Shown here one piece after another: positions 1 through 41,182 of a DNA stretch of 41,182 nt. A program made the position numbers and the translations under genes. Within the stretch, counting starts at the first letter, position 1. Every line of letters starts with the position of its first letter. Source of the DNA: Bacteroidales bacterium. GTDB taxonomy: Bacteria > Bacteroidota > Bacteroidia > Bacteroidales > JAOZVK01. Below the pieces are notes generated by a model, which was given only the letters and a program-made list of their open reading frames with translations, was not told the origin of the DNA and did not search any database. Location: positions 1 through 41,182 of the forward strand of contig JAOZVK010000003.1 of NCBI GenBank assembly GCA_029938185.1, in the 5' to 3' direction.

Positions 1-79
1 AGGATTTTAAACATGTAAATCCTGTTAATCCTGTCTAAATAATACTAAAGAAACATACGTCTTGTTACACTAATGTATT

Positions 80-2056
80 TTAGAATTTTTCATAATCATC
101 ATCAACGTCCTGAGACATTTTTAAATCAATTCCGTCGTTTTCAACAAGATTAGCTTCCTTATTTAAATTTGATACTGGTGTATTTGACTTAATACTGGTA
201 TTTAATGAGTATTCTTGTTTCTCAAATTTGAAATAACTAATAATTTCTTTTAATTGTTCAGCCTGTGCTGAAAGTTCTTCCGCATTGCTTGCCATTTCTT
301 CACTTGATGCAGCATTTTGTTGGGTTATATTATTCAGTTGTTGAACAGAACTATTTACTTGATTTGCTCCATTAGTTTGTTCAGTAATTGATGCAGAAAT
401 TTCTTGAACAAGCTGTGTCGTTTTTTGAACTTGCGGTAACATTTCAGTAAGTTTTTGATTTGTTTTTTCGGTTGCAATAAGTGATTTTTTAGCAAAACCA
501 ACAATTTCATTTGCCGCCTTTCTACTTCTCTCAGCAAGTTTTTGTACTTCGTTAGCTACAACAGCAAATCCTTTTCCATGCTTACCTGCACGTGCAGCTT
601 CTACTGCTGCATTCAAAGCCAGAATATTGGTTTGAAAAGCTATATCATTTACAATTTGTATTTTTTCTGAAATTTGTTTATTCATTTCAACCGCTTCCAA
701 TGATTGATTACTTACCTCCCTGATACTCTTACTTGCCAATTTTGATATTTTTTCGGTTTCCAAAGAGCTATCTGAGTTTTGTTGAAAAGAAGATGTCATT
801 TCCTCAACAGTTGATGATACTTCTTCAACAGATGAAGCTTGTTCGCTAGTGGCTGAAGATAAATCTTGAGAACCATTGTTAAGTTGTTCCGATGCTGAAG
901 CTATCTGTAACGAAGCATTACGAATTTTAGTTACGATATTTTTAAGATTTACTGACATATTAAGCATTGAATGATAAATTCCCACACTACGATTATCTAT
1001 TTGATAGTTTCCAGTAAGGTCTCCTTCTGAAATCTTTTTTGTAATTTTGGCAACTACATCTGGTTCGCCTCCAAGCTGTAACATAGTTCTATTGGTTACA
1101 ATAATAATTATTAGTAGTGAAATAATTATAGCAAGTAAGGTAAATACTATCAATATACTTTTTGTTAAAGTTGCGGTACTTTCTGCATCTATTTTACGTT
1201 GTTTTAATAACTCGGCTTCAGCATTAATAAAAACAGAAATCAAAGACCGTATTTTATCCATATATTGCTTTCCTTTTTTCTTAGCAAATTCAGAATATAA
1301 ATCTTCCATTTTTGATGACTTCATTGCCGATTTATTTATTGTTATTGCTTTTTCTGCATAACTATTTATCCATATATTAGCAGCATTTTGTACTGATTGT
1401 CTTATATTGTAACTATCAAAATGTTTGTTAAGTTGTGATTTAGCACTATAGTAAGGTTCAAGATATTCTTCTTTATTGTTCAATAAAAAACCTCTTAGCC
1501 CAGTTTCCATATTAATCATATCTATAATGATTTGGTTTTGTGCTCCTTGCGAAAGCCCCGATGAAGCAACAAGATTTTGTATATTGTCCATGTTACGCTT
1601 TCCATTCCCAGATGCTATTAAATTAAATAATTCAACTCTATAATCTTCGCCAGCTTTAATATTCTTTCGTAAACTAATATATTTATTGGCAAGCTTGCTT
1701 TTCCATAAATTGGCTTGCTGTTCTATTTCGTTAAGACGTACCACCTGAGTAGAATTATCATTTACAATAATTTTCATTTTGCCAATAAGGGTAGTAAAGT
1801 TACTGCTACCATTTTTGTAGGGTTCCAAAAATTCGTCTTCTCCTGTAACGGCAAAGCCACGCATTCCTGTTTCTTGATCAATCATATACATTAGCAGTTC
1901 ATTTCCGTTATCAATTACTCTATAGGTGTGTTCAACCAATTTTGAGTTTTTTAATAACGAGTTAATACTGAAAAATACAACAACTGCAATAAAAAACATT
2001 AATGATAATGCAATAATATTAGGAATTAATAATTGTGTTCTAAGTTTTAGTTTCAT
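80..2056 (-). CDS. Methyl-accepting chemotaxis protein with duplicated CHASE3-type sensor region
   Basis: Two TM helices, two CHASE3-like motifs ([14 protein letters not shown]; [14 protein letters not shown]), MCP hairpin [20 protein letters not shown]. Start moved from the track's 2101 to the ATG at 2056. Confidence 0.93.
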
Positions 2057-2699
2057 AATATTAAATTTTAAATGTTTAAGATTTTTAAGTTTGCAAAACA
2101 AGATATACTAAAAGTATGCCGAAAATTTAAAGTTCTAAAAATCAGAATAATACATCCGTCCTTTTAATTGTTACTGAATTGGCATGTATCCATAAAATTT
2201 CTGTGTGTGCTTAATCATATTAAATATAAAAATGTTAAATAACTTCGATGCAATTAATAAAAAGCCACACTGTGACTTTCCCAGTTATAAATACTTATTA
2301 AGCCGAAAAATTTTTGTAAAACTACTTATAATTTCTGGTATTTTTTGCACAAGTAAGAGTCTATTTCAGATTTAAACTTTGTAAGTAGGTCGATATACAA
2401 AAACGACACTTTTGTTTTTTATATTATACTGTTTATTAAGTGTAAGCAAAATTGCTCATTATCCATTATTCATTGTTAATTACTTATATATGCTGATGTT
2501 TCAGTTTGAGCTTCATTTATATGCCTTTGATTTAATTTCTGCAATTCATCTTTTTTACGAAACCCTTTATAATCAACAGTATAATCAAGTAATTCAGATA
2601 ATTTTTTTTGGTCTTCAATTTTATATGTTATCAGTCCTTGAATAGAAATTGTTTGAAAATCATTAGTTGATTCATTGAATAATCATTATAACATAAGTT

Positions 2700-2773
2700 C
2701 CACGCAAAAAATGCAAAGCATGATTTAATACTTTGCGTATTTTGCGTCAATCATTTAGCGTATTTTGCGTGAA
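2700..2773. repeat. REP-like palindromic dispersed repeat (CGCAAA/TTTGCG units)
   Basis: cacgcaaaaaatgcaaag...ctttgcgtattttgcg...ttttgcgtg; related cgcaaag units at 21041-21082. Confidence 0.55.
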
Positions 2774-2855
2774 ATTTGTTAGTTCTTTTTTATGAACAAA
2801 CCCTATAACACAATATTCAATATTTAAAATACCGTAAGATATGTTATAATAAAAC

Positions 2856-2960
2856 TAAGTAGTCTTACAAAAGTTTTTAGGCATTTGTTTTTGTACAATT
2901 GACTACATAATAGTAACTTATAAAAATGCGAAAGCCACATTAAATAGGTCGAAGACCTTA
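2856..2960 (-). mobile_element. MITE family A copy (about 105 bp, TA-flanked)
   Basis: Reverse complement of TAAGGTCTTCGACCTATTTA...AAAAACTTTTGTAAGACTACTTA, a pattern seen in nine copies in the window. Confidence 0.8.
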
Positions 2961-3604
2961 ATGTTTGTTTTGTAATTTTTTTTCTTAAAAATTTGTACAT
3001 TATTTTTATAACAAAGTCTATTTCAATATTTACACACCCACATTTCGTTTCGCTATAGAGACTTATCAATAGGTTGTCATGATAGAGTTTTTATGAATAC
3101 ACTAATTACTAAATATTTGAAATATTAATAAAAATAATTTAATAGTTTAATTATCAAACAGTTTTAAGTTCGTAAAGTAGAATTATACAAAAAAAGAAAA
3201 AAAAGCGAAACAAAAAATACCAATCAAGTCAAACTTTAAGTTTTTGGCAAAAAAAAAGGTTATTTAAAACATATGAAAAAGATGAAGAGATAGCCTTAAT
3301 AACATTATACGCAAATAAAGATATTTTTTTTAATAAAAATATTATTATATATTTGGATTTTAATATAACCTAAGAGATTATTTTTATATATAATTTTTTG
3401 CTTTTTTATTTATTGAAAACCAAAAATAAGTAATCTAACAAAAGCTTTTAGATGTTTGTAATTCATTATAATAACAATATGTTATAATGTTAATAAAATA
3501 TATAAACAATATTAAATATTTCGATGACCTCTAAATCAAAAGTAAAATTATTTAGACCTAAACAACATAAATAAGGCTCAAAAAGCCATAAAACATAAAT
3601 AAAA

Positions 3605-3973
3605 ATGAACGAAATTGTAATCTACATAATAGTTTTTTTAGTTATTTCTGCAATAAGCTATTTTACTAAACCCAAAAAGAAGCCTCAGAAACAAGTTGAA
3701 GAAGATTCAGAGTCAAAATATTCATTATCTGAATTTGAAAAAATATTACAAAATACATATGGTGCAACAAAAGGATTTAAATCAAAAAATGAAGAAATTA
3801 TAGAACAGTATGTTGAAAAAGATAAAGAAGAAAAGAAAGTTAATGAAGATGAAAAAGAACAAACAAAAGTAGATGAATATCATTCCGAAGACTCTTATTC
3901 TCAAAAGAAAGAATTTGATTTAAAACAAGCAATAATATATCAAACTATATTAGAACGAAAAGATTTTAACTAA
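3605..3973 (+). CDS. Hypothetical protein with N-terminal membrane anchor
   Basis: 122 aa, hydrophobic N-terminus, charged middle, C-terminal FDLKQAIIYQTILERK. Confidence 0.75.
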   Translation: MNEIVIYIIVFLVISAISYFTKPKKKPQKQVEEDSESKYSLSEFEKILQNTYGATKGFKSKNEEIIEQYVEKDKEEKKVNEDEKEQTKVDEYHSEDSYSQKKEFDLKQAIIYQTILERKDFN

Positions 3974-3984
3974 CATTAGTAAAG

Positions 3985-4068
3985 TTGGGCTTGTTGTTTT
4001 TTTAATTAACTGGAAATCAAAACAATCAACTTACTTGAGTAAGTAAGGTAAAAAAGGCTCGAAGAGTC
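3985..4068. mobile_element. Degenerate MITE family B copy
   Basis: Shares ttttaattaactg..aatcaa...taagta...aaaggctcgaagag with the element at 20326-20434; left end unclear. Confidence 0.5.
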
Positions 4069-4219
4069 TAAAAAATTGATATTTAATATTAAAGTGAAAA
4101 TAAAATTGTGAAAAGTTATAAATAAAATCATAATTTATTTTTATATTTGCAATCTGAAAGAGTCCTAAATGAATTGGGATTCTTTTTTATTTTATAAAAA
4201 ATCAAATAATCAAATAAAA

Positions 4220-4693
4220 ATGTCAAAAATTTCATATTTAACACAAGAAGGATTAGATAATTTAAAAAACGAATTAAAACATTTAACAACTGTTGAAAGA
4301 CCAAAAATATCGGAACAAATAGCCGAAGCAAGAGATAAAGGAGATTTATCGGAAAATGCAGAATATGACGCAGCCAAAGAAGCACAAGGATTACTCGAAT
4401 TAAAAATTTCAAAACTTCAAGAAACTGTTAGAATGTCAAGATTGATTGATGAATCAAAAATTGATTCTTCAACAGTTCAAATATTAAATAAAGTTAAGAT
4501 TAAAAACAGAAAAACCAATGCTGTAATGGAATACACATTAGTTTCTGAAAGCGAAGCGAATTTGAAAGCTCGTAAATTATCAATTGAAACACCTATAGCT
4601 AAGGGATTATTAGGAAAAAAAGTTGGAGATGTTGCGTATATTAAGGTACCATCGGGACTTATGGAATTTGTAATCTTGGATATTTCACTATAA
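4220..4693 (+). CDS. greA: Transcription elongation factor GreA
   Basis: Motif ARDKGDLSENAEYDAAKE; start at ATG 4220; -7 box TATATTTG at 4142-4149. Confidence 0.97.
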   Translation: MSKISYLTQEGLDNLKNELKHLTTVERPKISEQIAEARDKGDLSENAEYDAAKEAQGLLELKISKLQETVRMSRLIDESKIDSSTVQILNKVKIKNRKTNAVMEYTLVSESEANLKARKLSIETPIAKGLLGKKVGDVAYIKVPSGLMEFVILDISL

Positions 4694-4704
4694 TACTATA
4701 AAAA

Positions 4705-5100
4705 ATGGCAAGTATATTTACAAAAATAATAAAGGGAGAGTTTTCATCATATAAAATTGCTGAAAACGAAAATTATTATGCCTTTCTAGATATAAACCCT
4801 ATTGTTAAAGGACATACACTGGTTGTTCCAAAAAAAGAAGTTGATTATATTTTCGATTTAGAAGATGATATTATTGCTGGAATGAATGTTTTTGCAAAAA
4901 AAATAGCAATAGCAATTAAGAAGGTAATTGATTGTAAGCGTGTGGGAGTCTTAGTATTAGGCTTGGAAGTTCCTCATGCCCATATACATTTAATTCCGTT
5001 TAATCATGAAACAGAACTTAATATAAAAAACCCAAAACTTAAATTTTCAAATGAAGAGTTTAAACAAATAGCTAAAAATATTAGCTCTTTTGTAAATTAA
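4705..5100 (+). CDS. HIT family nucleotide hydrolase
   Basis: SIFTKII N-terminus and HAHIHLIP histidine triad. Confidence 0.95.
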   Translation: MASIFTKIIKGEFSSYKIAENENYYAFLDINPIVKGHTLVVPKKEVDYIFDLEDDIIAGMNVFAKKIAIAIKKVIDCKRVGVLVLGLEVPHAHIHLIPFNHETELNIKNPKLKFSNEEFKQIAKNISSFVN

Positions 5101-5159
5101 TATTAATAATATCAGACTTGCTTGACCTAACAGGAAAGTCATCGACACCCTAATTCCAT

Positions 5160-5198
5160 AAAAACCTAAACATTTACATATGTAGATATTTAGGTTTT
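5160..5198. terminator. Long hairpin, probable bidirectional terminator
   Basis: aaaacctaaacatttaca-ta-tgtagatatttaggtttt downstream of the HIT gene. Confidence 0.5.
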
Positions 5199-5658
5199 TA
5201 CAATATTCCATATATTATTTTCATATCCGTTTCAGGAAATTTTATTTGAGTTTCATTTAAAGTTTTACATAATTTTTTTAATGCAATATCATCTCGTTTT
5301 TTTGGTTGATGGTGAATATTTATATACAATATATATATTTGATTATCTACTTTGATATCAGTATTTTATTAAAAAAACTGAACAAAAGAGACCTTCTTTC
5401 CTTTGATTTTTTAGTAATTTTCTACACTATTGAGACAAGTGCTGTTTCAGCTCAGTATGCTATCATCTTAATAGTATCAATAAATTCAGAACTCACAAAA
5501 ACAGTTCTCTTTTTCAAAAACAATCGCAAGTTAAAAGTTAATAAAGTTTACTTGAAAGTTATTCATAAACTAAAAAAATTAAATGTGGAATGTAAAAAAT
5601 AAAATATTTCTATGATAACTAAAGTATTACTTTGAATATTATTCTGTATAATACGTTC

Positions 5659-5763
5659 TAAGGTCTTCGACCTATTTAACGTTGCTTACGCATCACACTA
5701 ATACTCTAACAATATGTAATCTAACAAAATATAAATGTTGAAAAACTTTTGTAACAGTACTTA
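5659..5763 (+). mobile_element. MITE family A copy
   Basis: taaggtcttcgacctattta...aaaaacttttgtaacagtactta. Confidence 0.8.
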
Positions 5764-6044
5764 CATTCAATATTCGATATTCTACATTTTATATTCGATA
5801 TAAATCTTTCATTTTAATTTGTCTTTGTTTTTGTTCAATTTGACGCTTTTTGTGAGTTCTGTGTTTTGAGTCGGGGAATAATTTCTTAATTTATAGAAAA
5901 ATGTCAACAGAATTGAAGGAAGGCTGTAATAGCCTGATTCAAACTCAAAAATATTATTATGTTTTATAATCCATTACTTAATAAGGCGAGTAAGCTGAGT
6001 AAAACTCCTGCATTTTCTACATCTAAGGTACAAAAAAATGTGAT

Positions 6045-7865
6045 ATGATACATGAAATAACAAATTTTATTAATTATTTAGAAGAAAGTGATATAAAAAA
6101 TAACACAAATATTTTTTTAGAAAATTTATATTTAAAAGAGGGTTTGTATGTTTTTTTAGAGAAAGATGACGATGAACTCATTATAGGTGATGTTTTGAAA
6201 GTAGATAAAAAAACCGAAAAAAATAATTTGTATAATGAGTTTATGCAAAGATATTCTGTTACTGAAATGATTAGAAATAAAAGTCTCAATTCATCGGAGA
6301 AAATTTTTATAGAAATTGGAAGCCCTTTTGCAATTTCAATTTCGGGTAAAGGACAAAAAAAAGGAAGAATAAAAAAATTACAAGCAGCTGAAGCTTATTT
6401 TAAAGCAACTCAAAAATACATAGACAGCAAAGAGGAACAACATGTTGAATGGTTTGAAAATTTAAAATTCTATGTAAGAAACAAGATGTTTGATTTTTTG
6501 GATAGTCTCGAAGAGTATAAAAATCCAAAAGATAATTTTATGTTTTATTTTTTTATTAAAAAGCCTGAAATTAAGGATTATATTGGTTTTTATGATAAAT
6601 ATCTGAAAACAAAAGTGTTTTTATACGATTTGAAAAAAGATGAAACACATGGAATAAGTAATGACCTGAATGTATTTAATGTTAAAAAAGCATTTTTAAA
6701 ACATAAATCGGCAACTTTTGATATAAACTACAAAATAACAGGTGAGGACGCAATGAAATTATACAAGTTTTTTCGATTGCAACAGAAAAATAAAATACTG
6801 CCAAACCCAATGCCCGTTTTTGTTGATAAAAATGAACTGACAACAGAAGCAGTAAAATTTTATAAAAAAGATCATAAAGAAATTATTGAACATCTTATTG
6901 ACCAAAAAAAAGACGATTTACATAATTATTATCTTATATATTTTCAAAATAATTTGAAGGGTAGCAGAATTGTTGATTTGGATTTTGTGCCGGTTTTTAA
7001 GCATAAGCTTGAAAAAAACATAAAAATTGAAACTATTTTTAATACTTCAAAAAAAACTATTTTTTTCAAAAAAATTGAAACTGTTTTTGATTTTGAAAGT
7101 ATAATTGTTTGTAAAATATTTAACAATAGTTTGGTTCAATATTCAAGCAAAAATAATAATTTTTCATTGAAATATTTTGATGAAATTGACAATAATCCAA
7201 AATATATTAGCTCAAATACTTATATTCAAATAATGAAATATCGTAAAGCATTTTACGATTTTATATACAAATCAAAACATCAGGCAATAACAAATATTAT
7301 GTTTCAGGATATTATGCAAAGTTCAATTCTTGATGATATTAGACATGACGAATATAAACCGGATAAAAAAATTCACACAAAAGATATAGCAATTAAAGAA
7401 AAACTAAATATTTGGTTTAGTTTATTTAATTATTTTACTCATAAAAAAAAGACAGAAAATATGATTAATAAAACAGAACTACTTTTTGATAGACTAAAAA
7501 CTATTGCTAAAAACAGCAAAGAAAGAATAAGGAATGAAGAAGAGTTTGCATTTGCTTCTGGACAATTGATTTGGAAATTATTAATTCAAAGCGAATCCTC
7601 TAATCGTACACATGCGATGTTAGAACCTTTTTTGCAAAAAACAGATGCAGAGCTATTTAAACAAGCAATTGCAAGAACTTATGAAATATATAAACATAAA
7701 TTTACTATTTATTCTACAAAATATGAGTTTGATAAGATTATGAGCGAAGTTATGGGAATAGAAACTGAAACCAATATAAAAACACTTGTTCCGCTAATTT
7801 TAGCAGGATATTTTGCAGAAACAATTTTTAAAAAAAAAGATAACGAAGATAGTGAAAACAATTAA
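6045..7865 (+). CDS. cas8b: Type I-B large subunit Cas8b (module 1); candidate internal Cas11 from ATG 7461
   Basis: 606 aa, directly upstream of cas7; helical C-terminus with FAFASGQLI...LILAGYF. Confidence 0.8.
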   Translation: MIHEITNFINYLEESDIKNNTNIFLENLYLKEGLYVFLEKDDDELIIGDVLKVDKKTEKNNLYNEFMQRYSVTEMIRNKSLNSSEKIFIEIGSPFAISISGKGQKKGRIKKLQAAEAYFKATQKYIDSKEEQHVEWFENLKFYVRNKMFDFLDSLEEYKNPKDNFMFYFFIKKPEIKDYIGFYDKYLKTKVFLYDLKKDETHGISNDLNVFNVKKAFLKHKSATFDINYKITGEDAMKLYKFFRLQQKNKILPNPMPVFVDKNELTTEAVKFYKKDHKEIIEHLIDQKKDDLHNYYLIYFQNNLKGSRIVDLDFVPVFKHKLEKNIKIETIFNTSKKTIFFKKIETVFDFESIIVCKIFNNSLVQYSSKNNNFSLKYFDEIDNNPKYISSNTYIQIMKYRKAFYDFIYKSKHQAITNIMFQDIMQSSILDDIRHDEYKPDKKIHTKDIAIKEKLNIWFSLFNYFTHKKKTENMINKTELLFDRLKTIAKNSKERIRNEEEFAFASGQLIWKLLIQSESSNRTHAMLEPFLQKTDAELFKQAIARTYEIYKHKFTIYSTKYEFDKIMSEVMGIETETNIKTLVPLILAGYFAETIFKKKDNEDSENN

Positions 7866-7896
7866 TAATTTAAAAATATAATAAATCAGAAATATT

Positions 7897-8808
7897 ATGA
7901 CTACATTCAAAAACAGAGTATTCGGAGCGGTAATAGTAAAAGCCATAAATTCAAATTATAATGCAGATTTTACAAAACAACCACGCACTTTGCCCGATGG
8001 AAAAGTCTATGCTACTGACAAAGCATTTAAATTTACTGTCAGAAATTATTTAAAAGATATGTATTCGGGCGAAAAAATTTTCTTTTTCAAAACACTTAAT
8101 GAAAATCAAAATCCAAGAACTTTGGATGATACTTACGAATTTCATTTCGATAAATTTCCTAAAAAAATATTAAAAAATGATGTTACAAAAAATCTTTTAA
8201 GCTGTATTGATGTTCGCTTTTTCGGAGCCACTTATGCAGGAAAAACTAATGTATCAATTCACGGACCGGTGCAAATAAATCATGGTGTAAATATATGGCA
8301 CGAAAATAATATTTATTCCGAACAAATTACAAGTCCGTTTGCAAACAATTCAAGTAAAAAAGAAGCTGAAAGCGGAATGACCACAATCGGACGTGATACA
8401 AAATTACAAGAAGGACATTATTTACATCATTTTTCAGTAAATCCATTAAATATTGAAAAATTAATTGATAATGCACAAGAATTAACAAAGGAGGACATCA
8501 ACAAATTAAAAGAAGCCATGCGATTAGGTGCAACCTACTACGACAGCACTTCAAAAGCTGGAACCGAAAACGAACTTATGATTTGGGTACAACTCAACAA
8601 AAATTCAAAATTGGTTTTGCCTAATTTTTCTCAGTTAGTTGAAATGAAAAAAGAAAAAAAAGACGAAAAAGTAGTTTTGGATTTAGAAACTTTAAATGCA
8701 AAACTAAAAAAATATTCTAGTGACATTGAAAAAATAGAAATTTATTGTAATGGAGCTTCTATTAAAATCGAAAATTTACCAGAAAATATAAAATTATATG
8801 ATTTGTAA
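7897..8808 (+). CDS. cas7: Type I Cas7 (Csh2/CT1132-like), module 1
   Basis: NYNADF..PR, ATDKAFKFTVR, IDVRFFGAT, GPVQI motifs. Confidence 0.92.
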   Translation: MTTFKNRVFGAVIVKAINSNYNADFTKQPRTLPDGKVYATDKAFKFTVRNYLKDMYSGEKIFFFKTLNENQNPRTLDDTYEFHFDKFPKKILKNDVTKNLLSCIDVRFFGATYAGKTNVSIHGPVQINHGVNIWHENNIYSEQITSPFANNSSKKEAESGMTTIGRDTKLQEGHYLHHFSVNPLNIEKLIDNAQELTKEDINKLKEAMRLGATYYDSTSKAGTENELMIWVQLNKNSKLVLPNFSQLVEMKKEKKDEKVVLDLETLNAKLKKYSSDIEKIEIYCNGASIKIENLPENIKLYDL

Positions 8809-8901
8809 AGATTTAGAAAGATTTATTTTTATTTTACCTTTCATAGTATTATTTTTGACGATTACGTATAGGTATAATACTACAAAAGGTAAAAATTAAT
8901 T

Positions 8902-9666
8902 ATGGCAACAGTTGATAATATACTACTGAAAGATATAACTTTCTCTGGTCTTGATATATTCACTTTGGAAAATCTATTTGAAATTTCATCACTATCTCAC
9001 AAATCGACAGAAATTGCTTTACGTTTATTGAACGACAACGATTTAATTCTAAAAATTGAAAAGGGAAAATATTGCAAATTTGATTTCAAAGATGAACTTG
9101 TAATTGGCAATTTTTTGAGCAGAGACGGAGGAATTGCTTATTGGACAGCAATGAATTACCACGGTCTGACAGAGCAAATTTCAAATACTATTTTTGTTCA
9201 AACATCTTATAAAAAACCAAGAAAGACAATTTTTGGAACTAAATATGTTTTTGTTCAAATAAAACCTGAAAAATTAACAGGATACAAAACCTTAGGATAC
9301 GGTAATCACCAGTACAGAATAAGTGATTTAGAAAAAACTATTGTGGATTGTTTTGATTTGCCAAATCATTCAGGTGGTTATCCAGAAGTTATCAAAGCCT
9401 TTGCCAATGCTGATATAAAAGCAAGAAAATTAGTAAGATACTGCAAAGCAATCAACAATATCTCTGTTGTAAAACGTTTAGCTTATCTTACTGAATTGTT
9501 ATGTAAAAAAAATATGGAGTATTTTATAGATTATGCTTTGTCAGTAAGAAATAAAAAATACAATTTATTTGAACATAATGGAGAACAAAAAGGTAAAGGA
9601 CTAAAAAAATGGCGATTGATTTTAAATATGAACGATGATGAAATTCTTGAAATTGCAAATTCATAG
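8902..9666 (+). CDS. abiEi: Type IV toxin-antitoxin antitoxin, AbiEi family
   Basis: wHTH N-terminus, YWTAMNYHGLTEQI and SDLEKTIVDC motifs; upstream of an AbiEii-like gene. Confidence 0.88.
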   Translation: MATVDNILLKDITFSGLDIFTLENLFEISSLSHKSTEIALRLLNDNDLILKIEKGKYCKFDFKDELVIGNFLSRDGGIAYWTAMNYHGLTEQISNTIFVQTSYKKPRKTIFGTKYVFVQIKPEKLTGYKTLGYGNHQYRISDLEKTIVDCFDLPNHSGGYPEVIKAFANADIKARKLVRYCKAINNISVVKRLAYLTELLCKKNMEYFIDYALSVRNKKYNLFEHNGEQKGKGLKKWRLILNMNDDEILEIANS

Positions 9667-9667
9667 T

Positions 9668-9877
9668 TAAGTACTGTTATAAAGGTTTTTCGACATTTAC
9701 TTATTCATAACTTACTGATTAAATTATCTTTGTAAGGTCTTCGACCTATTTAATATTGCTTACGCAAGATATATAATAAACGGTATTTCAAAAAGTAAGC
9801 TCAATACTAAATAGGTAAAAACTTTTGTATGGGTGCTTACTAATGCGTAAACAACTATAAATAGGTCGAAGACCTTA
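9668..9877. mobile_element. Nested pair of family A MITEs (inner + copy 9733-9839 inside a - copy)
   Basis: Removing the inner copy and one TA restores an outer copy colinear with 12132-12237. Confidence 0.85.
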
Positions 9878-9898
9878 AAACTAAAATACTAAGAACAA

Positions 9899-10754
9899 AT
9901 GATAGAACAAAGAGAAATATTTGAACATAATGAAAGCCTCGGAGTACCACCTACAACAATTGATAAAGATTGGATACTTGGTCATTTTTTAAATGCAATG
10001 TTCCAATTTGAAGACATAAAGCACAATTTTGTTTTCAAAGGCGGTACATGCTTGAAGAAAGGTTATTTTCCAGATTATAGATTTTCTGAAGATTTGGATT
10101 TTACCCTTTTGGATAATCAATTTTTAGTTGATAAAAAACTAATAAATAAACTCATCAAACTTACTACACAAAATAGTGCTGCAAAGTTCTATTGTGAAAG
10201 TATAAAGGAGCAAATATATAAAGATATTAAACAAGGATATGAAGTGATAATTAAGTTTTGGGGTGCCAACCATAAACCGAATCAAAGACCATTACCACCA
10301 AAACGTTGGCAAACAAAAATTAAATTAGATATTAATTTTACTGAAAAGTTACTTTGTGTTCCTTTACTTAAAAAAATTATACATCCTTTATTCTGATGAA
10401 ATCAAAATTACGAGTTCTGTTCCTACTTATTCATATTTTGAGATTGTAGCAGAAAAACTTCGTACACTTGTACAAAGAAATCGTCCAAGAGATGTCTATG
10501 ATAATTGGTACTTTTCCAATAATATAAAATCGAAAGATTTTATTGAAATTAGAAAAATATTGATGGAGAAAGCCAAAAATAAGGATGTAAATATTTCGAA
10601 TGTAAATCAATTTGTAAATGATAAAAAGAGGAAAAAAAATAAACGTGCATGGGAAAGTAGCTTAAAACATCAAATTTCTGAAAAAAATCTTCCTGAATTT
10701 GATATTGCTTATGATAATTTATATCCATTTATAAAAAATATTTTAAACTCTTAA
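9899..10754 (+). pseudogene. abiEii: AbiEii nucleotidyltransferase toxin, frameshifted (ORFs 9899-10396 and 10356-10754)
   Basis: KDW, FKGGTCL, RFSEDLDF motifs in the first ORF and AEKL, RPRDVYD in the second. An extra T in catcctttattct (about 10386-10388) breaks ...IIHPYSDEIK. Confidence 0.85.
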
Positions 10755-10758
10755 AAAA

Positions 10759-11532
10759 ATGCAAAAACTAATATCAATAGATTTATATGCAGATTTTGGA
10801 ATGTTAAAAAAGCCTGATACTAACGAGCCTGTTTACTTAACATTTAATATGCTACATAAACCTGCCTTGCTCGGAATTTTGGGTGCAATAATAGGATTAG
10901 AAGGTTTTAAAGAAAAAGGAAAATTGCCCGAATATTATGAAAAACTAAAAGATTTAAAAATAGGAATTGAACCCTTGAAACATGAAAACGGAAATTTTCA
11001 AAAAACTACTTTAAAATACAATAATGCAACAGGCTTTGCAAATAAAGCTGATGGAAATTCAGGTGCAACTCTAAATATTGAAGAACAATTTTTAATTGCC
11101 CCAGCATATCGTTGTTATTTTTTATTGAATACTGAAAATAATAATCATCAAAAAATTGACACAAATTTATCAAATTATTATGCAGAGTTTTTGCCTTATC
11201 TTGGAAAAAATGAATTTTCTGTTTGGTGGGAGGATTATCGTGAATATAATGAAACCAAGGATTTTAATTTTTCAAAAGAATATAAAATTGGAAGTCTCTT
11301 TTATAAAAATGAAGCTGTAAGTAATCATATTGCAAAAGCGATAGGAAGGGCAATGAGAAAAGAATTAAAAAACAGATTTGTATATTTTGAACGGCTTCCT
11401 GTTTTTTATAATGAAATACTTTTTCAATATGAATACAATGATTTTGTTTATACAAATGCACGTTTTAACGAAAAACTAAAAATTGAAAAACTAAAAATTA
11501 TTGATAATCAAACTTTAATTCAATTGTTTTAA
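10759..11532 (+). CDS. cas5: Type I-B Cas5, module 1
   Basis: ADFGMLKKPD, KPALLGILGAIIG, PYLGKNEF motifs. Confidence 0.92.
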   Translation: MQKLISIDLYADFGMLKKPDTNEPVYLTFNMLHKPALLGILGAIIGLEGFKEKGKLPEYYEKLKDLKIGIEPLKHENGNFQKTTLKYNNATGFANKADGNSGATLNIEEQFLIAPAYRCYFLLNTENNNHQKIDTNLSNYYAEFLPYLGKNEFSVWWEDYREYNETKDFNFSKEYKIGSLFYKNEAVSNHIAKAIGRAMRKELKNRFVYFERLPVFYNEILFQYEYNDFVYTNARFNEKLKIEKLKIIDNQTLIQLF

Positions 11533-11580
11533 GTCTACTTTACAAACATAAAACTACTTGATAATTAACACATTCACAAA

Positions 11581-11635
11581 GTCCCATCGGGACGACCTAT
11601 TGATAGCCCCGTATGTAGCAAAGCCAAATGCGGGG
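11581..11635. repeat. REP-like hairpins
   Basis: GTCCC-ATC-GGGAC followed by ccccgtat...atgcgggg; GC-rich in an AT-rich background. Confidence 0.5.
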
Positions 11636-11693
11636 AAAAAAAAGTTTAAAAGTCCTTTATTTTAATAAAATTTAGAAAAAATTATTATACAAA

Positions 11694-12134
11694 ATGCAAA
11701 AATACGTAAATCAACTAATTGGAGACATACACAAAGCAAAAAATAATGTTCCAGCAAAACCATACTACGAAGTACCTCCCGAAATGGAAGGTATTGAATA
11801 TATTTTGGAGTGGGAAAACAATCCTGAAATACTTATGAGTAAACTATTTAAGCTTGAAAGCTATTTATTTCCACCAACAGATAAGCTTAATACTATACAA
11901 ATGCAGGCAATTACCGATGCTATACTTGAAATGTGGGCTGTATTTAATTTCGAGGCAACTTTTCCAGACAAACTACCTGTGTTGTATCAATACGAACAAC
12001 TTGTAAAACAATTAGATAAAAAGGTAAGGTGGACAAGTGAAGGAGTAAATGTATTTTGGTCATGGTGCGATATAGAGCCAAAAACATGCCCTTTTCCAGA
12101 AGAGTTTTGCGATTGTAAAGATTTGCCCGATTAA
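11694..12134 (+). CDS. Hypothetical protein with C-terminal Cys cluster (paralog of 20471 and 38806)
   Basis: MQKYVNQLI, FPP, W..FNF...FPD.LP and C-x5-CPFP-x3-C-x-C shared with the two 143-aa genes. Confidence 0.8.
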   Translation: MQKYVNQLIGDIHKAKNNVPAKPYYEVPPEMEGIEYILEWENNPEILMSKLFKLESYLFPPTDKLNTIQMQAITDAILEMWAVFNFEATFPDKLPVLYQYEQLVKQLDKKVRWTSEGVNVFWSWCDIEPKTCPFPEEFCDCKDLPD

Positions 12135-12237
12135 GGTCTTCGACCTATTTATAGTTGCTTACACATTAGTATAAAAACAACTTTATCAGAAAGTTACGAA
12201 TAAGTAAATGTCGAAAAACTTTTGTAAGACTACTTAA
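12132..12237 (+). mobile_element. MITE family A copy overlapping the upstream stop codon
   Basis: taaggtcttcgacctattta...gtcgaaaaacttttgtaagactactta. Confidence 0.85.
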
Positions 12238-12309
12238 TAAAAAAAGTAATTTTTAAAAATCTATTTTTTTTATATACTTACTGGATATTTTTCAAATAAC
12301 ATTAATTCA

Positions 12310-12981
12310 ATGAGAATACATTTAAAATTATCAAAAAATACAAAACTTGTACCTTATAGTCACCAACATAAACTTGTGGGAGCTATACACAAATGGCTTG
12401 GCAAAAATGATTTGCATGGAAAAATATCTTTATATTCATTTTCTCGCTTGCAAGGTGGCAGTAGCAATAAAAAAGGTCTTGATTTCAAGAATGGAGCAAA
12501 TTGGTTTGTTAGTTTCTATAACGATGATTTTTTGAAAGATATAGTTTTTGGTTTAATGAAAGACAAGCCAGAGATTTTTAACGGTATGCAGGTTGAAACT
12601 GTCACAATTCAAGAAACACCGGATTTTACTAATACCACTTATTTCAAAATAGCAAGTCCTATCCTGATAAAGAGAAACGATGGGGGTTTTATAAAGCATT
12701 TTTTGTATACCGACAAAGAAGCACCCGAACTGCTTACTGAAACACTCCGCAGCAAAATGCAACAAGTAGGTTTAACAGATGATAGTTTGAAAATAGAATT
12801 TGACACCAATTACTCTAAAGCATCTGCCAAACTAATAGACTACAAAGGAATTAAAAACAAAACAAGTTGGTGTCCAGTTATAATTCACAGAAAACCAGAA
12901 ACTAAAGCTTTTGCTTGGAACGTGGGAGTGGGGGAATTCTACTGGTGTGGGTTTTGGGGCGTTAATTTAGGTTTTATTTAA
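12310..12981 (+). CDS. cas6: Cas6 endoribonuclease copy 1, with +1 frameshift in the C-terminal Gly loop (pseudogene or sequence error)
   Basis: Near-identical to 30046-30705; five G at 12930-12934 versus four G at 30666-30669. Confidence 0.88.
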   Translation: MRIHLKLSKNTKLVPYSHQHKLVGAIHKWLGKNDLHGKISLYSFSRLQGGSSNKKGLDFKNGANWFVSFYNDDFLKDIVFGLMKDKPEIFNGMQVETVTIQETPDFTNTTYFKIASPILIKRNDGGFIKHFLYTDKEAPELLTETLRSKMQQVGLTDDSLKIEFDTNYSKASAKLIDYKGIKNKTSWCPVIIHRKPETKAFAWNVGVGEFYWCGFWGVNLGFI

Positions 12982-12991
12982 ATATTTGTAT

Positions 12992-15430
12992 ATGAAAAAC
13001 AAGATTAATAGTTATTATAATAAAATATTAGAATTTCCGCCTTACGAATATCAAGCAGAAGTAGCTGAATTGTTATTATCTGGAAAAAATATTATTCTAT
13101 CGGTGCCAACTGGTGCAGGGAAAACTTGGGCTTCGATAATACCATTTTTAATTGCAAAACAAGATGAATCAATAAATTTCCCTCAAAAATTAATATACAG
13201 TTTGCCATTGCGAACATTAACTAATTCTATTCATCAAGACATAACAAAAACTTTAGAAAAATTTCAAGAATTTAATGATTTAGCCTCAAAACAAACAGGA
13301 GAATACAGTAATGATAAATATTTTGAGAAAGATATTGTTTTTTCAACAATCGACCAGACACTCAGCAACTTTCTTTCATTTCCATTAACGCTCTCCAAAC
13401 AACAAGCAAATATTAATGCAGGTGCAGTAATTGGCAGTTACTTAGTATTCGATGAGTTTCATTTATTAGACCCAAATCTTTCAATGGCTACAACTCTCGG
13501 CACACTAAGAATGTTATTAAATTTGACAAGGTTTTGCATAATGACAGCAACAATGAGCGATGAATTTATTAATTTCATACAAAATGAAAGTGGACTTGAA
13601 AATATTGAAATTGTAACTTTAAACAATTTTCCTAATGATATTCCTAAAATTAAATCATTAATAGCTCCGAAAAATGTGACAAAAAAAGAAATAATAATTT
13701 CAAAAGATACTATCAATGCAGAAAATATTATAAAGTTGCACAAAAACAAAACAATTGTAATTTGTAATCGTGTTGAAACTGCTCAAAGTTTATTTGTTGA
13801 AATTGAAAAAATCAAAAACCCGGGAACTAAATTATTTTGTATTCACGGACGCTTTTTTGATAAAGACCGCAAGGAAAAAGAGGAAAAAGTAAAAGAATAT
13901 TTCGAAAAAGACAGTAAAAAAAATGCGATACTAATATCTACGCAAGTTATTGAAGCTGGTATGGATATTTCATGCGAAGTTTTGCATACGCAAGTGTCGC
14001 CAGTAAATTCATTTTTGCAAAGAGTTGGGCGTTGTGCAAGATACGCAAACGAAACAGGAAAAATATTTGTTTACGACATATTAACTCTTGATGAAAAGTT
14101 GAAATTAAAAGATACACTTTCAGGTGATAATTTTGATAAAAATGAAATTAAAAAACTAAATAACAAATATTTACCATACAATCAAAATTTATGTGAAAAA
14201 ACTTTTGAAATATTGAGAATAACTCCAAACATTGATGAAAAAGTTGCAGAAAGTTTAGTAAATGAAATAATGACTCCGCAGGAACAAGAAGATACTGATA
14301 ATATAAAAAGTAATCTATTCAATCAAGTTGAAATTAGAAAATCATGGAATGATTGCGAGAAAAATAATTACCGAAATACAATAAGAGATATTCAAAATGT
14401 TGATTTGGTAATTATTAATAATGAAATTAAAAATGATGTTGCTTTACAACCTTATAGTTACGAATGTATTGGACTTTATAAATGGACTTTTATAGGTAAA
14501 TGGAAAAAGATTATAAAAGAAGATTATAATTCAGAAAATGATGATTATCCTGTTTTAAAACGTGGAGAAAATAATATTTTTGATTTTGGAGAGGAAGAAT
14601 ATAAATTGGAACAAGCTGATTATGATAACATCACTGATAGTAGGTTTTATATAAATTCAGATTTTTTTAATTATGACGGCAAAATTGGTTTGAATTTTAT
14701 TAAAATAGGAAATGAAGTATCAAGTAAATCTATTCAAAATGATAAAAATGAGGATTTTAAACCCTTAAAATCAGATACTTTTATTGAACATAATACAACG
14801 ATGTTAAATTATTACCGAGAAAATTTCAAACCTAAAATGAATTTCATTATCAAAGAATTACCTAAATTTATGCAAGTTGAAAATATTGACTTCAACAAAT
14901 TGATTGAAATAATGATTGTAATGCACGATTACGGTAAATTGAACAAAGATTGGCAAACTCCAATAAAAAAATATCAAAGCTTAAAAACAGGAGAAGTAAT
15001 AACAGAGGCTTTGGCACATAGCGATTTTGATAGAACAAAGCCAGATGATATTGAGTTAAGCAAAAAATGTGGCAAACGCCCTGAACATTCAGCAATTGGA
15101 GCATTTGCTTTATATGTAATGCTGAATAGACAAGGGTATGAGGAAAAATTAATTGACCCTGTATGCAGTGCAATTTCCAAGCATCATAATGCAGGAACTA
15201 TTGTAAAAAAAATAAAAGGATATTCTGTAACGAAAAATGATTATAATTCAATTGAAAATTTATTAAAGGATATTAAATTCAGCATGAGACCACTTTCTGA
15301 ATTGAAAGATAAGAGTTTTGCTTTTTCACTATATTCTGACGACAAAAAAATTAAACAAGAAATTTTAGAATTTCTATTATCAAGAATATTAAGAATTTGC
15401 GACCAACGAGCAACTGAAAACATAAAATAA
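12992..15430 (+). CDS. cas3: Cas3 helicase with C-terminal HD nuclease
   Basis: PTGAGKT, DEFH, TAT, QRVGRCAR at the N-terminus; H...HDYGK...HS...HH...D at the C-terminus. Confidence 0.93.
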   Translation: MKNKINSYYNKILEFPPYEYQAEVAELLLSGKNIILSVPTGAGKTWASIIPFLIAKQDESINFPQKLIYSLPLRTLTNSIHQDITKTLEKFQEFNDLASKQTGEYSNDKYFEKDIVFSTIDQTLSNFLSFPLTLSKQQANINAGAVIGSYLVFDEFHLLDPNLSMATTLGTLRMLLNLTRFCIMTATMSDEFINFIQNESGLENIEIVTLNNFPNDIPKIKSLIAPKNVTKKEIIISKDTINAENIIKLHKNKTIVICNRVETAQSLFVEIEKIKNPGTKLFCIHGRFFDKDRKEKEEKVKEYFEKDSKKNAILISTQVIEAGMDISCEVLHTQVSPVNSFLQRVGRCARYANETGKIFVYDILTLDEKLKLKDTLSGDNFDKNEIKKLNNKYLPYNQNLCEKTFEILRITPNIDEKVAESLVNEIMTPQEQEDTDNIKSNLFNQVEIRKSWNDCEKNNYRNTIRDIQNVDLVIINNEIKNDVALQPYSYECIGLYKWTFIGKWKKIIKEDYNSENDDYPVLKRGENNIFDFGEEEYKLEQADYDNITDSRFYINSDFFNYDGKIGLNFIKIGNEVSSKSIQNDKNEDFKPLKSDTFIEHNTTMLNYYRENFKPKMNFIIKELPKFMQVENIDFNKLIEIMIVMHDYGKLNKDWQTPIKKYQSLKTGEVITEALAHSDFDRTKPDDIELSKKCGKRPEHSAIGAFALYVMLNRQGYEEKLIDPVCSAISKHHNAGTIVKKIKGYSVTKNDYNSIENLLKDIKFSMRPLSELKDKSFAFSLYSDDKKIKQEILEFLLSRILRICDQRATENIK

Positions 15431-15443
15431 TCAAAAAATAGTT

Positions 15444-15486
15444 CCTATTATATTTTCTCTTTTTTAATATATTCGCAATATTTTTG
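15444..15486 (+). promoter_or_regulatory. Promoter region with CCT plus protospacer matching the downstream crRNA-like spacer
   Basis: CCT 15444-15446; 15447-15464 matches 15521-15538 at 17/18; candidate -7 boxes TATATTCG (15468) and TATTTTTG (15479). Confidence 0.65.
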
Positions 15487-15488
15487 TA

Positions 15489-15567
15489 AAACTAAAAAGC
15501 AGGCAGTTCGGAATTGAAAAATTATATTTTGTCTTTTTAATTGAACCATATGCTTGTTTTTTAGTTT
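15489..15567 (+). ncRNA. Stem-clamped split-repeat CRISPR-like regulatory RNA 1 (CreA/CreR-like)
   Basis: 17-bp stem 15489-15505/15551-15567 (two G-U) enclosing GGAATTGAAAA, a spacer of about 13 nt, and TTTTAATTGAACCA. Confidence 0.7.
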
Positions 15568-15589
15568 CTTGATATATGAAAATTACAGA

Positions 15590-15994
15590 ATGAATAAAAT
15601 TGAAAAATTAATACAATTGCGTGATGATATTTTTGCATGGGCAGAAATAGAATTGAAAGATACAATCGTATTCAATACTGATGCGAATATGGAAATACTA
15701 ATAAATAAGAGAGGCTTAAAACATACTTTAAAAGGAAAAAGCTACAAAAAGGTTGATATGCTTGAAAAAAATGAAGCAACAATTATGTCTGTTAAATATT
15801 TGAACCATTTTCTTGAAAGTTCTAAGTATGTTAGATTTGAAGAGGATAGCAGACAAAGAAACAATCTTATAGGCTTTCATATTTTTGCAAATATTTTCAA
15901 CTATAAAGAGAATAAATATAATGTTAAAATAATAGTAAGGGAAACAAAAGAGAAAGTTTATTTTTATGACCAAGCATTATTTGAAAAAAAATAA
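15590..15994 (+). CDS. Small LPD3-like (BECR-fold) putative RNase toxin
   Basis: 134 aa; I.INKRGLKHT...FHIF...Y.VKIIVRE...FYD pattern recalled for LPD3-type domains (not HMM-verified); lies between cas3 and cas8. Confidence 0.6.
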   Translation: MNKIEKLIQLRDDIFAWAEIELKDTIVFNTDANMEILINKRGLKHTLKGKSYKKVDMLEKNEATIMSVKYLNHFLESSKYVRFEEDSRQRNNLIGFHIFANIFNYKENKYNVKIIVRETKEKVYFYDQALFEKK

Positions 15995-16115
15995 CCCGAC
16001 CACCGAGCATCTTACGTGTTTTCGGTTAGTAGGGTCGGGGTTTATGGTACCGAGCATCTAACGTGTTTTCGGTTATACTAATGCAAATTTACAACTATAT
16101 AATATAAAAATCAAA
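15984..16115 (-). ncRNA. Tandem-hairpin small RNA gene copy 1 (promoter, two 27-nt repeats, terminator)
   Basis: Minus-strand TTTG(16115-16112)-N20-TAAATTTG(16091-16084); repeats 16002-16028 and 16049-16075 (26/27 identical); CCCGACC/GGTCGGG stem followed by a U-run. Confidence 0.68.
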
Positions 16116-16120
16116 TTTTA

Positions 16121-17872
16121 ATGAAAGAATTTAAAATATATAAACAAACAGGTACTTATGCTGAAACTCTTGAAGCTTATGGTTTGGCAAATATTATAGA
16201 AAAAATATATGCTCAGTTAAATATTGATGATAATACAAAAATATTTGATTCAGGGCAATATTACAGTGTAATAGCTAATAGTCCTCTTTCAAGTGAAATG
16301 ATAAATAAGTTAAGTTATTTTCATGTTCTGAAATATATTGCAAGAAAGAATAAAGAAGGAAAACTCAATTTACCCGAAGGTCTGAATTATGATAATTCAG
16401 TTTTCCGCTATGATGAGCAGAAAAATTTAATAGAACAAAGACGAGCTGAAATAAACGAAGCCTATAAAAAGTTTTCGGGTAAAGAAAAAAATAAGCATAG
16501 GCGAAAAAGATTAAAAGAAATTGATAAAAAGTATAGCAATGAAAGTGCTACAAAAATAGATATTGAATTTGATGTTTACAGTCAGGCAAGCACTCCAAAT
16601 CAACTTAGTGGATTCCAAAAAATTTATAATAATTTTTATTTGAATAAAGATAACTTTAATATTCTAATAAGTGATATTTTAAAATATTATTCTAAAAATA
16701 ATAATTTAGAATATCCCAAATTAATAAAAGATAAAAAACTTGTAAATTTCTCTAAAACAATAACAGCAACACAGCTTTATAATCCAAACCAAGGAAAAGG
16801 ATTAAATAAAGCAAAAGCAAATGGTATTAACGGTTTTAATTTTAAATCATCTTGGATTAGTGAAACTTTAAAAACGACTGGAGCTGTTAACAGTATGATT
16901 TGTAAATCAGTTAAAGTCGGCAGTAGTTATGATTTAAAATTATTTGTTCCCGAATTTAATGATATTCACATGTCAAAGAAAACAGAAATTATAAATGAGT
17001 TCAAAAAACATTTAAAAGGGAACACACCTATAAAAATAGATATTTTAAACATTATTATTTTAATAAATAAGTTACTTGAAAATTCTGAAAAAAATCAAGA
17101 CTATTTCGGAAAAGCAAAAAATAAAATCAAAGGTTTATATTCTGTATATCAAAAAGATTTAGGACAGAATAAAGCTGTTTCAAATATTGCATTTATTCAA
17201 ACTCCTGATTTTATAATTATTAATGATAAAAATGATATTGATACATGGCTTGAAATTCTAAATGAACAAATATCAATTATAAGCAGTATTGATGAACTTG
17301 GTAGTTCGGTGCAAGCATTAATGGCATATCGTAATTTTATAAATGCTTCGCATCTTGAAAGTTTTTTCATATTTTCATATTGGTATGCAGCTTATCTTAT
17401 GCAATTTTTTTCTGATAAAAAAATATATATAAAACAATTTACTTACAAAATATTAACTAAATTTTATAATCACATGGATAAAAAAGGAAACTTAATGAAT
17501 ATTATTAATAATGAAGGATTTCAAGCTATTGCAAAAGCAATAAGAAACAGCACTGTTACCTTACAATATGTAAAATCAAAAGGATTAAAACCAAAATTTG
17601 ACATTAGATACGGTGTTGCTCAATCCTTGCAAAATAAATCTAAAACATCGGATAATTTAGCGACTTACATAGGTAGCTTTATAGCATCTTTTAACGCTGA
17701 ATCAGGTATGAAAGCAGAAAAGAAAGAGTTTAGGAAGCGTGTAACTGAAACAGAATTAACAGAATTTTATTCTTTGTTAGATAATAATTCTTCAAAATTA
17801 GTCGGAGCATTACTTGCTTCTTATAGTTTTGCAAAAAGTAAAAATGATGATTCAAATAAAGAAACGAAATAA
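16121..17872 (+). CDS. cas8: Cas8 large subunit of I-A-like (DevR) module 2; candidate internal Cas11 from ATG 17474 or 17495
   Basis: 583 aa upstream of DevR-type cas7; TATQLYNPNQGKG motif; helical C-terminus GFQAIAKAIRNST...VGALLASY. Confidence 0.75.
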   Translation: MKEFKIYKQTGTYAETLEAYGLANIIEKIYAQLNIDDNTKIFDSGQYYSVIANSPLSSEMINKLSYFHVLKYIARKNKEGKLNLPEGLNYDNSVFRYDEQKNLIEQRRAEINEAYKKFSGKEKNKHRRKRLKEIDKKYSNESATKIDIEFDVYSQASTPNQLSGFQKIYNNFYLNKDNFNILISDILKYYSKNNNLEYPKLIKDKKLVNFSKTITATQLYNPNQGKGLNKAKANGINGFNFKSSWISETLKTTGAVNSMICKSVKVGSSYDLKLFVPEFNDIHMSKKTEIINEFKKHLKGNTPIKIDILNIIILINKLLENSEKNQDYFGKAKNKIKGLYSVYQKDLGQNKAVSNIAFIQTPDFIIINDKNDIDTWLEILNEQISIISSIDELGSSVQALMAYRNFINASHLESFFIFSYWYAAYLMQFFSDKKIYIKQFTYKILTKFYNHMDKKGNLMNIINNEGFQAIAKAIRNSTVTLQYVKSKGLKPKFDIRYGVAQSLQNKSKTSDNLATYIGSFIASFNAESGMKAEKKEFRKRVTETELTEFYSLLDNNSSKLVGALLASYSFAKSKNDDSNKETK

Positions 17873-17898
17873 TAATTAACTTTTAAAATCTATATAAA

Positions 17899-18876
17899 AT
17901 GTCAAAAAAAATAGCATCAATATCAGTAAGCGGCAGAATGACGCTGAATATGCATTCTCTCAATAACGAAGGAGGAGAAGGAAATCAAATAATTACACGC
18001 CAATTAACAATAATAGGCAATGACGGCGAAGAACATACAGTAAATGGTATTAGCGGAGATATGTTTAAACATATCCATGTCGGACATCTTATTAATAAAG
18101 CAAAAGAAAAGAAATTACCGCTTTGTACGAATTGTAAAATAGCAAACCCAAACAGATTATCAAGTGGAGAAGATTTAGGGACACATTTTAAAAATGAAAA
18201 GGATTTAAAAAAGTTAGGTGATGATAAGATTGCCAATGCAATAATTGAGAAATGTATCATTGATGATACACATGGTGTTTTAGTTACTTCGATAGGAAAA
18301 CAAAATAAAAATCACGCCAGAAAATCTATTGTCGAATTTGCGTGGACAGTTGGAATTCCTGATAGAAATAATACTGAAACTTATATTCATACAAAAATAG
18401 TTTCGGATGCGGGTAATAAAGAAAAAGGGGCTTCAAGTAACGAAGGACAAAATATTTTTCATCGCCCTGCAAATCACGGAGTTTATGCATTTATATGCAA
18501 TGTTGATGTTTACAGACTTTCGTATAACGATGTAACAAGATCATATCCTGAAATTGATAACCGAAATGACAGATACAAAGCTCTTTTAAGCAGTTTATTA
18601 AATACATTTTTAAATCCTAAAGGAGCAATGACAAGCACACAAAAACCGCATATTACAGATTTTGAAGGTGTTGTTTCAATATCTTCAAATTCGACTCCTG
18701 CTCCAACTGTAAGCCCTATTAATGAAGACTATAAAGCAGAAATAATTACAGTAAAAGACAACCTAAATAAGATTGAAGGCTCTAAAACTATTGAAGTAAA
18801 AGAATTTAATGGACTTGGGCAATTATCAAGTATTTTTGAAGAACTAATAAAAGCTGAACCCTATAAAATAAATTAA
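17899..18876 (+). CDS. cas7: Cas7 of the DevR/Cst2/Csa2 family, module 2
   Basis: HSLNNEGGEGN, ISGDMFKH, CxxC, CIIDDTHG, RKSIVEF motifs. Confidence 0.9.
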   Translation: MSKKIASISVSGRMTLNMHSLNNEGGEGNQIITRQLTIIGNDGEEHTVNGISGDMFKHIHVGHLINKAKEKKLPLCTNCKIANPNRLSSGEDLGTHFKNEKDLKKLGDDKIANAIIEKCIIDDTHGVLVTSIGKQNKNHARKSIVEFAWTVGIPDRNNTETYIHTKIVSDAGNKEKGASSNEGQNIFHRPANHGVYAFICNVDVYRLSYNDVTRSYPEIDNRNDRYKALLSSLLNTFLNPKGAMTSTQKPHITDFEGVVSISSNSTPAPTVSPINEDYKAEIITVKDNLNKIEGSKTIEVKEFNGLGQLSSIFEELIKAEPYKIN

Positions 18877-18877
18877 T

Positions 18878-19552
18878 ATGAAATTTTCAGCAATATTTAA
18901 ACCGACAAGTTTATTTTCACTAAAAGATAGTAATTCAACTAATTCGGGAGCGAAATCATTATTTTTACCTTCGCCTTATTCCATAAAAATGGCAATAATT
19001 AATCAAGCTATAACAGCTGGTGATCAATTAAAATTACTATCTGCTAAAAAAAGTAAGGAATTTGAGTATATCAGTAAGGCGGAGGTTTCTTTTAACATTA
19101 ACAACGGATTTTGTGTAAATAATTTGTTTATTAAAATTCAAAGATTAAAAAGGGAAGGGGTTGGTTATCAGTCGACTGTCAGTTTTAGAGAATTTATTCA
19201 TATTCCAGATACAATAGAAATTATATTTAATGTCGTTAATGGTGAGGCTAAATTATTCTTAATGAATTATATTCATAAAATTAATTATTTTGGTAAACGA
19301 GCTTCATTTTTTCAATTTTTAAGATATAATGAAATTCCTGAAAAAGGTAATGTATTGGATTTTAAAACCGGAGAGATTACAGGAGGTATTATTCAACAAT
19401 ATGATGATTTTCCAAAAAATGCAACGTTTGACAAAATAAATAGTTACTCAGGAGCAAGAATTACAAGAGATAAAAAAGTTTTACTGATTCCGATAGTACT
19501 AAAAAATGCCTCAAAGTCTTTTAGTTCTTATAAACTTAAAAATGAAATATAA
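18878..19552 (+). CDS. cas5: Cas5, module 2
   Basis: SLFSLK...SLFLPSPYSIKMA N-terminus and INYFGKR Gly loop; follows cas7. Confidence 0.8.
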   Translation: MKFSAIFKPTSLFSLKDSNSTNSGAKSLFLPSPYSIKMAIINQAITAGDQLKLLSAKKSKEFEYISKAEVSFNINNGFCVNNLFIKIQRLKREGVGYQSTVSFREFIHIPDTIEIIFNVVNGEAKLFLMNYIHKINYFGKRASFFQFLRYNEIPEKGNVLDFKTGEITGGIIQQYDDFPKNATFDKINSYSGARITRDKKVLLIPIVLKNASKSFSSYKLKNEI

Positions 19553-19657
19553 GTTGTATAATAGAAGATAATTTGAATAATCTTTTGTAGTAATAAAATT
19601 GAATATTCTGTATAGGAAAATTACCACAAAAGATTATTATTTTTTAAACAGAAATTA

Positions 19658-19762
19658 ATGAATATCGAAAAAACAAGTTCAAAATTATTTGTTGATGTAA
19701 AACAAATGATTTCAAATGCTATACGAAAAGTTGCTGTAACTGCCAATAGTGAATTGATTTTG
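19658..19762 (+). pseudogene. 5' fragment of a yhcG/DUF1016 duplicate
   Basis: Nearly identical to 37423-37527, with shared upstream sequence from about 19570. Confidence 0.85.
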
Positions 19763-19952
19763 AACAAGAAAACAAAGCAAGACCAATAATTGAAGAAAAT
19801 ATAAATTGAGTTGATACTCTTATAACACTTTCAGCTGGTGGATATGTAGAAACTAAAGCAGAAAAAGCTGATGCTTTGGACTTAGCAGAAACTAAATTGA
19901 TTGAATTAATGCATAAGTTTGATTATCAGAATCAATTGAACAGAAAATGTTA
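19751..19952 (+). pseudogene. Gene fragment homologous to 37133-37327; possible C-terminus of PGING-type Cas7 (Csp1)
   Basis: ..KARPIIEENI*..TLSAGGYVETKAEKADALDLAETKLIELMHKFDYQNQL with an internal stop; family assignment is from recall only. Confidence 0.45.
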
Positions 19953-20112
19953 AATTTAAAATTCGTTGTTTTTTTGTAAAAATCTTAAAAATTTAATTTC
20001 GCACTTACAGTGCTTTTTTCTATTTTACATTTTTTTTCTACCATAATTTTGCATCTGCGATGCTACTTTAAGAATCCAATTTGCATAAATGATGCTGCTT
20101 AAATTGACAAAA

Positions 20113-20176
20113 GAGCCATAGGCTCAATATTATGGTAGAAATTACAAATTCATAATAAAAACAGAACCGTAGGTTC
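20113..20176. repeat. REP/IS200-type hairpin pair upstream of the tnpA relic
   Basis: GAGCC-ATA-GGCTC (20113-20125) and GAACC-GTA-GGTTC (20164-20176). Confidence 0.55.
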
Positions 20177-20229
20177 GATATTATGTTTGAATTTGATATT
20201 ATTAATCAATAAAAATAACACAATAATAT

Positions 20230-20325
20230 ATGGCAAATACATACACACAATTAAATGTTCATGCCGTTTTTTCGGTTCTTGGAAGAGAAAATATGTTGTT
20301 AGATAAATTTCGTCCAGAATTATTC
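20230..20325 (+). pseudogene. tnpA: IS200/IS605 TnpA (Y1 HUH) N-terminal relic, interrupted by a MITE
   Basis: MANTYTQLNVHAVFSVLGRENMLLDKFRPELF, a typical IS200-like TnpA N-terminus. Confidence 0.7.
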
Positions 20326-20434
20326 GGTTTATCAAGTTTATTTACGCATAAATTTATTATTGCTTTTTAATTAACTGATAATCAATATTGGTAAAACTAT
20401 TTATGCATAAGTAGCATTAAAGGCTCGAAGAGCC
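20326..20434. mobile_element. MITE family B, 109 bp, GG...CC ends, 8-bp target duplication
   Basis: AATTATTC at 20318-20325 and 20435-20442; the empty site is present at 38770-38777. Confidence 0.85.
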
Positions 20435-20470
20435 AATTATTCAAATATTTTACTTTTTTAAAATTATAAA

Positions 20471-20902
20471 ATGGAACAATATATTAAACAACTAATTAAT
20501 GATTTGAGAGATGCAGCACAGCGTACACGACCTATGAAAATGGAACTTGCTCCCGATTTGGAAGTTGTTAGAGGAGCAGAAGAGTATTTGTATGGCACGC
20601 AACATAAACTCGGTTCTCTTTTTGGTATTGAAAAAACAGCTTTTCCGCCTCTTACAAAGCTTAATAATAATCAATTAGAACAACTTGTACCCGAAATTGA
20701 ACGTTTATGGGCTAAATTTAATTTTTATCCTGTTTTTCCGGACAATTTGCCTGCAATTTATCGCTATAAACTACTGATTGATAAATGGGACGAGCCTATG
20801 CAATATGTAACATCAGGAAGCATGTATATTGAATTTTGTGAATACGAAACTGAAAATTGTCCTTTTCCAAAAGAGTATTGCATGTGTACCGATTTTGACT
20901 AA
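20471..20902 (+). CDS. Hypothetical Cys-cluster protein, 143 aa (same protein as 38806)
   Basis: Identical translation to 38806-39237; ends FCEYETENCPFPKEYCMC. Confidence 0.8.
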   Translation: MEQYIKQLINDLRDAAQRTRPMKMELAPDLEVVRGAEEYLYGTQHKLGSLFGIEKTAFPPLTKLNNNQLEQLVPEIERLWAKFNFYPVFPDNLPAIYRYKLLIDKWDEPMQYVTSGSMYIEFCEYETENCPFPKEYCMCTDFD

Positions 20903-21003
20903 GTCTTTGACCTATTTAATGTGGCTTACACATTTTTATAAATTACTATAAAGTAGCCAATTGTACAAAAACAAATGCCGAAAAACTTTTGTAAGACTAC
21001 TTA
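20900..21003 (+). mobile_element. MITE family A copy overlapping the stop codon
   Basis: taagtctttgacctattta...gccgaaaaacttttgtaagactactta. Confidence 0.8.
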
Positions 21004-21011
21004 ATAAATTG

Positions 21012-21159
21012 GGCTACCAGTTTTAAGTTAGACGCTTTTTAAACGCAAAGACACACAAAGTTTAACGCAAAGTTTCGCAAAGTTTTGCTAATCTTTACTT
21101 TAATTCTATGGTTAAAACTAATTGAAAAAACAAGACTGTCCAACTTCTGACGGGTAGCC
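21012..21159. mobile_element. MITE family C, 148 bp, IS1595-like ends, 8-bp target duplication
   Basis: TIRs GGCTACCAGTTTTAAGTTAGAC / GGCTACCCGTCAGAAGTTGGAC (17/22); ATAAATTG at 21004-21011 and 21160-21167. Confidence 0.85.
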
Positions 21160-21209
21160 ATAAATTGCAAATGGGATTTAATTTTCAAAATATAAATAAA
21201 TGAATATTG

Positions 21210-21339
21210 AAAAATAACCCGACCACCGAGCATCTTACGTGTTTTAGGTTAGTAGAGTCGGGATTTATGGTACCGAGCATCTTGATGTGTTTTCGGTTAT
21301 ACTAATGCAAATTTACAATTATATGATATTAAAATCAAA
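21210..21339 (-). ncRNA. Tandem-hairpin small RNA gene copy 2 (orphan, partly decayed)
   Basis: Homologous to 15984-16115; repeats 21225-21251 and 21272-21299; promoter TTTG-N20-TAAATTTG conserved. Confidence 0.6.
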
Positions 21340-21344
21340 TTTTA

Positions 21345-22244
21345 ATGAAAGAACATGAAAAAATTCAAAGACTAATTTATTTATTAAAATTATTGTCATC
21401 AAATATAGGATATTCACACAAGATGCTTGCCGAAAAAATTGGCGTAGTAGAAAGAACAATAAGAAGATACATAAATTCTTGTGAAAAAGCAGGCTTAGTT
21501 CTTAATAAAACAAACGGTTATTTTCGTTTAGAAAAAAACACACCTCATTTTAGAGAAATAAGTTCATTACTACACTTTTCCGATGAGGAGGCTGTTTTAC
21601 TTAACGAGGCGATAAATAAAATTGAGTTAAATTCAACTTCTACAATTAATTTAAGAAACAAACTATTTGCTCTATACAATTCAGACAGAATAAACTATCC
21701 AATTATAAAGAAAGAAGATTCTGGAAATGTAAAATTGATAATTGAAGCAATCAGAGCTAAAAAACAAATTAGAGTGATTAATTATAAATCATCTAACAGT
21801 GGAACTGTAATGGACAGGATTGTTGAACCTTTCGATTTTACAACAAACTATATTCATATTTGGGCTTATGAAAATGCATATTCAAAAAATTTCCTGTTTC
21901 GGGTTTCACGTATTGAAAATGTTGAGGTTTTAAAAGATGATTGGACAAATGAAAACAATCATAAAAAAGGAATAACCGATGTATTTAGAATGAGTGGAGA
22001 TACTAAAACCCCATTTGAATTAAAATTAACTACAGCCGGATACAATTATTTAATAGAACAATACCCTATGGCAAAACAATATATTGAAAAAAATAAGAAT
22101 AATATATATTTTTTGAACCATTGGTATGCTAATTTTCATGGAATAACAAAATTTATTTTGAGTGCAATGGATGAAGTTGAAATTATAAGTAACGAAAAAT
22201 TAAGAGATTACATAAATAATAAAATAAAAAACAAAATTTTTTAA
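21345..22244 (+). CDS. HTH-WYL domain transcriptional regulator
   Basis: N-terminal HTH (LAEKIGVVERTIRRYI), R.VEPF...IWAY...FRVSRI WYL domain, C-terminal WCX-like region. Confidence 0.92.
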   Translation: MKEHEKIQRLIYLLKLLSSNIGYSHKMLAEKIGVVERTIRRYINSCEKAGLVLNKTNGYFRLEKNTPHFREISSLLHFSDEEAVLLNEAINKIELNSTSTINLRNKLFALYNSDRINYPIIKKEDSGNVKLIIEAIRAKKQIRVINYKSSNSGTVMDRIVEPFDFTTNYIHIWAYENAYSKNFLFRVSRIENVEVLKDDWTNENNHKKGITDVFRMSGDTKTPFELKLTTAGYNYLIEQYPMAKQYIEKNKNNIYFLNHWYANFHGITKFILSAMDEVEIISNEKLRDYINNKIKNKIF

Positions 22245-22261
22245 TAATTATTAATGCAATT

Positions 22262-22294
22262 GACACAAGCTGTCCTACCTACAAACTACTTTTG
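22262..22294 (+). promoter_or_regulatory. Putative I-D operon promoter with palindromic operator
   Basis: GACA-caagc-TGTC at 22262-22274 where the -33 box would be; -7 box TACTTTTG at 22287-22294. Confidence 0.55.
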
Positions 22295-22431
22295 TAAACA
22301 TAAACAAATAGCAATGTATTACTATAAATATTTTTTTGTTTCTTCATAAGCAACTATTTGTTTGTGAGAGTTAGCATAAATGCATAAGCTATATAATAAT
22401 TGAACAAAAACTTTAACATACAATAATATAA

Positions 22432-25281
22432 ATGAAATATAAATTAACAGAAGAGTATTTTGAAACTTCAATTTTTCAAAAAACAGTTCAAGAATATTTT
22501 GATACTGTTTTAAAAGGCATTCTTAACTATAAAGATGTAATACAAGCCAAAGGACTTTTTATTATTGACGGAAAAGTTATGGCAGACCTATACGATATGC
22601 CATATCACATACATATTCTAAACGGACTTATTCCTTCCTTGTTTCTTTACGAAAAATTCCTTTCCGTTAGAGGATGGATAGGAAAAGATACAGAAAAAAA
22701 TAAGGAAGCAGAAATATATATAAAAACGTTTATACTTGGATTTACATTTCATGATGCTGACAAATTTACTGGAGCAAGTTGGACTAATGCTTTTAATGAA
22801 TTAGAGAAAATTAAAGATAAATTACTTGTATCAGAGTTTTTCCCCGAATTTGAAAACTATAAAAACGATGTGTATTTTTTAGCTTTGTCCACTGAAAATA
22901 GAACGGAAGTTAAAAAGAACAGATATGAAATAACTTTGGATTACAGACACTTAAATGAAATACTTGCACCTCTTTGCAATTTTGCAGATGGAATTGCTTC
23001 AATTCAGGAATTAGACGGTGTAGAAGTGTTTTATAAAGAGGCAGAAAAAGCGTTAGGAAAAATAAATCAAATTATTGATTTTAAAATTTCTTATATAAAA
23101 ATACACGAAAATCCTTACACACTTCTAAGTCAAAACTTATTGAATACCGCAGGCAAAGTATTGAAACAAAATGGACGTTCGATATTTTATACAATGCGAG
23201 ATGGTATTTTATTTTTCGGAAATGATTTGACAGATAAGGAAAAGGAACTGATTTTTGAAGAGTTTGAAAATAATCAATCGGATGATATTGACATAGGAAA
23301 ATTAGTAAAGGTAACAGCTCAACAAGCTGATTTATCTTCTATAGTTTCTATTGGAATAAGCGAATCAATACTAAATCAAATAATTCAAAATACTACAAAT
23401 AAATTCCTTTCACTCTCTCCAAACGGACAAGATAAAATTGAATATTTCGATGATTTCGTAAAATTTAATGAACTTCTTATTGAAAAGACCGAATTACCTA
23501 TAGATATTAAAATCAATAATAACAAATTATATTTGAATTTTTCTGAAACTGCATATGATGATAATGCTGAGTTCATCAAAATATTTGCTTTACAAAAAAT
23601 AATGTGGCAAAACGGAAAAATAAACAAAGTTTGGAGTAAAAGTTTTAACAACTTGATTACGTCAGATGAAGAATTAACTTTTGAAATTAATGAACAATTT
23701 CAAACAGGAGAAGATGAATATATTATATTAACAAAAATATCTGACCTAAAAAAATATTTTTCTTCAATAACAAAATCATCAAACGCTTTACTCAAAACAT
23801 ATATTTCAATAATAAAAGCCGTAAACATATTAAATACTTATGAAGATGACATTGACGACTGTATTAATGATTTATATAAAAATGTAATCAACTTCTTTTC
23901 TAATGACGAAAACGATGATAAAAGTGTTCTTTCTGAACTCTATAATAAATATTTCACATATAAAGGAAATAAAGATTTTTCTGCAATAATTGAAAATATG
24001 CCAATTGTTCCCATAAAAAAGAAAATGTGTGCATATACAGGAAAATTTGGAACAGAAAGATATGTTGAAAGCGTTGCTTTCGGGATGAATGCAAGAGGAT
24101 TTTCAAACCGGACTGTTGCATCATTGAAAAATAACATAAGCTTTGTTTCAAAGTTAATGGCAGAGGAGAATAAACTAAGAAAATCTTCTTTTGCTCGTCC
24201 AAAATCGAACCATGTTATATATTATGATTTTTTCGAAACGTCACTGGACATTAATCCCGATTTAATTAAAACTTGCATTAAATCAAGAAATCATGAAATA
24301 AGCAAAGATGGAATAGTAAAATTAGACAGAGCTGCAAAATTTCAGGCAAATTTAAAAAATTTGGAATTTACAGAAATAGGAAGTGATATGATAAGTGCAA
24401 TTTGGCTAGTTAGAAATAAACTTGTAATGGTTCAGAAATTAAATATCAGAATGTATATTACAGGTATAATGTCGCCATATCTCTCACATAAAGAGGTTTT
24501 TGTATATGAAAATGCACCACGCTTTATCAAAGATTTGAAGTGGAATATAATAAGGCTGCATGAAATACAAATGGTTCTTGACGAAATCAGTATTTTATTT
24601 GCACTTGGCAGAAGCCGAAAAAGTATAAATTCGGGTTTAGTTTTGAACTATGCAGGAAGTCCGAATTCGATTTTTCAGGCATTTTACCTTTTTGCAATGC
24701 AAAAAGAACAAAAAGAAGTTACAAATGTAGAGTATAAATTAATTGATTTTATAAATAAATATCCAAATAAATTTAAAAATATGACAACTATTGAAAAACT
24801 CGTTGACATTGCATTGAAAATAGATAGCAGTGCAAAAAGTGGTAGCGAGGAAACATGGCTGATACGAACAGCTTTAGATTTTTTAAGAAAAAATGTTAAA
24901 GAAAAACTCGGCAAAGAGGATACAATTCAGCAAATTGCAGGTAATATTTATAAAACAAAAAGATTGGAATACGCTGATGTTACTGTTATCGAAAATTTTG
25001 CAAGAGCTGTTTATGAAGAGCTTTATGAAAAACAATGGAAGAAATCGCTCCCGACAATTAACAGACAAAAAGATTGGATTTATCAATTTGGATTTGTTTT
25101 TAAACAAAAGTCTGTTCAAAGAATGAGACAATTAAAAGCCGCAAAAATCAAACGTGAAATAATAGAAAAAGGTTTAGAAGTAAATGAAGAAAACATTATA
25201 GCAAATTTGAAAAAAGATAAACTACAAAAATATGCCAACGAATATATAAAGTTAATTTTAAATAATGGTCTTGAACTATAG
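22432..25281 (+). CDS. cas10d: Type I-D large subunit Cas10d (N-terminal HD)
   Basis: 949 aa; HILNGL...FHDADK HD region; FSNR motif; followed by csc2, csc1 and a helicase-only cas3. Confidence 0.85.
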   Translation: MKYKLTEEYFETSIFQKTVQEYFDTVLKGILNYKDVIQAKGLFIIDGKVMADLYDMPYHIHILNGLIPSLFLYEKFLSVRGWIGKDTEKNKEAEIYIKTFILGFTFHDADKFTGASWTNAFNELEKIKDKLLVSEFFPEFENYKNDVYFLALSTENRTEVKKNRYEITLDYRHLNEILAPLCNFADGIASIQELDGVEVFYKEAEKALGKINQIIDFKISYIKIHENPYTLLSQNLLNTAGKVLKQNGRSIFYTMRDGILFFGNDLTDKEKELIFEEFENNQSDDIDIGKLVKVTAQQADLSSIVSIGISESILNQIIQNTTNKFLSLSPNGQDKIEYFDDFVKFNELLIEKTELPIDIKINNNKLYLNFSETAYDDNAEFIKIFALQKIMWQNGKINKVWSKSFNNLITSDEELTFEINEQFQTGEDEYIILTKISDLKKYFSSITKSSNALLKTYISIIKAVNILNTYEDDIDDCINDLYKNVINFFSNDENDDKSVLSELYNKYFTYKGNKDFSAIIENMPIVPIKKKMCAYTGKFGTERYVESVAFGMNARGFSNRTVASLKNNISFVSKLMAEENKLRKSSFARPKSNHVIYYDFFETSLDINPDLIKTCIKSRNHEISKDGIVKLDRAAKFQANLKNLEFTEIGSDMISAIWLVRNKLVMVQKLNIRMYITGIMSPYLSHKEVFVYENAPRFIKDLKWNIIRLHEIQMVLDEISILFALGRSRKSINSGLVLNYAGSPNSIFQAFYLFAMQKEQKEVTNVEYKLIDFINKYPNKFKNMTTIEKLVDIALKIDSSAKSGSEETWLIRTALDFLRKNVKEKLGKEDTIQQIAGNIYKTKRLEYADVTVIENFARAVYEELYEKQWKKSLPTINRQKDWIYQFGFVFKQKSVQRMRQLKAAKIKREIIEKGLEVNEENIIANLKKDKLQKYANEYIKLILNNGLEL
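24781..25281 (+). CDS. cas11d: Cas11d small subunit, internally translated from cas10d (predicted)
   Basis: In-frame ATG after A-rich aataaatttaaaaat; 166-aa helical domain; internal Cas11d translation is established for type I-D. Confidence 0.6.
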   Translation: MTTIEKLVDIALKIDSSAKSGSEETWLIRTALDFLRKNVKEKLGKEDTIQQIAGNIYKTKRLEYADVTVIENFARAVYEELYEKQWKKSLPTINRQKDWIYQFGFVFKQKSVQRMRQLKAAKIKREIIEKGLEVNEENIIANLKKDKLQKYANEYIKLILNNGLEL

Positions 25282-25339
25282 TTTTATTCAAAAAATAAAA
25301 TAGAGTTTTAAAAATAATATATAATAAAACAGTATAGAA

Positions 25340-26263
25340 ATGAAAAAAATATTTGATTTAATACCGAAAGAATATTTCGTAGAAAACCTGAAAGACAACA
25401 CCCTTGGAGTTGTAAAAATAGCATTATTACGAGAAGTAGTAAATCCGATGATTATCAGAAGTAATTTTGCTGATGAAACTATAACTTTTAAAGCAAATGA
25501 CGAAAAAGATTTAGTAGAAATTCCAGCAAGAAAGCTAAAAAGTAAAGAAAAACTAAGAGGCTTAAGAATTTGTAGAGAAATGAATGTAGTTGATAAAAGT
25601 TTGCGCTACAATGTTATACAAAAAAGTTTACATCTTGCAAATCCAAACTCCATTTTGTTTGGTGATTCGGTAACGGAAAGTAATGATGCAGTGGGTATAA
25701 CAAGTCGTGTTATTTACGATTGGGCATATTCGATACGTGATGTAAACGAAATAACAGATACTTTTCAGCACAATGCTTTAAGCGAAGGCGGAACAATGCA
25801 TGATGAAGTAAAAGGCGGTTTGAGACAATCTCTTTTTCAGGTACAATATGTTATGCCAAAGACATATTTTCCTCATTTTTTAACTTTAGAAAATGTTACT
25901 CCTGAGTTATTTGTACATATTTTATCATCGGTAATATACGAAACTCGCTACGGAGCACAAAGTACGACGCTTGGCTCAAATATGATAAACCACATTGTAG
26001 GAATAGGTTTTTCGAAATTTGAAGCACCTATAAACAGTTTTTCGATTGCGGATAATTGGACGGATAAAAAAGTAAATTTCGAAAATGTAAAATCTGCAAT
26101 AAATAAATCAATGAAAACATATTATAAAGATAATTACAAAGATGGTCTGCAATTTAAAAAATTAATTGACAATCTTTGGGAAAACAACGAGCTTCAACAA
26201 CATTATGATAAAGCAAAAGAAGATTGTACTAAATTATTAAAAGATACTAAAGTGATAAAATAA
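25340..26263 (+). CDS. csc2: Type I-D Cas7 (Csc2)
   Basis: PARKLKSKE, LFGDS, SRVIYDWAYS, RYGAQ motifs. Confidence 0.88.
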   Translation: MKKIFDLIPKEYFVENLKDNTLGVVKIALLREVVNPMIIRSNFADETITFKANDEKDLVEIPARKLKSKEKLRGLRICREMNVVDKSLRYNVIQKSLHLANPNSILFGDSVTESNDAVGITSRVIYDWAYSIRDVNEITDTFQHNALSEGGTMHDEVKGGLRQSLFQVQYVMPKTYFPHFLTLENVTPELFVHILSSVIYETRYGAQSTTLGSNMINHIVGIGFSKFEAPINSFSIADNWTDKKVNFENVKSAINKSMKTYYKDNYKDGLQFKKLIDNLWENNELQQHYDKAKEDCTKLLKDTKVIK

Positions 26264-26967
26264 TGGAAATAAAAGCAATAAAAATAAAATTGTTGAATCA
26301 CCTGTTTTATCATACCGAAATTTCAAACGGCTCGATTACAGGCGGTTTTTTGGGTGATTTGGCTTTAACTTATGCATTAAATAAAGCGTTAAATAATAAT
26401 GCCAATATTTATGAGCATCGCTTATTGCCTAAGTATTCAGAAATTAAAGAATTCGGATATTATTTTTCTGTAGCAAAACCTGTTGTACTTTCATCGGGAA
26501 AATACAATTATAAAAGCAAGCCAAGCAGAACGGGAAGCTATACCAGAAATACACTTTTTAATACAGACGGATTTTACGATATAAAAAGTATAGAAAAATC
26601 GGCAAAATCTCCTTTTAAAAACCTAATTCATACACAAGGAATTGCGCTTTCGAGCAAATACATTAAAAATGAATTTGTTACTTTATTGATTGCAAAAGAT
26701 AAAATAGAATTACCCCATACTTTAAGGATAGGTAACCAAAAAGAAACACTTTTGGAATTACAAGAACTAGATTTTAACAAAACAGATAATGATTTTTGGT
26801 TAAATGCATACACTCTTAAAGTGGTTTTTGATAATCTTAAAAAAGCTTCGGAAATTTCAATTGACGAAAATGGAACAATGAATTATCAATATATTTTAGA
26901 AAATTATGCTCTTATGAAGGGGTTTAGTAAAAATCAGGTCATTGAAATTTTTAAACATAATTATTAA
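26263..26967 (+). CDS. csc1: Type I-D Cas5 (Csc1)
   Basis: GDLALTYA and LP.TLRIG motifs; position after csc2. Confidence 0.8.
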   Translation: MEIKAIKIKLLNHLFYHTEISNGSITGGFLGDLALTYALNKALNNNANIYEHRLLPKYSEIKEFGYYFSVAKPVVLSSGKYNYKSKPSRTGSYTRNTLFNTDGFYDIKSIEKSAKSPFKNLIHTQGIALSSKYIKNEFVTLLIAKDKIELPHTLRIGNQKETLLELQELDFNKTDNDFWLNAYTLKVVFDNLKKASEISIDENGTMNYQYILENYALMKGFSKNQVIEIFKHNY

Positions 26968-26972
26968 ATCTT

Positions 26973-29000
26973 ATGAAAAATTTTTGTTTTAATATCAAAC
27001 CACAATATGTAAAGCAAACCAAAACAAAGGGTAAGTTCCCTGATGGTAAAGGCGGTTATAAAGAATTTCCTTTACATTTGGTTCAGAAACGAATGAAAGA
27101 AGACTTTGAAAAGTTTACAGACTTTACAATTATTACCGCTCCAACAGGAACAGGAAAAAGTTACGCCTTTCCTTTTCCTGTTCAAAACTCAAAGAAACAG
27201 AAGCATTTTGGAGGTTTACGTGATGGAAAAAAAGCTTTAATAGTTTTGCCAACAAATGCTTTGATTGACGAATTGCACGAAAATTTTACTGGTACTTTTA
27301 AGGAAATAAAAATAGGTAAACTTACAGGGAAATATATCACAGAATTACAAAAAAATGATGTGCAAAAAGGTACATTTACAAGGTTTACTAAAATACTTGA
27401 AATTTCGCAGCAGAATGATTTAATTATTACAAATCCCGATATTATTAATTATGCAATGCATGGTGGATACCATAAGTATAAAAGCAAAACAGGACGAAGA
27501 GAATTTCAAAACTTTTTGGAAGCTTTTGATTACATTGTATTCGATGAATATCATCTTTACGATGAAAGTCAAATTGCTAATATTCTTACTTTAACTTTCT
27601 TACGTGATATCTTCTTGGGCGAAAACAGAAAAATTAAATACTTTTTTGTGTCAGCAACTCCTGAACCCGGTTTGAAAGATATTCTAAAAACTTTTAATTT
27701 AGAATTTGAAGAGATAATTGAAAAAATTGTTGAAAATAAACAAAATGCAAGAGCAATTCACGGAAAATTAGAAATAGAAATTCATCAAACTACAAAATTT
27801 GCTCAACTTATTGAGAATAGATTTGAAGAAATTGAAGAACAAATTAAGGCAAAACGAAAGGTCTTGATAATTTTTGATAGAATAGCGGATTTATTTAATT
27901 TTTCTAAAACAATTTATGAAAAGTTTCCCAATTACAAAATTGTTAAAAGTACTGGATATGCTTCGAAAGAAGAATCTCAAAATGATTTAATAAAAACTGC
28001 AAATATTATTTTGGCAACCAACAAAGCTGAAGTTGGTGTAAACTATGAAGTTGAATATGCAATAATGCAACCGGGCAAATTTTATCGAAATTTTGTACAA
28101 CGTTTTGGTCGGGTTTCGAGAGGCGAAATGGAAGGTAAAATAATTGTAGCTGTAAAGGAAAATACAAGTTTCAACAGGCTTAAAAAAAATATTACCGAAA
28201 AAGAACTTGCTTATTATGATTTTTTGGAAAAAGCAAAAGAAGCATTTCAAAGCAAAAAATTTTATTCTGAAATTATACCTTCTTATATAGGAGAATATTT
28301 GTGGTGTATACAAAACAATTTGTATACGAAGGGAAATAAAAAATATTTGACAAAAGGAAACTACAGTACACTACAAGAGTTTAAAAGCAATATAAACAAA
28401 CTTGAATTTTTAAAAAATCCTAAATACTATATGCGTTTCAATTTGTTTCAAAATATTGATACACATATATCGAAGCTAAAAAATAATCACAAAGACGGAA
28501 TTACTGTTATTTCGATAATTGAATGGTGGGAAAAGTATAAAAATACATATTTAACTTTCAGAGATAATTCAAAAATAGTTGAAATTTATGACAAAGCACT
28601 TGATACAAATTTATCATATTCTTTGGAGTGGATTCTGCAATACAAAGAAATAATAGGAGAACCTGAAATTATTGTAAAAAAAGAGAATTACGAAATTGTT
28701 AAATATACAGTAGGTGAAATAAAGGAACGAGACAAAGACTTACAATACGAAATTTCCACAATCCCTACATTTACTGAAATACCTTGTATTTTGCATTACG
28801 ATGATTTATCTAATGATAGAAAAATTAAAGAAAGCTTCATAAGAAAGGTAGAAAAACTAAAAAGAAAATATAAAAAAGGATGGAATCCTATTGATAAACA
28901 ATTAGAAAATCTTTGTGAAAAGTTATTGGATTTATCAAATACATTCAACCGAAAAAGATTAAAAATAGAAAACATAATTTCAAACAATCAATTTTTATAA
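26973..29000 (+). CDS. cas3: Type I-D Cas3' helicase (no HD domain)
   Basis: APTGTGKS, PTNALI, TNPDI, DEYH, SATP, QRFGRVSR. Confidence 0.9.
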   Translation: MKNFCFNIKPQYVKQTKTKGKFPDGKGGYKEFPLHLVQKRMKEDFEKFTDFTIITAPTGTGKSYAFPFPVQNSKKQKHFGGLRDGKKALIVLPTNALIDELHENFTGTFKEIKIGKLTGKYITELQKNDVQKGTFTRFTKILEISQQNDLIITNPDIINYAMHGGYHKYKSKTGRREFQNFLEAFDYIVFDEYHLYDESQIANILTLTFLRDIFLGENRKIKYFFVSATPEPGLKDILKTFNLEFEEIIEKIVENKQNARAIHGKLEIEIHQTTKFAQLIENRFEEIEEQIKAKRKVLIIFDRIADLFNFSKTIYEKFPNYKIVKSTGYASKEESQNDLIKTANIILATNKAEVGVNYEVEYAIMQPGKFYRNFVQRFGRVSRGEMEGKIIVAVKENTSFNRLKKNITEKELAYYDFLEKAKEAFQSKKFYSEIIPSYIGEYLWCIQNNLYTKGNKKYLTKGNYSTLQEFKSNINKLEFLKNPKYYMRFNLFQNIDTHISKLKNNHKDGITVISIIEWWEKYKNTYLTFRDNSKIVEIYDKALDTNLSYSLEWILQYKEIIGEPEIIVKKENYEIVKYTVGEIKERDKDLQYEISTIPTFTEIPCILHYDDLSNDRKIKESFIRKVEKLKRKYKKGWNPIDKQLENLCEKLLDLSNTFNRKRLKIENIISNNQFL

Positions 29001-29002
29001 AC

Positions 29003-29659
29003 ATGAGAGTTCATATACAATTTTCAAAATCAAAAGAAATAATCCCTTTTAATCATCAAGAAGTATTAACAGGCGCATTTCATAAATGGATTGGTAAAAA
29101 CAACATACACGATAACTTATCGCTTTATTCGTTTTCGCGACTGAATGGTGCAAGATTGAAAAAAGATGGTTTATATTTTCCTTCACAAGCAAAATGGTTT
29201 ATAAGTATTTACGATAAAGATTTGTTTAAAAAACTTTTGTCGGGTATTTTAGATAAACCAGAACTGAGATGGGGCATGATAGTAAATAATTTTTTTGTAC
29301 AGCAAGAGCCAGATTTTACTTTTCAAACAGAATTTAAAGCAGCAAGTCCAATTTTTATTAAAAGAAATATAGAAAACAATCAAAAACATTATATTTTCGA
29401 TGATAAAAAAACATCGGAGCTTATGATAGAAACCTTACAAAACAAGATGAGAAAAATCGGTTTAAAAGATGATAGTTTAAAAATTGAATTTTCGACAAAA
29501 TATAATAATCCAAAAACTGCAAAAATAACATATAAAGGTATTGAAAACAAAGCAAATATTTGTCCTGTAATAATTAAAGGAAAGCCCGAAACAAAGGCTT
29601 TTGCATGGAATGTAGGAGTTGGAAATTGTACTGGAATTGGATTTGGGGCTATCTCTTAG
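29003..29659 (+). CDS. cas6: Cas6 of the I-D module
   Basis: Gly loop GVGNCTGIGFG; clearly related to the other two cas6 genes. Confidence 0.93.
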   Translation: MRVHIQFSKSKEIIPFNHQEVLTGAFHKWIGKNNIHDNLSLYSFSRLNGARLKKDGLYFPSQAKWFISIYDKDLFKKLLSGILDKPELRWGMIVNNFFVQQEPDFTFQTEFKAASPIFIKRNIENNQKHYIFDDKKTSELMIETLQNKMRKIGLKDDSLKIEFSTKYNNPKTAKITYKGIENKANICPVIIKGKPETKAFAWNVGVGNCTGIGFGAIS

Positions 29660-29709
29660 TGTGTTTTAATTATTAATATTGTAAACTGGTATAATTGTAA
29701 ATTTATATT

Positions 29710-29814
29710 TAAGTAGTCTAACAAAAGTTTTTCGACATTTGTTTTCGCACAATTAATTATATGACAGTAATTTATTAAAATGTGTAAGACACATTAAATA
29801 GGTCGAAGACCTTA
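29710..29814 (-). mobile_element. MITE family A copy
   Basis: taagtagtctaacaaaagtttttcgac...taaataggtcgaagacctta. Confidence 0.82.
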
Positions 29815-29876
29815 ATGTTTTTCGATTTATGTAAAGTGTAAAAAATGCCAAAAGTGAAAAAAAAACCAAATTATTA

Positions 29877-29916
29877 CCTAAGAAATTTGTTATTAAAGTA
29901 AACAATATTATCTTTG
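29877..29916 (+). promoter_or_regulatory. Module 4 promoter overlapped by CCT plus protospacer
   Basis: TTTG(29886-29889)-N19-TATCTTTG(29909-29916); CCT 29877-29879; 29880-29901 matches spacer 29966-29987 at 19/22. Confidence 0.8.
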
Positions 29917-29942
29917 CATAATTATTTGTTAAAATAGATTTT

Positions 29943-30017
29943 GGTAAGTACACAGGAATTGAAAAAAGAAATTTGTATTTAATGTAATTTCTACTTTAAT
30001 CGAACCATGTACTTACC
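29943..30017 (+). ncRNA. Stem-clamped split-repeat CRISPR-like regulatory RNA 2 (CreR-like)
   Basis: Perfect 10-bp stem GGTAAGTACA/TGTACTTACC enclosing CAGGAATTGAAAA, a 28-nt spacer and CTTTAATCGAACCA; T-run follows. Confidence 0.78.
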
Positions 30018-30045
30018 GTTTTTTTATAAGATAAAAATTGTATAA

Positions 30046-30705
30046 ATGAGAATACATTTAAAATTATCAAAAAATACAAAACTTGTACCCTATAGTCACC
30101 AACATAAACTTGTGGGAGCTATACACAAATGGCTTGGCAAAAATGATTTGCATGGAAAAATATCTTTATATTCATTTTCTCGCTTGCAAGGTGGCAGTAG
30201 CAATAAAAAAGGTCTTGATTTCAAGAATGGAGCAAATTGGTTTGTTAGTTTCTATAACGATGATTTTTTGAAAGATATAGTTTTTGGTTTAATGAAAGAC
30301 AAGCCAGAGATTTTTAACGGTATGCAGGTTGAAACTGTCACAATTCAAGAAACACCGGATTTTACTAATACCACTTATTTCAAAATAGCAAGTCCTATCC
30401 TGATAAAGAGAAACGATGGGGGTTTTATAAAGCATTTTTTGTATACCGACAAAGAAGCACCCGAACTGCTTACTGAAACACTCCGCAGCAAAATGCAACA
30501 AGTAGGTTTAACAGATGATAGTTTGAAAATAGAATTTGACACCAATTACTCTAAAGCATCTGCCAAACTAATAGACTACAAAGGAATTAAAAACAAAACA
30601 AGTTGGTGTCCAGTTATAATTCACGGAAAACCAGAAACTAAGGCTTTTGCTTGGAATGTGGGAGTGGGGAGTTCTACTGGTGTTGGTTTTGGGGCTTTAA
30701 TTTAA
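30046..30705 (+). CDS. cas6: Cas6 copy 2 (intact)
   Basis: Gly loop GVGSSTGVGFG; near-identical to 12310. Confidence 0.94.
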   Translation: MRIHLKLSKNTKLVPYSHQHKLVGAIHKWLGKNDLHGKISLYSFSRLQGGSSNKKGLDFKNGANWFVSFYNDDFLKDIVFGLMKDKPEIFNGMQVETVTIQETPDFTNTTYFKIASPILIKRNDGGFIKHFLYTDKEAPELLTETLRSKMQQVGLTDDSLKIEFDTNYSKASAKLIDYKGIKNKTSWCPVIIHGKPETKAFAWNVGVGSSTGVGFGALI

Positions 30706-30724
30706 AATAATAATAATAATAAAA

Positions 30725-32866
30725 ATGAGTTTAGATACAGTTTTAAAAATAGGTAAAGCATTAAGAAATTCAAAAGATAATTTAAAATACTTTAAATATG
30801 TTGGTTCTGTAAAGGCTGATGTTAATAAAAAGAAGGAAAAGAATTATCCGATTTGCATAACGATTCCTGTAAAAGAAGATTTTACTTTTGATTGGGAAAA
30901 CATGGATTTAACACCCGAAAATCAACGAGATGATTTGTATTATTTCAAATATGAAACATCAAATAATGATACCAGCCCTAAGAAATATCTTTTTGGAGAT
31001 ATTTCTTATATTAGGCGTAATGGAATTGACACCAAAGGTAAGATAAAATCTACTAAAGACTTTGGAAATTACACATTAGAGAGAGGTAATGCTTTTGAGA
31101 ATGGGAAAAACATATTAAATGAAATAAAACTAACATATTTTGAAGAGGAAATAAGAAAAACAATTAACAATAGTAATATTGAAAATTTAAAAGAGAAAGA
31201 TGAAATTATTAAACAATTGATTAAATCTTATAAAATCAATAAAGAAGTTAAACTATCAAATAAGATAGAAAAGTATAAAGATGAAATTATTGAAATATCT
31301 CAAAAAGTAAATCAAGATATAAGTGAAGTAACCTTATTTGATTTTCATAGTAGATTTGAAGAATTCTCAGATAAAATTACATTAATATTAAAATATGCAT
31401 CAGCTTTTAATTTTTTATTGGAAGAATCAGAAAAAATAAACGAATATTTATCTAATAAACAAAAGTTAGTTGATTTATACACTAAAGTCGTTGTTAAACA
31501 GATTAATCCACGTGTTTTAAAGAAAATATTAAAAAAAGATGAAGATATAGAAGACTTATCAGAAGAAACAAAAAACAAAATATCAAGATATGCAAATTTT
31601 GAAGTTTTTTTACATTTTGATTATCAAGGTAAAAGTTGGTATAAATTTAAACAATCATTTGACCTTTTAAATGAAAAATTAAATTCTGGAGTTACAGATA
31701 ATACAGATTTTGGGAAAGTGCCATCAAAAGCAATATACAGAACATTATGCTCTGGAAATGATAGAAATGACATTCAGTTTCCTCAGTTTGATAAAAATAA
31801 TAGAATGAAGTCATTTTTCTTTAAAGGTGATGAATTTATTGATTTTCTACATAGTGAAATTTTTCTCGAAAAACCTTTAAGACGTTTACAAGGAACAAAA
31901 ATTGAGTTCTATGTTTTACCAGTAGCAATAAATGAAAATAAACAAATAACAGCAACGGATTATGATATTTTTTTAAAATTACAGGACGAAGTTCGTATTA
32001 AAATATATGATAAAGAAATTGACGAAGAACCTCTTTTTTCTTTTTTCGATGAGGAACAAATTAATTTTACAAAATTTGATTTTATTTTTACTGATGCAAG
32101 CGGAAATTCAAAAAATGATTTAATTGAAATATCTGGATTAGAACAAAGTAAATTAAAAGAAATAGCCAAAAGAATTGAAACAATTAATAATGAGGTAAAA
32201 CAAGAAAAAAAGAAATATTTAAGAACACAAAAAGAGCAATCTAATTTCAAAATAGAATACTCTTTTCGAAATATTTTAGGCAATCACTATTACGATGAAA
32301 AGACAGGAAATTCAAGTGTAAAAGCAAATCCAAAATACCAATCACACTTATTAAAGGTTTTGCCTTTAATATACACTGACAATTATCAAAATGACGAAAT
32401 GTTATTGTCTGCATTTATTCAAAATGTGGAGCATATTATTCGAAGTTTTAAGAAATATATAAGTAGTCAATTTATTAAGTTGAAGTATGACTTGATGTTC
32501 TTATATAAAATTCAAAATAATAATTCTAAAAATGATAAATTTATGGAAATAACAAATTCAAAAAGCTACAAAATAGGTTTGCAGCTTGGTAATTTAGCAA
32601 AAAACCTAACATTAGAAATTAATTCTTTTGAAAAAAATTATGTTGGAAATCTCAGCAGACGATTAAGCACACTGCCAGACTTCGTTAAATTAAAAAATGA
32701 TATTGAACAAAAATTAATAATGCACGAAAAAACAAAATATACTTTTCAAACTTCTTATGATTTAGCTCAGGAAGTAAAAAAGTTTAGTGGTCAGTATGAT
32801 AAAGAAAAATGTGCTTTCGGTTTTTTAGAAAGCTACTTTAAGCCGTTACCAAAAAAACAAATATAA
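30725..32866 (+). CDS. cas8b: Type I-B Cas8b (module 4); candidate internal Cas11 from ATG 32543
   Basis: 713 aa between cas6 and cas7; helical C-terminus SYKIGLQLG...CAFGFLESY. Confidence 0.78.
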   Translation: MSLDTVLKIGKALRNSKDNLKYFKYVGSVKADVNKKKEKNYPICITIPVKEDFTFDWENMDLTPENQRDDLYYFKYETSNNDTSPKKYLFGDISYIRRNGIDTKGKIKSTKDFGNYTLERGNAFENGKNILNEIKLTYFEEEIRKTINNSNIENLKEKDEIIKQLIKSYKINKEVKLSNKIEKYKDEIIEISQKVNQDISEVTLFDFHSRFEEFSDKITLILKYASAFNFLLEESEKINEYLSNKQKLVDLYTKVVVKQINPRVLKKILKKDEDIEDLSEETKNKISRYANFEVFLHFDYQGKSWYKFKQSFDLLNEKLNSGVTDNTDFGKVPSKAIYRTLCSGNDRNDIQFPQFDKNNRMKSFFFKGDEFIDFLHSEIFLEKPLRRLQGTKIEFYVLPVAINENKQITATDYDIFLKLQDEVRIKIYDKEIDEEPLFSFFDEEQINFTKFDFIFTDASGNSKNDLIEISGLEQSKLKEIAKRIETINNEVKQEKKKYLRTQKEQSNFKIEYSFRNILGNHYYDEKTGNSSVKANPKYQSHLLKVLPLIYTDNYQNDEMLLSAFIQNVEHIIRSFKKYISSQFIKLKYDLMFLYKIQNNNSKNDKFMEITNSKSYKIGLQLGNLAKNLTLEINSFEKNYVGNLSRRLSTLPDFVKLKNDIEQKLIMHEKTKYTFQTSYDLAQEVKKFSGQYDKEKCAFGFLESYFKPLPKKQI

Positions 32867-32889
32867 ATTAATATTAAAGATATAAAATT

Positions 32890-33888
32890 ATGTCAAAAAT
32901 AAAAAAATCAGAAATTTTATTCTTGTATGAAAGTTCATACAATATTCCAAACGGAGACCCTTTTACAGGCGAACAACGTTATGATGAAGAAACTAAGAAA
33001 ATTTTAGTTAGTGATGTTAGAATGAAACGCTATGTAAGAGATTATCTTTTAGATAAAGACAAAGATATTTATGTAGTTAATGATAAAAGCTTTGCTGAAG
33101 GTAAAGAATCCGGTTCGGCTTCACGTATAAAATCTTTGCAAAATAAATTTGAAACGGAACTAAAAATTGAAAAAGAAAAGATAGAAGCTGAAAATAAAAA
33201 GAATAAAACTAAATTAAAATTCAGCCCTGCAATGTTCGTAATGAAAAAATGTGTTGATGTACGTTTATTCGGAGGTATTGCAACAGGAAAAGGTGATGCG
33301 ATAAATTTAACTGGAGCAGTTCAGTTTTCACTTTTAAATCCATCTTTAAACAAATCTACTTTAAGAATGCACCAAAATACAACAGTTTTTAGTTCAAGTG
33401 CTGAAAAAGGTCAAGGCTCAATAGGAACAACAACACTTGTTCCTTATGCCGTAAACCAAATACATGGTTGGGTAAATTCAAAAGTTGCTGAAAATACAGG
33501 AATGTGTAATAATGATTTAAAACTAATGTATGAAGGTCTTTGGTATGGCACAAGTGGCGAAGGTAGTTCGCATTCAAGAAGTAAAATCGGACAAAATTCA
33601 TTATTGTTATTAGAAATAGTTTATGCTGAGAATAATAAAAAAGTATATAGCGTAGATAAATTGATAAAATTAACCCCAAAAGAAGGCAAGAAAGATGAAG
33701 AAATCCGAAGCATGGACGATTATGATTTGGATTTTACAAAATTATTAGAAGTAGCAAAGTCTGATAAAGTTTCAAAAATTAGATATTATTCTGAATTAGA
33801 CAGTATTAATGATATGTTTGAAATAGATGGTAATTTTAAAAGTAAATTAGAAAAATTATCTTTTGAGCCAAACAAAAAAACTGAATAA
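32890..33888 (+). CDS. cas7: Type I-B Cas7 (Csh2), module 4
   Basis: PNGDP, VSDVRMKRYVRDY, DVRLFG, TGAVQF, SRSKIGQ. Confidence 0.94.
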   Translation: MSKIKKSEILFLYESSYNIPNGDPFTGEQRYDEETKKILVSDVRMKRYVRDYLLDKDKDIYVVNDKSFAEGKESGSASRIKSLQNKFETELKIEKEKIEAENKKNKTKLKFSPAMFVMKKCVDVRLFGGIATGKGDAINLTGAVQFSLLNPSLNKSTLRMHQNTTVFSSSAEKGQGSIGTTTLVPYAVNQIHGWVNSKVAENTGMCNNDLKLMYEGLWYGTSGEGSSHSRSKIGQNSLLLLEIVYAENNKKVYSVDKLIKLTPKEGKKDEEIRSMDDYDLDFTKLLEVAKSDKVSKIRYYSELDSINDMFEIDGNFKSKLEKLSFEPNKKTE

Positions 33889-33890
33889 TT

Positions 33891-34604
33891 ATGAAAGGAT
33901 TTCAATTTATAGTTGAAGGAAACTGGGCACATTTTAAGAAACCTGAAACAAATAATAATCCGCTTTCACACGATTTAATCACAAAAACAGCTCTGATTGG
34001 ATTAATCGGAGCTGTGCTTGGAATTGAGCGAAATGAAATGAAAGCTAAATTTCCTGAATTGTCAGAAAGCTTGTTGTATAATGTTCAGTTACTTAGTCCT
34101 GTAAAGAAAACATCTTGGGGGTTTACAAGTAAAAAAGCAAATAGCCCAACTGCAAGTGGTTCACCTAAATATTTTGAATTTCTTAAAAATCCAAAATTTA
34201 AAATTTCTTTGGCACTAAAATATAATGTTTCTAAAAATATTTTTAATTCTTTTTTACAATCTGTAAAAAGAGAAGAAACTATTTATCCGCCTGTTCTTGG
34301 TTGGCATAACTGCCCAGCAAATATTAGTTTTTTTTCAGAAGGCAAATTTTCTGAATTAAAAACAGGTGAGTTTGAAACAAAAGGATTTGTATTAGCAGGT
34401 GGAGAGCACAAACCAACAAATATTACAGGAAAATTTCGTATTGGTTTTGATAAATTACCTACTTATCAAGATGATGATTTTTGGAATTTACCTGATAAAT
34501 ATCGACAAATTATTTATCCTGATTTTCCTCATTCACTACAAATTAAGGGCGATTATTATGAATATATTACAAACTCAAATGTTGAAAAATGGTGGCTAAT
34601 GTAG
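33891..34604 (+). CDS. cas5: Type I-B Cas5, module 4
   Basis: GNWAHFKKPET, KTALIGLIGAVLG, YPPVLG motifs. Confidence 0.92.
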   Translation: MKGFQFIVEGNWAHFKKPETNNNPLSHDLITKTALIGLIGAVLGIERNEMKAKFPELSESLLYNVQLLSPVKKTSWGFTSKKANSPTASGSPKYFEFLKNPKFKISLALKYNVSKNIFNSFLQSVKREETIYPPVLGWHNCPANISFFSEGKFSELKTGEFETKGFVLAGGEHKPTNITGKFRIGFDKLPTYQDDDFWNLPDKYRQIIYPDFPHSLQIKGDYYEYITNSNVEKWWLM

Positions 34605-37048
34605 CGAAATTGAAATCACATCCAGATAAACTTTTATTTGATCATGTTGATGGTGTCCTTAAAAATGTAAAAAAGCTCACTAATTTGAAAATAGCTGAAT
34701 TGGTTGCGATTTTTCATGACTTAGGAAAAATTAATCCTAATTTTCAAAAAAAACTCAGTGGCATAAAGACTGGTGAATACTCACATCATGGGTATTTGTC
34801 AGCTTATGCTTTTTTGTGTGCTTTTGCATCATCACCTGCAAATCAAGAAATACTTGGCAATTGGTTAAGTAAAAAGATAAGTAAAAATGATTTAATTGCA
34901 TTAACAACAATCATTGCAAAGCATCATGGTAATATTCCTGATTTCACACCAAAAGATGAAACTGGAACTGGAGCTTCTATATTAAATAAGGAAGAGAATG
35001 AAAAATTATTCGTTTTTTTAGGTAAGGGGATAAATCTTCCTGTTGAGGAATTTACGAAACATTATTTCTCAGAAATAAAATCTTTTTATCCATTTTTGGG
35101 AAATCCTCTTGTTCAAAAGAAATTCAAAGACGAATTTATTTTTGATTATAGAAAAAACAACAATCCTCTTGATTATTATTTAGATACTCAATTTTCTTTT
35201 GCAAGTCTTATTCAAGCAGATAAAGTTGATGCTGCAAAATTGGGAAATTTTATTGATGATAATAAATCAAATGTAGAGCAGTTTTGTGGCAACTATAATA
35301 TATGCTTAAATTCTTATCTAAGCAAATTAAATCAAGATTCTGAAATAAATAAACTACGAACAAAAATAAGGCTTGATGCTGTTGGTCGAATAAAAAACGG
35401 ATTACAACAAAACAAACAAGTCTTTGAATTAACAGCCCCGACAGGCTCAGGAAAAACACTTATGATGTTGTCACTTGCTTCCGAAATTATTAAGCAAAAA
35501 GGAGCAAAAAGGATTATTTATTCATTACCATTTTTATCAATCACAGAGCAGGTCGAAGCAGAAGTTTTAAAAATATTTAGCAATCAAAAGCAATTTGTTC
35601 AAAGGATAGATTCTAAATCACAAAATAAAACTTTTGAAAATTTACAAAAAGAATTTGATAAAAATCCGAGTAAAGAAGTAATGAAAAAAATTAATATGAT
35701 TGAGTTTCAGGAAAATACTTTTTCATATCCCTTTATAATAACAACATTTGTTCGTTTTTTTGAAACATTATTAACTAATAGAAATGCTGATTTATTAAAA
35801 CTTCCGAATTTTTCAAATTCAATTTTCTTAATTGATGAAATTCAGGCACTTCCACCAAGGTTATATACTTTTTTCACAGCATATTTAAGCAAATTTTGTG
35901 AAAAAAATGGAAGTTATGCAATTATTTCTACGGCTACACAACCAAATTTTAATTTGCCTGAAAAAGATGAAATAAAAGAATTTTTCAGTAATTATTCAAA
36001 ACCTTTTAAATTACTCTCACTTGATTATTTTCAAAACGAGCTTTTTAATAGATATAAAATTATTATTGATAAAAAAGGAACAGATATAGCTGAATTAAAA
36101 GAAAAACTTATAAAATCAGAAAAATCGGTTTTAGTAATTTTAAATACCATAGATGATACGAAAGATTTGTATTCTTTATTAATTGAAGCAGGTTTATCAA
36201 AAAAAGATACTCTTTTGCTAAATACTCATATTACTCCCAAACATAGAAAAATTAAAATCTATCTGGCAAAACGTAGATTAAGAGAGAATAAAAAAGTAAT
36301 TTTAATATCAACACAACTTATTGAAGCAGGTGTAGATATTGATTTTCCTGTTCTCTATCGCGATATGGCAACAGTTTCAAGCATTGTTCAATCAGCAGGA
36401 CGATGTAACAGAAATGGAAAACTCAAAGATAAAGGTATTGTTAATCTTATTCGTTTTAAAAAGGACGGAAGAGAAAGAGCAAAACTGATTTACCGTGATG
36501 GAAATAAAGAACTATTAGGTTTTACAACAAAAGCATTACAGTTAGAAAATTATCAGGAAAAAGAACTTTTAGATGTTCAGAAAAAATTTTTTGATAGAAT
36601 TTTAAAAGAATTGCATTTTGCAAAACATATACAGCAAGATCCAAGACAAGATTTCGATTTTTTAAATGACATTAAAGAAGCTCAATTTAACAAAATAGGT
36701 GAATTTAATTTAATAGATAAAGGAGTATTTGGTGAAGAAATGCAATATTTTATACCTAAAAATGAAAATGACAAATCTTTTCAGCTATTAAATGAATATA
36801 TTGAGGAATTAAATATTATTATTAATTTTAACAAAAAAGATTGGAGTATTGTTAAATTAAAGAAAAATAAGATAAAAATATTAAGAAAAAAAATGTCAGA
36901 AAATATTGTCCAAGTAAGACTAAAAGAAGGTCAATCAAAACCAATTACAAATAATTTTACAAAAGATAGAAATTTACACGAAATAGCACTTTCTTCATAT
37001 TCATTTGAAAAGGGAGTGGATTTACAGGGAGAAGATATCTGGTTATAA
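34589..37048 (+). CDS. cas3: Cas3 nuclease-helicase (N-terminal HD)
   Basis: SHP..L.DH, HDLGK, KHH, APTGSGKT, DEIQ, QSAGRCNR. Confidence 0.96.
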   Translation: MVANVAKLKSHPDKLLFDHVDGVLKNVKKLTNLKIAELVAIFHDLGKINPNFQKKLSGIKTGEYSHHGYLSAYAFLCAFASSPANQEILGNWLSKKISKNDLIALTTIIAKHHGNIPDFTPKDETGTGASILNKEENEKLFVFLGKGINLPVEEFTKHYFSEIKSFYPFLGNPLVQKKFKDEFIFDYRKNNNPLDYYLDTQFSFASLIQADKVDAAKLGNFIDDNKSNVEQFCGNYNICLNSYLSKLNQDSEINKLRTKIRLDAVGRIKNGLQQNKQVFELTAPTGSGKTLMMLSLASEIIKQKGAKRIIYSLPFLSITEQVEAEVLKIFSNQKQFVQRIDSKSQNKTFENLQKEFDKNPSKEVMKKINMIEFQENTFSYPFIITTFVRFFETLLTNRNADLLKLPNFSNSIFLIDEIQALPPRLYTFFTAYLSKFCEKNGSYAIISTATQPNFNLPEKDEIKEFFSNYSKPFKLLSLDYFQNELFNRYKIIIDKKGTDIAELKEKLIKSEKSVLVILNTIDDTKDLYSLLIEAGLSKKDTLLLNTHITPKHRKIKIYLAKRRLRENKKVILISTQLIEAGVDIDFPVLYRDMATVSSIVQSAGRCNRNGKLKDKGIVNLIRFKKDGRERAKLIYRDGNKELLGFTTKALQLENYQEKELLDVQKKFFDRILKELHFAKHIQQDPRQDFDFLNDIKEAQFNKIGEFNLIDKGVFGEEMQYFIPKNENDKSFQLLNEYIEELNIIINFNKKDWSIVKLKKNKIKILRKKMSENIVQVRLKEGQSKPITNNFTKDRNLHEIALSSYSFEKGVDLQGEDIWL

Positions 37049-37132
37049 TTAATATATTTCAGGCGTTATTTTACACTAATTCCCAAATACTTAATAATAA
37101 CATAATTTCAAAAAAATTGTTATAACTTATGA

Positions 37133-37327
37133 TTGAGAATTGATTTTGAACAAGAAAATAAAGCCAGACCAATAATTGAAGAAAACATGAAAGGTGTAGA
37201 TACTTTTGTAACACTTTCAGCGGGCGGGTATGTAGAAACAAAAGCCGAAAAAGCTGACGCTCTGGACTTAGCAGAAGATAAATTGATAAAATTAATGAAA
37301 TTTTTTTATAATAAGAATCAGTTGTAA
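37133..37327 (+). pseudogene. 3' gene fragment; possible PGING-type Cas7 (Csp1) relic
   Basis: No convincing start, in-frame stop just upstream; second diverged copy at 19751-19952; family assignment is from recall only. Confidence 0.45.
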
Positions 37328-37422
37328 AAATAATAATTTAAATAATCTTTTGTGGTAAGATAATTGAAATCGCAGTATAGGAAAATTACCACAAAAGATT
37401 ATTATTTTTTAAACAGAAATTA

Positions 37423-38466
37423 ATGAATATCGAAAAAACAAGTTCAAAATTATTTGTTGATGTAAAACAAATGATTTCAAATGCTAGACGAAAAGTTGCT
37501 GTAACTGCCAATAGTGAATTGATTTTGCTGTATTGGAAAGTCGGTAACAGAGTAAGAAAAGATGTATTAAACAATAGCAGAGCTGAATATGGTAAACAAA
37601 TAGTAAAAAAATTATCCAATAAATTGACAATAGAATATGGCAGAGGATGGAGCGAAAATCAGTTGCGACATTGTATTAGAAGTGCAGAGACTTTTCAGAA
37701 AGAACAAATTCTCTACGCAGTGCGTAGAGAATTGTCATGGACTCATATCAGGTCACTAATGTATATTGATGATATTCTTAAAAGACAATTTTATATGGAA
37801 ATGTGCATAATAGAACGATGGGATACTCGATTGCTTAACAATAGAATTGACAGTATGCTTTTTGAACGTACTGCAATATCAAAAAAACCAAAAAAACTAA
37901 TCAAAAAAGAATTAGACAAATTGCAAAAAGATAATGAATTACCAGATGATTTAATTTTTAGAAACCCCTATTTGTTAGATTTTCTCGGTTTGAAAAATAT
38001 TTATTCTGAAAAAGATTTAGAAAATTCTATATTAGTTGAAATGCAACAATTTATTACAGAACTCGGTTCTGATTTTGCATTTCTTGCACGTCAAAAACGC
38101 ATTACTATTGATAATATTGATTATCATATTGATTTATTATTTTATCACAGAACACTTCAATGTTTAGTAGTTATAGAGTTAAAACTCGGTAAGTTTAAAC
38201 CTGAACATAAGGGACAAATTGAATTATATTTACGATGGCTTAACAAATACGAAAAACGAAAAAATGAGAAAGCACCAATCGGCTTAATCTTATGTAGCGA
38301 AGGAAATTCAGAGCATATTGAATTGCTGATGTTAGAAGACAGTAATATTAAACTTGCTCAGTATTTAACTGAGTTACCAGATAAAAAAATTCTTGAAAAA
38401 CAATTAACAAAAACAATTAAGAAGGCAAAAAAAATGAAAAATAAAAATACAAACAATAAATTATGA
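37423..38466 (+). CDS. yhcG: YhcG/DUF1016 PD-(D/E)XK nuclease family protein
   Basis: LYWKVG, LSWTH, PYLLDFL, ELGSDFAFLARQKRI, IDLLFYH, IELK. Confidence 0.93.
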   Translation: MNIEKTSSKLFVDVKQMISNARRKVAVTANSELILLYWKVGNRVRKDVLNNSRAEYGKQIVKKLSNKLTIEYGRGWSENQLRHCIRSAETFQKEQILYAVRRELSWTHIRSLMYIDDILKRQFYMEMCIIERWDTRLLNNRIDSMLFERTAISKKPKKLIKKELDKLQKDNELPDDLIFRNPYLLDFLGLKNIYSEKDLENSILVEMQQFITELGSDFAFLARQKRITIDNIDYHIDLLFYHRTLQCLVVIELKLGKFKPEHKGQIELYLRWLNKYEKRKNEKAPIGLILCSEGNSEHIELLMLEDSNIKLAQYLTELPDKKILEKQLTKTIKKAKKMKNKNTNNKL

Positions 38467-38529
38467 CTGTAATTCGTAATAAGTAGTTGATAATGAACAA
38501 TTGATAATTTACTTTCACTTGAATTATTG

Positions 38530-38635
38530 TATATAGTCTAACAAAAATTTTTTCGACATTTGTTTTCGCACAATTAATTATATGACAACTGTTTATAAGA
38601 ATGCGCAAGTCACATTAAATAGGTCGAAGCCCTTA
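38530..38635 (-). mobile_element. MITE family A copy
   Basis: Close to the 29710 copy; ends taaataggtcgaagccctta. Confidence 0.8.
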
Positions 38636-38681
38636 TGTTATAGCTTAACAAAGTGTCGATTTTATACGATAAGCTACTTAT

Positions 38682-38804
38682 ATGGCAAATACATACACAC
38701 AATTAAATGTTCATGCCGTTTTTTCGGTTCTTGGAAGAGAAAATTTATTGGTAGATAAATTTCGTCCAAAATTATTCAAATATTTTACTTTTTTTAAATT
38801 ATAA
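38682..38804 (+). pseudogene. tnpA: IS200/IS605 TnpA N-terminal relic, copy 2
   Basis: MANTYTQLNVHAVFSVLGRENLLVDKFRPKLFKYFTFFKL*. Confidence 0.7.
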
Positions 38805-38805
38805 T

Positions 38806-39237
38806 ATGGAACAATATATTAAACAACTAATTAATGATTTGAGAGATGCAGCACAGCGTACACGACCTATGAAAATGGAACTTGCTCCCGATTTGGAAGT
38901 TGTTAGAGGAGCAGAAGAGTATTTGTATGGCACGCAACATAAACTCGGTTCTCTTTTTGGTATTGAAAAAACAGCTTTTCCGCCTCTTACAAAGCTTAAT
39001 AATAATCAATTAGAACAACTTGTACCCGAAATTGAACGTTTATGGGCTAAATTTAATTTTTATCCTGTTTTTCCGGACAATTTGCCTGCAATTTATCGCT
39101 ATAAACTACTGATTGATAAATGGGACGAGCCTATGCAATATGTAACATCAGGAAGCATGTATATTGAATTTTGTGAATACGAAACTGAAAATTGTCCTTT
39201 TCCAAAAGAGTATTGCATGTGTACAGATTTTGACTAA
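38806..39237 (+). CDS. Hypothetical Cys-cluster protein, 143 aa
   Basis: Identical translation to 20471-20902. Confidence 0.8.
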   Translation: MEQYIKQLINDLRDAAQRTRPMKMELAPDLEVVRGAEEYLYGTQHKLGSLFGIEKTAFPPLTKLNNNQLEQLVPEIERLWAKFNFYPVFPDNLPAIYRYKLLIDKWDEPMQYVTSGSMYIEFCEYETENCPFPKEYCMCTDFD

Positions 39238-39326
39238 GGTCTTCGACTTATTTAATGTGGCTTACGCGTTCTTTTAACACTCTAACAATACGCAGTTTAA
39301 CAAAATGTAAATATCAAAAAACTTTT
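39235..39326 (+). mobile_element. MITE family A copy, right end truncated, overlapping the stop codon
   Basis: taaggtcttcgacttattta...aaaaaactttt. Confidence 0.72.
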
Positions 39327-39342
39327 AAGTCCCCCATACAAA

Positions 39343-39849
39343 ATGACTAATAATATAACAGGAACACATATAAATTACTACTTCATATGCAAACGCAAAT
39401 TGTGGCTGTTTGTAAATGGTATTCATATGGAACAAAATTCAGAGCTTGTTTATGAAGGCAAACTGATACATGAAACAACGTATCCGCAAAGAAGCGAAAA
39501 ATATGAAGAAGTTCAAATAGGTGGTATAAAAGTGGATTTTTATGATACGAAAAATAAAATTATACACGAACTCAAAAAATCAAACAAAATAGAAACAGCT
39601 CACGAATGGCAATTGAAATACTACATATATATATTTGAAAAAGCAGGAATGAGTGGAGTTTCAGGTGTTTTGGAGTATCCGAAACTAAGAAAAACAACAA
39701 AAATATATTTGTCTGATATTGACCGAGAACGAATTGTTGAAATTGAGAATGAAATTGAAAAAATTATTAATTCGGAAATATGTCCTGATATAATCAATAG
39801 TAAAATATGTAAAAGATGTAGTTATTATGACTTTTGTTATAGCGAATAG
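39343..39849 (+). CDS. cas4: Cas4 nuclease
   Basis: YYFICKRKLWL, ELKKS, QLKYY, C-x-x-C-SYYDFC Fe-S cluster ligands. Confidence 0.96.
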   Translation: MTNNITGTHINYYFICKRKLWLFVNGIHMEQNSELVYEGKLIHETTYPQRSEKYEEVQIGGIKVDFYDTKNKIIHELKKSNKIETAHEWQLKYYIYIFEKAGMSGVSGVLEYPKLRKTTKIYLSDIDRERIVEIENEIEKIINSEICPDIINSKICKRCSYYDFCYSE

Positions 39850-39851
39850 CT

Positions 39852-40025
39852 GGATAGACAGGATTATACTTTCAATGGTTCAATTATTCAATGATACAAT
39901 TATACAATATTTTGATTAATAGCTCATAACATTTTTATAAAAGTAAAATTTTTAACCTAATTTAGTATAATTGGATGAAAACAAATCCTGTTAATCCTGT
40001 AAATCCTGTCAAAAAAAACCTGTCA
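39852..40025. repeat. Dispersed REP-like AATCCTGT repeat
   Basis: ggatagacaggatt ... aatcctgttaatcctgtaaatcctgtc; same units at 1-36. Confidence 0.5.
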
Positions 40026-40056
40026 AAAAAATCCCTAAAAGAAAAATACTCAAATC

Positions 40057-41061
40057 ATGAAAAATAGTTATTATTTATTTAATCCAGGACGTTTAACTCG
40101 CAAGGATAATACATTGAAATTTACGCCGGTTGACAAGGAAGGCAAAGAGCAAAAGCCAAGATATTTGCCTGTTGAACAGGTTGGTGAATTATATATCTTC
40201 GGTTCGATTGATGCAAATAGTGCGATGTACAATTTCTTAGGAAAAAACGATATATCTGTACATTTTTTCGATTATTACGAAAATTATACTGGTTCGTTTC
40301 AGCCAAGAAAAAAATTATTATCAGGTAAAATGCTTGTAGCACAAACAAAAGCATATTTAAACAAAAAAATGCGTGTAGAAATAGCCAAAAAGTTTATTGA
40401 TGGAGCAAGTTATAATATGCTTAAAAATTTGCAATATTATAATAGAAGAGGCAAGGAACTGGAAAGCATTATTGAATATGTAGAAAAGTATAGAAATAAG
40501 CTGAATGAAATAAAAGAAATAGACGAACTGATGGGCTTGGAAGGTAATATTAGAAAAACTTACTACGAGGGTTTTGATTTAATATTAAATAATCATAATA
40601 TGGAAGGACGAAGTATGCGACCACCGCAAAATCCTGTTAATGCCTTGATTTCGTTTGGTAATATGATGTGCTATTCGCAGTGTATTAGGGCTATACATCA
40701 AACACAACTTGATGCTACAATAAGTTTTTTGCATAGTCCGGGCGACCGCAGATATTCGCTTTCGTTGGATCTTGCCGAAATTTTTAAACCAATTTTGGTA
40801 GATAGAGTTATTTTTAAAGTGCTAAATAAGGGTATGATAAAGAAACAAGATTTTGATAGTAAGGTGGGTAGTGTATTATTAAAAAATAAAGCAAAGCAAA
40901 TTTTTATTAAGGCTTTTGATGGCAGACTTTCGGAAACTATTATGCATAGAGCACTTAATAAGAATGTTAGCTATAAGCATTTAATAAAACTGGAATGTTA
41001 CAAATTGCAAAAAGTGTTATTGAAAATAGGTGAATATAAACCATTTAAGATATGGTGGTAG
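40057..41061 (+). CDS. cas1: Type I-B Cas1 integrase
   Basis: [40 protein letters not shown]. Confidence 0.97.
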
Positions 41062-41182
41062 TAAGGAGTTAAAAACTAAAAGTTAAAAGCTAAAAGTTTG
41101 TTCCCTTTATTTATTTGTAATATTAAGTACTTAAATGTTGCACAAAAATCTTCAATTATTCATATATGTATCAGATATTGAG

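Follow-up and report, generated by a model that had tools for sequence, protein, structure and literature searches.

A composite CRISPR-Cas locus with four type I effector modules and one cas4-cas1 pair in a draft Bacteroidota genome

The window, a stretch of 41,182 nt, is the entire contig C13 of a draft genome with 697 contigs, 5.72 Mb, 27.7% GC and an N50 of 10 kb (97% complete, 1.1% contamination). The genome belongs to a member of the Bacteroidota and comes from hydrothermal-vent metagenomes. Gene identities were taken from PADLOC, Pfam and NCBIfam scans, which bore out the preliminary description of four type I effector modules on the + strand, the strand of all genes given below: M1 (cas8b-cas7-cas5), M2 (cas6-cas3-cas8a-cas7(DevR)-cas5a), M3 (WYL-cas10d-csc2-csc1-cas3'-cas6) and M4 (cas6-cas8b-cas7-cas5-cas3), with cas4-cas1 downstream. 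Three Cas3 architectures (helicase-HD, helicase only and HD-helicase) were found as had been described (Pfam, PADLOC). The cas ORFs of all four modules are full length relative to profiles or homologues, and none contains a stop or frameshift.

M1 had been listed as an I-B module on a par with the others; it is present, but only in part, as it has neither a cas3 nor a cas6 of its own. Its cas8b (6045..7865; 606 aa) matches PADLOC Cas8b PDLC01507 over the full length (E 9.6e-80) and has relatives in 7 of 400 other genomes of the phylum. The cas7b (7897..8808; PADLOC Cas7b, E 1.2e-43), which is 46-57% identical to cas7 of stand-alone I-B loci, is separated from cas5b (10759..11532; PADLOC Cas5b, E 1.1e-27) by an AbiEi antitoxin-like gene (8902..9666; PADLOC AbiEi, E 6.5e-77) and an AbiEii toxin-like gene (9899..10754; PADLOC AbiEii). 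A frameshift at an A7 run near 10378 splits the latter into two ORFs (9899-10396 and 10356-10754), whose products cover positions 1-147 and 142-258 of the 260-position AbiEii profile. In M1-type relatives a cas3 overlaps the cas5 stop, whereas none does so here; with the cas3 of a stand-alone M1-type locus as query, no cognate cas3 was found anywhere in the assembly, the only matches being those on contig C122 (30%) and in M4 (28%). Lacking a cas3, M1 may not interfere at all. Every type I system of P. furiosus is reported to require its own Cas3 (PMC4666368), and by comparison M1 may be inert.

M2 begins with cas6 (12310..12981; PADLOC Cas6b PDLC02101, E 1e-89) and a cas3 (12986..15430) in which the helicase (Pfam DEAD and Cas3-like_C_2 in the N part) precedes a C-terminal HD domain (Cas3_HD, residues 626-735); this cas3 also matches the NCBIfam I-G Cas3g model, under its cut-off. 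An LPD3-domain gene follows (15554..15994; Pfam LPD3, E 8.8e-18), and then a region upstream of cas8a (15987..16136) that carries two ACCGA-N15-TCGGT palindromes and is duplicated at 21210-21353 (93.8% identical), with no further copy in the genome. The cas8a-like large subunit (16121..17872; PADLOC Cas8a, E 2.9e-51) has no match in Pfam or NCBIfam; its C-terminus weakly resembles Cas11a (PADLOC, E 2.5e-4), and M2 contains no separate cas11. The cas7 (17899..18876) belongs to the DevR/Csa2 family (NCBIfam TIGR01875, 94.8 bits; cut-off 67.3) and scores 99.6 bits against the I-A Csa2 model TIGR02583, under its cut-off of 212.6 (NCBIfam). It is followed by cas5a (18878..19552; PADLOC Cas5a, E 5.3e-56). 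The earlier designation of M2 as I-A-like with a DevR holds at the level of HMM matches only; the cas3 is a helicase-HD fusion and a separate cas11 is missing. The arrangement recurs in another locus (L018) with the gene order cas3-LPD3-cas8a-cas7 and 62-89% identity (62% for the LPD3 gene, in the equivalent position), where cas3 is conserved beside cas8a and the double palindrome upstream of cas8a is retained with paired changes. The lengths of M2 cas3 (814 vs. 820 aligned) and cas8a (583 vs. 584) agree with those of homologues.

M3 opens with a WYL-HTH regulator (21345..22244; Pfam WYL, PADLOC WYL), followed by a divergent cas10d (22432..25281). The 949-aa product has no direct family-model match in PADLOC, Pfam or NCBIfam, and its identity comes from its 78 homologues, some of which are labelled Csc3 by source: a profile built from 19 of them matched PDB 7SBA Cas10d and nothing else (E 2.6e-5), and the match spans the HD motif. 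H61, H107, D108 and D186 are invariant and H59 nearly so; the 15 closest hits (58-72% identical) measure 943-955 aa, and the whole set of 77 hits besides M3 cas10d itself spans 843-1286 aa. The remaining genes are cas7d/csc2 (25340..26263; NCBIfam TIGR03157, 103.3 bits, cut-off 38), cas5d/csc1 (26263..26967; PADLOC Cas5d, E 4.8e-18), a cas3' helicase (26973..29000; PADLOC Cas3d and I-D Cas3 models, E 3e-38 to 3e-36) with no match to the PADLOC HD model, and cas6 (29003..29659; PADLOC Cas6b PDLC02101, E 1.8e-93), which is 65-78% identical to cas6 of I-D loci elsewhere. The same gene order from WYL to cas6 is found in another genome of the phylum (G008:C85), where a gene 55% identical to the M3 regulator lies 5' of cas10d. 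M3 is a Bacteroidota variant of I-D with its own WYL regulator.

M4 is a canonical I-B module, consisting of cas6 (30046..30705; PADLOC Cas6b PDLC02101, E 1.8e-97), cas8b (30725..32866; PADLOC Cas8b1, E 8.6e-143), cas7b (32890..33888; PADLOC Cas7b/Csh2, E 2.1e-51), cas5b (33891..34604; PADLOC Cas5b, E 6.8e-29) and cas3 (34589..37048; PADLOC Cas3b, E 5e-139). The cas3, in which HD (residues 33-216) precedes the helicase, overlaps the cas5 stop by 16 nt and has a length of 819 vs. 817 in a homologue. A DUF1016/YhcG PD-(D/E)xK nuclease gene follows (37423..38466; Pfam YhcG_C, DUF1016_N); the genome has paralogues of it on 16 further contigs, and homologues lie within two related cas loci (G425, L049). 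A remnant of the sequence 3' of M4 cas3 also lies directly after M2 (19549..19960; repeat matches and tblastn): 19549-19762 resembles 37317-37527 at 92%, 19726-19960 resembles 37112-37342 at 80%, and a 35-aa DUF1016 fragment at 19658-19762 is 97% identical (tblastn). Two further accessory genes, orf143a (20471..20902) and orf143b (38806..39237), encode proteins identical at 143/143 positions and belong to a family with 659 cluster representatives at E<=0.001. Protein comparison identified orf146a (11694..12134) as a paralogue of orf143 (34% identical), with no family above cut-off in Pfam, PADLOC or NCBIfam.

The adaptation genes are cas4 (39343..39849; PADLOC Cas4b, E 2.8e-73) and cas1 (40057..41061; PADLOC Cas1b, E 1.5e-160), the latter one of two in the genome. 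The window contains no cas2 and ends in the left end of a 279-nt dispersed repeat (41128..41182, no strand assigned), an element within which four contig ends break (left part on C13 and C373, right part on C206 and C244). The cas2 that the preliminary description sought beyond 41182 was located on C206, past the repeat that broke the assembly, and is followed by a type III-A cas10; the join of C13 to C206 is one of two pairings possible for the four ends. The locus does have a single adaptation set, but the genome has another, the cas1-cas2-cas4 on C122. We consider it likely that these genes form a genuine composite CRISPR-Cas locus, with a partial I-B module, three complete type I modules in tandem, one cas4-cas1(-cas2) and a shared crRNA pool. 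Composite loci with one adaptation module have already been described (PMC7145637, PMC4666368). Accordingly, the term exceptional, applied earlier, suits the number of modules but not the principle; the locus is an extreme, large member of a described class and not a new system type.

Two exact repeats lie within the contig, one of 534 nt in cas6 and one of 419 nt in orf143, and short reads resolve repeats of these lengths poorly. The order of M2 and M4 is for this reason unproven, and no Logan contig (k=31) bridges the repeats, since such contigs break there and at dispersed repeats. Strain variants or an episome might have been misjoined at the cas6 and orf143 repeats, creating the tandem order; the chromosome may, for example, carry just M2 or M4, with the remainder on a separate molecule. 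Both repeats exceed the usual k-mers and reads, the assembly is fragmented and broken at the 279-nt element, and the cas6 repeat contains a few variant bases in contigs from other runs. We nevertheless regard such a misjoin as very unlikely. With k of 77 or more, each dispersed repeat of the window occurs just once in the assembly; at k=127 repetition is limited to the cas6 and orf143 pairs. With only these two pairs, the sole alternative linear path swaps the M2 and M4 bodies, still leaving four tandem modules. The I-D block joins orf143a on its left through sequence unique at k>=77, and runs on its right through unique sequence up to 30090, where the 534-nt repeat starts. The two cas6 copies differ at the edges of the 534-nt core (1 difference before, 7 after), and the unique parts of M2, M3 and M4 track together at similar depth within each of four metagenome runs from one study (about 30, 40, 10 and 5). 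A dispersed repeat of ~110 nt (996 BLAST hits on 440 contigs of the genome) occurs at eight sites along the window, and window GC is even (0.23-0.32), which together argue that the window derives from one organism.

Three closely related Cas6s had been reported; this holds for M2 and M4 (209/215 identical, 97%), but M3 Cas6 is only 52-54% identical to either. All three fall in the PADLOC family PDLC02101. The 97% identity of the M2 and M4 genes is confined exactly to the coding region, as gene conversion or a recent event could produce but sequence decay would not. This weighs against a reading in which the stack is mostly a graveyard, with one active module (most likely M4, the neighbour of the adaptation genes, or else M3), alongside newly gained or decaying modules, and no working four-way sharing of crRNAs. 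The incomplete M1, interrupted by AbiE genes of which the toxin gene is frameshifted, would suit such a history, as would the DUF1016 remnant after M2, the dispersed repeats at every module boundary, and the separation of cas1 from cas2 by a repeat element, with two degenerate repeats only after cas2. We judge it unlikely, given that the M1-M4 cas ORFs are uniformly intact, that each of M2, M3 and M4 retains a cas6 and a cas3 of its own, and that the C21 array has 111 perfect repeats.

This array lies on a different contig from the locus, and the window itself has none. Its 30-nt repeats (107 + 4, 111/111 identical) end in ATTGAAAC and enclose 109 spacers, each 35-38 nt long; except for a degenerate pair 3' of cas2 on C206, the assembly holds no further array of this repeat, which is the only array family there that fits the window Cas6 proteins. 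Sharing might, as suggested earlier, offer redundancy against PAM escape and anti-CRISPRs; no protospacers were found, and hence no PAM could be derived. Related loci link the modules to this repeat. An array of the C21 type adjoins cas genes in 20 of 33 metagenome loci that were found with M3 Cas6 and encode homologues of the window Cas6 proteins. Where relatives of M1, M3 and M4 stand alone in other genomes of the phylum, they adjoin the same cas4-cas1-cas2 and 30-nt repeat families: related repeats follow related cas4-cas1-cas2 genes in an I-D locus (G018:C49), in two M4-type loci (G421, G224) and in four of five fetched M1-type loci (G350, G415, G425, G280; the contig of the fifth, G111, stops at cas4). 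The association covers the M1, M3 and M4 types, the M2-type L018 being too short to reveal an array. Since these relatives and those of the Cas6 proteins adjoin the same repeat and adaptation families, a crRNA pool common to the modules is well supported, and the sharing proposed earlier is the best reading, albeit one reached by inference from a single fitting array family, one Cas6 family and the repeats of relatives.

Alternatively, the modules might not share guides, each using its own array and repeat type, with these arrays missing from the draft assembly or scattered in it. CRISPR arrays assemble poorly and draft assemblies frequently lose them, and our k-mer scan required >= 3 exact copies, so further repeat types may be present but unseen. 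Other repeats do occur in the genome, namely 37 nt on C122 and a 4-copy array of 36-37-nt repeats on C487. The 37-nt array, however, directly adjoins an I-B system, the fifth of type I in the genome, that brings its own cas1-cas2-cas4 and a Cas6 of a different family (PDLC02104), whereas M3 Cas6 shares a family with the other two window Cas6 proteins and M3-related Bacteroidota I-D loci have C21-family repeats (G018:C49). We therefore hold separate guides to be most improbable.

With a shared pool, the Cas6 paralogues of the locus would cut pre-crRNA from the C21 array to leave an 8-nt AUUGAAAC 5' handle, and each Cascade would be loaded with the resulting crRNAs. Each complete Cascade would then recruit its own Cas3, represented in I-D by the pair of Cas3' helicase and Cas10d HD nuclease, and Cas4-Cas1-Cas2 would supply new spacers for all modules; the type III-A cas10 after cas2 on C206 probably uses the same pool. 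As relatives of M1, M3 and M4 each stand alone with the same repeat and adaptation family, recombination among plug-compatible loci is the most likely way in which the stack grew, and its missing cas3 was probably lost from M1 along the way. One locus of the phylum (G224:C5) offers a precedent, with two type I-B modules separated by an AbiE pair, one cas4-cas1-cas2 and one array. The genome studied here additionally encodes a III-B module.

All open reading frames of at least 80 aa in the window were scanned with PADLOC, Pfam and NCBIfam. This confirmed four effector modules of type I, all on the + strand and where a preliminary description had placed them; we number them M1 to M4 in their order along the window. 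The three Cas3 layouts were also as described: helicase then HD in M2, a helicase with no HD match in M3, and HD then helicase in M4. The three Cas6 proteins, which had been called closely related, do belong to one HMM family (PDLC02101), and those of M2 and M4 are identical at 209 of 215 positions, but the M3 Cas6 is only 52–54% identical to both. The window spans contig C13 of the source genome in full. That genome (697 contigs, 5.72 Mb, N50 10 kb, 27.7% GC, 97% complete, 1.1% contaminated) is the sole representative of its family among the genomes compared, the nearest of which share only its order. A search for sequencing runs with this sequence gave four metagenome runs, all from one hydrothermal-vent study, and no RNA run.

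M3 (21345–29659) carries the effector genes of type I-D: csc2 (25340–26263; TIGR03157, above cut-off), csc1 (26263–26967; PADLOC Cas5d) and a cas3' helicase with no HD model match (26973–29000; PADLOC Cas3d), followed by cas6 (29003–29659; PDLC02101). Upstream lie a WYL regulator (21345–22244) and a gene for a 949-aa protein (22432–25281), which has no direct match in the PADLOC Cas10d, Pfam or NCBIfam models. It has 78 homologues; those with a source name are from Bacteroidota, and some are labelled Csc3 by their source. A profile built from 19 of the 78 found a single PDB match, the Cas10d of 7SBA (E 2.6e-5, across the HD motif), a weak match confined to the N-terminal ~160 positions. In the alignment of homologues H61, H107, D108 and D186 are invariant, and H59 is nearly so. 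Given the profile match, the HD residues and the position of csc2 and csc1 directly downstream, we take the 949-aa protein to be a divergent Cas10d. The WYL gene belongs to the module, because in another genome of the phylum (G008, contig C85) the order is WYL-cas10d-csc2-csc1-cas3'-cas6. Like the Synechocystis I-D Cascade (PDB 7SBA/7SBB), M3 has csc2, csc1, cas3' and a large subunit with an N-terminal HD; unlike it, M3 has a large subunit too divergent for the three model collections, a WYL regulator within the module, and repeats of 30 nt. A Bacteroidota variant of I-D is thus documented whose Cas10d escapes current models.

M2 (12310–19552) begins with cas6 (12310–12981; PDLC02101) and a cas3 (12986–15430) that is a single helicase-HD fusion, not split, with the HD at its C-terminus (Pfam Cas3_HD, residues 626–735) and hence the domain order of the I-G Cas3. 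Then come a gene with an LPD3 domain (15554–15994; Pfam), a cas8a-like gene (16121–17872; PADLOC Cas8a, E 2.9e-51), a cas7 of the DevR/Csa2 family (17899–18876; NCBIfam) and cas5a (18878–19552; PADLOC Cas5a, E 5.3e-56). The large subunit matches the PADLOC model and has no NCBIfam or Pfam match, and the Cas7 scores 99.6 bits against the I-A Csa2 model TIGR02583 (cut-off 212.6) while exceeding the cut-off of the broader DevR model TIGR01875. Type I-A is defined by a separate small subunit, Cas11/Csa5, and by a cas3 split into cas3' and cas3''. No cas11a gene occurs in M2, where a weak Cas11a-like stretch is found at the C-terminus of Cas8a (E 2.5e-4); M2 is ‘I-A-like’ by HMM name only. Its Cas8a has no counterpart among 40 relatives or 400 genomes of the phylum, and a scan of genome contigs gave a single locus, on a contig of another metagenome-assembled genome (L018), where cas3-LPD3-cas8a-cas7 stand in the M2 order (67, 62, 68 and 89% identical). 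Because L018 keeps this order, the helicase-HD cas3 belongs to M2. The LPD3-domain gene, kept between cas3 and cas8a in this sole related locus (L018 3854–4285, 62% identical), may be an unrecognised component of the module type.

M1 (6045–11532) has the effector gene set of type I-B, with cas8b (6045–7865), cas7b (7897–8808) and cas5b (10759–11532) all present by PADLOC, and its genes are 30–57% identical to those of five stand-alone I-B loci of the phylum. All five (G350, G415, G111, G425 and G280) read cas8b-cas7-cas5-cas3, with a cas3 of 883–932 aa, and in four of them cas4-cas1-cas2 and then an array come next, while the contig of G111 stops at cas4. M1 has no cas3 after cas5; a small ORF, orf146a (11694–12134), and then the cas6 of M2 occupy that place. 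A tblastn search of the genome with the G350 cas3 returned the cas3 of M4 (28%) and that of a further type I system on contig C122 (30%), and no closer copy. M1 is a partial module. The cas6-cas3 pair at 12310–15430 was considered as its completion, which is ruled out for cas3 by the company that this gene keeps in L018.

Between cas7 and cas5, M1 is interrupted by an AbiEi/AbiEii pair (8902–10754), in which a frameshift near 10378, in a run of seven A (A7), divides AbiEii in two and a dispersed repeat (9667–9887) separates AbiEi from AbiEii. Of 33 metagenome loci recovered through the M3 Cas6, four (L048, L050, L052 and L079) also have AbiE genes, as does the cas locus of G224, a genome with an M4-type module. 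CreTA, a toxin-antitoxin that guards CRISPR-Cas, is an RNA pair that Cascade represses through an ectopic repeat (PMC9458426). The window resembles it in having a toxin-antitoxin embedded among Cascade genes, but here the pair is the protein AbiE and the toxin gene is broken.

M4 (30046–37048) contains all five I-B effector genes by PADLOC: cas6 (30046–30705; PDLC02101), cas8b (30725–32866), cas7b (32890–33888), cas5b (33891–34604) and an HD-first cas3 (34589–37048). Two other genomes of the phylum (G421 and G270) share its gene order. On the same strand, 3' of M4, a DUF1016/YhcG nuclease gene and a small ORF (orf143b, 38806–39237) precede cas4 (39343–39849) and cas1 (40057–41061), likewise assigned by PADLOC. 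The preliminary description had proposed to look for cas2 outside the window; for this locus it is located on contig C206 only. A 279-nt dispersed repeat has one end in the last 55 nt of the window (41128–41182) and the other in the first ~50 nt of C206 taken in reverse complement (L008 3484–3533); other contigs carry five full or near-full copies (C266, C260, C479, C447 and C691) and several partial ones. Four contig ends break in this element, the window (C13) and C373 in its left part and C206 and C244 in its right part, so they can be paired in two ways, of which the cas1-[repeat]-cas2 join is one. The genes favour C13 with C206, since the C206 cas2 resembles, at 64–78% identity, the cas2 that follows related cas1 genes elsewhere. 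A single adaptation set, as first claimed, is therefore true of the locus (one cas1, no cas2 within the window) but false of the genome (two cas1, two cas2): on contig C122 (L002 279–13991) a complete I-B, the fifth of the type I systems, has a separate cas1-cas2-cas4 and an array of 33 37-nt repeats. On C206 (L008 336–3337, minus strand), two degenerate copies of a 30-nt repeat lie 3' of cas2, followed by a type III-A cas10/csm1.

In a k-mer scan of the assembly we found three CRISPR-like repeat types, of 30 nt (C21), 37 nt (C122) and 36–37 nt (C487). C21 carries 107 + 4 copies of a repeat ending in ATTGAAAC, 111 of 111 identical, with spacers of 35–38 nt; the degenerate pair on C206 excepted, this repeat is on no other contig of the assembly. 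None of its 109 spacers has a match of at least 26 nt elsewhere in the genome, and megablast of the 7-kb array against a phage collection gave no match, so no PAM was derived. The evidence that links the window modules to the 30-nt repeat type comes from relatives and is indirect, but it is consistent. In G018 (contig C49), a stand-alone I-D locus related to M3 is followed by cas4-cas1-cas2 (64, 64 and 72% identical to the locus's own) and by an array with a 30-nt repeat ending in GGAATTGAAAC. The M1-type loci of G350, G415, G425 and G280 and the M4-type loci of G421 and G224 likewise adjoin cas4-cas1-cas2 and a related 30-nt array. Among the 33 metagenome loci recovered through the M3 Cas6, 20 also have an array of the C21 repeat type, typically ...TTTTAATCGTACC...GGAATTGAAAC. 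Complexes of types I-A, I-B, I-D and III are known to accept crRNAs whose 8-nt handle is AUUGAAAC/G. The proposal that several Cascades read one crRNA pool is thus partly supported, in that relatives of M1, M3 and M4 adjoin the same repeat type, and sharing of guides among the modules appears likely.

The C21 array is split by a 6-kb insert (L001 7708–13816) carrying a DUF4468 gene and a tyrosine integrase of the Bacteroidota type (Arm-DNA-bind_5 + Phage_integrase), apparently a mobile element that integrated there. The array also has three duplicated spacer pairs. Rfam matched no family in the window, in C206, in C122 or at the start of the C21 array.

The contig could be a misleading assembly joined at its repeats, and we consider this very improbable. 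Composition is even along the window. A ~110-nt dispersed repeat with the palindromic core AGGTCTTCGACCT occurs at eight sites (2856–2966, 5656–5763, 9667–9887, 12129–12240, 20896–21010, 29693–29820, 38531–38641 and 39232–39326), with copies at every module border. These repeats tie all parts of the window to one organism, and they also place repeats at the joins. They were considered as locus-specific regulatory or recombination sites as well, which is ruled out by their 996 BLAST hits on 440 contigs of the genome. At k=77, no ~110-nt copy in the window has an exact word in common with any other part of the assembly, and at k=127 the only repeated stretches are a cas6 pair (12355–12888/30091–30624) and an orf143 pair (20471–20889/38806–39224). 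These exact repeats, of 534 nt and 419 nt, are the weak points of the contig. With two such pairs, the one alternative linear path exchanges the M2 and M4 bodies, and placing one block on a circle is formally possible; most alternative assemblies would still be a multi-module locus. Logan contigs (k=31) from the four runs break at all repeats, bridge none of them, and do not contradict the module order; the apparent ‘joints’ in them lie at copies of the dispersed repeat or derive from a paralogous copy. In the same contigs, the depths of the unique parts of M2, M3 and M4 are similar within each run (about 30, 40, 10 and 5).

The same sequences flank M2 and M4 on both sides, cas6 upstream and a DUF1016-orf143 segment downstream. 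Their cas6 ORFs are 96.9% identical over 699 nt, with differences at the ORF edges only. The DUF1016 gene is a full nuclease gene after M4 and a 35-aa remnant after M2, and the two orf143 copies (20471–20902 and 38806–39237) are near-identical. A second kind of duplication links M2 to M3: the 150 nt upstream of the M2 cas8a (15987–16136) contain two ACCGA-N15-TCGGT palindromes (16002–16073), and this region is copied 5' of the M3 WYL gene (21210–21360, palindromes at 21225–21297; 93.8% identical) and absent from the rest of the genome. In L018 the double palindrome recurs 5' of cas8a (4285–4415), with both half-sites altered together (ACCGG...CCGGT), so the element is native to the M2 type; the WYL gene of G008 has no such element upstream. 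The palindrome region is a candidate operator or structured leader common to M2 and M3.

Together, the shared brackets and copied palindromes point to a stack built by recombination among plug-compatible loci. A more specific version, which we put forward tentatively and hold to be rather unlikely as a whole, is that the locus is a stacking platform, with interchangeable Cascade cassettes, recombination at bookends and coupled regulation. In this Bacteroidota lineage, several unrelated type I families would share a ‘standard’ consisting of a 30-nt ...GGAATTGAAAC repeat, one Cas6 and one cas4-cas1-cas2 family. The bookends of M2 and M4, namely cas6 (97% identical, with a 534-nt exact core within the ORF) and the DUF1016-orf143 segment, would act as homologous-recombination sites at which cassettes from the population could be captured in tandem while the resident one is kept. 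Copying the palindrome-bearing M2 promoter onto the WYL gene of the I-D module would then couple the regulation of captured modules.

The orf143/orf146a family has three copies in the genome, all at module junctions, and a conserved C-terminal Cys motif. It belongs to no family in Pfam, PADLOC or NCBIfam; a protein atlas gave no homologue and a word-based search gave one, while an exhaustive profile search collected 659 cluster representatives at E≤0.001. Nine of ten long members have no Pfam domain, and one is fused to HIRAN. A local HMM found the family in none of the other loci searched, a set without L048–L080; tblastn with orf146a found two copies after the AbiE pair in L052, a related cas locus. 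The DUF1016 nuclease family turns up repeatedly in cas loci of this kind: in L049, a metagenome I-D locus, a gene 72% identical to that of the window stands between csc1 and cas3' (4566–5590), and in G425 one stands between cas3 and cas4.

Much of this organisation has precedents. Bernheim et al. report complex loci in which a single adaptation module accompanies several interference modules, mostly with just one type of repeat; 86% have one cas1, and in 56% the repeats are identical (NAR 2020, PMC7145637). The window is similar in combining several subtypes (four effector modules) with a single cas1; the matching repeat type exists (111/111) but lies on another contig than the locus. Their survey stresses pairs of type I and type III, I-B with III-B making up 20% of complex loci; among type I subtypes it names I-B and, less so, I-A, and most type I subtypes rarely co-locate (PMC7145637). 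Against that pattern, four type I modules are stacked here, I-D among them. In Pyrococcus furiosus, two type I systems and one type III (Cst, Csa and Cmr) use crRNAs from seven shared arrays; one of these modules is without genes for acquisition and processing, the type I systems each require their own Cas3, and the PAMs of the two type I systems overlap (Elmore et al., NAR 2015, PMC4666368). Here too there is one partial module and a module with a DevR-family Cas7 (DevR/Cst2-type in P. furiosus), but P. furiosus is an archaeon with two type I systems in two loci, whereas the window is bacterial, with four type I modules and three Cas6 genes in one locus. Sharing was demonstrated by experiment there (PMC4666368); for the window it appears likely.

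The principle of sharing proposed in the preliminary description is already established elsewhere. Since the one-adaptation-many-effectors arrangement has been published, the value of the locus lies in being an extreme example and in its mosaic structure; its novelty is in how many modules it has and in the types that it combines, the Bacteroidota I-D variant among them. In a literature search that was not exhaustive, no locus with four type I modules came to light. In this natural case, three or more complete type I machines that differ greatly from one another, and probably a III-A system too, seem to rely on a single array, a single Cas6 family and a single acquisition module. Were this borne out, it would offer a compact system for studying how crRNAs are partitioned among competing Cascades, how the PAM needs of several effectors are matched to a single Cas4-Cas1-Cas2, and whether effector diversity pays against anti-CRISPRs.

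We also compared the stack with other loci, in metagenomes and across the phylum. Both cas6 and cas4 are present in 23 of the 33 metagenome loci, at most 8.1 kb apart, a span that fits one module; in the window the M2 cas6 and cas4 lie 27 kb apart. A cas3_core match above cut-off occurs in 118 of 401 sampled genomes, and seven of the 401, this genome included, have at least four. Among the matches listed, three cas3_core on one contig within 23 kb are found in this genome only, and two within 10 kb in G224, G346 and G366. On contig C5 of G224, an M4-type block (cas6-cas8b-cas7-cas5-cas3) is followed by AbiEi-AbiEii and then by a second block (cas6-cas8b-cas11b-cas7(Tneap/DevR)-cas5-cas3) that leads into cas4-cas1-cas2. 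One 72-repeat array of the same repeat family is physically adjacent to these cas genes, whereas here the array is on another contig. G224 thus differs from the window in having two I-B modules, not four modules, in having no I-D, and in carrying AbiE between modules and not inside one.

Further CRISPR equipment is scattered over the genome. C510 (L012 131–7265) has a III-B module, cmr1-cas10b-cmr3-cmr4-cmr5-cmr6, with its own 289-aa Cas6, and on C73 (L013) an AbiU-like gene is followed by csm2, a csm3-like RAMP gene and csm4. C122 also encodes a 552-aa CARF/Csa3-like protein and a Cas6 from another HMM family. On C487 (L003 265–520), four 36–37-nt repeats, spaced 70–72 nt apart and with no cas gene recognised in the vicinity, lie beside a 440-aa ORF.

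Follow-up and report, generated by a model that had tools for sequence, protein, structure and literature searches.

A predicted two-hairpin small RNA encoded convergently to LPD3-like genes of Bacteroidales: a candidate RNA antitoxin

The antitoxin of a type III toxin-antitoxin system is a tandem direct-repeat array encoded upstream of the toxin gene and on its strand, with a terminator between the array and the toxin gene. The toxins, which belong to the ToxN/AbiQ, CptN and TenpN endoribonuclease families, cut the repeat RNA into units and are kept inactive in an RNA-protein complex. Pairs that overlap at their 3' ends are known among type I systems, such as txpA/RatA and bsrG/SR4 of Bacillus subtilis and SymE/SymR, the last one with a nuclease-like toxin; type I toxins are typically short peptides, hydrophobic and active at the membrane. 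At CRISPR-Cas loci, the available text on CrePA describes creA together with a phage-derived protein toxin, CreP, in the gap between cas3 and csy1 (10.1101/2024.01.05.574328), and CreR and mini-arrays appear as related systems in the accessible parts of two further reports (10.1101/2023.03.10.532045, 10.1101/2023.03.03.530964). LPD3, a domain of phage or conjugative elements, is without known function in the available text of its defining paper (PMC5512222).

The stretch of DNA analysed here (the window) comprises 41,182 nucleotides of a Bacteroidales genome and contains at 15590–15994, on the plus strand, a gene for an LPD3-like protein of 134 residues counted from its ATG (Pfam PF18798, 8.8e-18). 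A predicted small RNA gene of about 94 nt (copy 1, 15984–16077, minus strand) faces its 3' end, the RNA 5' end being placed 7 nt past the -7 box and its 3' end in a U-tract. The promoter (16084–16115, minus strand), read in the sequence and recovered by a pattern scan, consists of TTTG at 16115–16112 followed after 20 nt by TAAATTTG at 16091–16084; the Bacteroidetes-type consensus (TTTG, then TAnnTTTG) is that of Bacteroides promoters. The 5' hairpin of the RNA (hairpin A, 16049–16075, minus strand, helices 1 and 2 of the covariation test and also present in the minimum-energy fold) has 5-bp arms, an internal loop of 3 nt against 1 nt, an inner stem of CAC/GUG carrying one bulged A, and the loop GUUA. 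Hairpin B (16002–16028, minus strand, helices 4 and 5, likewise in the minimum-energy fold) repeats this design with the loop GUAA. The underlying 27-nt repeats are identical at 26 of 27 positions, including the ACCGA/TCGGT arms present in both, and are spaced by 20 nt with a period of 47 nt. An outer stem (helix 3, 15995–16039, minus strand), formed by CCCGACC (16039–16033 in the RNA) and GGUCGGG (16001–15995), encloses hairpin B and leads into the terminator U-tract UUAUUUUUUUU (15984–15994, minus strand), supported by a terminator scan and by T counts; on the plus strand the same positions are an A-run that spans the last LPD3-like codons and covers the TAA stop (15992–15994). This U-tract is the sole terminator-like site within 15300–16400. 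On the promoter side, the open reading frame that starts at 16121 matches a Cas8a model (PADLOC, 2.9e-51). The sequence-only reading had described a full minus-strand promoter pointing into about 95 nt, two nearly identical hairpin repeats, the distal one nested in a CCCGACC/GGTCGGG stem with a U-run over the last codons of the LPD3-like gene, and a position back-to-back with the start of cas8, and every part of that description holds. The Rfam/Infernal search that it had suggested was run as well and gave no match to an Rfam 15 family in either copy of the element (cmscan of 15400–21600, E <= 10, with two chance snoRNA hits elsewhere), while the covariance model R1 scores copy 1 at 107.6 bits (15981–16088).

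Eleven copies of the element from 8 sources, namely Bacteroidales and Lentimicrobiaceae MAGs and one metagenome contig, were collected in about 1,000 sampled genomes and in pattern scans. The scan of genome contigs returned 104 stretches, only 5 of which are the element, the others being chance matches mostly in high-GC genomes, and the metagenome scan returned 2 stretches. Among the 10 copies with two hairpins, pairing holds in 96.5% of 230 cells, and both partners have changed at 7 of the 23 pairs; none of 500 shuffles reached the observed pairing and covariation, slid controls were paired in 21–40%, and RNAalifold recovers the helices found by the covariation test. The outer stem is 98.6% paired; one of its pairs differs on both sides in G204a, where C-G replaces A-U, and G335 has a G-U pair. 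The CAC/GUG helix is invariant in 19 of 20 hairpins, whereas the arms covary, and the triplet of the internal loop is equal between both hairpins in 8 of 10 loci and unlike between loci; the identity between hairpins, 0.82 within a locus versus 0.76 between loci, gives only a small excess for concerted evolution. The copy at G204:C415 has a single hairpin, against two in the others; this one-hairpin relative, which adjoins a 46%-identical LPD3-like gene, keeps the arms, the 3/1 loop and CAC/GUG and has its cap changed to UUCG. No R1 match was obtained in the DNA 3' of the more distant LPD3-like genes of G438, G440 and G642. Single-sequence z-scores are weak (-1.43 for the minus strand and -2.05 for the plus strand); the case for RNA structure rests on covariation. 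The promoter pattern alone is not rare, with 6 matches in the window versus 3.8 expected, two of the six being the element copies; it is the recurrence, at copy 2 and at 9 further loci, together with the covarying helices that sets the element far from chance. It is real, structured and conserved.

The strand is indicated by several features. A -7 box of the form TAnnTTTG/A lies at a fixed distance in 11 of 11 copies, as TATCTTTG in G023, G142, G099b, L027, L124, G204a and G204b and as TACCTTTA in G099a and G335; 17 of 20 hairpins carry a GNRA loop when read on the minus strand, and the 9 nt past the stem contain 7–8 T on the minus strand versus 2–5 on the plus strand in 10 of 10 copies. Strand choice received no signal from wobble pairs (6 G-U cells on the minus strand versus 5 on the plus strand), from pairing (96.5% of cells versus 96.1%) or from folding energy (5 copies favour the minus strand, 4 the plus strand and 1 neither; for the window copy the plus-strand fold is the better one). 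The promoter, the GNRA loops and the terminator U-tract, all conserved in position, describe a minus-strand gene for a predicted RNA of about 90 nt, whose transcription we infer. That the element has no dedicated RNA function, serving instead as a passive terminator or insulator between operons or as operator sites, for example for a WYL protein, appears very improbable. Its position between transcription units, with one copy abutting a WYL-HTH gene, would suit such a role, and each repeat is inverted with 5-bp arms 15 nt apart, like some dimeric operators; but the arms differ between the hairpins of one genome and are still complementary (AUUGG/CCAAU and ACCGG/CCGGU in G142, ACCGA/UCGGU and ACUGG/CCAGU in G099a), which fits base pairing rather than a shared protein-DNA code and makes operators of a dimeric regulator unlikely. 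The position of the inward promoter, conserved in all copies, and the strand-specific caps also speak against a passive or DNA-level role, as does the fact that most element loci have no WYL gene in the sequence examined.

A second copy, absent from the sequence-only reading, lies in the window at 21210–21301 on the minus strand (R1 94.9 bits) as an orphan, with no adjoining LPD3-like gene. The repeated segment (21210–21360) is 92–96% identical to copy 1, and the RNA copy is slightly decayed: U and C are mismatched in hairpin B, the outer stem includes a G-U pair, and hairpin A has a 1-nt insertion and a loop that is not GNRA. Its promoter, obtained by the pattern scan (TTTG, 20 nt, TAAATTTG; 21308–21339, minus strand), stops 5 nt short of the ATG (21345) of a WYL-HTH gene. 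With only these two copies in the 5.7-Mb genome, both inside the window, a dispersed REP- or MITE-like repeat is ruled out, and with it the genome-wide repeat unlinked to the LPD3-like family that had been named as one outcome that would overturn the initial interpretation.

Nine of the 11 copies are located directly 3' of an LPD3-like gene or pseudogene, loci without cas genes included, and in all nine the RNA gene is downstream and convergent. Whether LPD3-like homologs generally carry downstream convergent repeats had been raised from the sequence. In the 401-genome order sample the element directly follows the stop codon in 7 of 7 LPD3-like loci examined, from 6 genomes, a count that leaves out a match in G313 (E 8.4e-5, inside an 805-aa frame), and it follows the LPD3-like stop in the same way in L027 and L124. 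All copies are fairly close relatives, so shared inheritance rather than constraint may account for the conserved order of the genes. Three of the LPD3-linked copies stand outside cas loci: the L124 module has MutS2 upstream and a GMC oxidoreductase two open reading frames downstream, that of G204:C415 lies between sugar-modifying genes and that of G204:C540 in a defence island. The LPD3-like family is rare and patchy (14 proteins among 5.8 billion), two of its genes are pseudogenised and two RNA copies are orphaned, a distribution that reads as a toxin-antitoxin-like natural history; the RNA gene and the LPD3-like gene can be read as one mobile two-gene module.

The gene on the other side of the element suggests a different role, which we consider unlikely: the RNA could be an antisense regulator of the downstream leader, that of cas8a at copy 1 and that of the WYL gene at copy 2, tuning Cascade or regulator expression through transcriptional interference or duplex formation, with the LPD3 linkage as a by-product of shared descent. 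The element is found 5' of cas8a in the window, G142 and G335 and 5' of remnants of a cas8a start in L027 and G023, and the two orphans, window copy 2 and G099a, are both upstream of WYL regulator genes; the segment duplicated at copy 2 even carries the cas8a-type ATGAAAGAA, which now serves as the WYL start. The RNA start placed at 16077 is only 44 nt from the cas8a ATG at 16121 and no plus-strand TAnnTTTG was seen within the element, so any cas8a message must start upstream, antisense to the RNA. Yet neither cas8a nor a WYL gene is downstream in L124, G204:C540 and G204:C415, three loci where the LPD3-like gene is constant and the downstream gene is not, and control of a leader leaves the conserved hairpin design unexplained. 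A role of the RNA that is independent of LPD3 is possible, since G023 has a fully intact RNA facing a broken LPD3-like gene, and orphans lie by WYL genes in two genomes. The small RNA is nevertheless read here as the partner of the LPD3-like protein and most likely as its antitoxin.

The LPD3-like protein of the window is basic (pI 9.26), as are 13 of 14 family members (pI 9.0–9.7), and its model (pLDDT 95.4) is a globular alpha/beta fold, in which helices are followed by a four-stranded sheet. The Lys-His pair K44-H45, invariant in the family alignment A1, is placed in a short helix preceding the long helix. Helices followed by a four-stranded sheet and an invariant Lys-His are shared with the BECR RNases (RelE, BrnT, colicin D/E5, CdiA-CT and PBECR3), and such a Lys-His pair is reported for colicin-like BECR members, PBECR3 among them, in the accessible part of 10.64898/2026.08.28.747851. 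In the BECR core fold, the pre-alpha helix and the last strand carry the catalytic residues. The best fold matches are the CdiA-CT tRNases 6cp9_A (Z 5.5, rmsd 3.4, 95 residues aligned) and 7m5f_C (Z 5.3), followed by BrnT, MqsR, RelE, colicin D and YoeB (Z 3.7–4.6), all below Z 8, a level that may reflect only a common arrangement; ToxN is not named among the fold matches listed (Z 3.6–5.5). Outside LPD3, the clusters that come closest in the ESM Atlas are those of PBECR3 (0.91; 182–186 shared features), and in G099 a PBECR3 gene adjoins the LPD3-like gene. Foldseek of the model against the PDB gave nothing at E <= 0.001, and the sequence against solved structures nothing meaningful (E 0.049 and 0.086). 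The hhalign comparisons of the LPD3-like profile with one PBECR3 protein and with the 146-aa open reading frame of the window at 11694–12134 were not significant, PADLOC had no match for the protein, and no Pfam family besides PF18798 LPD3 was found in it at E <= 0.01. The LPD3-like protein resembles BECR/RelE RNase toxins weakly and, from its pI, K44-H45, its model and its fold and Atlas neighbours, looks like an RNA-acting toxin. BECR toxins have protein antitoxins or immunity proteins that neutralise them, whereas the partner proposed here is an RNA, and the likeness does not exceed Z 5.5.

Ahead of the LPD3-like gene, comparison with the CRISPR repeat of the genome delineates a CRISPR-derived mini-array region separate from the RNA gene (15447–15564, plus strand), in agreement with the layer of CRISPR repression that had been proposed from the sequence. 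It comprises, all on the plus strand, the target ATTATATTTTCTCTT after CCT (15447–15461), the -7 box TATTTTTG of the LPD3-like promoter region (15479–15486), a repeat end GGAATTGAAAA (15510–15520), a pseudo-spacer ATTATATTTTGTC (15521–15533) and a degenerate CRISPR repeat (15534–15564). The pseudo-spacer matches the site that follows CCT, in the -33 region of the LPD3-like promoter, so that 15510–15564 shows the CreA/CreR arrangement of a repeat-like pair flanking a pseudo-spacer that matches a promoter by a PAM. The LPD3-like gene occupies the gap between cas3 and cas8, preceded by a degenerate mini-CRISPR that matches its own promoter. This resembles the CRISPR-repressed toxins of CreTA/CrePA, where the available text on the latter places creA and CreP in the cas3-csy1 gap (10.1101/2024.01.05.574328); like the phage-derived CreP described there, LPD3 is a domain of phage or conjugative elements (PMC5512222, in its accessible part). 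Unlike in those systems, the small RNA is not the mini-CRISPR: its 27-nt repeats resemble neither the 30-nt (contig C21) nor the 37-nt (contig C122) CRISPR repeats of the genome, which rules them out as a mini-CRISPR, and no second, convergent RNA partner is described for CrePA in the available text of its report (10.1101/2024.01.05.574328). At 5 of 9 loci the LPD3-like gene has the small RNA and no mini-CRISPR.

The sequence-only reading had proposed a type III-like RNA antitoxin. The discrete, conserved minus-strand RNA gene tied to the LPD3-like family stands, and so do several likenesses to ToxIN, CptIN and TenpIN: a small RNA with direct repeats adjoins the gene of a protein that is basic and RNase-like; the module, apparently mobile, has a rare and patchy distribution and occurs in defence contexts; and the proposed action would be sequestration of a protein by RNA. 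Membership in type III does not stand, because every LPD3-linked copy has its RNA gene in a convergent, downstream position and not upstream, on the same strand and behind a terminator. There are also two repeats (one in G204:C415) in GNRA-capped hairpins instead of a longer array, and the protein, which has a weak BECR/RelE likeness, gave no match to a known type III toxin family in Pfam, where it matches only LPD3, in PADLOC or among the fold matches listed.

The geometry is closer to that of the type I 3'-overlap class, where a convergent small RNA with an intrinsic terminator and a strong promoter of its own covers the end of the toxin gene with its 3' part; here the cis-antisense overlap is given by the gene geometry alone, through the U-tract over the last codons and the stop. 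The RNA might accordingly be a type I-like antisense antitoxin, an explanation that we rate as unlikely: pairing with the LPD3-like message at its 3' end or in its 3' UTR, where the message would include the stem-loops of the element, would lead to cutting of the duplex or destabilise the message, lowering LPD3 relative to the downstream genes, and the hairpins would serve RNA stability and first contact instead of protein binding. Fixed convergence, as in the nine LPD3-linked copies, is more typical of antisense control, and since the plus strand has no clear U-tract past the stem, transcription of the LPD3-like gene probably continues into sequence complementary to the RNA, into which the open reading frame itself extends by 11 codons in 4 of 14 family members. 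Past the distant, solo LPD3-like gene of G438 lies another GC-rich, structured stretch, different from the element, where the minus strand again has a -7 box and a terminator covers the stop codon of the gene. This hints that layout matters more than sequence, but it is a single, provisional example and lacks an R1 match. Pairing alone does not explain the invariant CAC/GUG, the kept 3/1 loop and the GNRA caps, and the caps are too small for loop-loop kissing. Hairpin features are thus conserved beyond the needs of pairing, the overlap with the open reading frame is about 11 nt in most copies, and a soluble, basic protein of 134 residues is unlike the short membrane peptides of typical type I systems.

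The fixed CAC/GUG within covarying arms makes the conservation of the hairpins recognition-like, and we infer that the LPD3-like protein would be toxic and that the RNA would bind and neutralise it. Transcription from the minus strand would yield a structured RNA of about 90 nt ending at the intrinsic terminator over the LPD3-like stop codon. Its two hairpins of one design, with covarying arms, 3/1 loop, CAC/GUG and a tetraloop cap, would be binding sites that sequester the LPD3-like protein, much as a type III antitoxin works; an antisense component would come from the RNA converging on the LPD3-like message and overlapping it at its 3' end, and at the cas-embedded copies the mini-CRISPR 5' of the gene would add Cascade-dependent transcriptional repression, as in CrePA. 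This reading, an RNA antitoxin that sequesters an RNase-like LPD3 protein with an antisense part and with Cascade repression at cas loci, is put forward tentatively, as possible and short of probable in its entirety. A three-part guard of a bacterial type I-A-like CRISPR-Cas locus, made up of a BECR-like toxin, mini-CRISPR/Cascade repression and a convergent two-hairpin RNA antitoxin, is a doubtful proposition; if true, no earlier type III-like RNA antitoxin would share this layout and fold, a BECR-type RNase would for the first time have an RNA as its 'immunity' factor, and CRISPR repression of a protein toxin would extend beyond type I-F.

Whether or not the LPD3-like protein is a toxin, the element is an undescribed predicted small RNA of Bacteroidales supported by covariation. 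If the sequestration reading holds, the toxin-antitoxin repertoire would grow by one RNA family and one protein family, both new to it, and a first functional handle would be available for LPD3, a domain of the polyvalent proteins of phages and plasmids. CRISPR-repressed guard toxins could then bear their own RNA antidote, which would bear on how CRISPR-Cas loci resist loss or inhibition.

The sequence-only reading had placed, on the minus strand, a promoter leading into two repeats that face the end of the LPD3-like gene (15590–15994, plus strand, 134 aa), and each of these parts is present as it described. The TTTG motif (16115–16112) is followed, after a 20-nt spacer, by TAAATTTG at 16091–16084. 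Further downstream lie two 27-nt repeats (16075–16049 and 16028–16002), 26/27 identical and separated by a 20-nt gap, each carrying ACCGA/TCGGT arms, and the second is enclosed by an outer stem, CCCGACC/GGTCGGG (15995–16001 with 16033–16039). The subsequent U-run (UUAUUUUUUUU, 15994–15984) coincides with the final codons and stop codon of the LPD3-like ORF, which matches the Pfam LPD3 model (8.8e-18), while next door the ATG at 16121 opens the gene called cas8, whose product matches Cas8a. The only terminator site returned by a scan of 15300–16400 is that of the element, on the minus strand. The element is very probably a real gene for a structured small RNA, with its own promoter and a functional link to the LPD3-like gene.

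The window contains a second copy of the whole 150-nt element (21210–21360, 92–96% identical), which the sequence-only reading had not noted; it stands immediately upstream of a gene for a WYL-HTH regulator, the first gene of a type I-D module, and has no adjoining LPD3-like gene. These two copies, with no third, are the only ones in the 5.7-Mb assembly, so the element is not a repeat scattered over the genome. Among 201 genomes of the same order searched at the DNA level, three have true homologues, one of them in two copies; they belong to different GTDB families. When 185,579 species genomes were scanned with a sequence pattern, 104 stretches matched; five of these are the element (four previously found, plus one from a Lentimicrobiaceae MAG that was new), the remainder being chance matches, mainly in high-GC DNA; a stricter pattern applied to a metagenome collection yielded two, one identical in sequence to the copy of genome G023 and the other new. 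The LPD3-like protein search contributed further loci in G335 and, twice, in G204, giving a total of 11 distinct copies from eight sources, with two hairpins in ten and a single one on contig C415 of G204. No Rfam family matched the element. In G099, just upstream of an orphan copy by a WYL gene (locus L017 on contig C374, about 2380–2445), the sequence resembles by eye the 3′ codons of the LPD3-like gene; since these final codons seem to be present there, the locus suggests that orphan copies arose through duplication of the LPD3 3′ end together with the RNA gene. In the second copy of the window, the duplicated segment includes a cas8a-type ATGAAAGAA, which now starts the WYL ORF.

The strand was assigned from three features. 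In all 11 copies a −7 box (TATCTTTG, TAAATTTG or TACCTTTA), which we take from the promoter consensus to be of the Bacteroidetes type, stands at a constant distance from the first hairpin, and TTTG lies 19–20 nt upstream of it in eight of the nine copies counted (those other than the two of G204), the exception being the second copy of G099 (TTTC). On the minus strand 17/20 apical loops are GNRA tetraloops (GAAA, GCAA or GUAA), which read UUUC, UUGC or UUAC on the plus strand. The 9 nt beyond the outer stem contain 7–8 T on the minus strand vs 2–5 on the plus strand (10/10 copies). Wobble pairs in the ten-copy alignment are not informative (6 on the minus vs 5 on the plus strand), and folding energies likewise fail to settle the strand. 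The A-run is retained in two copies that lack an LPD3 ORF and is thus part of the element. Together, the box, the loops and the T-rich stretch point to transcription from the minus strand.

PMC5512222 describes LPD3 as a domain of unknown function in polyvalent proteins of phages and conjugative elements. The LPD3-like family is rare (14 proteins among 5.8 billion) and basic (pI 9.0–9.7 in 13/14 members), with invariant residues G42, K44-H45-T-L-K-G-K-S, N61-E62-A63, E84, D86, R90, N92 and F125-Y-D-Q-A-L. The confident AlphaFold model (pLDDT 95.4) consists of a helix, a beta hairpin, two further helices and a sheet of four strands. Foldseek returned no match to it at E ≤ 0.001. The best matches of an exhaustive aligner were two CdiA-CT tRNase toxins, 6cp9_A (Z 5.5) and 7m5f_C (Z 5.3), followed at Z 3.7–4.6 by BrnT, MqsR, several RelE, colicin D and YoeB, low scores that a common arrangement could explain. 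In a language-model search excluding LPD3, the closest neighbours were PBECR3 clusters (0.91); comparing profiles with one PBECR3 protein gave no significant match. As two differing methods each lend weak support, a predicted BECR-like RNase is kept as a lead.

The helices of the RNA were assessed as a 23-pair structure over the ten aligned copies that have two hairpins. Pairing is kept in 96.5% of the 230 cells, with changes on both sides in seven pairs (15 cells); in 500 column shuffles this pairing and covariation were never matched, and slid partners left only 21–40% paired. Of these helices, RNAalifold independently gives all but the short inner one in the first hairpin. Single-sequence thermodynamics are unimpressive (z −1.43 on the minus and −2.05 on the plus strand). 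The outer stem shows one covariation (A-U to C-G, first G204 copy) and a G-U pair in G335. An element acting purely at the DNA level, for instance through a protein–DNA operator code, is very unlikely: in G142 the arms are AUUGG/CCAAU in one hairpin and ACCGG/CCGGU in the other, and in the orphan copy of G099 ACUGG/CCAGU and ACCGA/UCGGU, so that arms unlike within one genome are nevertheless complementary, which argues for base pairing.

The functional steps that follow are all ones that we infer. The small RNA is a putative RNA antitoxin, a reading given about an even chance. Pairing of the RNA with the LPD3-like message would fit the convergent overlap, which never varies, and a plus strand devoid of a terminator. 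This antisense action is doubtful, however, as pairing alone demands none of three conserved features: the inner CAC/GUG helix, invariant in 19/20 hairpins while the arms vary freely; the 3-nt/1-nt internal loop, which the one-hairpin relative also retains despite its different cap; and the internal-loop triplet, common to both hairpins in eight of ten loci. Because of these features we lean, tentatively, to an antitoxin that would act by binding protein. The fully intact RNA next to the broken LPD3-like gene of G023 and the two orphan copies cut against any antitoxin.

In its proposed action the element would come closest to type III antitoxins or to 3′-overlapping type I antitoxins. Each class has a defining trait from which it departs: its gene order and strand are not those of type III systems, and the LPD3-like protein differs in nature from type I toxins. 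An assignment as a CreA/CreR mini-CRISPR was rejected. Full-text searches gave no paper on an RNA partner of LPD3 or BECR/PBECR toxins, although supplements of cited preprints may list such loci.

The cas region (6045–41061, on a complete 41-kb contig) comprises four type I effector modules in tandem: I-B (cas8b, cas7, cas5b), interrupted by AbiEi/AbiEii genes; I-A-like (cas6, cas3, then cas8a, csa2, cas5a); I-D with the WYL regulator (csc2, csc1-like, cas3′, cas6); and a further I-B-like set including cas3, cas4 and cas1. The contig carries no CRISPR array. The two arrays of the genome lie on contigs C21 and C122, with repeats of 30 and 37 nt; the 27-nt repeats resemble neither and were rejected as CRISPR repeats. 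The AbiEii nucleotidyltransferase toxin gene (9899–10754) is probably frameshifted: it is split between overlapping ORFs of 165 and 132 aa, one matching the first half of the Pfam model and the other the second. A family of roughly 37-nt repeats with a palindrome (core AGGTCTTCGACCT) lies between gene cassettes in both orientations (2925–2961, 5656–5692, 9730–9766, 9842–9878, 12129–12165, 20896–20932, 29779–29815, 38600–38636 and 39232–39268). Two copies of a 143-aa ORF of unknown family, 99% identical in DNA, lie after the I-A-like module (20435–20734) and before cas4 (38770–39069), and other long inter-module duplications occur, such as the cas6 5′ parts (12298–12597 and 30034–30333, 98%).

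Between cas3 and the LPD3-like gene (15447–15564) lies a repeat-derived mini-array of the Cas8a-type module, composed of the 3′ end of the 30-nt CRISPR repeat (GGAATTGAAAA), a 13–15-nt pseudo-spacer (ATTATATTTTGTC) and a degenerate repeat. The pseudo-spacer matches at 14/15 positions a target 60 nt further upstream, after CCT, in the −33 region of a TATTTTTG promoter. This layout is that of CrePA (10.1101/2024.01.05.574328), and is also CreR-like. Upstream of cas6 of the fourth module lies a second mini-array (29877–30030), in which GGAATTGAAAA is followed by about 29 nt of pseudo-spacer and then by TTTAATCGAACC. It resembles a CreR-type autorepressor: the first 11 nt of its pseudo-spacer match AAGAAATTTGT (29880–29890, after CCT), a site that overlaps the TTTG of the promoter TTTG..TATCTTTG (29886–29916).

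As to whether LPD3-like homologues carry the element downstream, all seven loci matched by the protein (in 6 of 401 sampled genomes of the order) have it directly after the stop codon, a count that leaves out a weak match within an 805-aa frame (G313). With the MAG and metagenome loci L027 and L124, an LPD3-like gene precedes 9/11 copies, seven intact and two as pseudogenes (G023 and G204 contig C540), and in four of the 14 family members the ORF extends 11 codons into the element. In a phylum sample of 401 genomes, remoter LPD3-like genes lack this RNA. One of them, a solo gene in G438, is followed by an unrelated GC-rich stretch (locus L148, 1860–2010; folding z −2.67) with a TATATTTG box on the minus strand and, across the stop codon, a strong terminator hairpin; this single case is a lead to the same convergent layout with a different RNA.

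The order is cas3-LPD3-RNA-cas8a-csa2-cas5a in the window, G142 and G335, cas6-PBECR3-LPD3-RNA in G099, and MutS2-LPD3-RNA in L124, where a 126-aa ORF of unknown family comes next and then a GMC oxidoreductase; in G204 the unit lies in a defence island (C540) and among sugar-modification genes (C415). The PBECR3 gene of G099 (phage barnase/EndoU/colicin/RelE-like nuclease; locus L018, contig C508, 1384–1830, minus strand) follows cas6, directly before the LPD3-like gene and the RNA. Antisense regulation of the leader of cas8a or of the WYL gene would accommodate the orphan copies and the 44 nt between the inferred RNA start and the cas8a ATG, but is unlikely, as it fails in three loci with neither gene. 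The same mini-array layout recurs in G142, G335 and L027, spacer and target changing together, and is absent from five other LPD3-linked loci, where the gene is intact outside cas (L124, G204 C415), stands behind cas6-PBECR3 (G099) or is a pseudogene (G023, G204 C540). The small RNA accompanies the LPD3-like gene more constantly than the CRISPR layer does, and the differing gene contexts of the unit indicate that the protein gene and the RNA gene are mobile as a pair.

Follow-up and report, generated by a model that had tools for sequence, protein, structure and literature searches.

The leader of a type I-B cas operon in the window analysed here, a stretch of 41,182 nt from a Bacteroidales genome, contains a small RNA element (E4, the mini-array before the cas6 gene of module 4) that is best explained overall, and probably correctly, as a crRNA-like regulator of the CreR class. 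Judged from the DNA letters, its core is very likely an autorepressor, that is, a guide that would pair with the promoter of its own operon. The two degenerate repeats of E4 are cut down to opposite halves of the host repeat, and the whole is enclosed by a pair of complementary arms, hereafter the clamp, which we hold with good confidence to be under selection as part of the RNA. That crRNA-like guides can repress their own cas operons is already established, and the guide function of E4 is well supported and not new; what may be new is the build, in which a single handle end and a single Cas6-binding start are combined with a clamp.

The window carries four consecutive type I effector modules, followed by cas4 and cas1 (Table 1). 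E4 is situated between the cas6 of module 3 (end 29659) and the cas6 of module 4, whose ATG at 30046 lies 20 nt past the T-run of the element. The layout given in the preliminary description, namely stem, half-repeat, 28-nt spacer, half-repeat, stem and T-run, agrees with the sequence base for base. Similar elements were looked for in other leaders of the window (5100-6045, 11520-12310 and 19540-22460) and none was seen. Among 61 genomes of the same order, a search with Cas6 returned only copies of about 50% identity or less, and the stretches upstream of four such copies (L003, L004, L005, L007) showed no comparable element; among solved structures, only 5yi6 was returned (Cas6 1, E 1.1e-05). 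No variant letters were seen at 29836-30039 in the contigs of four DNA runs, so that natural variants of the arms were not available.

Table 1. Coordinates of the cas modules and of the two elements in the window
Feature	Positions	Strand	Basis or remark
Module 1	cas7 at 7897; cas6 12310-12981; cas3 at 12986		
E2 PAM CCT	15444-15446	+	
E2 target	15447-15464	+	10-nt seed, 17/18 positions match
-7 box TATTTTTG	15479-15486	+	E2 target just upstream of box
E2 5′ arm	15488-15506	+	
E2 psiR1 GGAATTGAAAA	15510-15520	+	
E2 spacer, 13 nt	15521-15533	+	
E2 psiR2 TTTTTAATTGAACC	15534-15547	+	
E2 3′ arm with T6	15550-15568	+	
Module 2	Csa2-type cas7 at 17899		
Module 3, type I-D (csc2, csc1, cas3′, cas6)	22432-29659		
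PAM-like CCT directly 5′ of E4 target	29877-29879	+	sequence; CC[AT] also in related elements
E4 protospacer	29880-29901	+	19/22 match to own psiS, perfect seed 1-11
Bacteroidota-type promoter consensus: -33 TTTG (29886-29889), 19 nt, -7 TATCTTTG (29909-29916)	29886-29916	+	consensus match only
E4 5′ clamp arm GGTAAGTACA	29943-29952	+	sequence
E4 psiR1 CAGGAATTGAAAA	29953-29965	+	sequence; 3′ repeat end only
E4 8-nt 5′ handle ATTGAAAA	29958-29965	+	sequence
E4 spacer psiS, 28 nt	29966-29993	+	sequence
E4 psiR2 CTTTAATCGAACCA	29994-30007	+	sequence; 5′ repeat start only
E4 3′ clamp arm TGTACTTACC	30008-30017	+	sequence
E4 T7 run, after arm and one G	30019-30025	+	sequence; terminator-/attenuator-like end
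Module 4, type I-B operon (cas6, cas8b-like, cas7, cas5, cas3)	30046-37048	+	
Module 4 cas6	30046-30705	+	
Module 4 cas8b-like, 713 aa	30725-32866	+	no family match; named by position only
Module 4 cas7	32890-33888	+	
Module 4 cas5	33891-34604	+	
Module 4 cas3	34589-37048	+	

The repeat of the host could be compared directly with the two halves. Contig C21 bears an array in which ATTTTAATTGAACCGTATTGGAATTGAAAC is repeated 111-113 times, the period being 65-67 nt, and this repeat fits almost exactly the one that had been predicted for the host in the preliminary description, N3 spacing included; both half-repeats of E4 match it. The psiR1 stretch GGAATTGAAA agrees with the C21 repeat at 10/10 positions, the 5′ handle corresponds to ATTGAAAC of that repeat, and psiR2 shares 11/14 positions with the repeat start TTTTAATTGAACCG, with which the psiR2 of the second element (E2) agrees at 13/13. 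The complementary parts are gone: a 5′ half resembling AATYGAACC was not found within 30 nt upstream of the E4 psiR1, which is thus left without the Cas6-binding start of the repeat, while psiR2 is left without the cleavage end. We infer that Cas6 would cut psiR1 at 29957/29958. E4 is not a canonical CRISPR array, having no full repeat, let alone two full-length repeat-like sequences (the repeat-like parts come to only 13 and 14 nt), and a spacer of 28 nt versus the roughly 36 nt (about 35-37 nt) implied by the period at C21. The native C21 repeat itself forms only a weak hairpin of -2.5 kcal/mol, and 45 of 200 shuffled sequences fold as well. The genome, whose G+C content is 27.7%, contains a second array on contig C122 with a 37-nt repeat, of which no clear piece was seen in the window.

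The spacer of E4 matches the promoter region of its own operon. On recomputation, the self-match reported earlier came out the same, with mismatches at positions 12, 13 and 18 counted from the 8-nt handle, and a CCT in front; positions 12 and 18 are sixth positions. The further claim that the match covers the -33 TTTG also proved right, as this box falls inside the target. The pattern TTTG-N17-23-TAnnTTTG occurs once on the forward strand of the whole window, at this promoter, and between 29660 and 30046 the E4 -7 box is the only TAnnTTTG. We take the pair of TTTG and TAnnTTTG to be the Bacteroidota form of promoter; the T9SS sorting domain is matched 30 times in the genome and not once in 14 control genomes, and a SusC-type protein is present, which fits an assignment to Bacteroidota. 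When psiS was shuffled, 20 of 5000 versions found a seed of at least 11 in the 283 nt from 29660 to 29942, and none of these 20 stood after CCN. Furthermore, the promoter site is the best of 44 sites with CCN and seed in the 5.7-Mb genome, the runner-up reaching 17/22.

These numbers bear on whether E4 might simply be the functionless leftover of a CRISPR array that has decayed, its promoter match and stem being accidents of AT-rich DNA. The low G+C content would make such accidents easier, and some matches in our survey of other genomes fall in coding DNA, probably by chance. The shuffles and the genome-wide comparison nevertheless speak against it, as do the fold tests: the 75-nt unit of E4 has a predicted energy of -17.1 kcal/mol (z -3.67) that was equalled by 0/200 shuffles, its 10-bp arm was reached by 0/500 shuffles of the 3′ flank, and its flank duplex energy by 0/1000. 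Moreover, E2 obeys the same rules, and the rule of PAM plus seed recurs in other genomes, so that an accidental origin appears very improbable.

The second element, E2 (15488-15568), has the module 1 cas3 on one side and module 2 on the other. Its enclosing helix of 17 pairs ends in a T-run, and its target lies beside a PAM of the same kind. That E4 and E2 follow the same rules with different spacers and different arms within one locus gives strong internal support to the interpretation. Another possible target of E2, on contig C615 (20/22), is located inside an ORF in low-complexity DNA and was dismissed as chance. An ORF with an LPD3 domain follows E2. At E4, there is no toxin gene of the kind seen in CreTA/CrePA, only 20 nt separating the T-run from cas6.

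Since the locus is composite, we also considered that the guide could be used mainly by another Cascade of the four modules, for example that of module 1, so that cross-regulation would take the place of autorepression. The Cas6 proteins of modules 1 and 4 are 97% identical, the duplicated DNA around their genes beginning 12 nt before the ATG; E2 shares handle and PAM with E4; and composite loci are described as richer in mini-arrays in the main text of a comparative survey (Shmakov et al., bioRxiv 10.1101/2023.03.03.530964). Nevertheless, no sequence feature ties the guide to one Cascade, and E4 stands in the leader of module 4 just as the related elements of the single-module loci L011 and L041 stand before their cas6. 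We regard predominant use by another module as rather unlikely.

Relatives were collected with a pattern of two half-repeats, each matched exactly and 8-33 nt apart, which gave 45 stretches from public genomes, 38 from metagenomes and one viral contig; as an exact match was required for both half-repeats, the sample is biased. Many of these stretches are ordinary arrays, some others overlap coding sequence, probably by chance, and the sequence from the viral contig equals that of L055, with full psi-repeats and no clamp. From the public genomes, 19 of the 45 loci were chosen by eye, leaving aside arrays and matches that looked coding. A seed target was defined as at least 9/10 over positions 1-5 and 7-11 at a site within 600 nt, the PAM being left free, and 16 of the 21 eye-picked stand-alone elements have one. 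Although no PAM was imposed, the top seed site is preceded by CC[AT] in 13 of these 16, from which CCN is inferred as the putative cognate PAM. Five of the target-bearing elements show their sole mismatch within the first 11 positions at position 6, and reach 10/10 only when that position is free.

An objective rerun took in every stand-alone match, meaning one with no more than 2 handle-motif copies within 400 nt; after removal of redundancy it comprised 52 elements, and 19 of them have a seed target flanked by CC. Targets of the relatives are, for the most part, 29-205 nt upstream and on the same strand, and where cas genes are in reach, the relatives adjoin cas6, being upstream of it on the same strand in L011 and L041 and divergent from it in L032, L034, L035, L061, L080 and L083. 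The proposal that E4 encodes an autorepressing guide thus gains from comparison, with a seed and a PAM at its own promoter and the same putative logic in E2 and in related loci.

The clamp was assessed by the duplex energy between the 24 nt before GGAATTGAAA and the 34 nt after GAACC; energies were used because the arms are unrelated in sequence, unequal in length and could not be brought into register by MAFFT. Controls were 102 cross-pairings between elements and 1000 composition-matched shuffles for each element. Seven of the 52 elements (E4, E2, L028, L035, L054, L060 and L072) pair better than all 102 cross-pairings, and in six of the 52 the flank duplex was reached by at most 1/1000 shuffles. 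L054 is marginal, with 18/1000 shuffles reaching its duplex, and its locus lacks cas genes; for the remaining elements the corresponding counts are distributed evenly between 23 and 987 of 1000. A test on the length of perfect runs was weak (37/500 shuffles for L028, 38/500 for L035 and 285/500 for L054). Clamps measure 10-11 bp in E4, 10 pairs in L028 and 17-19 pairs in E2, L054 and L060, the last having 19. All arm sequences differ between elements, whereas their placement is alike, beginning 1-4 nt from GG and 0-5 nt from CC, with the exception of 11 nt in L060. Weaker clamps of the same layout occur in L062 and L047.

The 5′ half of psiR1 is missing in all seven clamped elements. On the other hand, a clamp is absent from L019, L023, L061, L080 and L083, all five of which combine a truncated psiR1 with a CC-flanked target, and therefore a clamp is not required in the class; among the 19 target-bearing elements, clamps accompany 6/16 with a truncated psiR1 versus 0/3 of the others, which is not significant (Fisher p = 0.30). 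An extended hairpin in the middle of an otherwise whole psi-repeat was seen in the psiR1 of L041 and in the psiR2 of L059 and L064. The preliminary description had read E4 as one repeat split and circularly permuted around the spacer. In part this restates a known trend of psi-repeats; the entire absence of the other halves, combined with a clamp around the unit, is nonetheless real and recurs.

In the predicted fold, E4 is a long imperfect hairpin that pairs successively through the clamp, GG:CC, the handle with the psiR2 start, and the seed with the 3′ end of psiS (AGAAATT with AATTTCT). The pairs GG:CC and handle with psiR2 start are those predicted for the intact repeat, and the clamp replaces its loop. 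Our results raise the possibility that the clamp enables maturation of the 5′ handle by a Cas6 seated on psiR2, a role that, going by the arrangement of the letters, we consider open to real doubt but worth serious attention. For the clamp of the E4 locus to be a terminator stem or attenuator is somewhat easier to accept, and we lean towards it; the two roles are mutually compatible.

As a terminator, E4 has the expected stem of 10 bp with 4 G-C pairs, followed by G and T7, but not the short loop, since 55 nt separate its arms and the interior is predicted to pair further. Its absence from a terminator consensus scan is explained by the loops of only 3-8 nt which that scan allows. Because the putative stop signal is placed between the only consensus promoter and cas6, the operon would need read-through; the placement is observed and the effect would follow from it.

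It could then be argued that the clamp does nothing more than terminate or attenuate transcription and stabilise the RNA end, that the guide matures unaided, and that the split repeat is an extreme case of psi-repeat degeneration. The 3′ arm leads directly into the T-run in E4, 20 nt before cas6, and likewise in E2 and L028; an ordinary local terminator hairpin, without a clamp, follows the psiR2 start in L019, L023, L032, L034 and L083; and a terminator takes the place of psiR2 in creA (PMC8501985) and in V-A CreR (10.1101/2024.10.29.618823), as far as these sources describe them. At E4 taken alone, termination accounts for the clamp and U7 well enough. The comparison among loci is less easily accommodated. 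The strong clamps of L035 and L072 and the weak ones of L062 and L047 come with a separate terminator (a hairpin plus T-run in L035 and L072), and L060 has a clamp of 19 pairs and no T-run; L035, L072 and L060 imply that termination is not the whole story. Beyond that, a 55-nt loop is far outside the usual form of a terminator, and the strong clamps are all found where psiR1 has lost its 5′ half. An exclusively terminating clamp therefore seems a less probable explanation, although not a negligible one.

A different role for the long helix would be as a double-stranded substrate of a host RNase such as RNase III, with a guide made without Cas6 and trimmed to the part protected by Cascade. The clamps of 17-19 pairs in E2, L054 and L060 would suit such an enzyme, and type I-B interference is reported to work with crRNA that is independent of Cas6b (PMC4326828). 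However, psiR2 retains exactly those nucleotides that are reported to bind Cas6 (PMC9458426), and the clamps of E4 and L028 are only 10-11 bp and 10 pairs long. Processing by a host RNase appears improbable as the explanation. Helices of 10-11 bp are short for RNase III.

We thus return to the CreR-class regulator with a clamp, for which the following course may be proposed. Transcription would start a few bases past the -7 box at 29909-29916, and the RNA would fold into one long imperfect hairpin ending in U7, where most transcripts would end and from which the rest would continue into cas6. The clamp would bring the sole binding half (psiR2) beside the sole cleavage site (psiR1), with the same topology as in an intact repeat. 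The resulting guide, with AUUGAAAA as its 5′ handle, 28 nt of spacer and a 3′ handle supplied by psiR2, would be loaded into a type I-B Cascade, and the complex would occupy the CCT-flanked site over the -33 box, lowering expression of the guide and of the cas operon alike. As the pairing ends after about 22 nt, repression and not cutting is the proposed outcome. If Cascade were lost or titrated, repression would be lifted. The split-repeat idea is coherent and plausible, and comparison gives it some support; its strictest form, in which a single psiR2-bound Cas6 cuts the psiR1 handle site of the same RNA and the clamp stands in for the middle of a repeat circularly permuted around the spacer, is offered only tentatively.

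Known systems share much of this. In CreR, cas promoters are repressed via partial pairing in a manner responsive to crRNA load and to Acr proteins, psiR1 keeps the handle and psiR2 the 3′-handle side, and a short psiS has its seed by a PAM at the cas promoter; such RNAs have been found in type I-B, I-E and V-A systems (Liu et al., bioRxiv 10.1101/2023.03.10.532045). Type I-B mini-arrays lie beside cas6, and their matches are either to a sequence close by or to the cas6 promoter (Shmakov et al., 10.1101/2023.03.03.530964). The rule that every sixth base is left free is stated there for I-F1, and pairing of a type I-B creA is given as positions 1-5 and 7-11 (PMC8501985). For Cas6 of the related haloarchaeal I-B systems, binding to the initial 12 nt of the repeat is reported, together with a proposed mode of action in which the RNA is wrapped around the protein (PMC9458426).

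E4 resembles CreR, as outlined in its main description, in being a degenerate mini-CRISPR located between genes of a cas locus, with the handle in psiR1, the 3′-handle side in psiR2 and a short psiS whose seed matches the cas promoter beside a PAM, and it would likewise effect a Cascade-sensing autorepression. It differs in that its psi-repeats are cut to halves of 13 and 14 nt and enclosed by complementary arms, and in that its RNA forms part of the cas6 leader, encoded on the cas6 strand downstream of the promoter targeted. With the mini-arrays of Shmakov et al., E4 has in common its position beside cas6, its target in the cas6 promoter, a type I-B PAM, a partial seed match and a composite locus. 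Their upstream repeat, however, remains near the array repeat and the downstream one is degraded, whereas the upstream repeat of E4 is without its whole 5′ part, and the main text mentions no enclosing stem such as that of E4, though the supplements may hold such cases.

The one-psiR creA of H. hispanica and V-A CreR/Cracr, which also has a single psiR, have, as E4 would, a 3′ end set by a terminator in place of a full second repeat, rho-independent in the V-A case, according to the main accounts (PMC8501985, 10.1101/2024.10.29.618823); E4, however, retains the start of psiR2 and makes its stem together with the 5′ leader and not as a local hairpin. The Haloferax icrRNA, in the same way as the guide proposed here, is a type I-B guide functional with ends that are made non-canonically; it is engineered and processed by tRNA enzymes (PMC4326828), while E4 is natural. 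The build of clamp and split repeat was not found in the main texts and preprints on CreR, mini-arrays and Cas6, supplements apart. Of the earlier claim that E4 controls its promoter and senses loss of Cascade or anti-CRISPR proteins, the regulation accordingly belongs to a known class, and the clamped architecture alone was not met with in published form.

Genomes that are unrelated to one another share the clamp but not the sequence of its arms, and the placement of a guide in a cas6 leader before a U-run would couple guide dosage and operon read-through within one stretch of 150 nt. Were Cas6 able, by means of the clamp, to act on a repeat in two pieces, this would reveal the way in which wrap-around Cas6 enzymes recognise their substrate; such cutting, if real, would account for the loss of the binding half from psiR1 and would offer a compact design for expressing single guides in type I-B tools. 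Should the permuted-repeat reading prove true, E4 would be a self-contained guide gene with one Cas6 per guide, of a kind that would have evolved more than once, its arms differing each time, both in Bacteroidota and elsewhere. On that reading it would, in this locus, additionally attenuate the cas operon through a hairpin, and formation of that hairpin might be Cas6-dependent.

The window carries a tandem series of four type I effector modules, which share a single cas4-cas1 set; three cas6 genes are present. The interval from module 4 cas3 to cas4 contains a gene for a DUF1016/YhcG PDDEXK nuclease. The genome also contains a second CRISPR array, on contig C122, with 32 copies of a 37-nt repeat, which possibly belongs to the I-D module.

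Several parts of the locus are present twice. The cas6 genes of modules 1 and 4 are 97-98% identical, and their shared identity begins 12 nt 5′ of the ATG, directly past the T-run of the guide element that precedes module 4 cas6; the module 1 gene has no guide element in its leader. A 150-nt segment recurs at 92-96% identity, so that a WYL/HTH regulator gene and the gene that opens module 2 have their leader and first codons in common, and the DNA 3′ of module 2 is duplicated 3′ of module 4 (81-99% identical), including a 143-aa ORF without assigned family. Between the modules, a MITE-like repeat of about 100 nt is found in both orientations, and its summed contig depth in four hydrothermal-vent metagenome runs reached thousands, versus about 7-37 for unique flanking DNA.

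Coordinates of the features (window unless another contig is named)
Feature	Position	Second position
Four effector modules, in order: I-B-like with cas6-cas3; Csa2-type I-A-like; I-D; I-B	6045-37048	
Near-identical cas6 segment, modules 1 and 4	12298-12597	30034-30333
Second guide element (E2) with LPD3-domain ORF	15488-15994	
150-nt duplicate	15987-16136	21210-21360
Post-module duplicate, first pair	19568-19948	37112-37527
Post-module duplicate, second pair	20227-20734	38679-39069
DUF1016/YhcG nuclease gene	37423-38466	
cas4-cas1	39343-41061	
MITE-like repeat	2856-2966, 5658-5750, 12131-12223, 20898-21004, 29709-29820, 38531-38641, 39234-39326	
Second CRISPR array (C122)	342-2830	
Clamped element of L072	6818-6912	

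Directly 3′ of E2, the second clamped guide element, between module 1 cas3 and module 2, is an ORF that encodes an LPD3 domain (PF18798, E 8.8e-18). This arrangement resembles in layout the published CrePA modules, in which a guide represses a protein toxin gene sited between cas3 and cas8. On the metagenome contig L072, a clamped element occupies the syntenic position, where a module-1-like cas3 meets a module of Csa2 type; this element is on the opposite strand and adjoins an unrelated 124-aa ORF. Among related elements at other loci, a longer hairpin replaces the GAACC-to-GGAAT stretch within an otherwise whole degenerate repeat, namely the upstream one (psiR1) of L041 and the downstream one (psiR2) of L059 and L064, which suggests that repeats of this family tolerate an extended helix at their centre. 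As for the cas locus as a whole, its sequence organization looks like that of a mosaic built by recombination.
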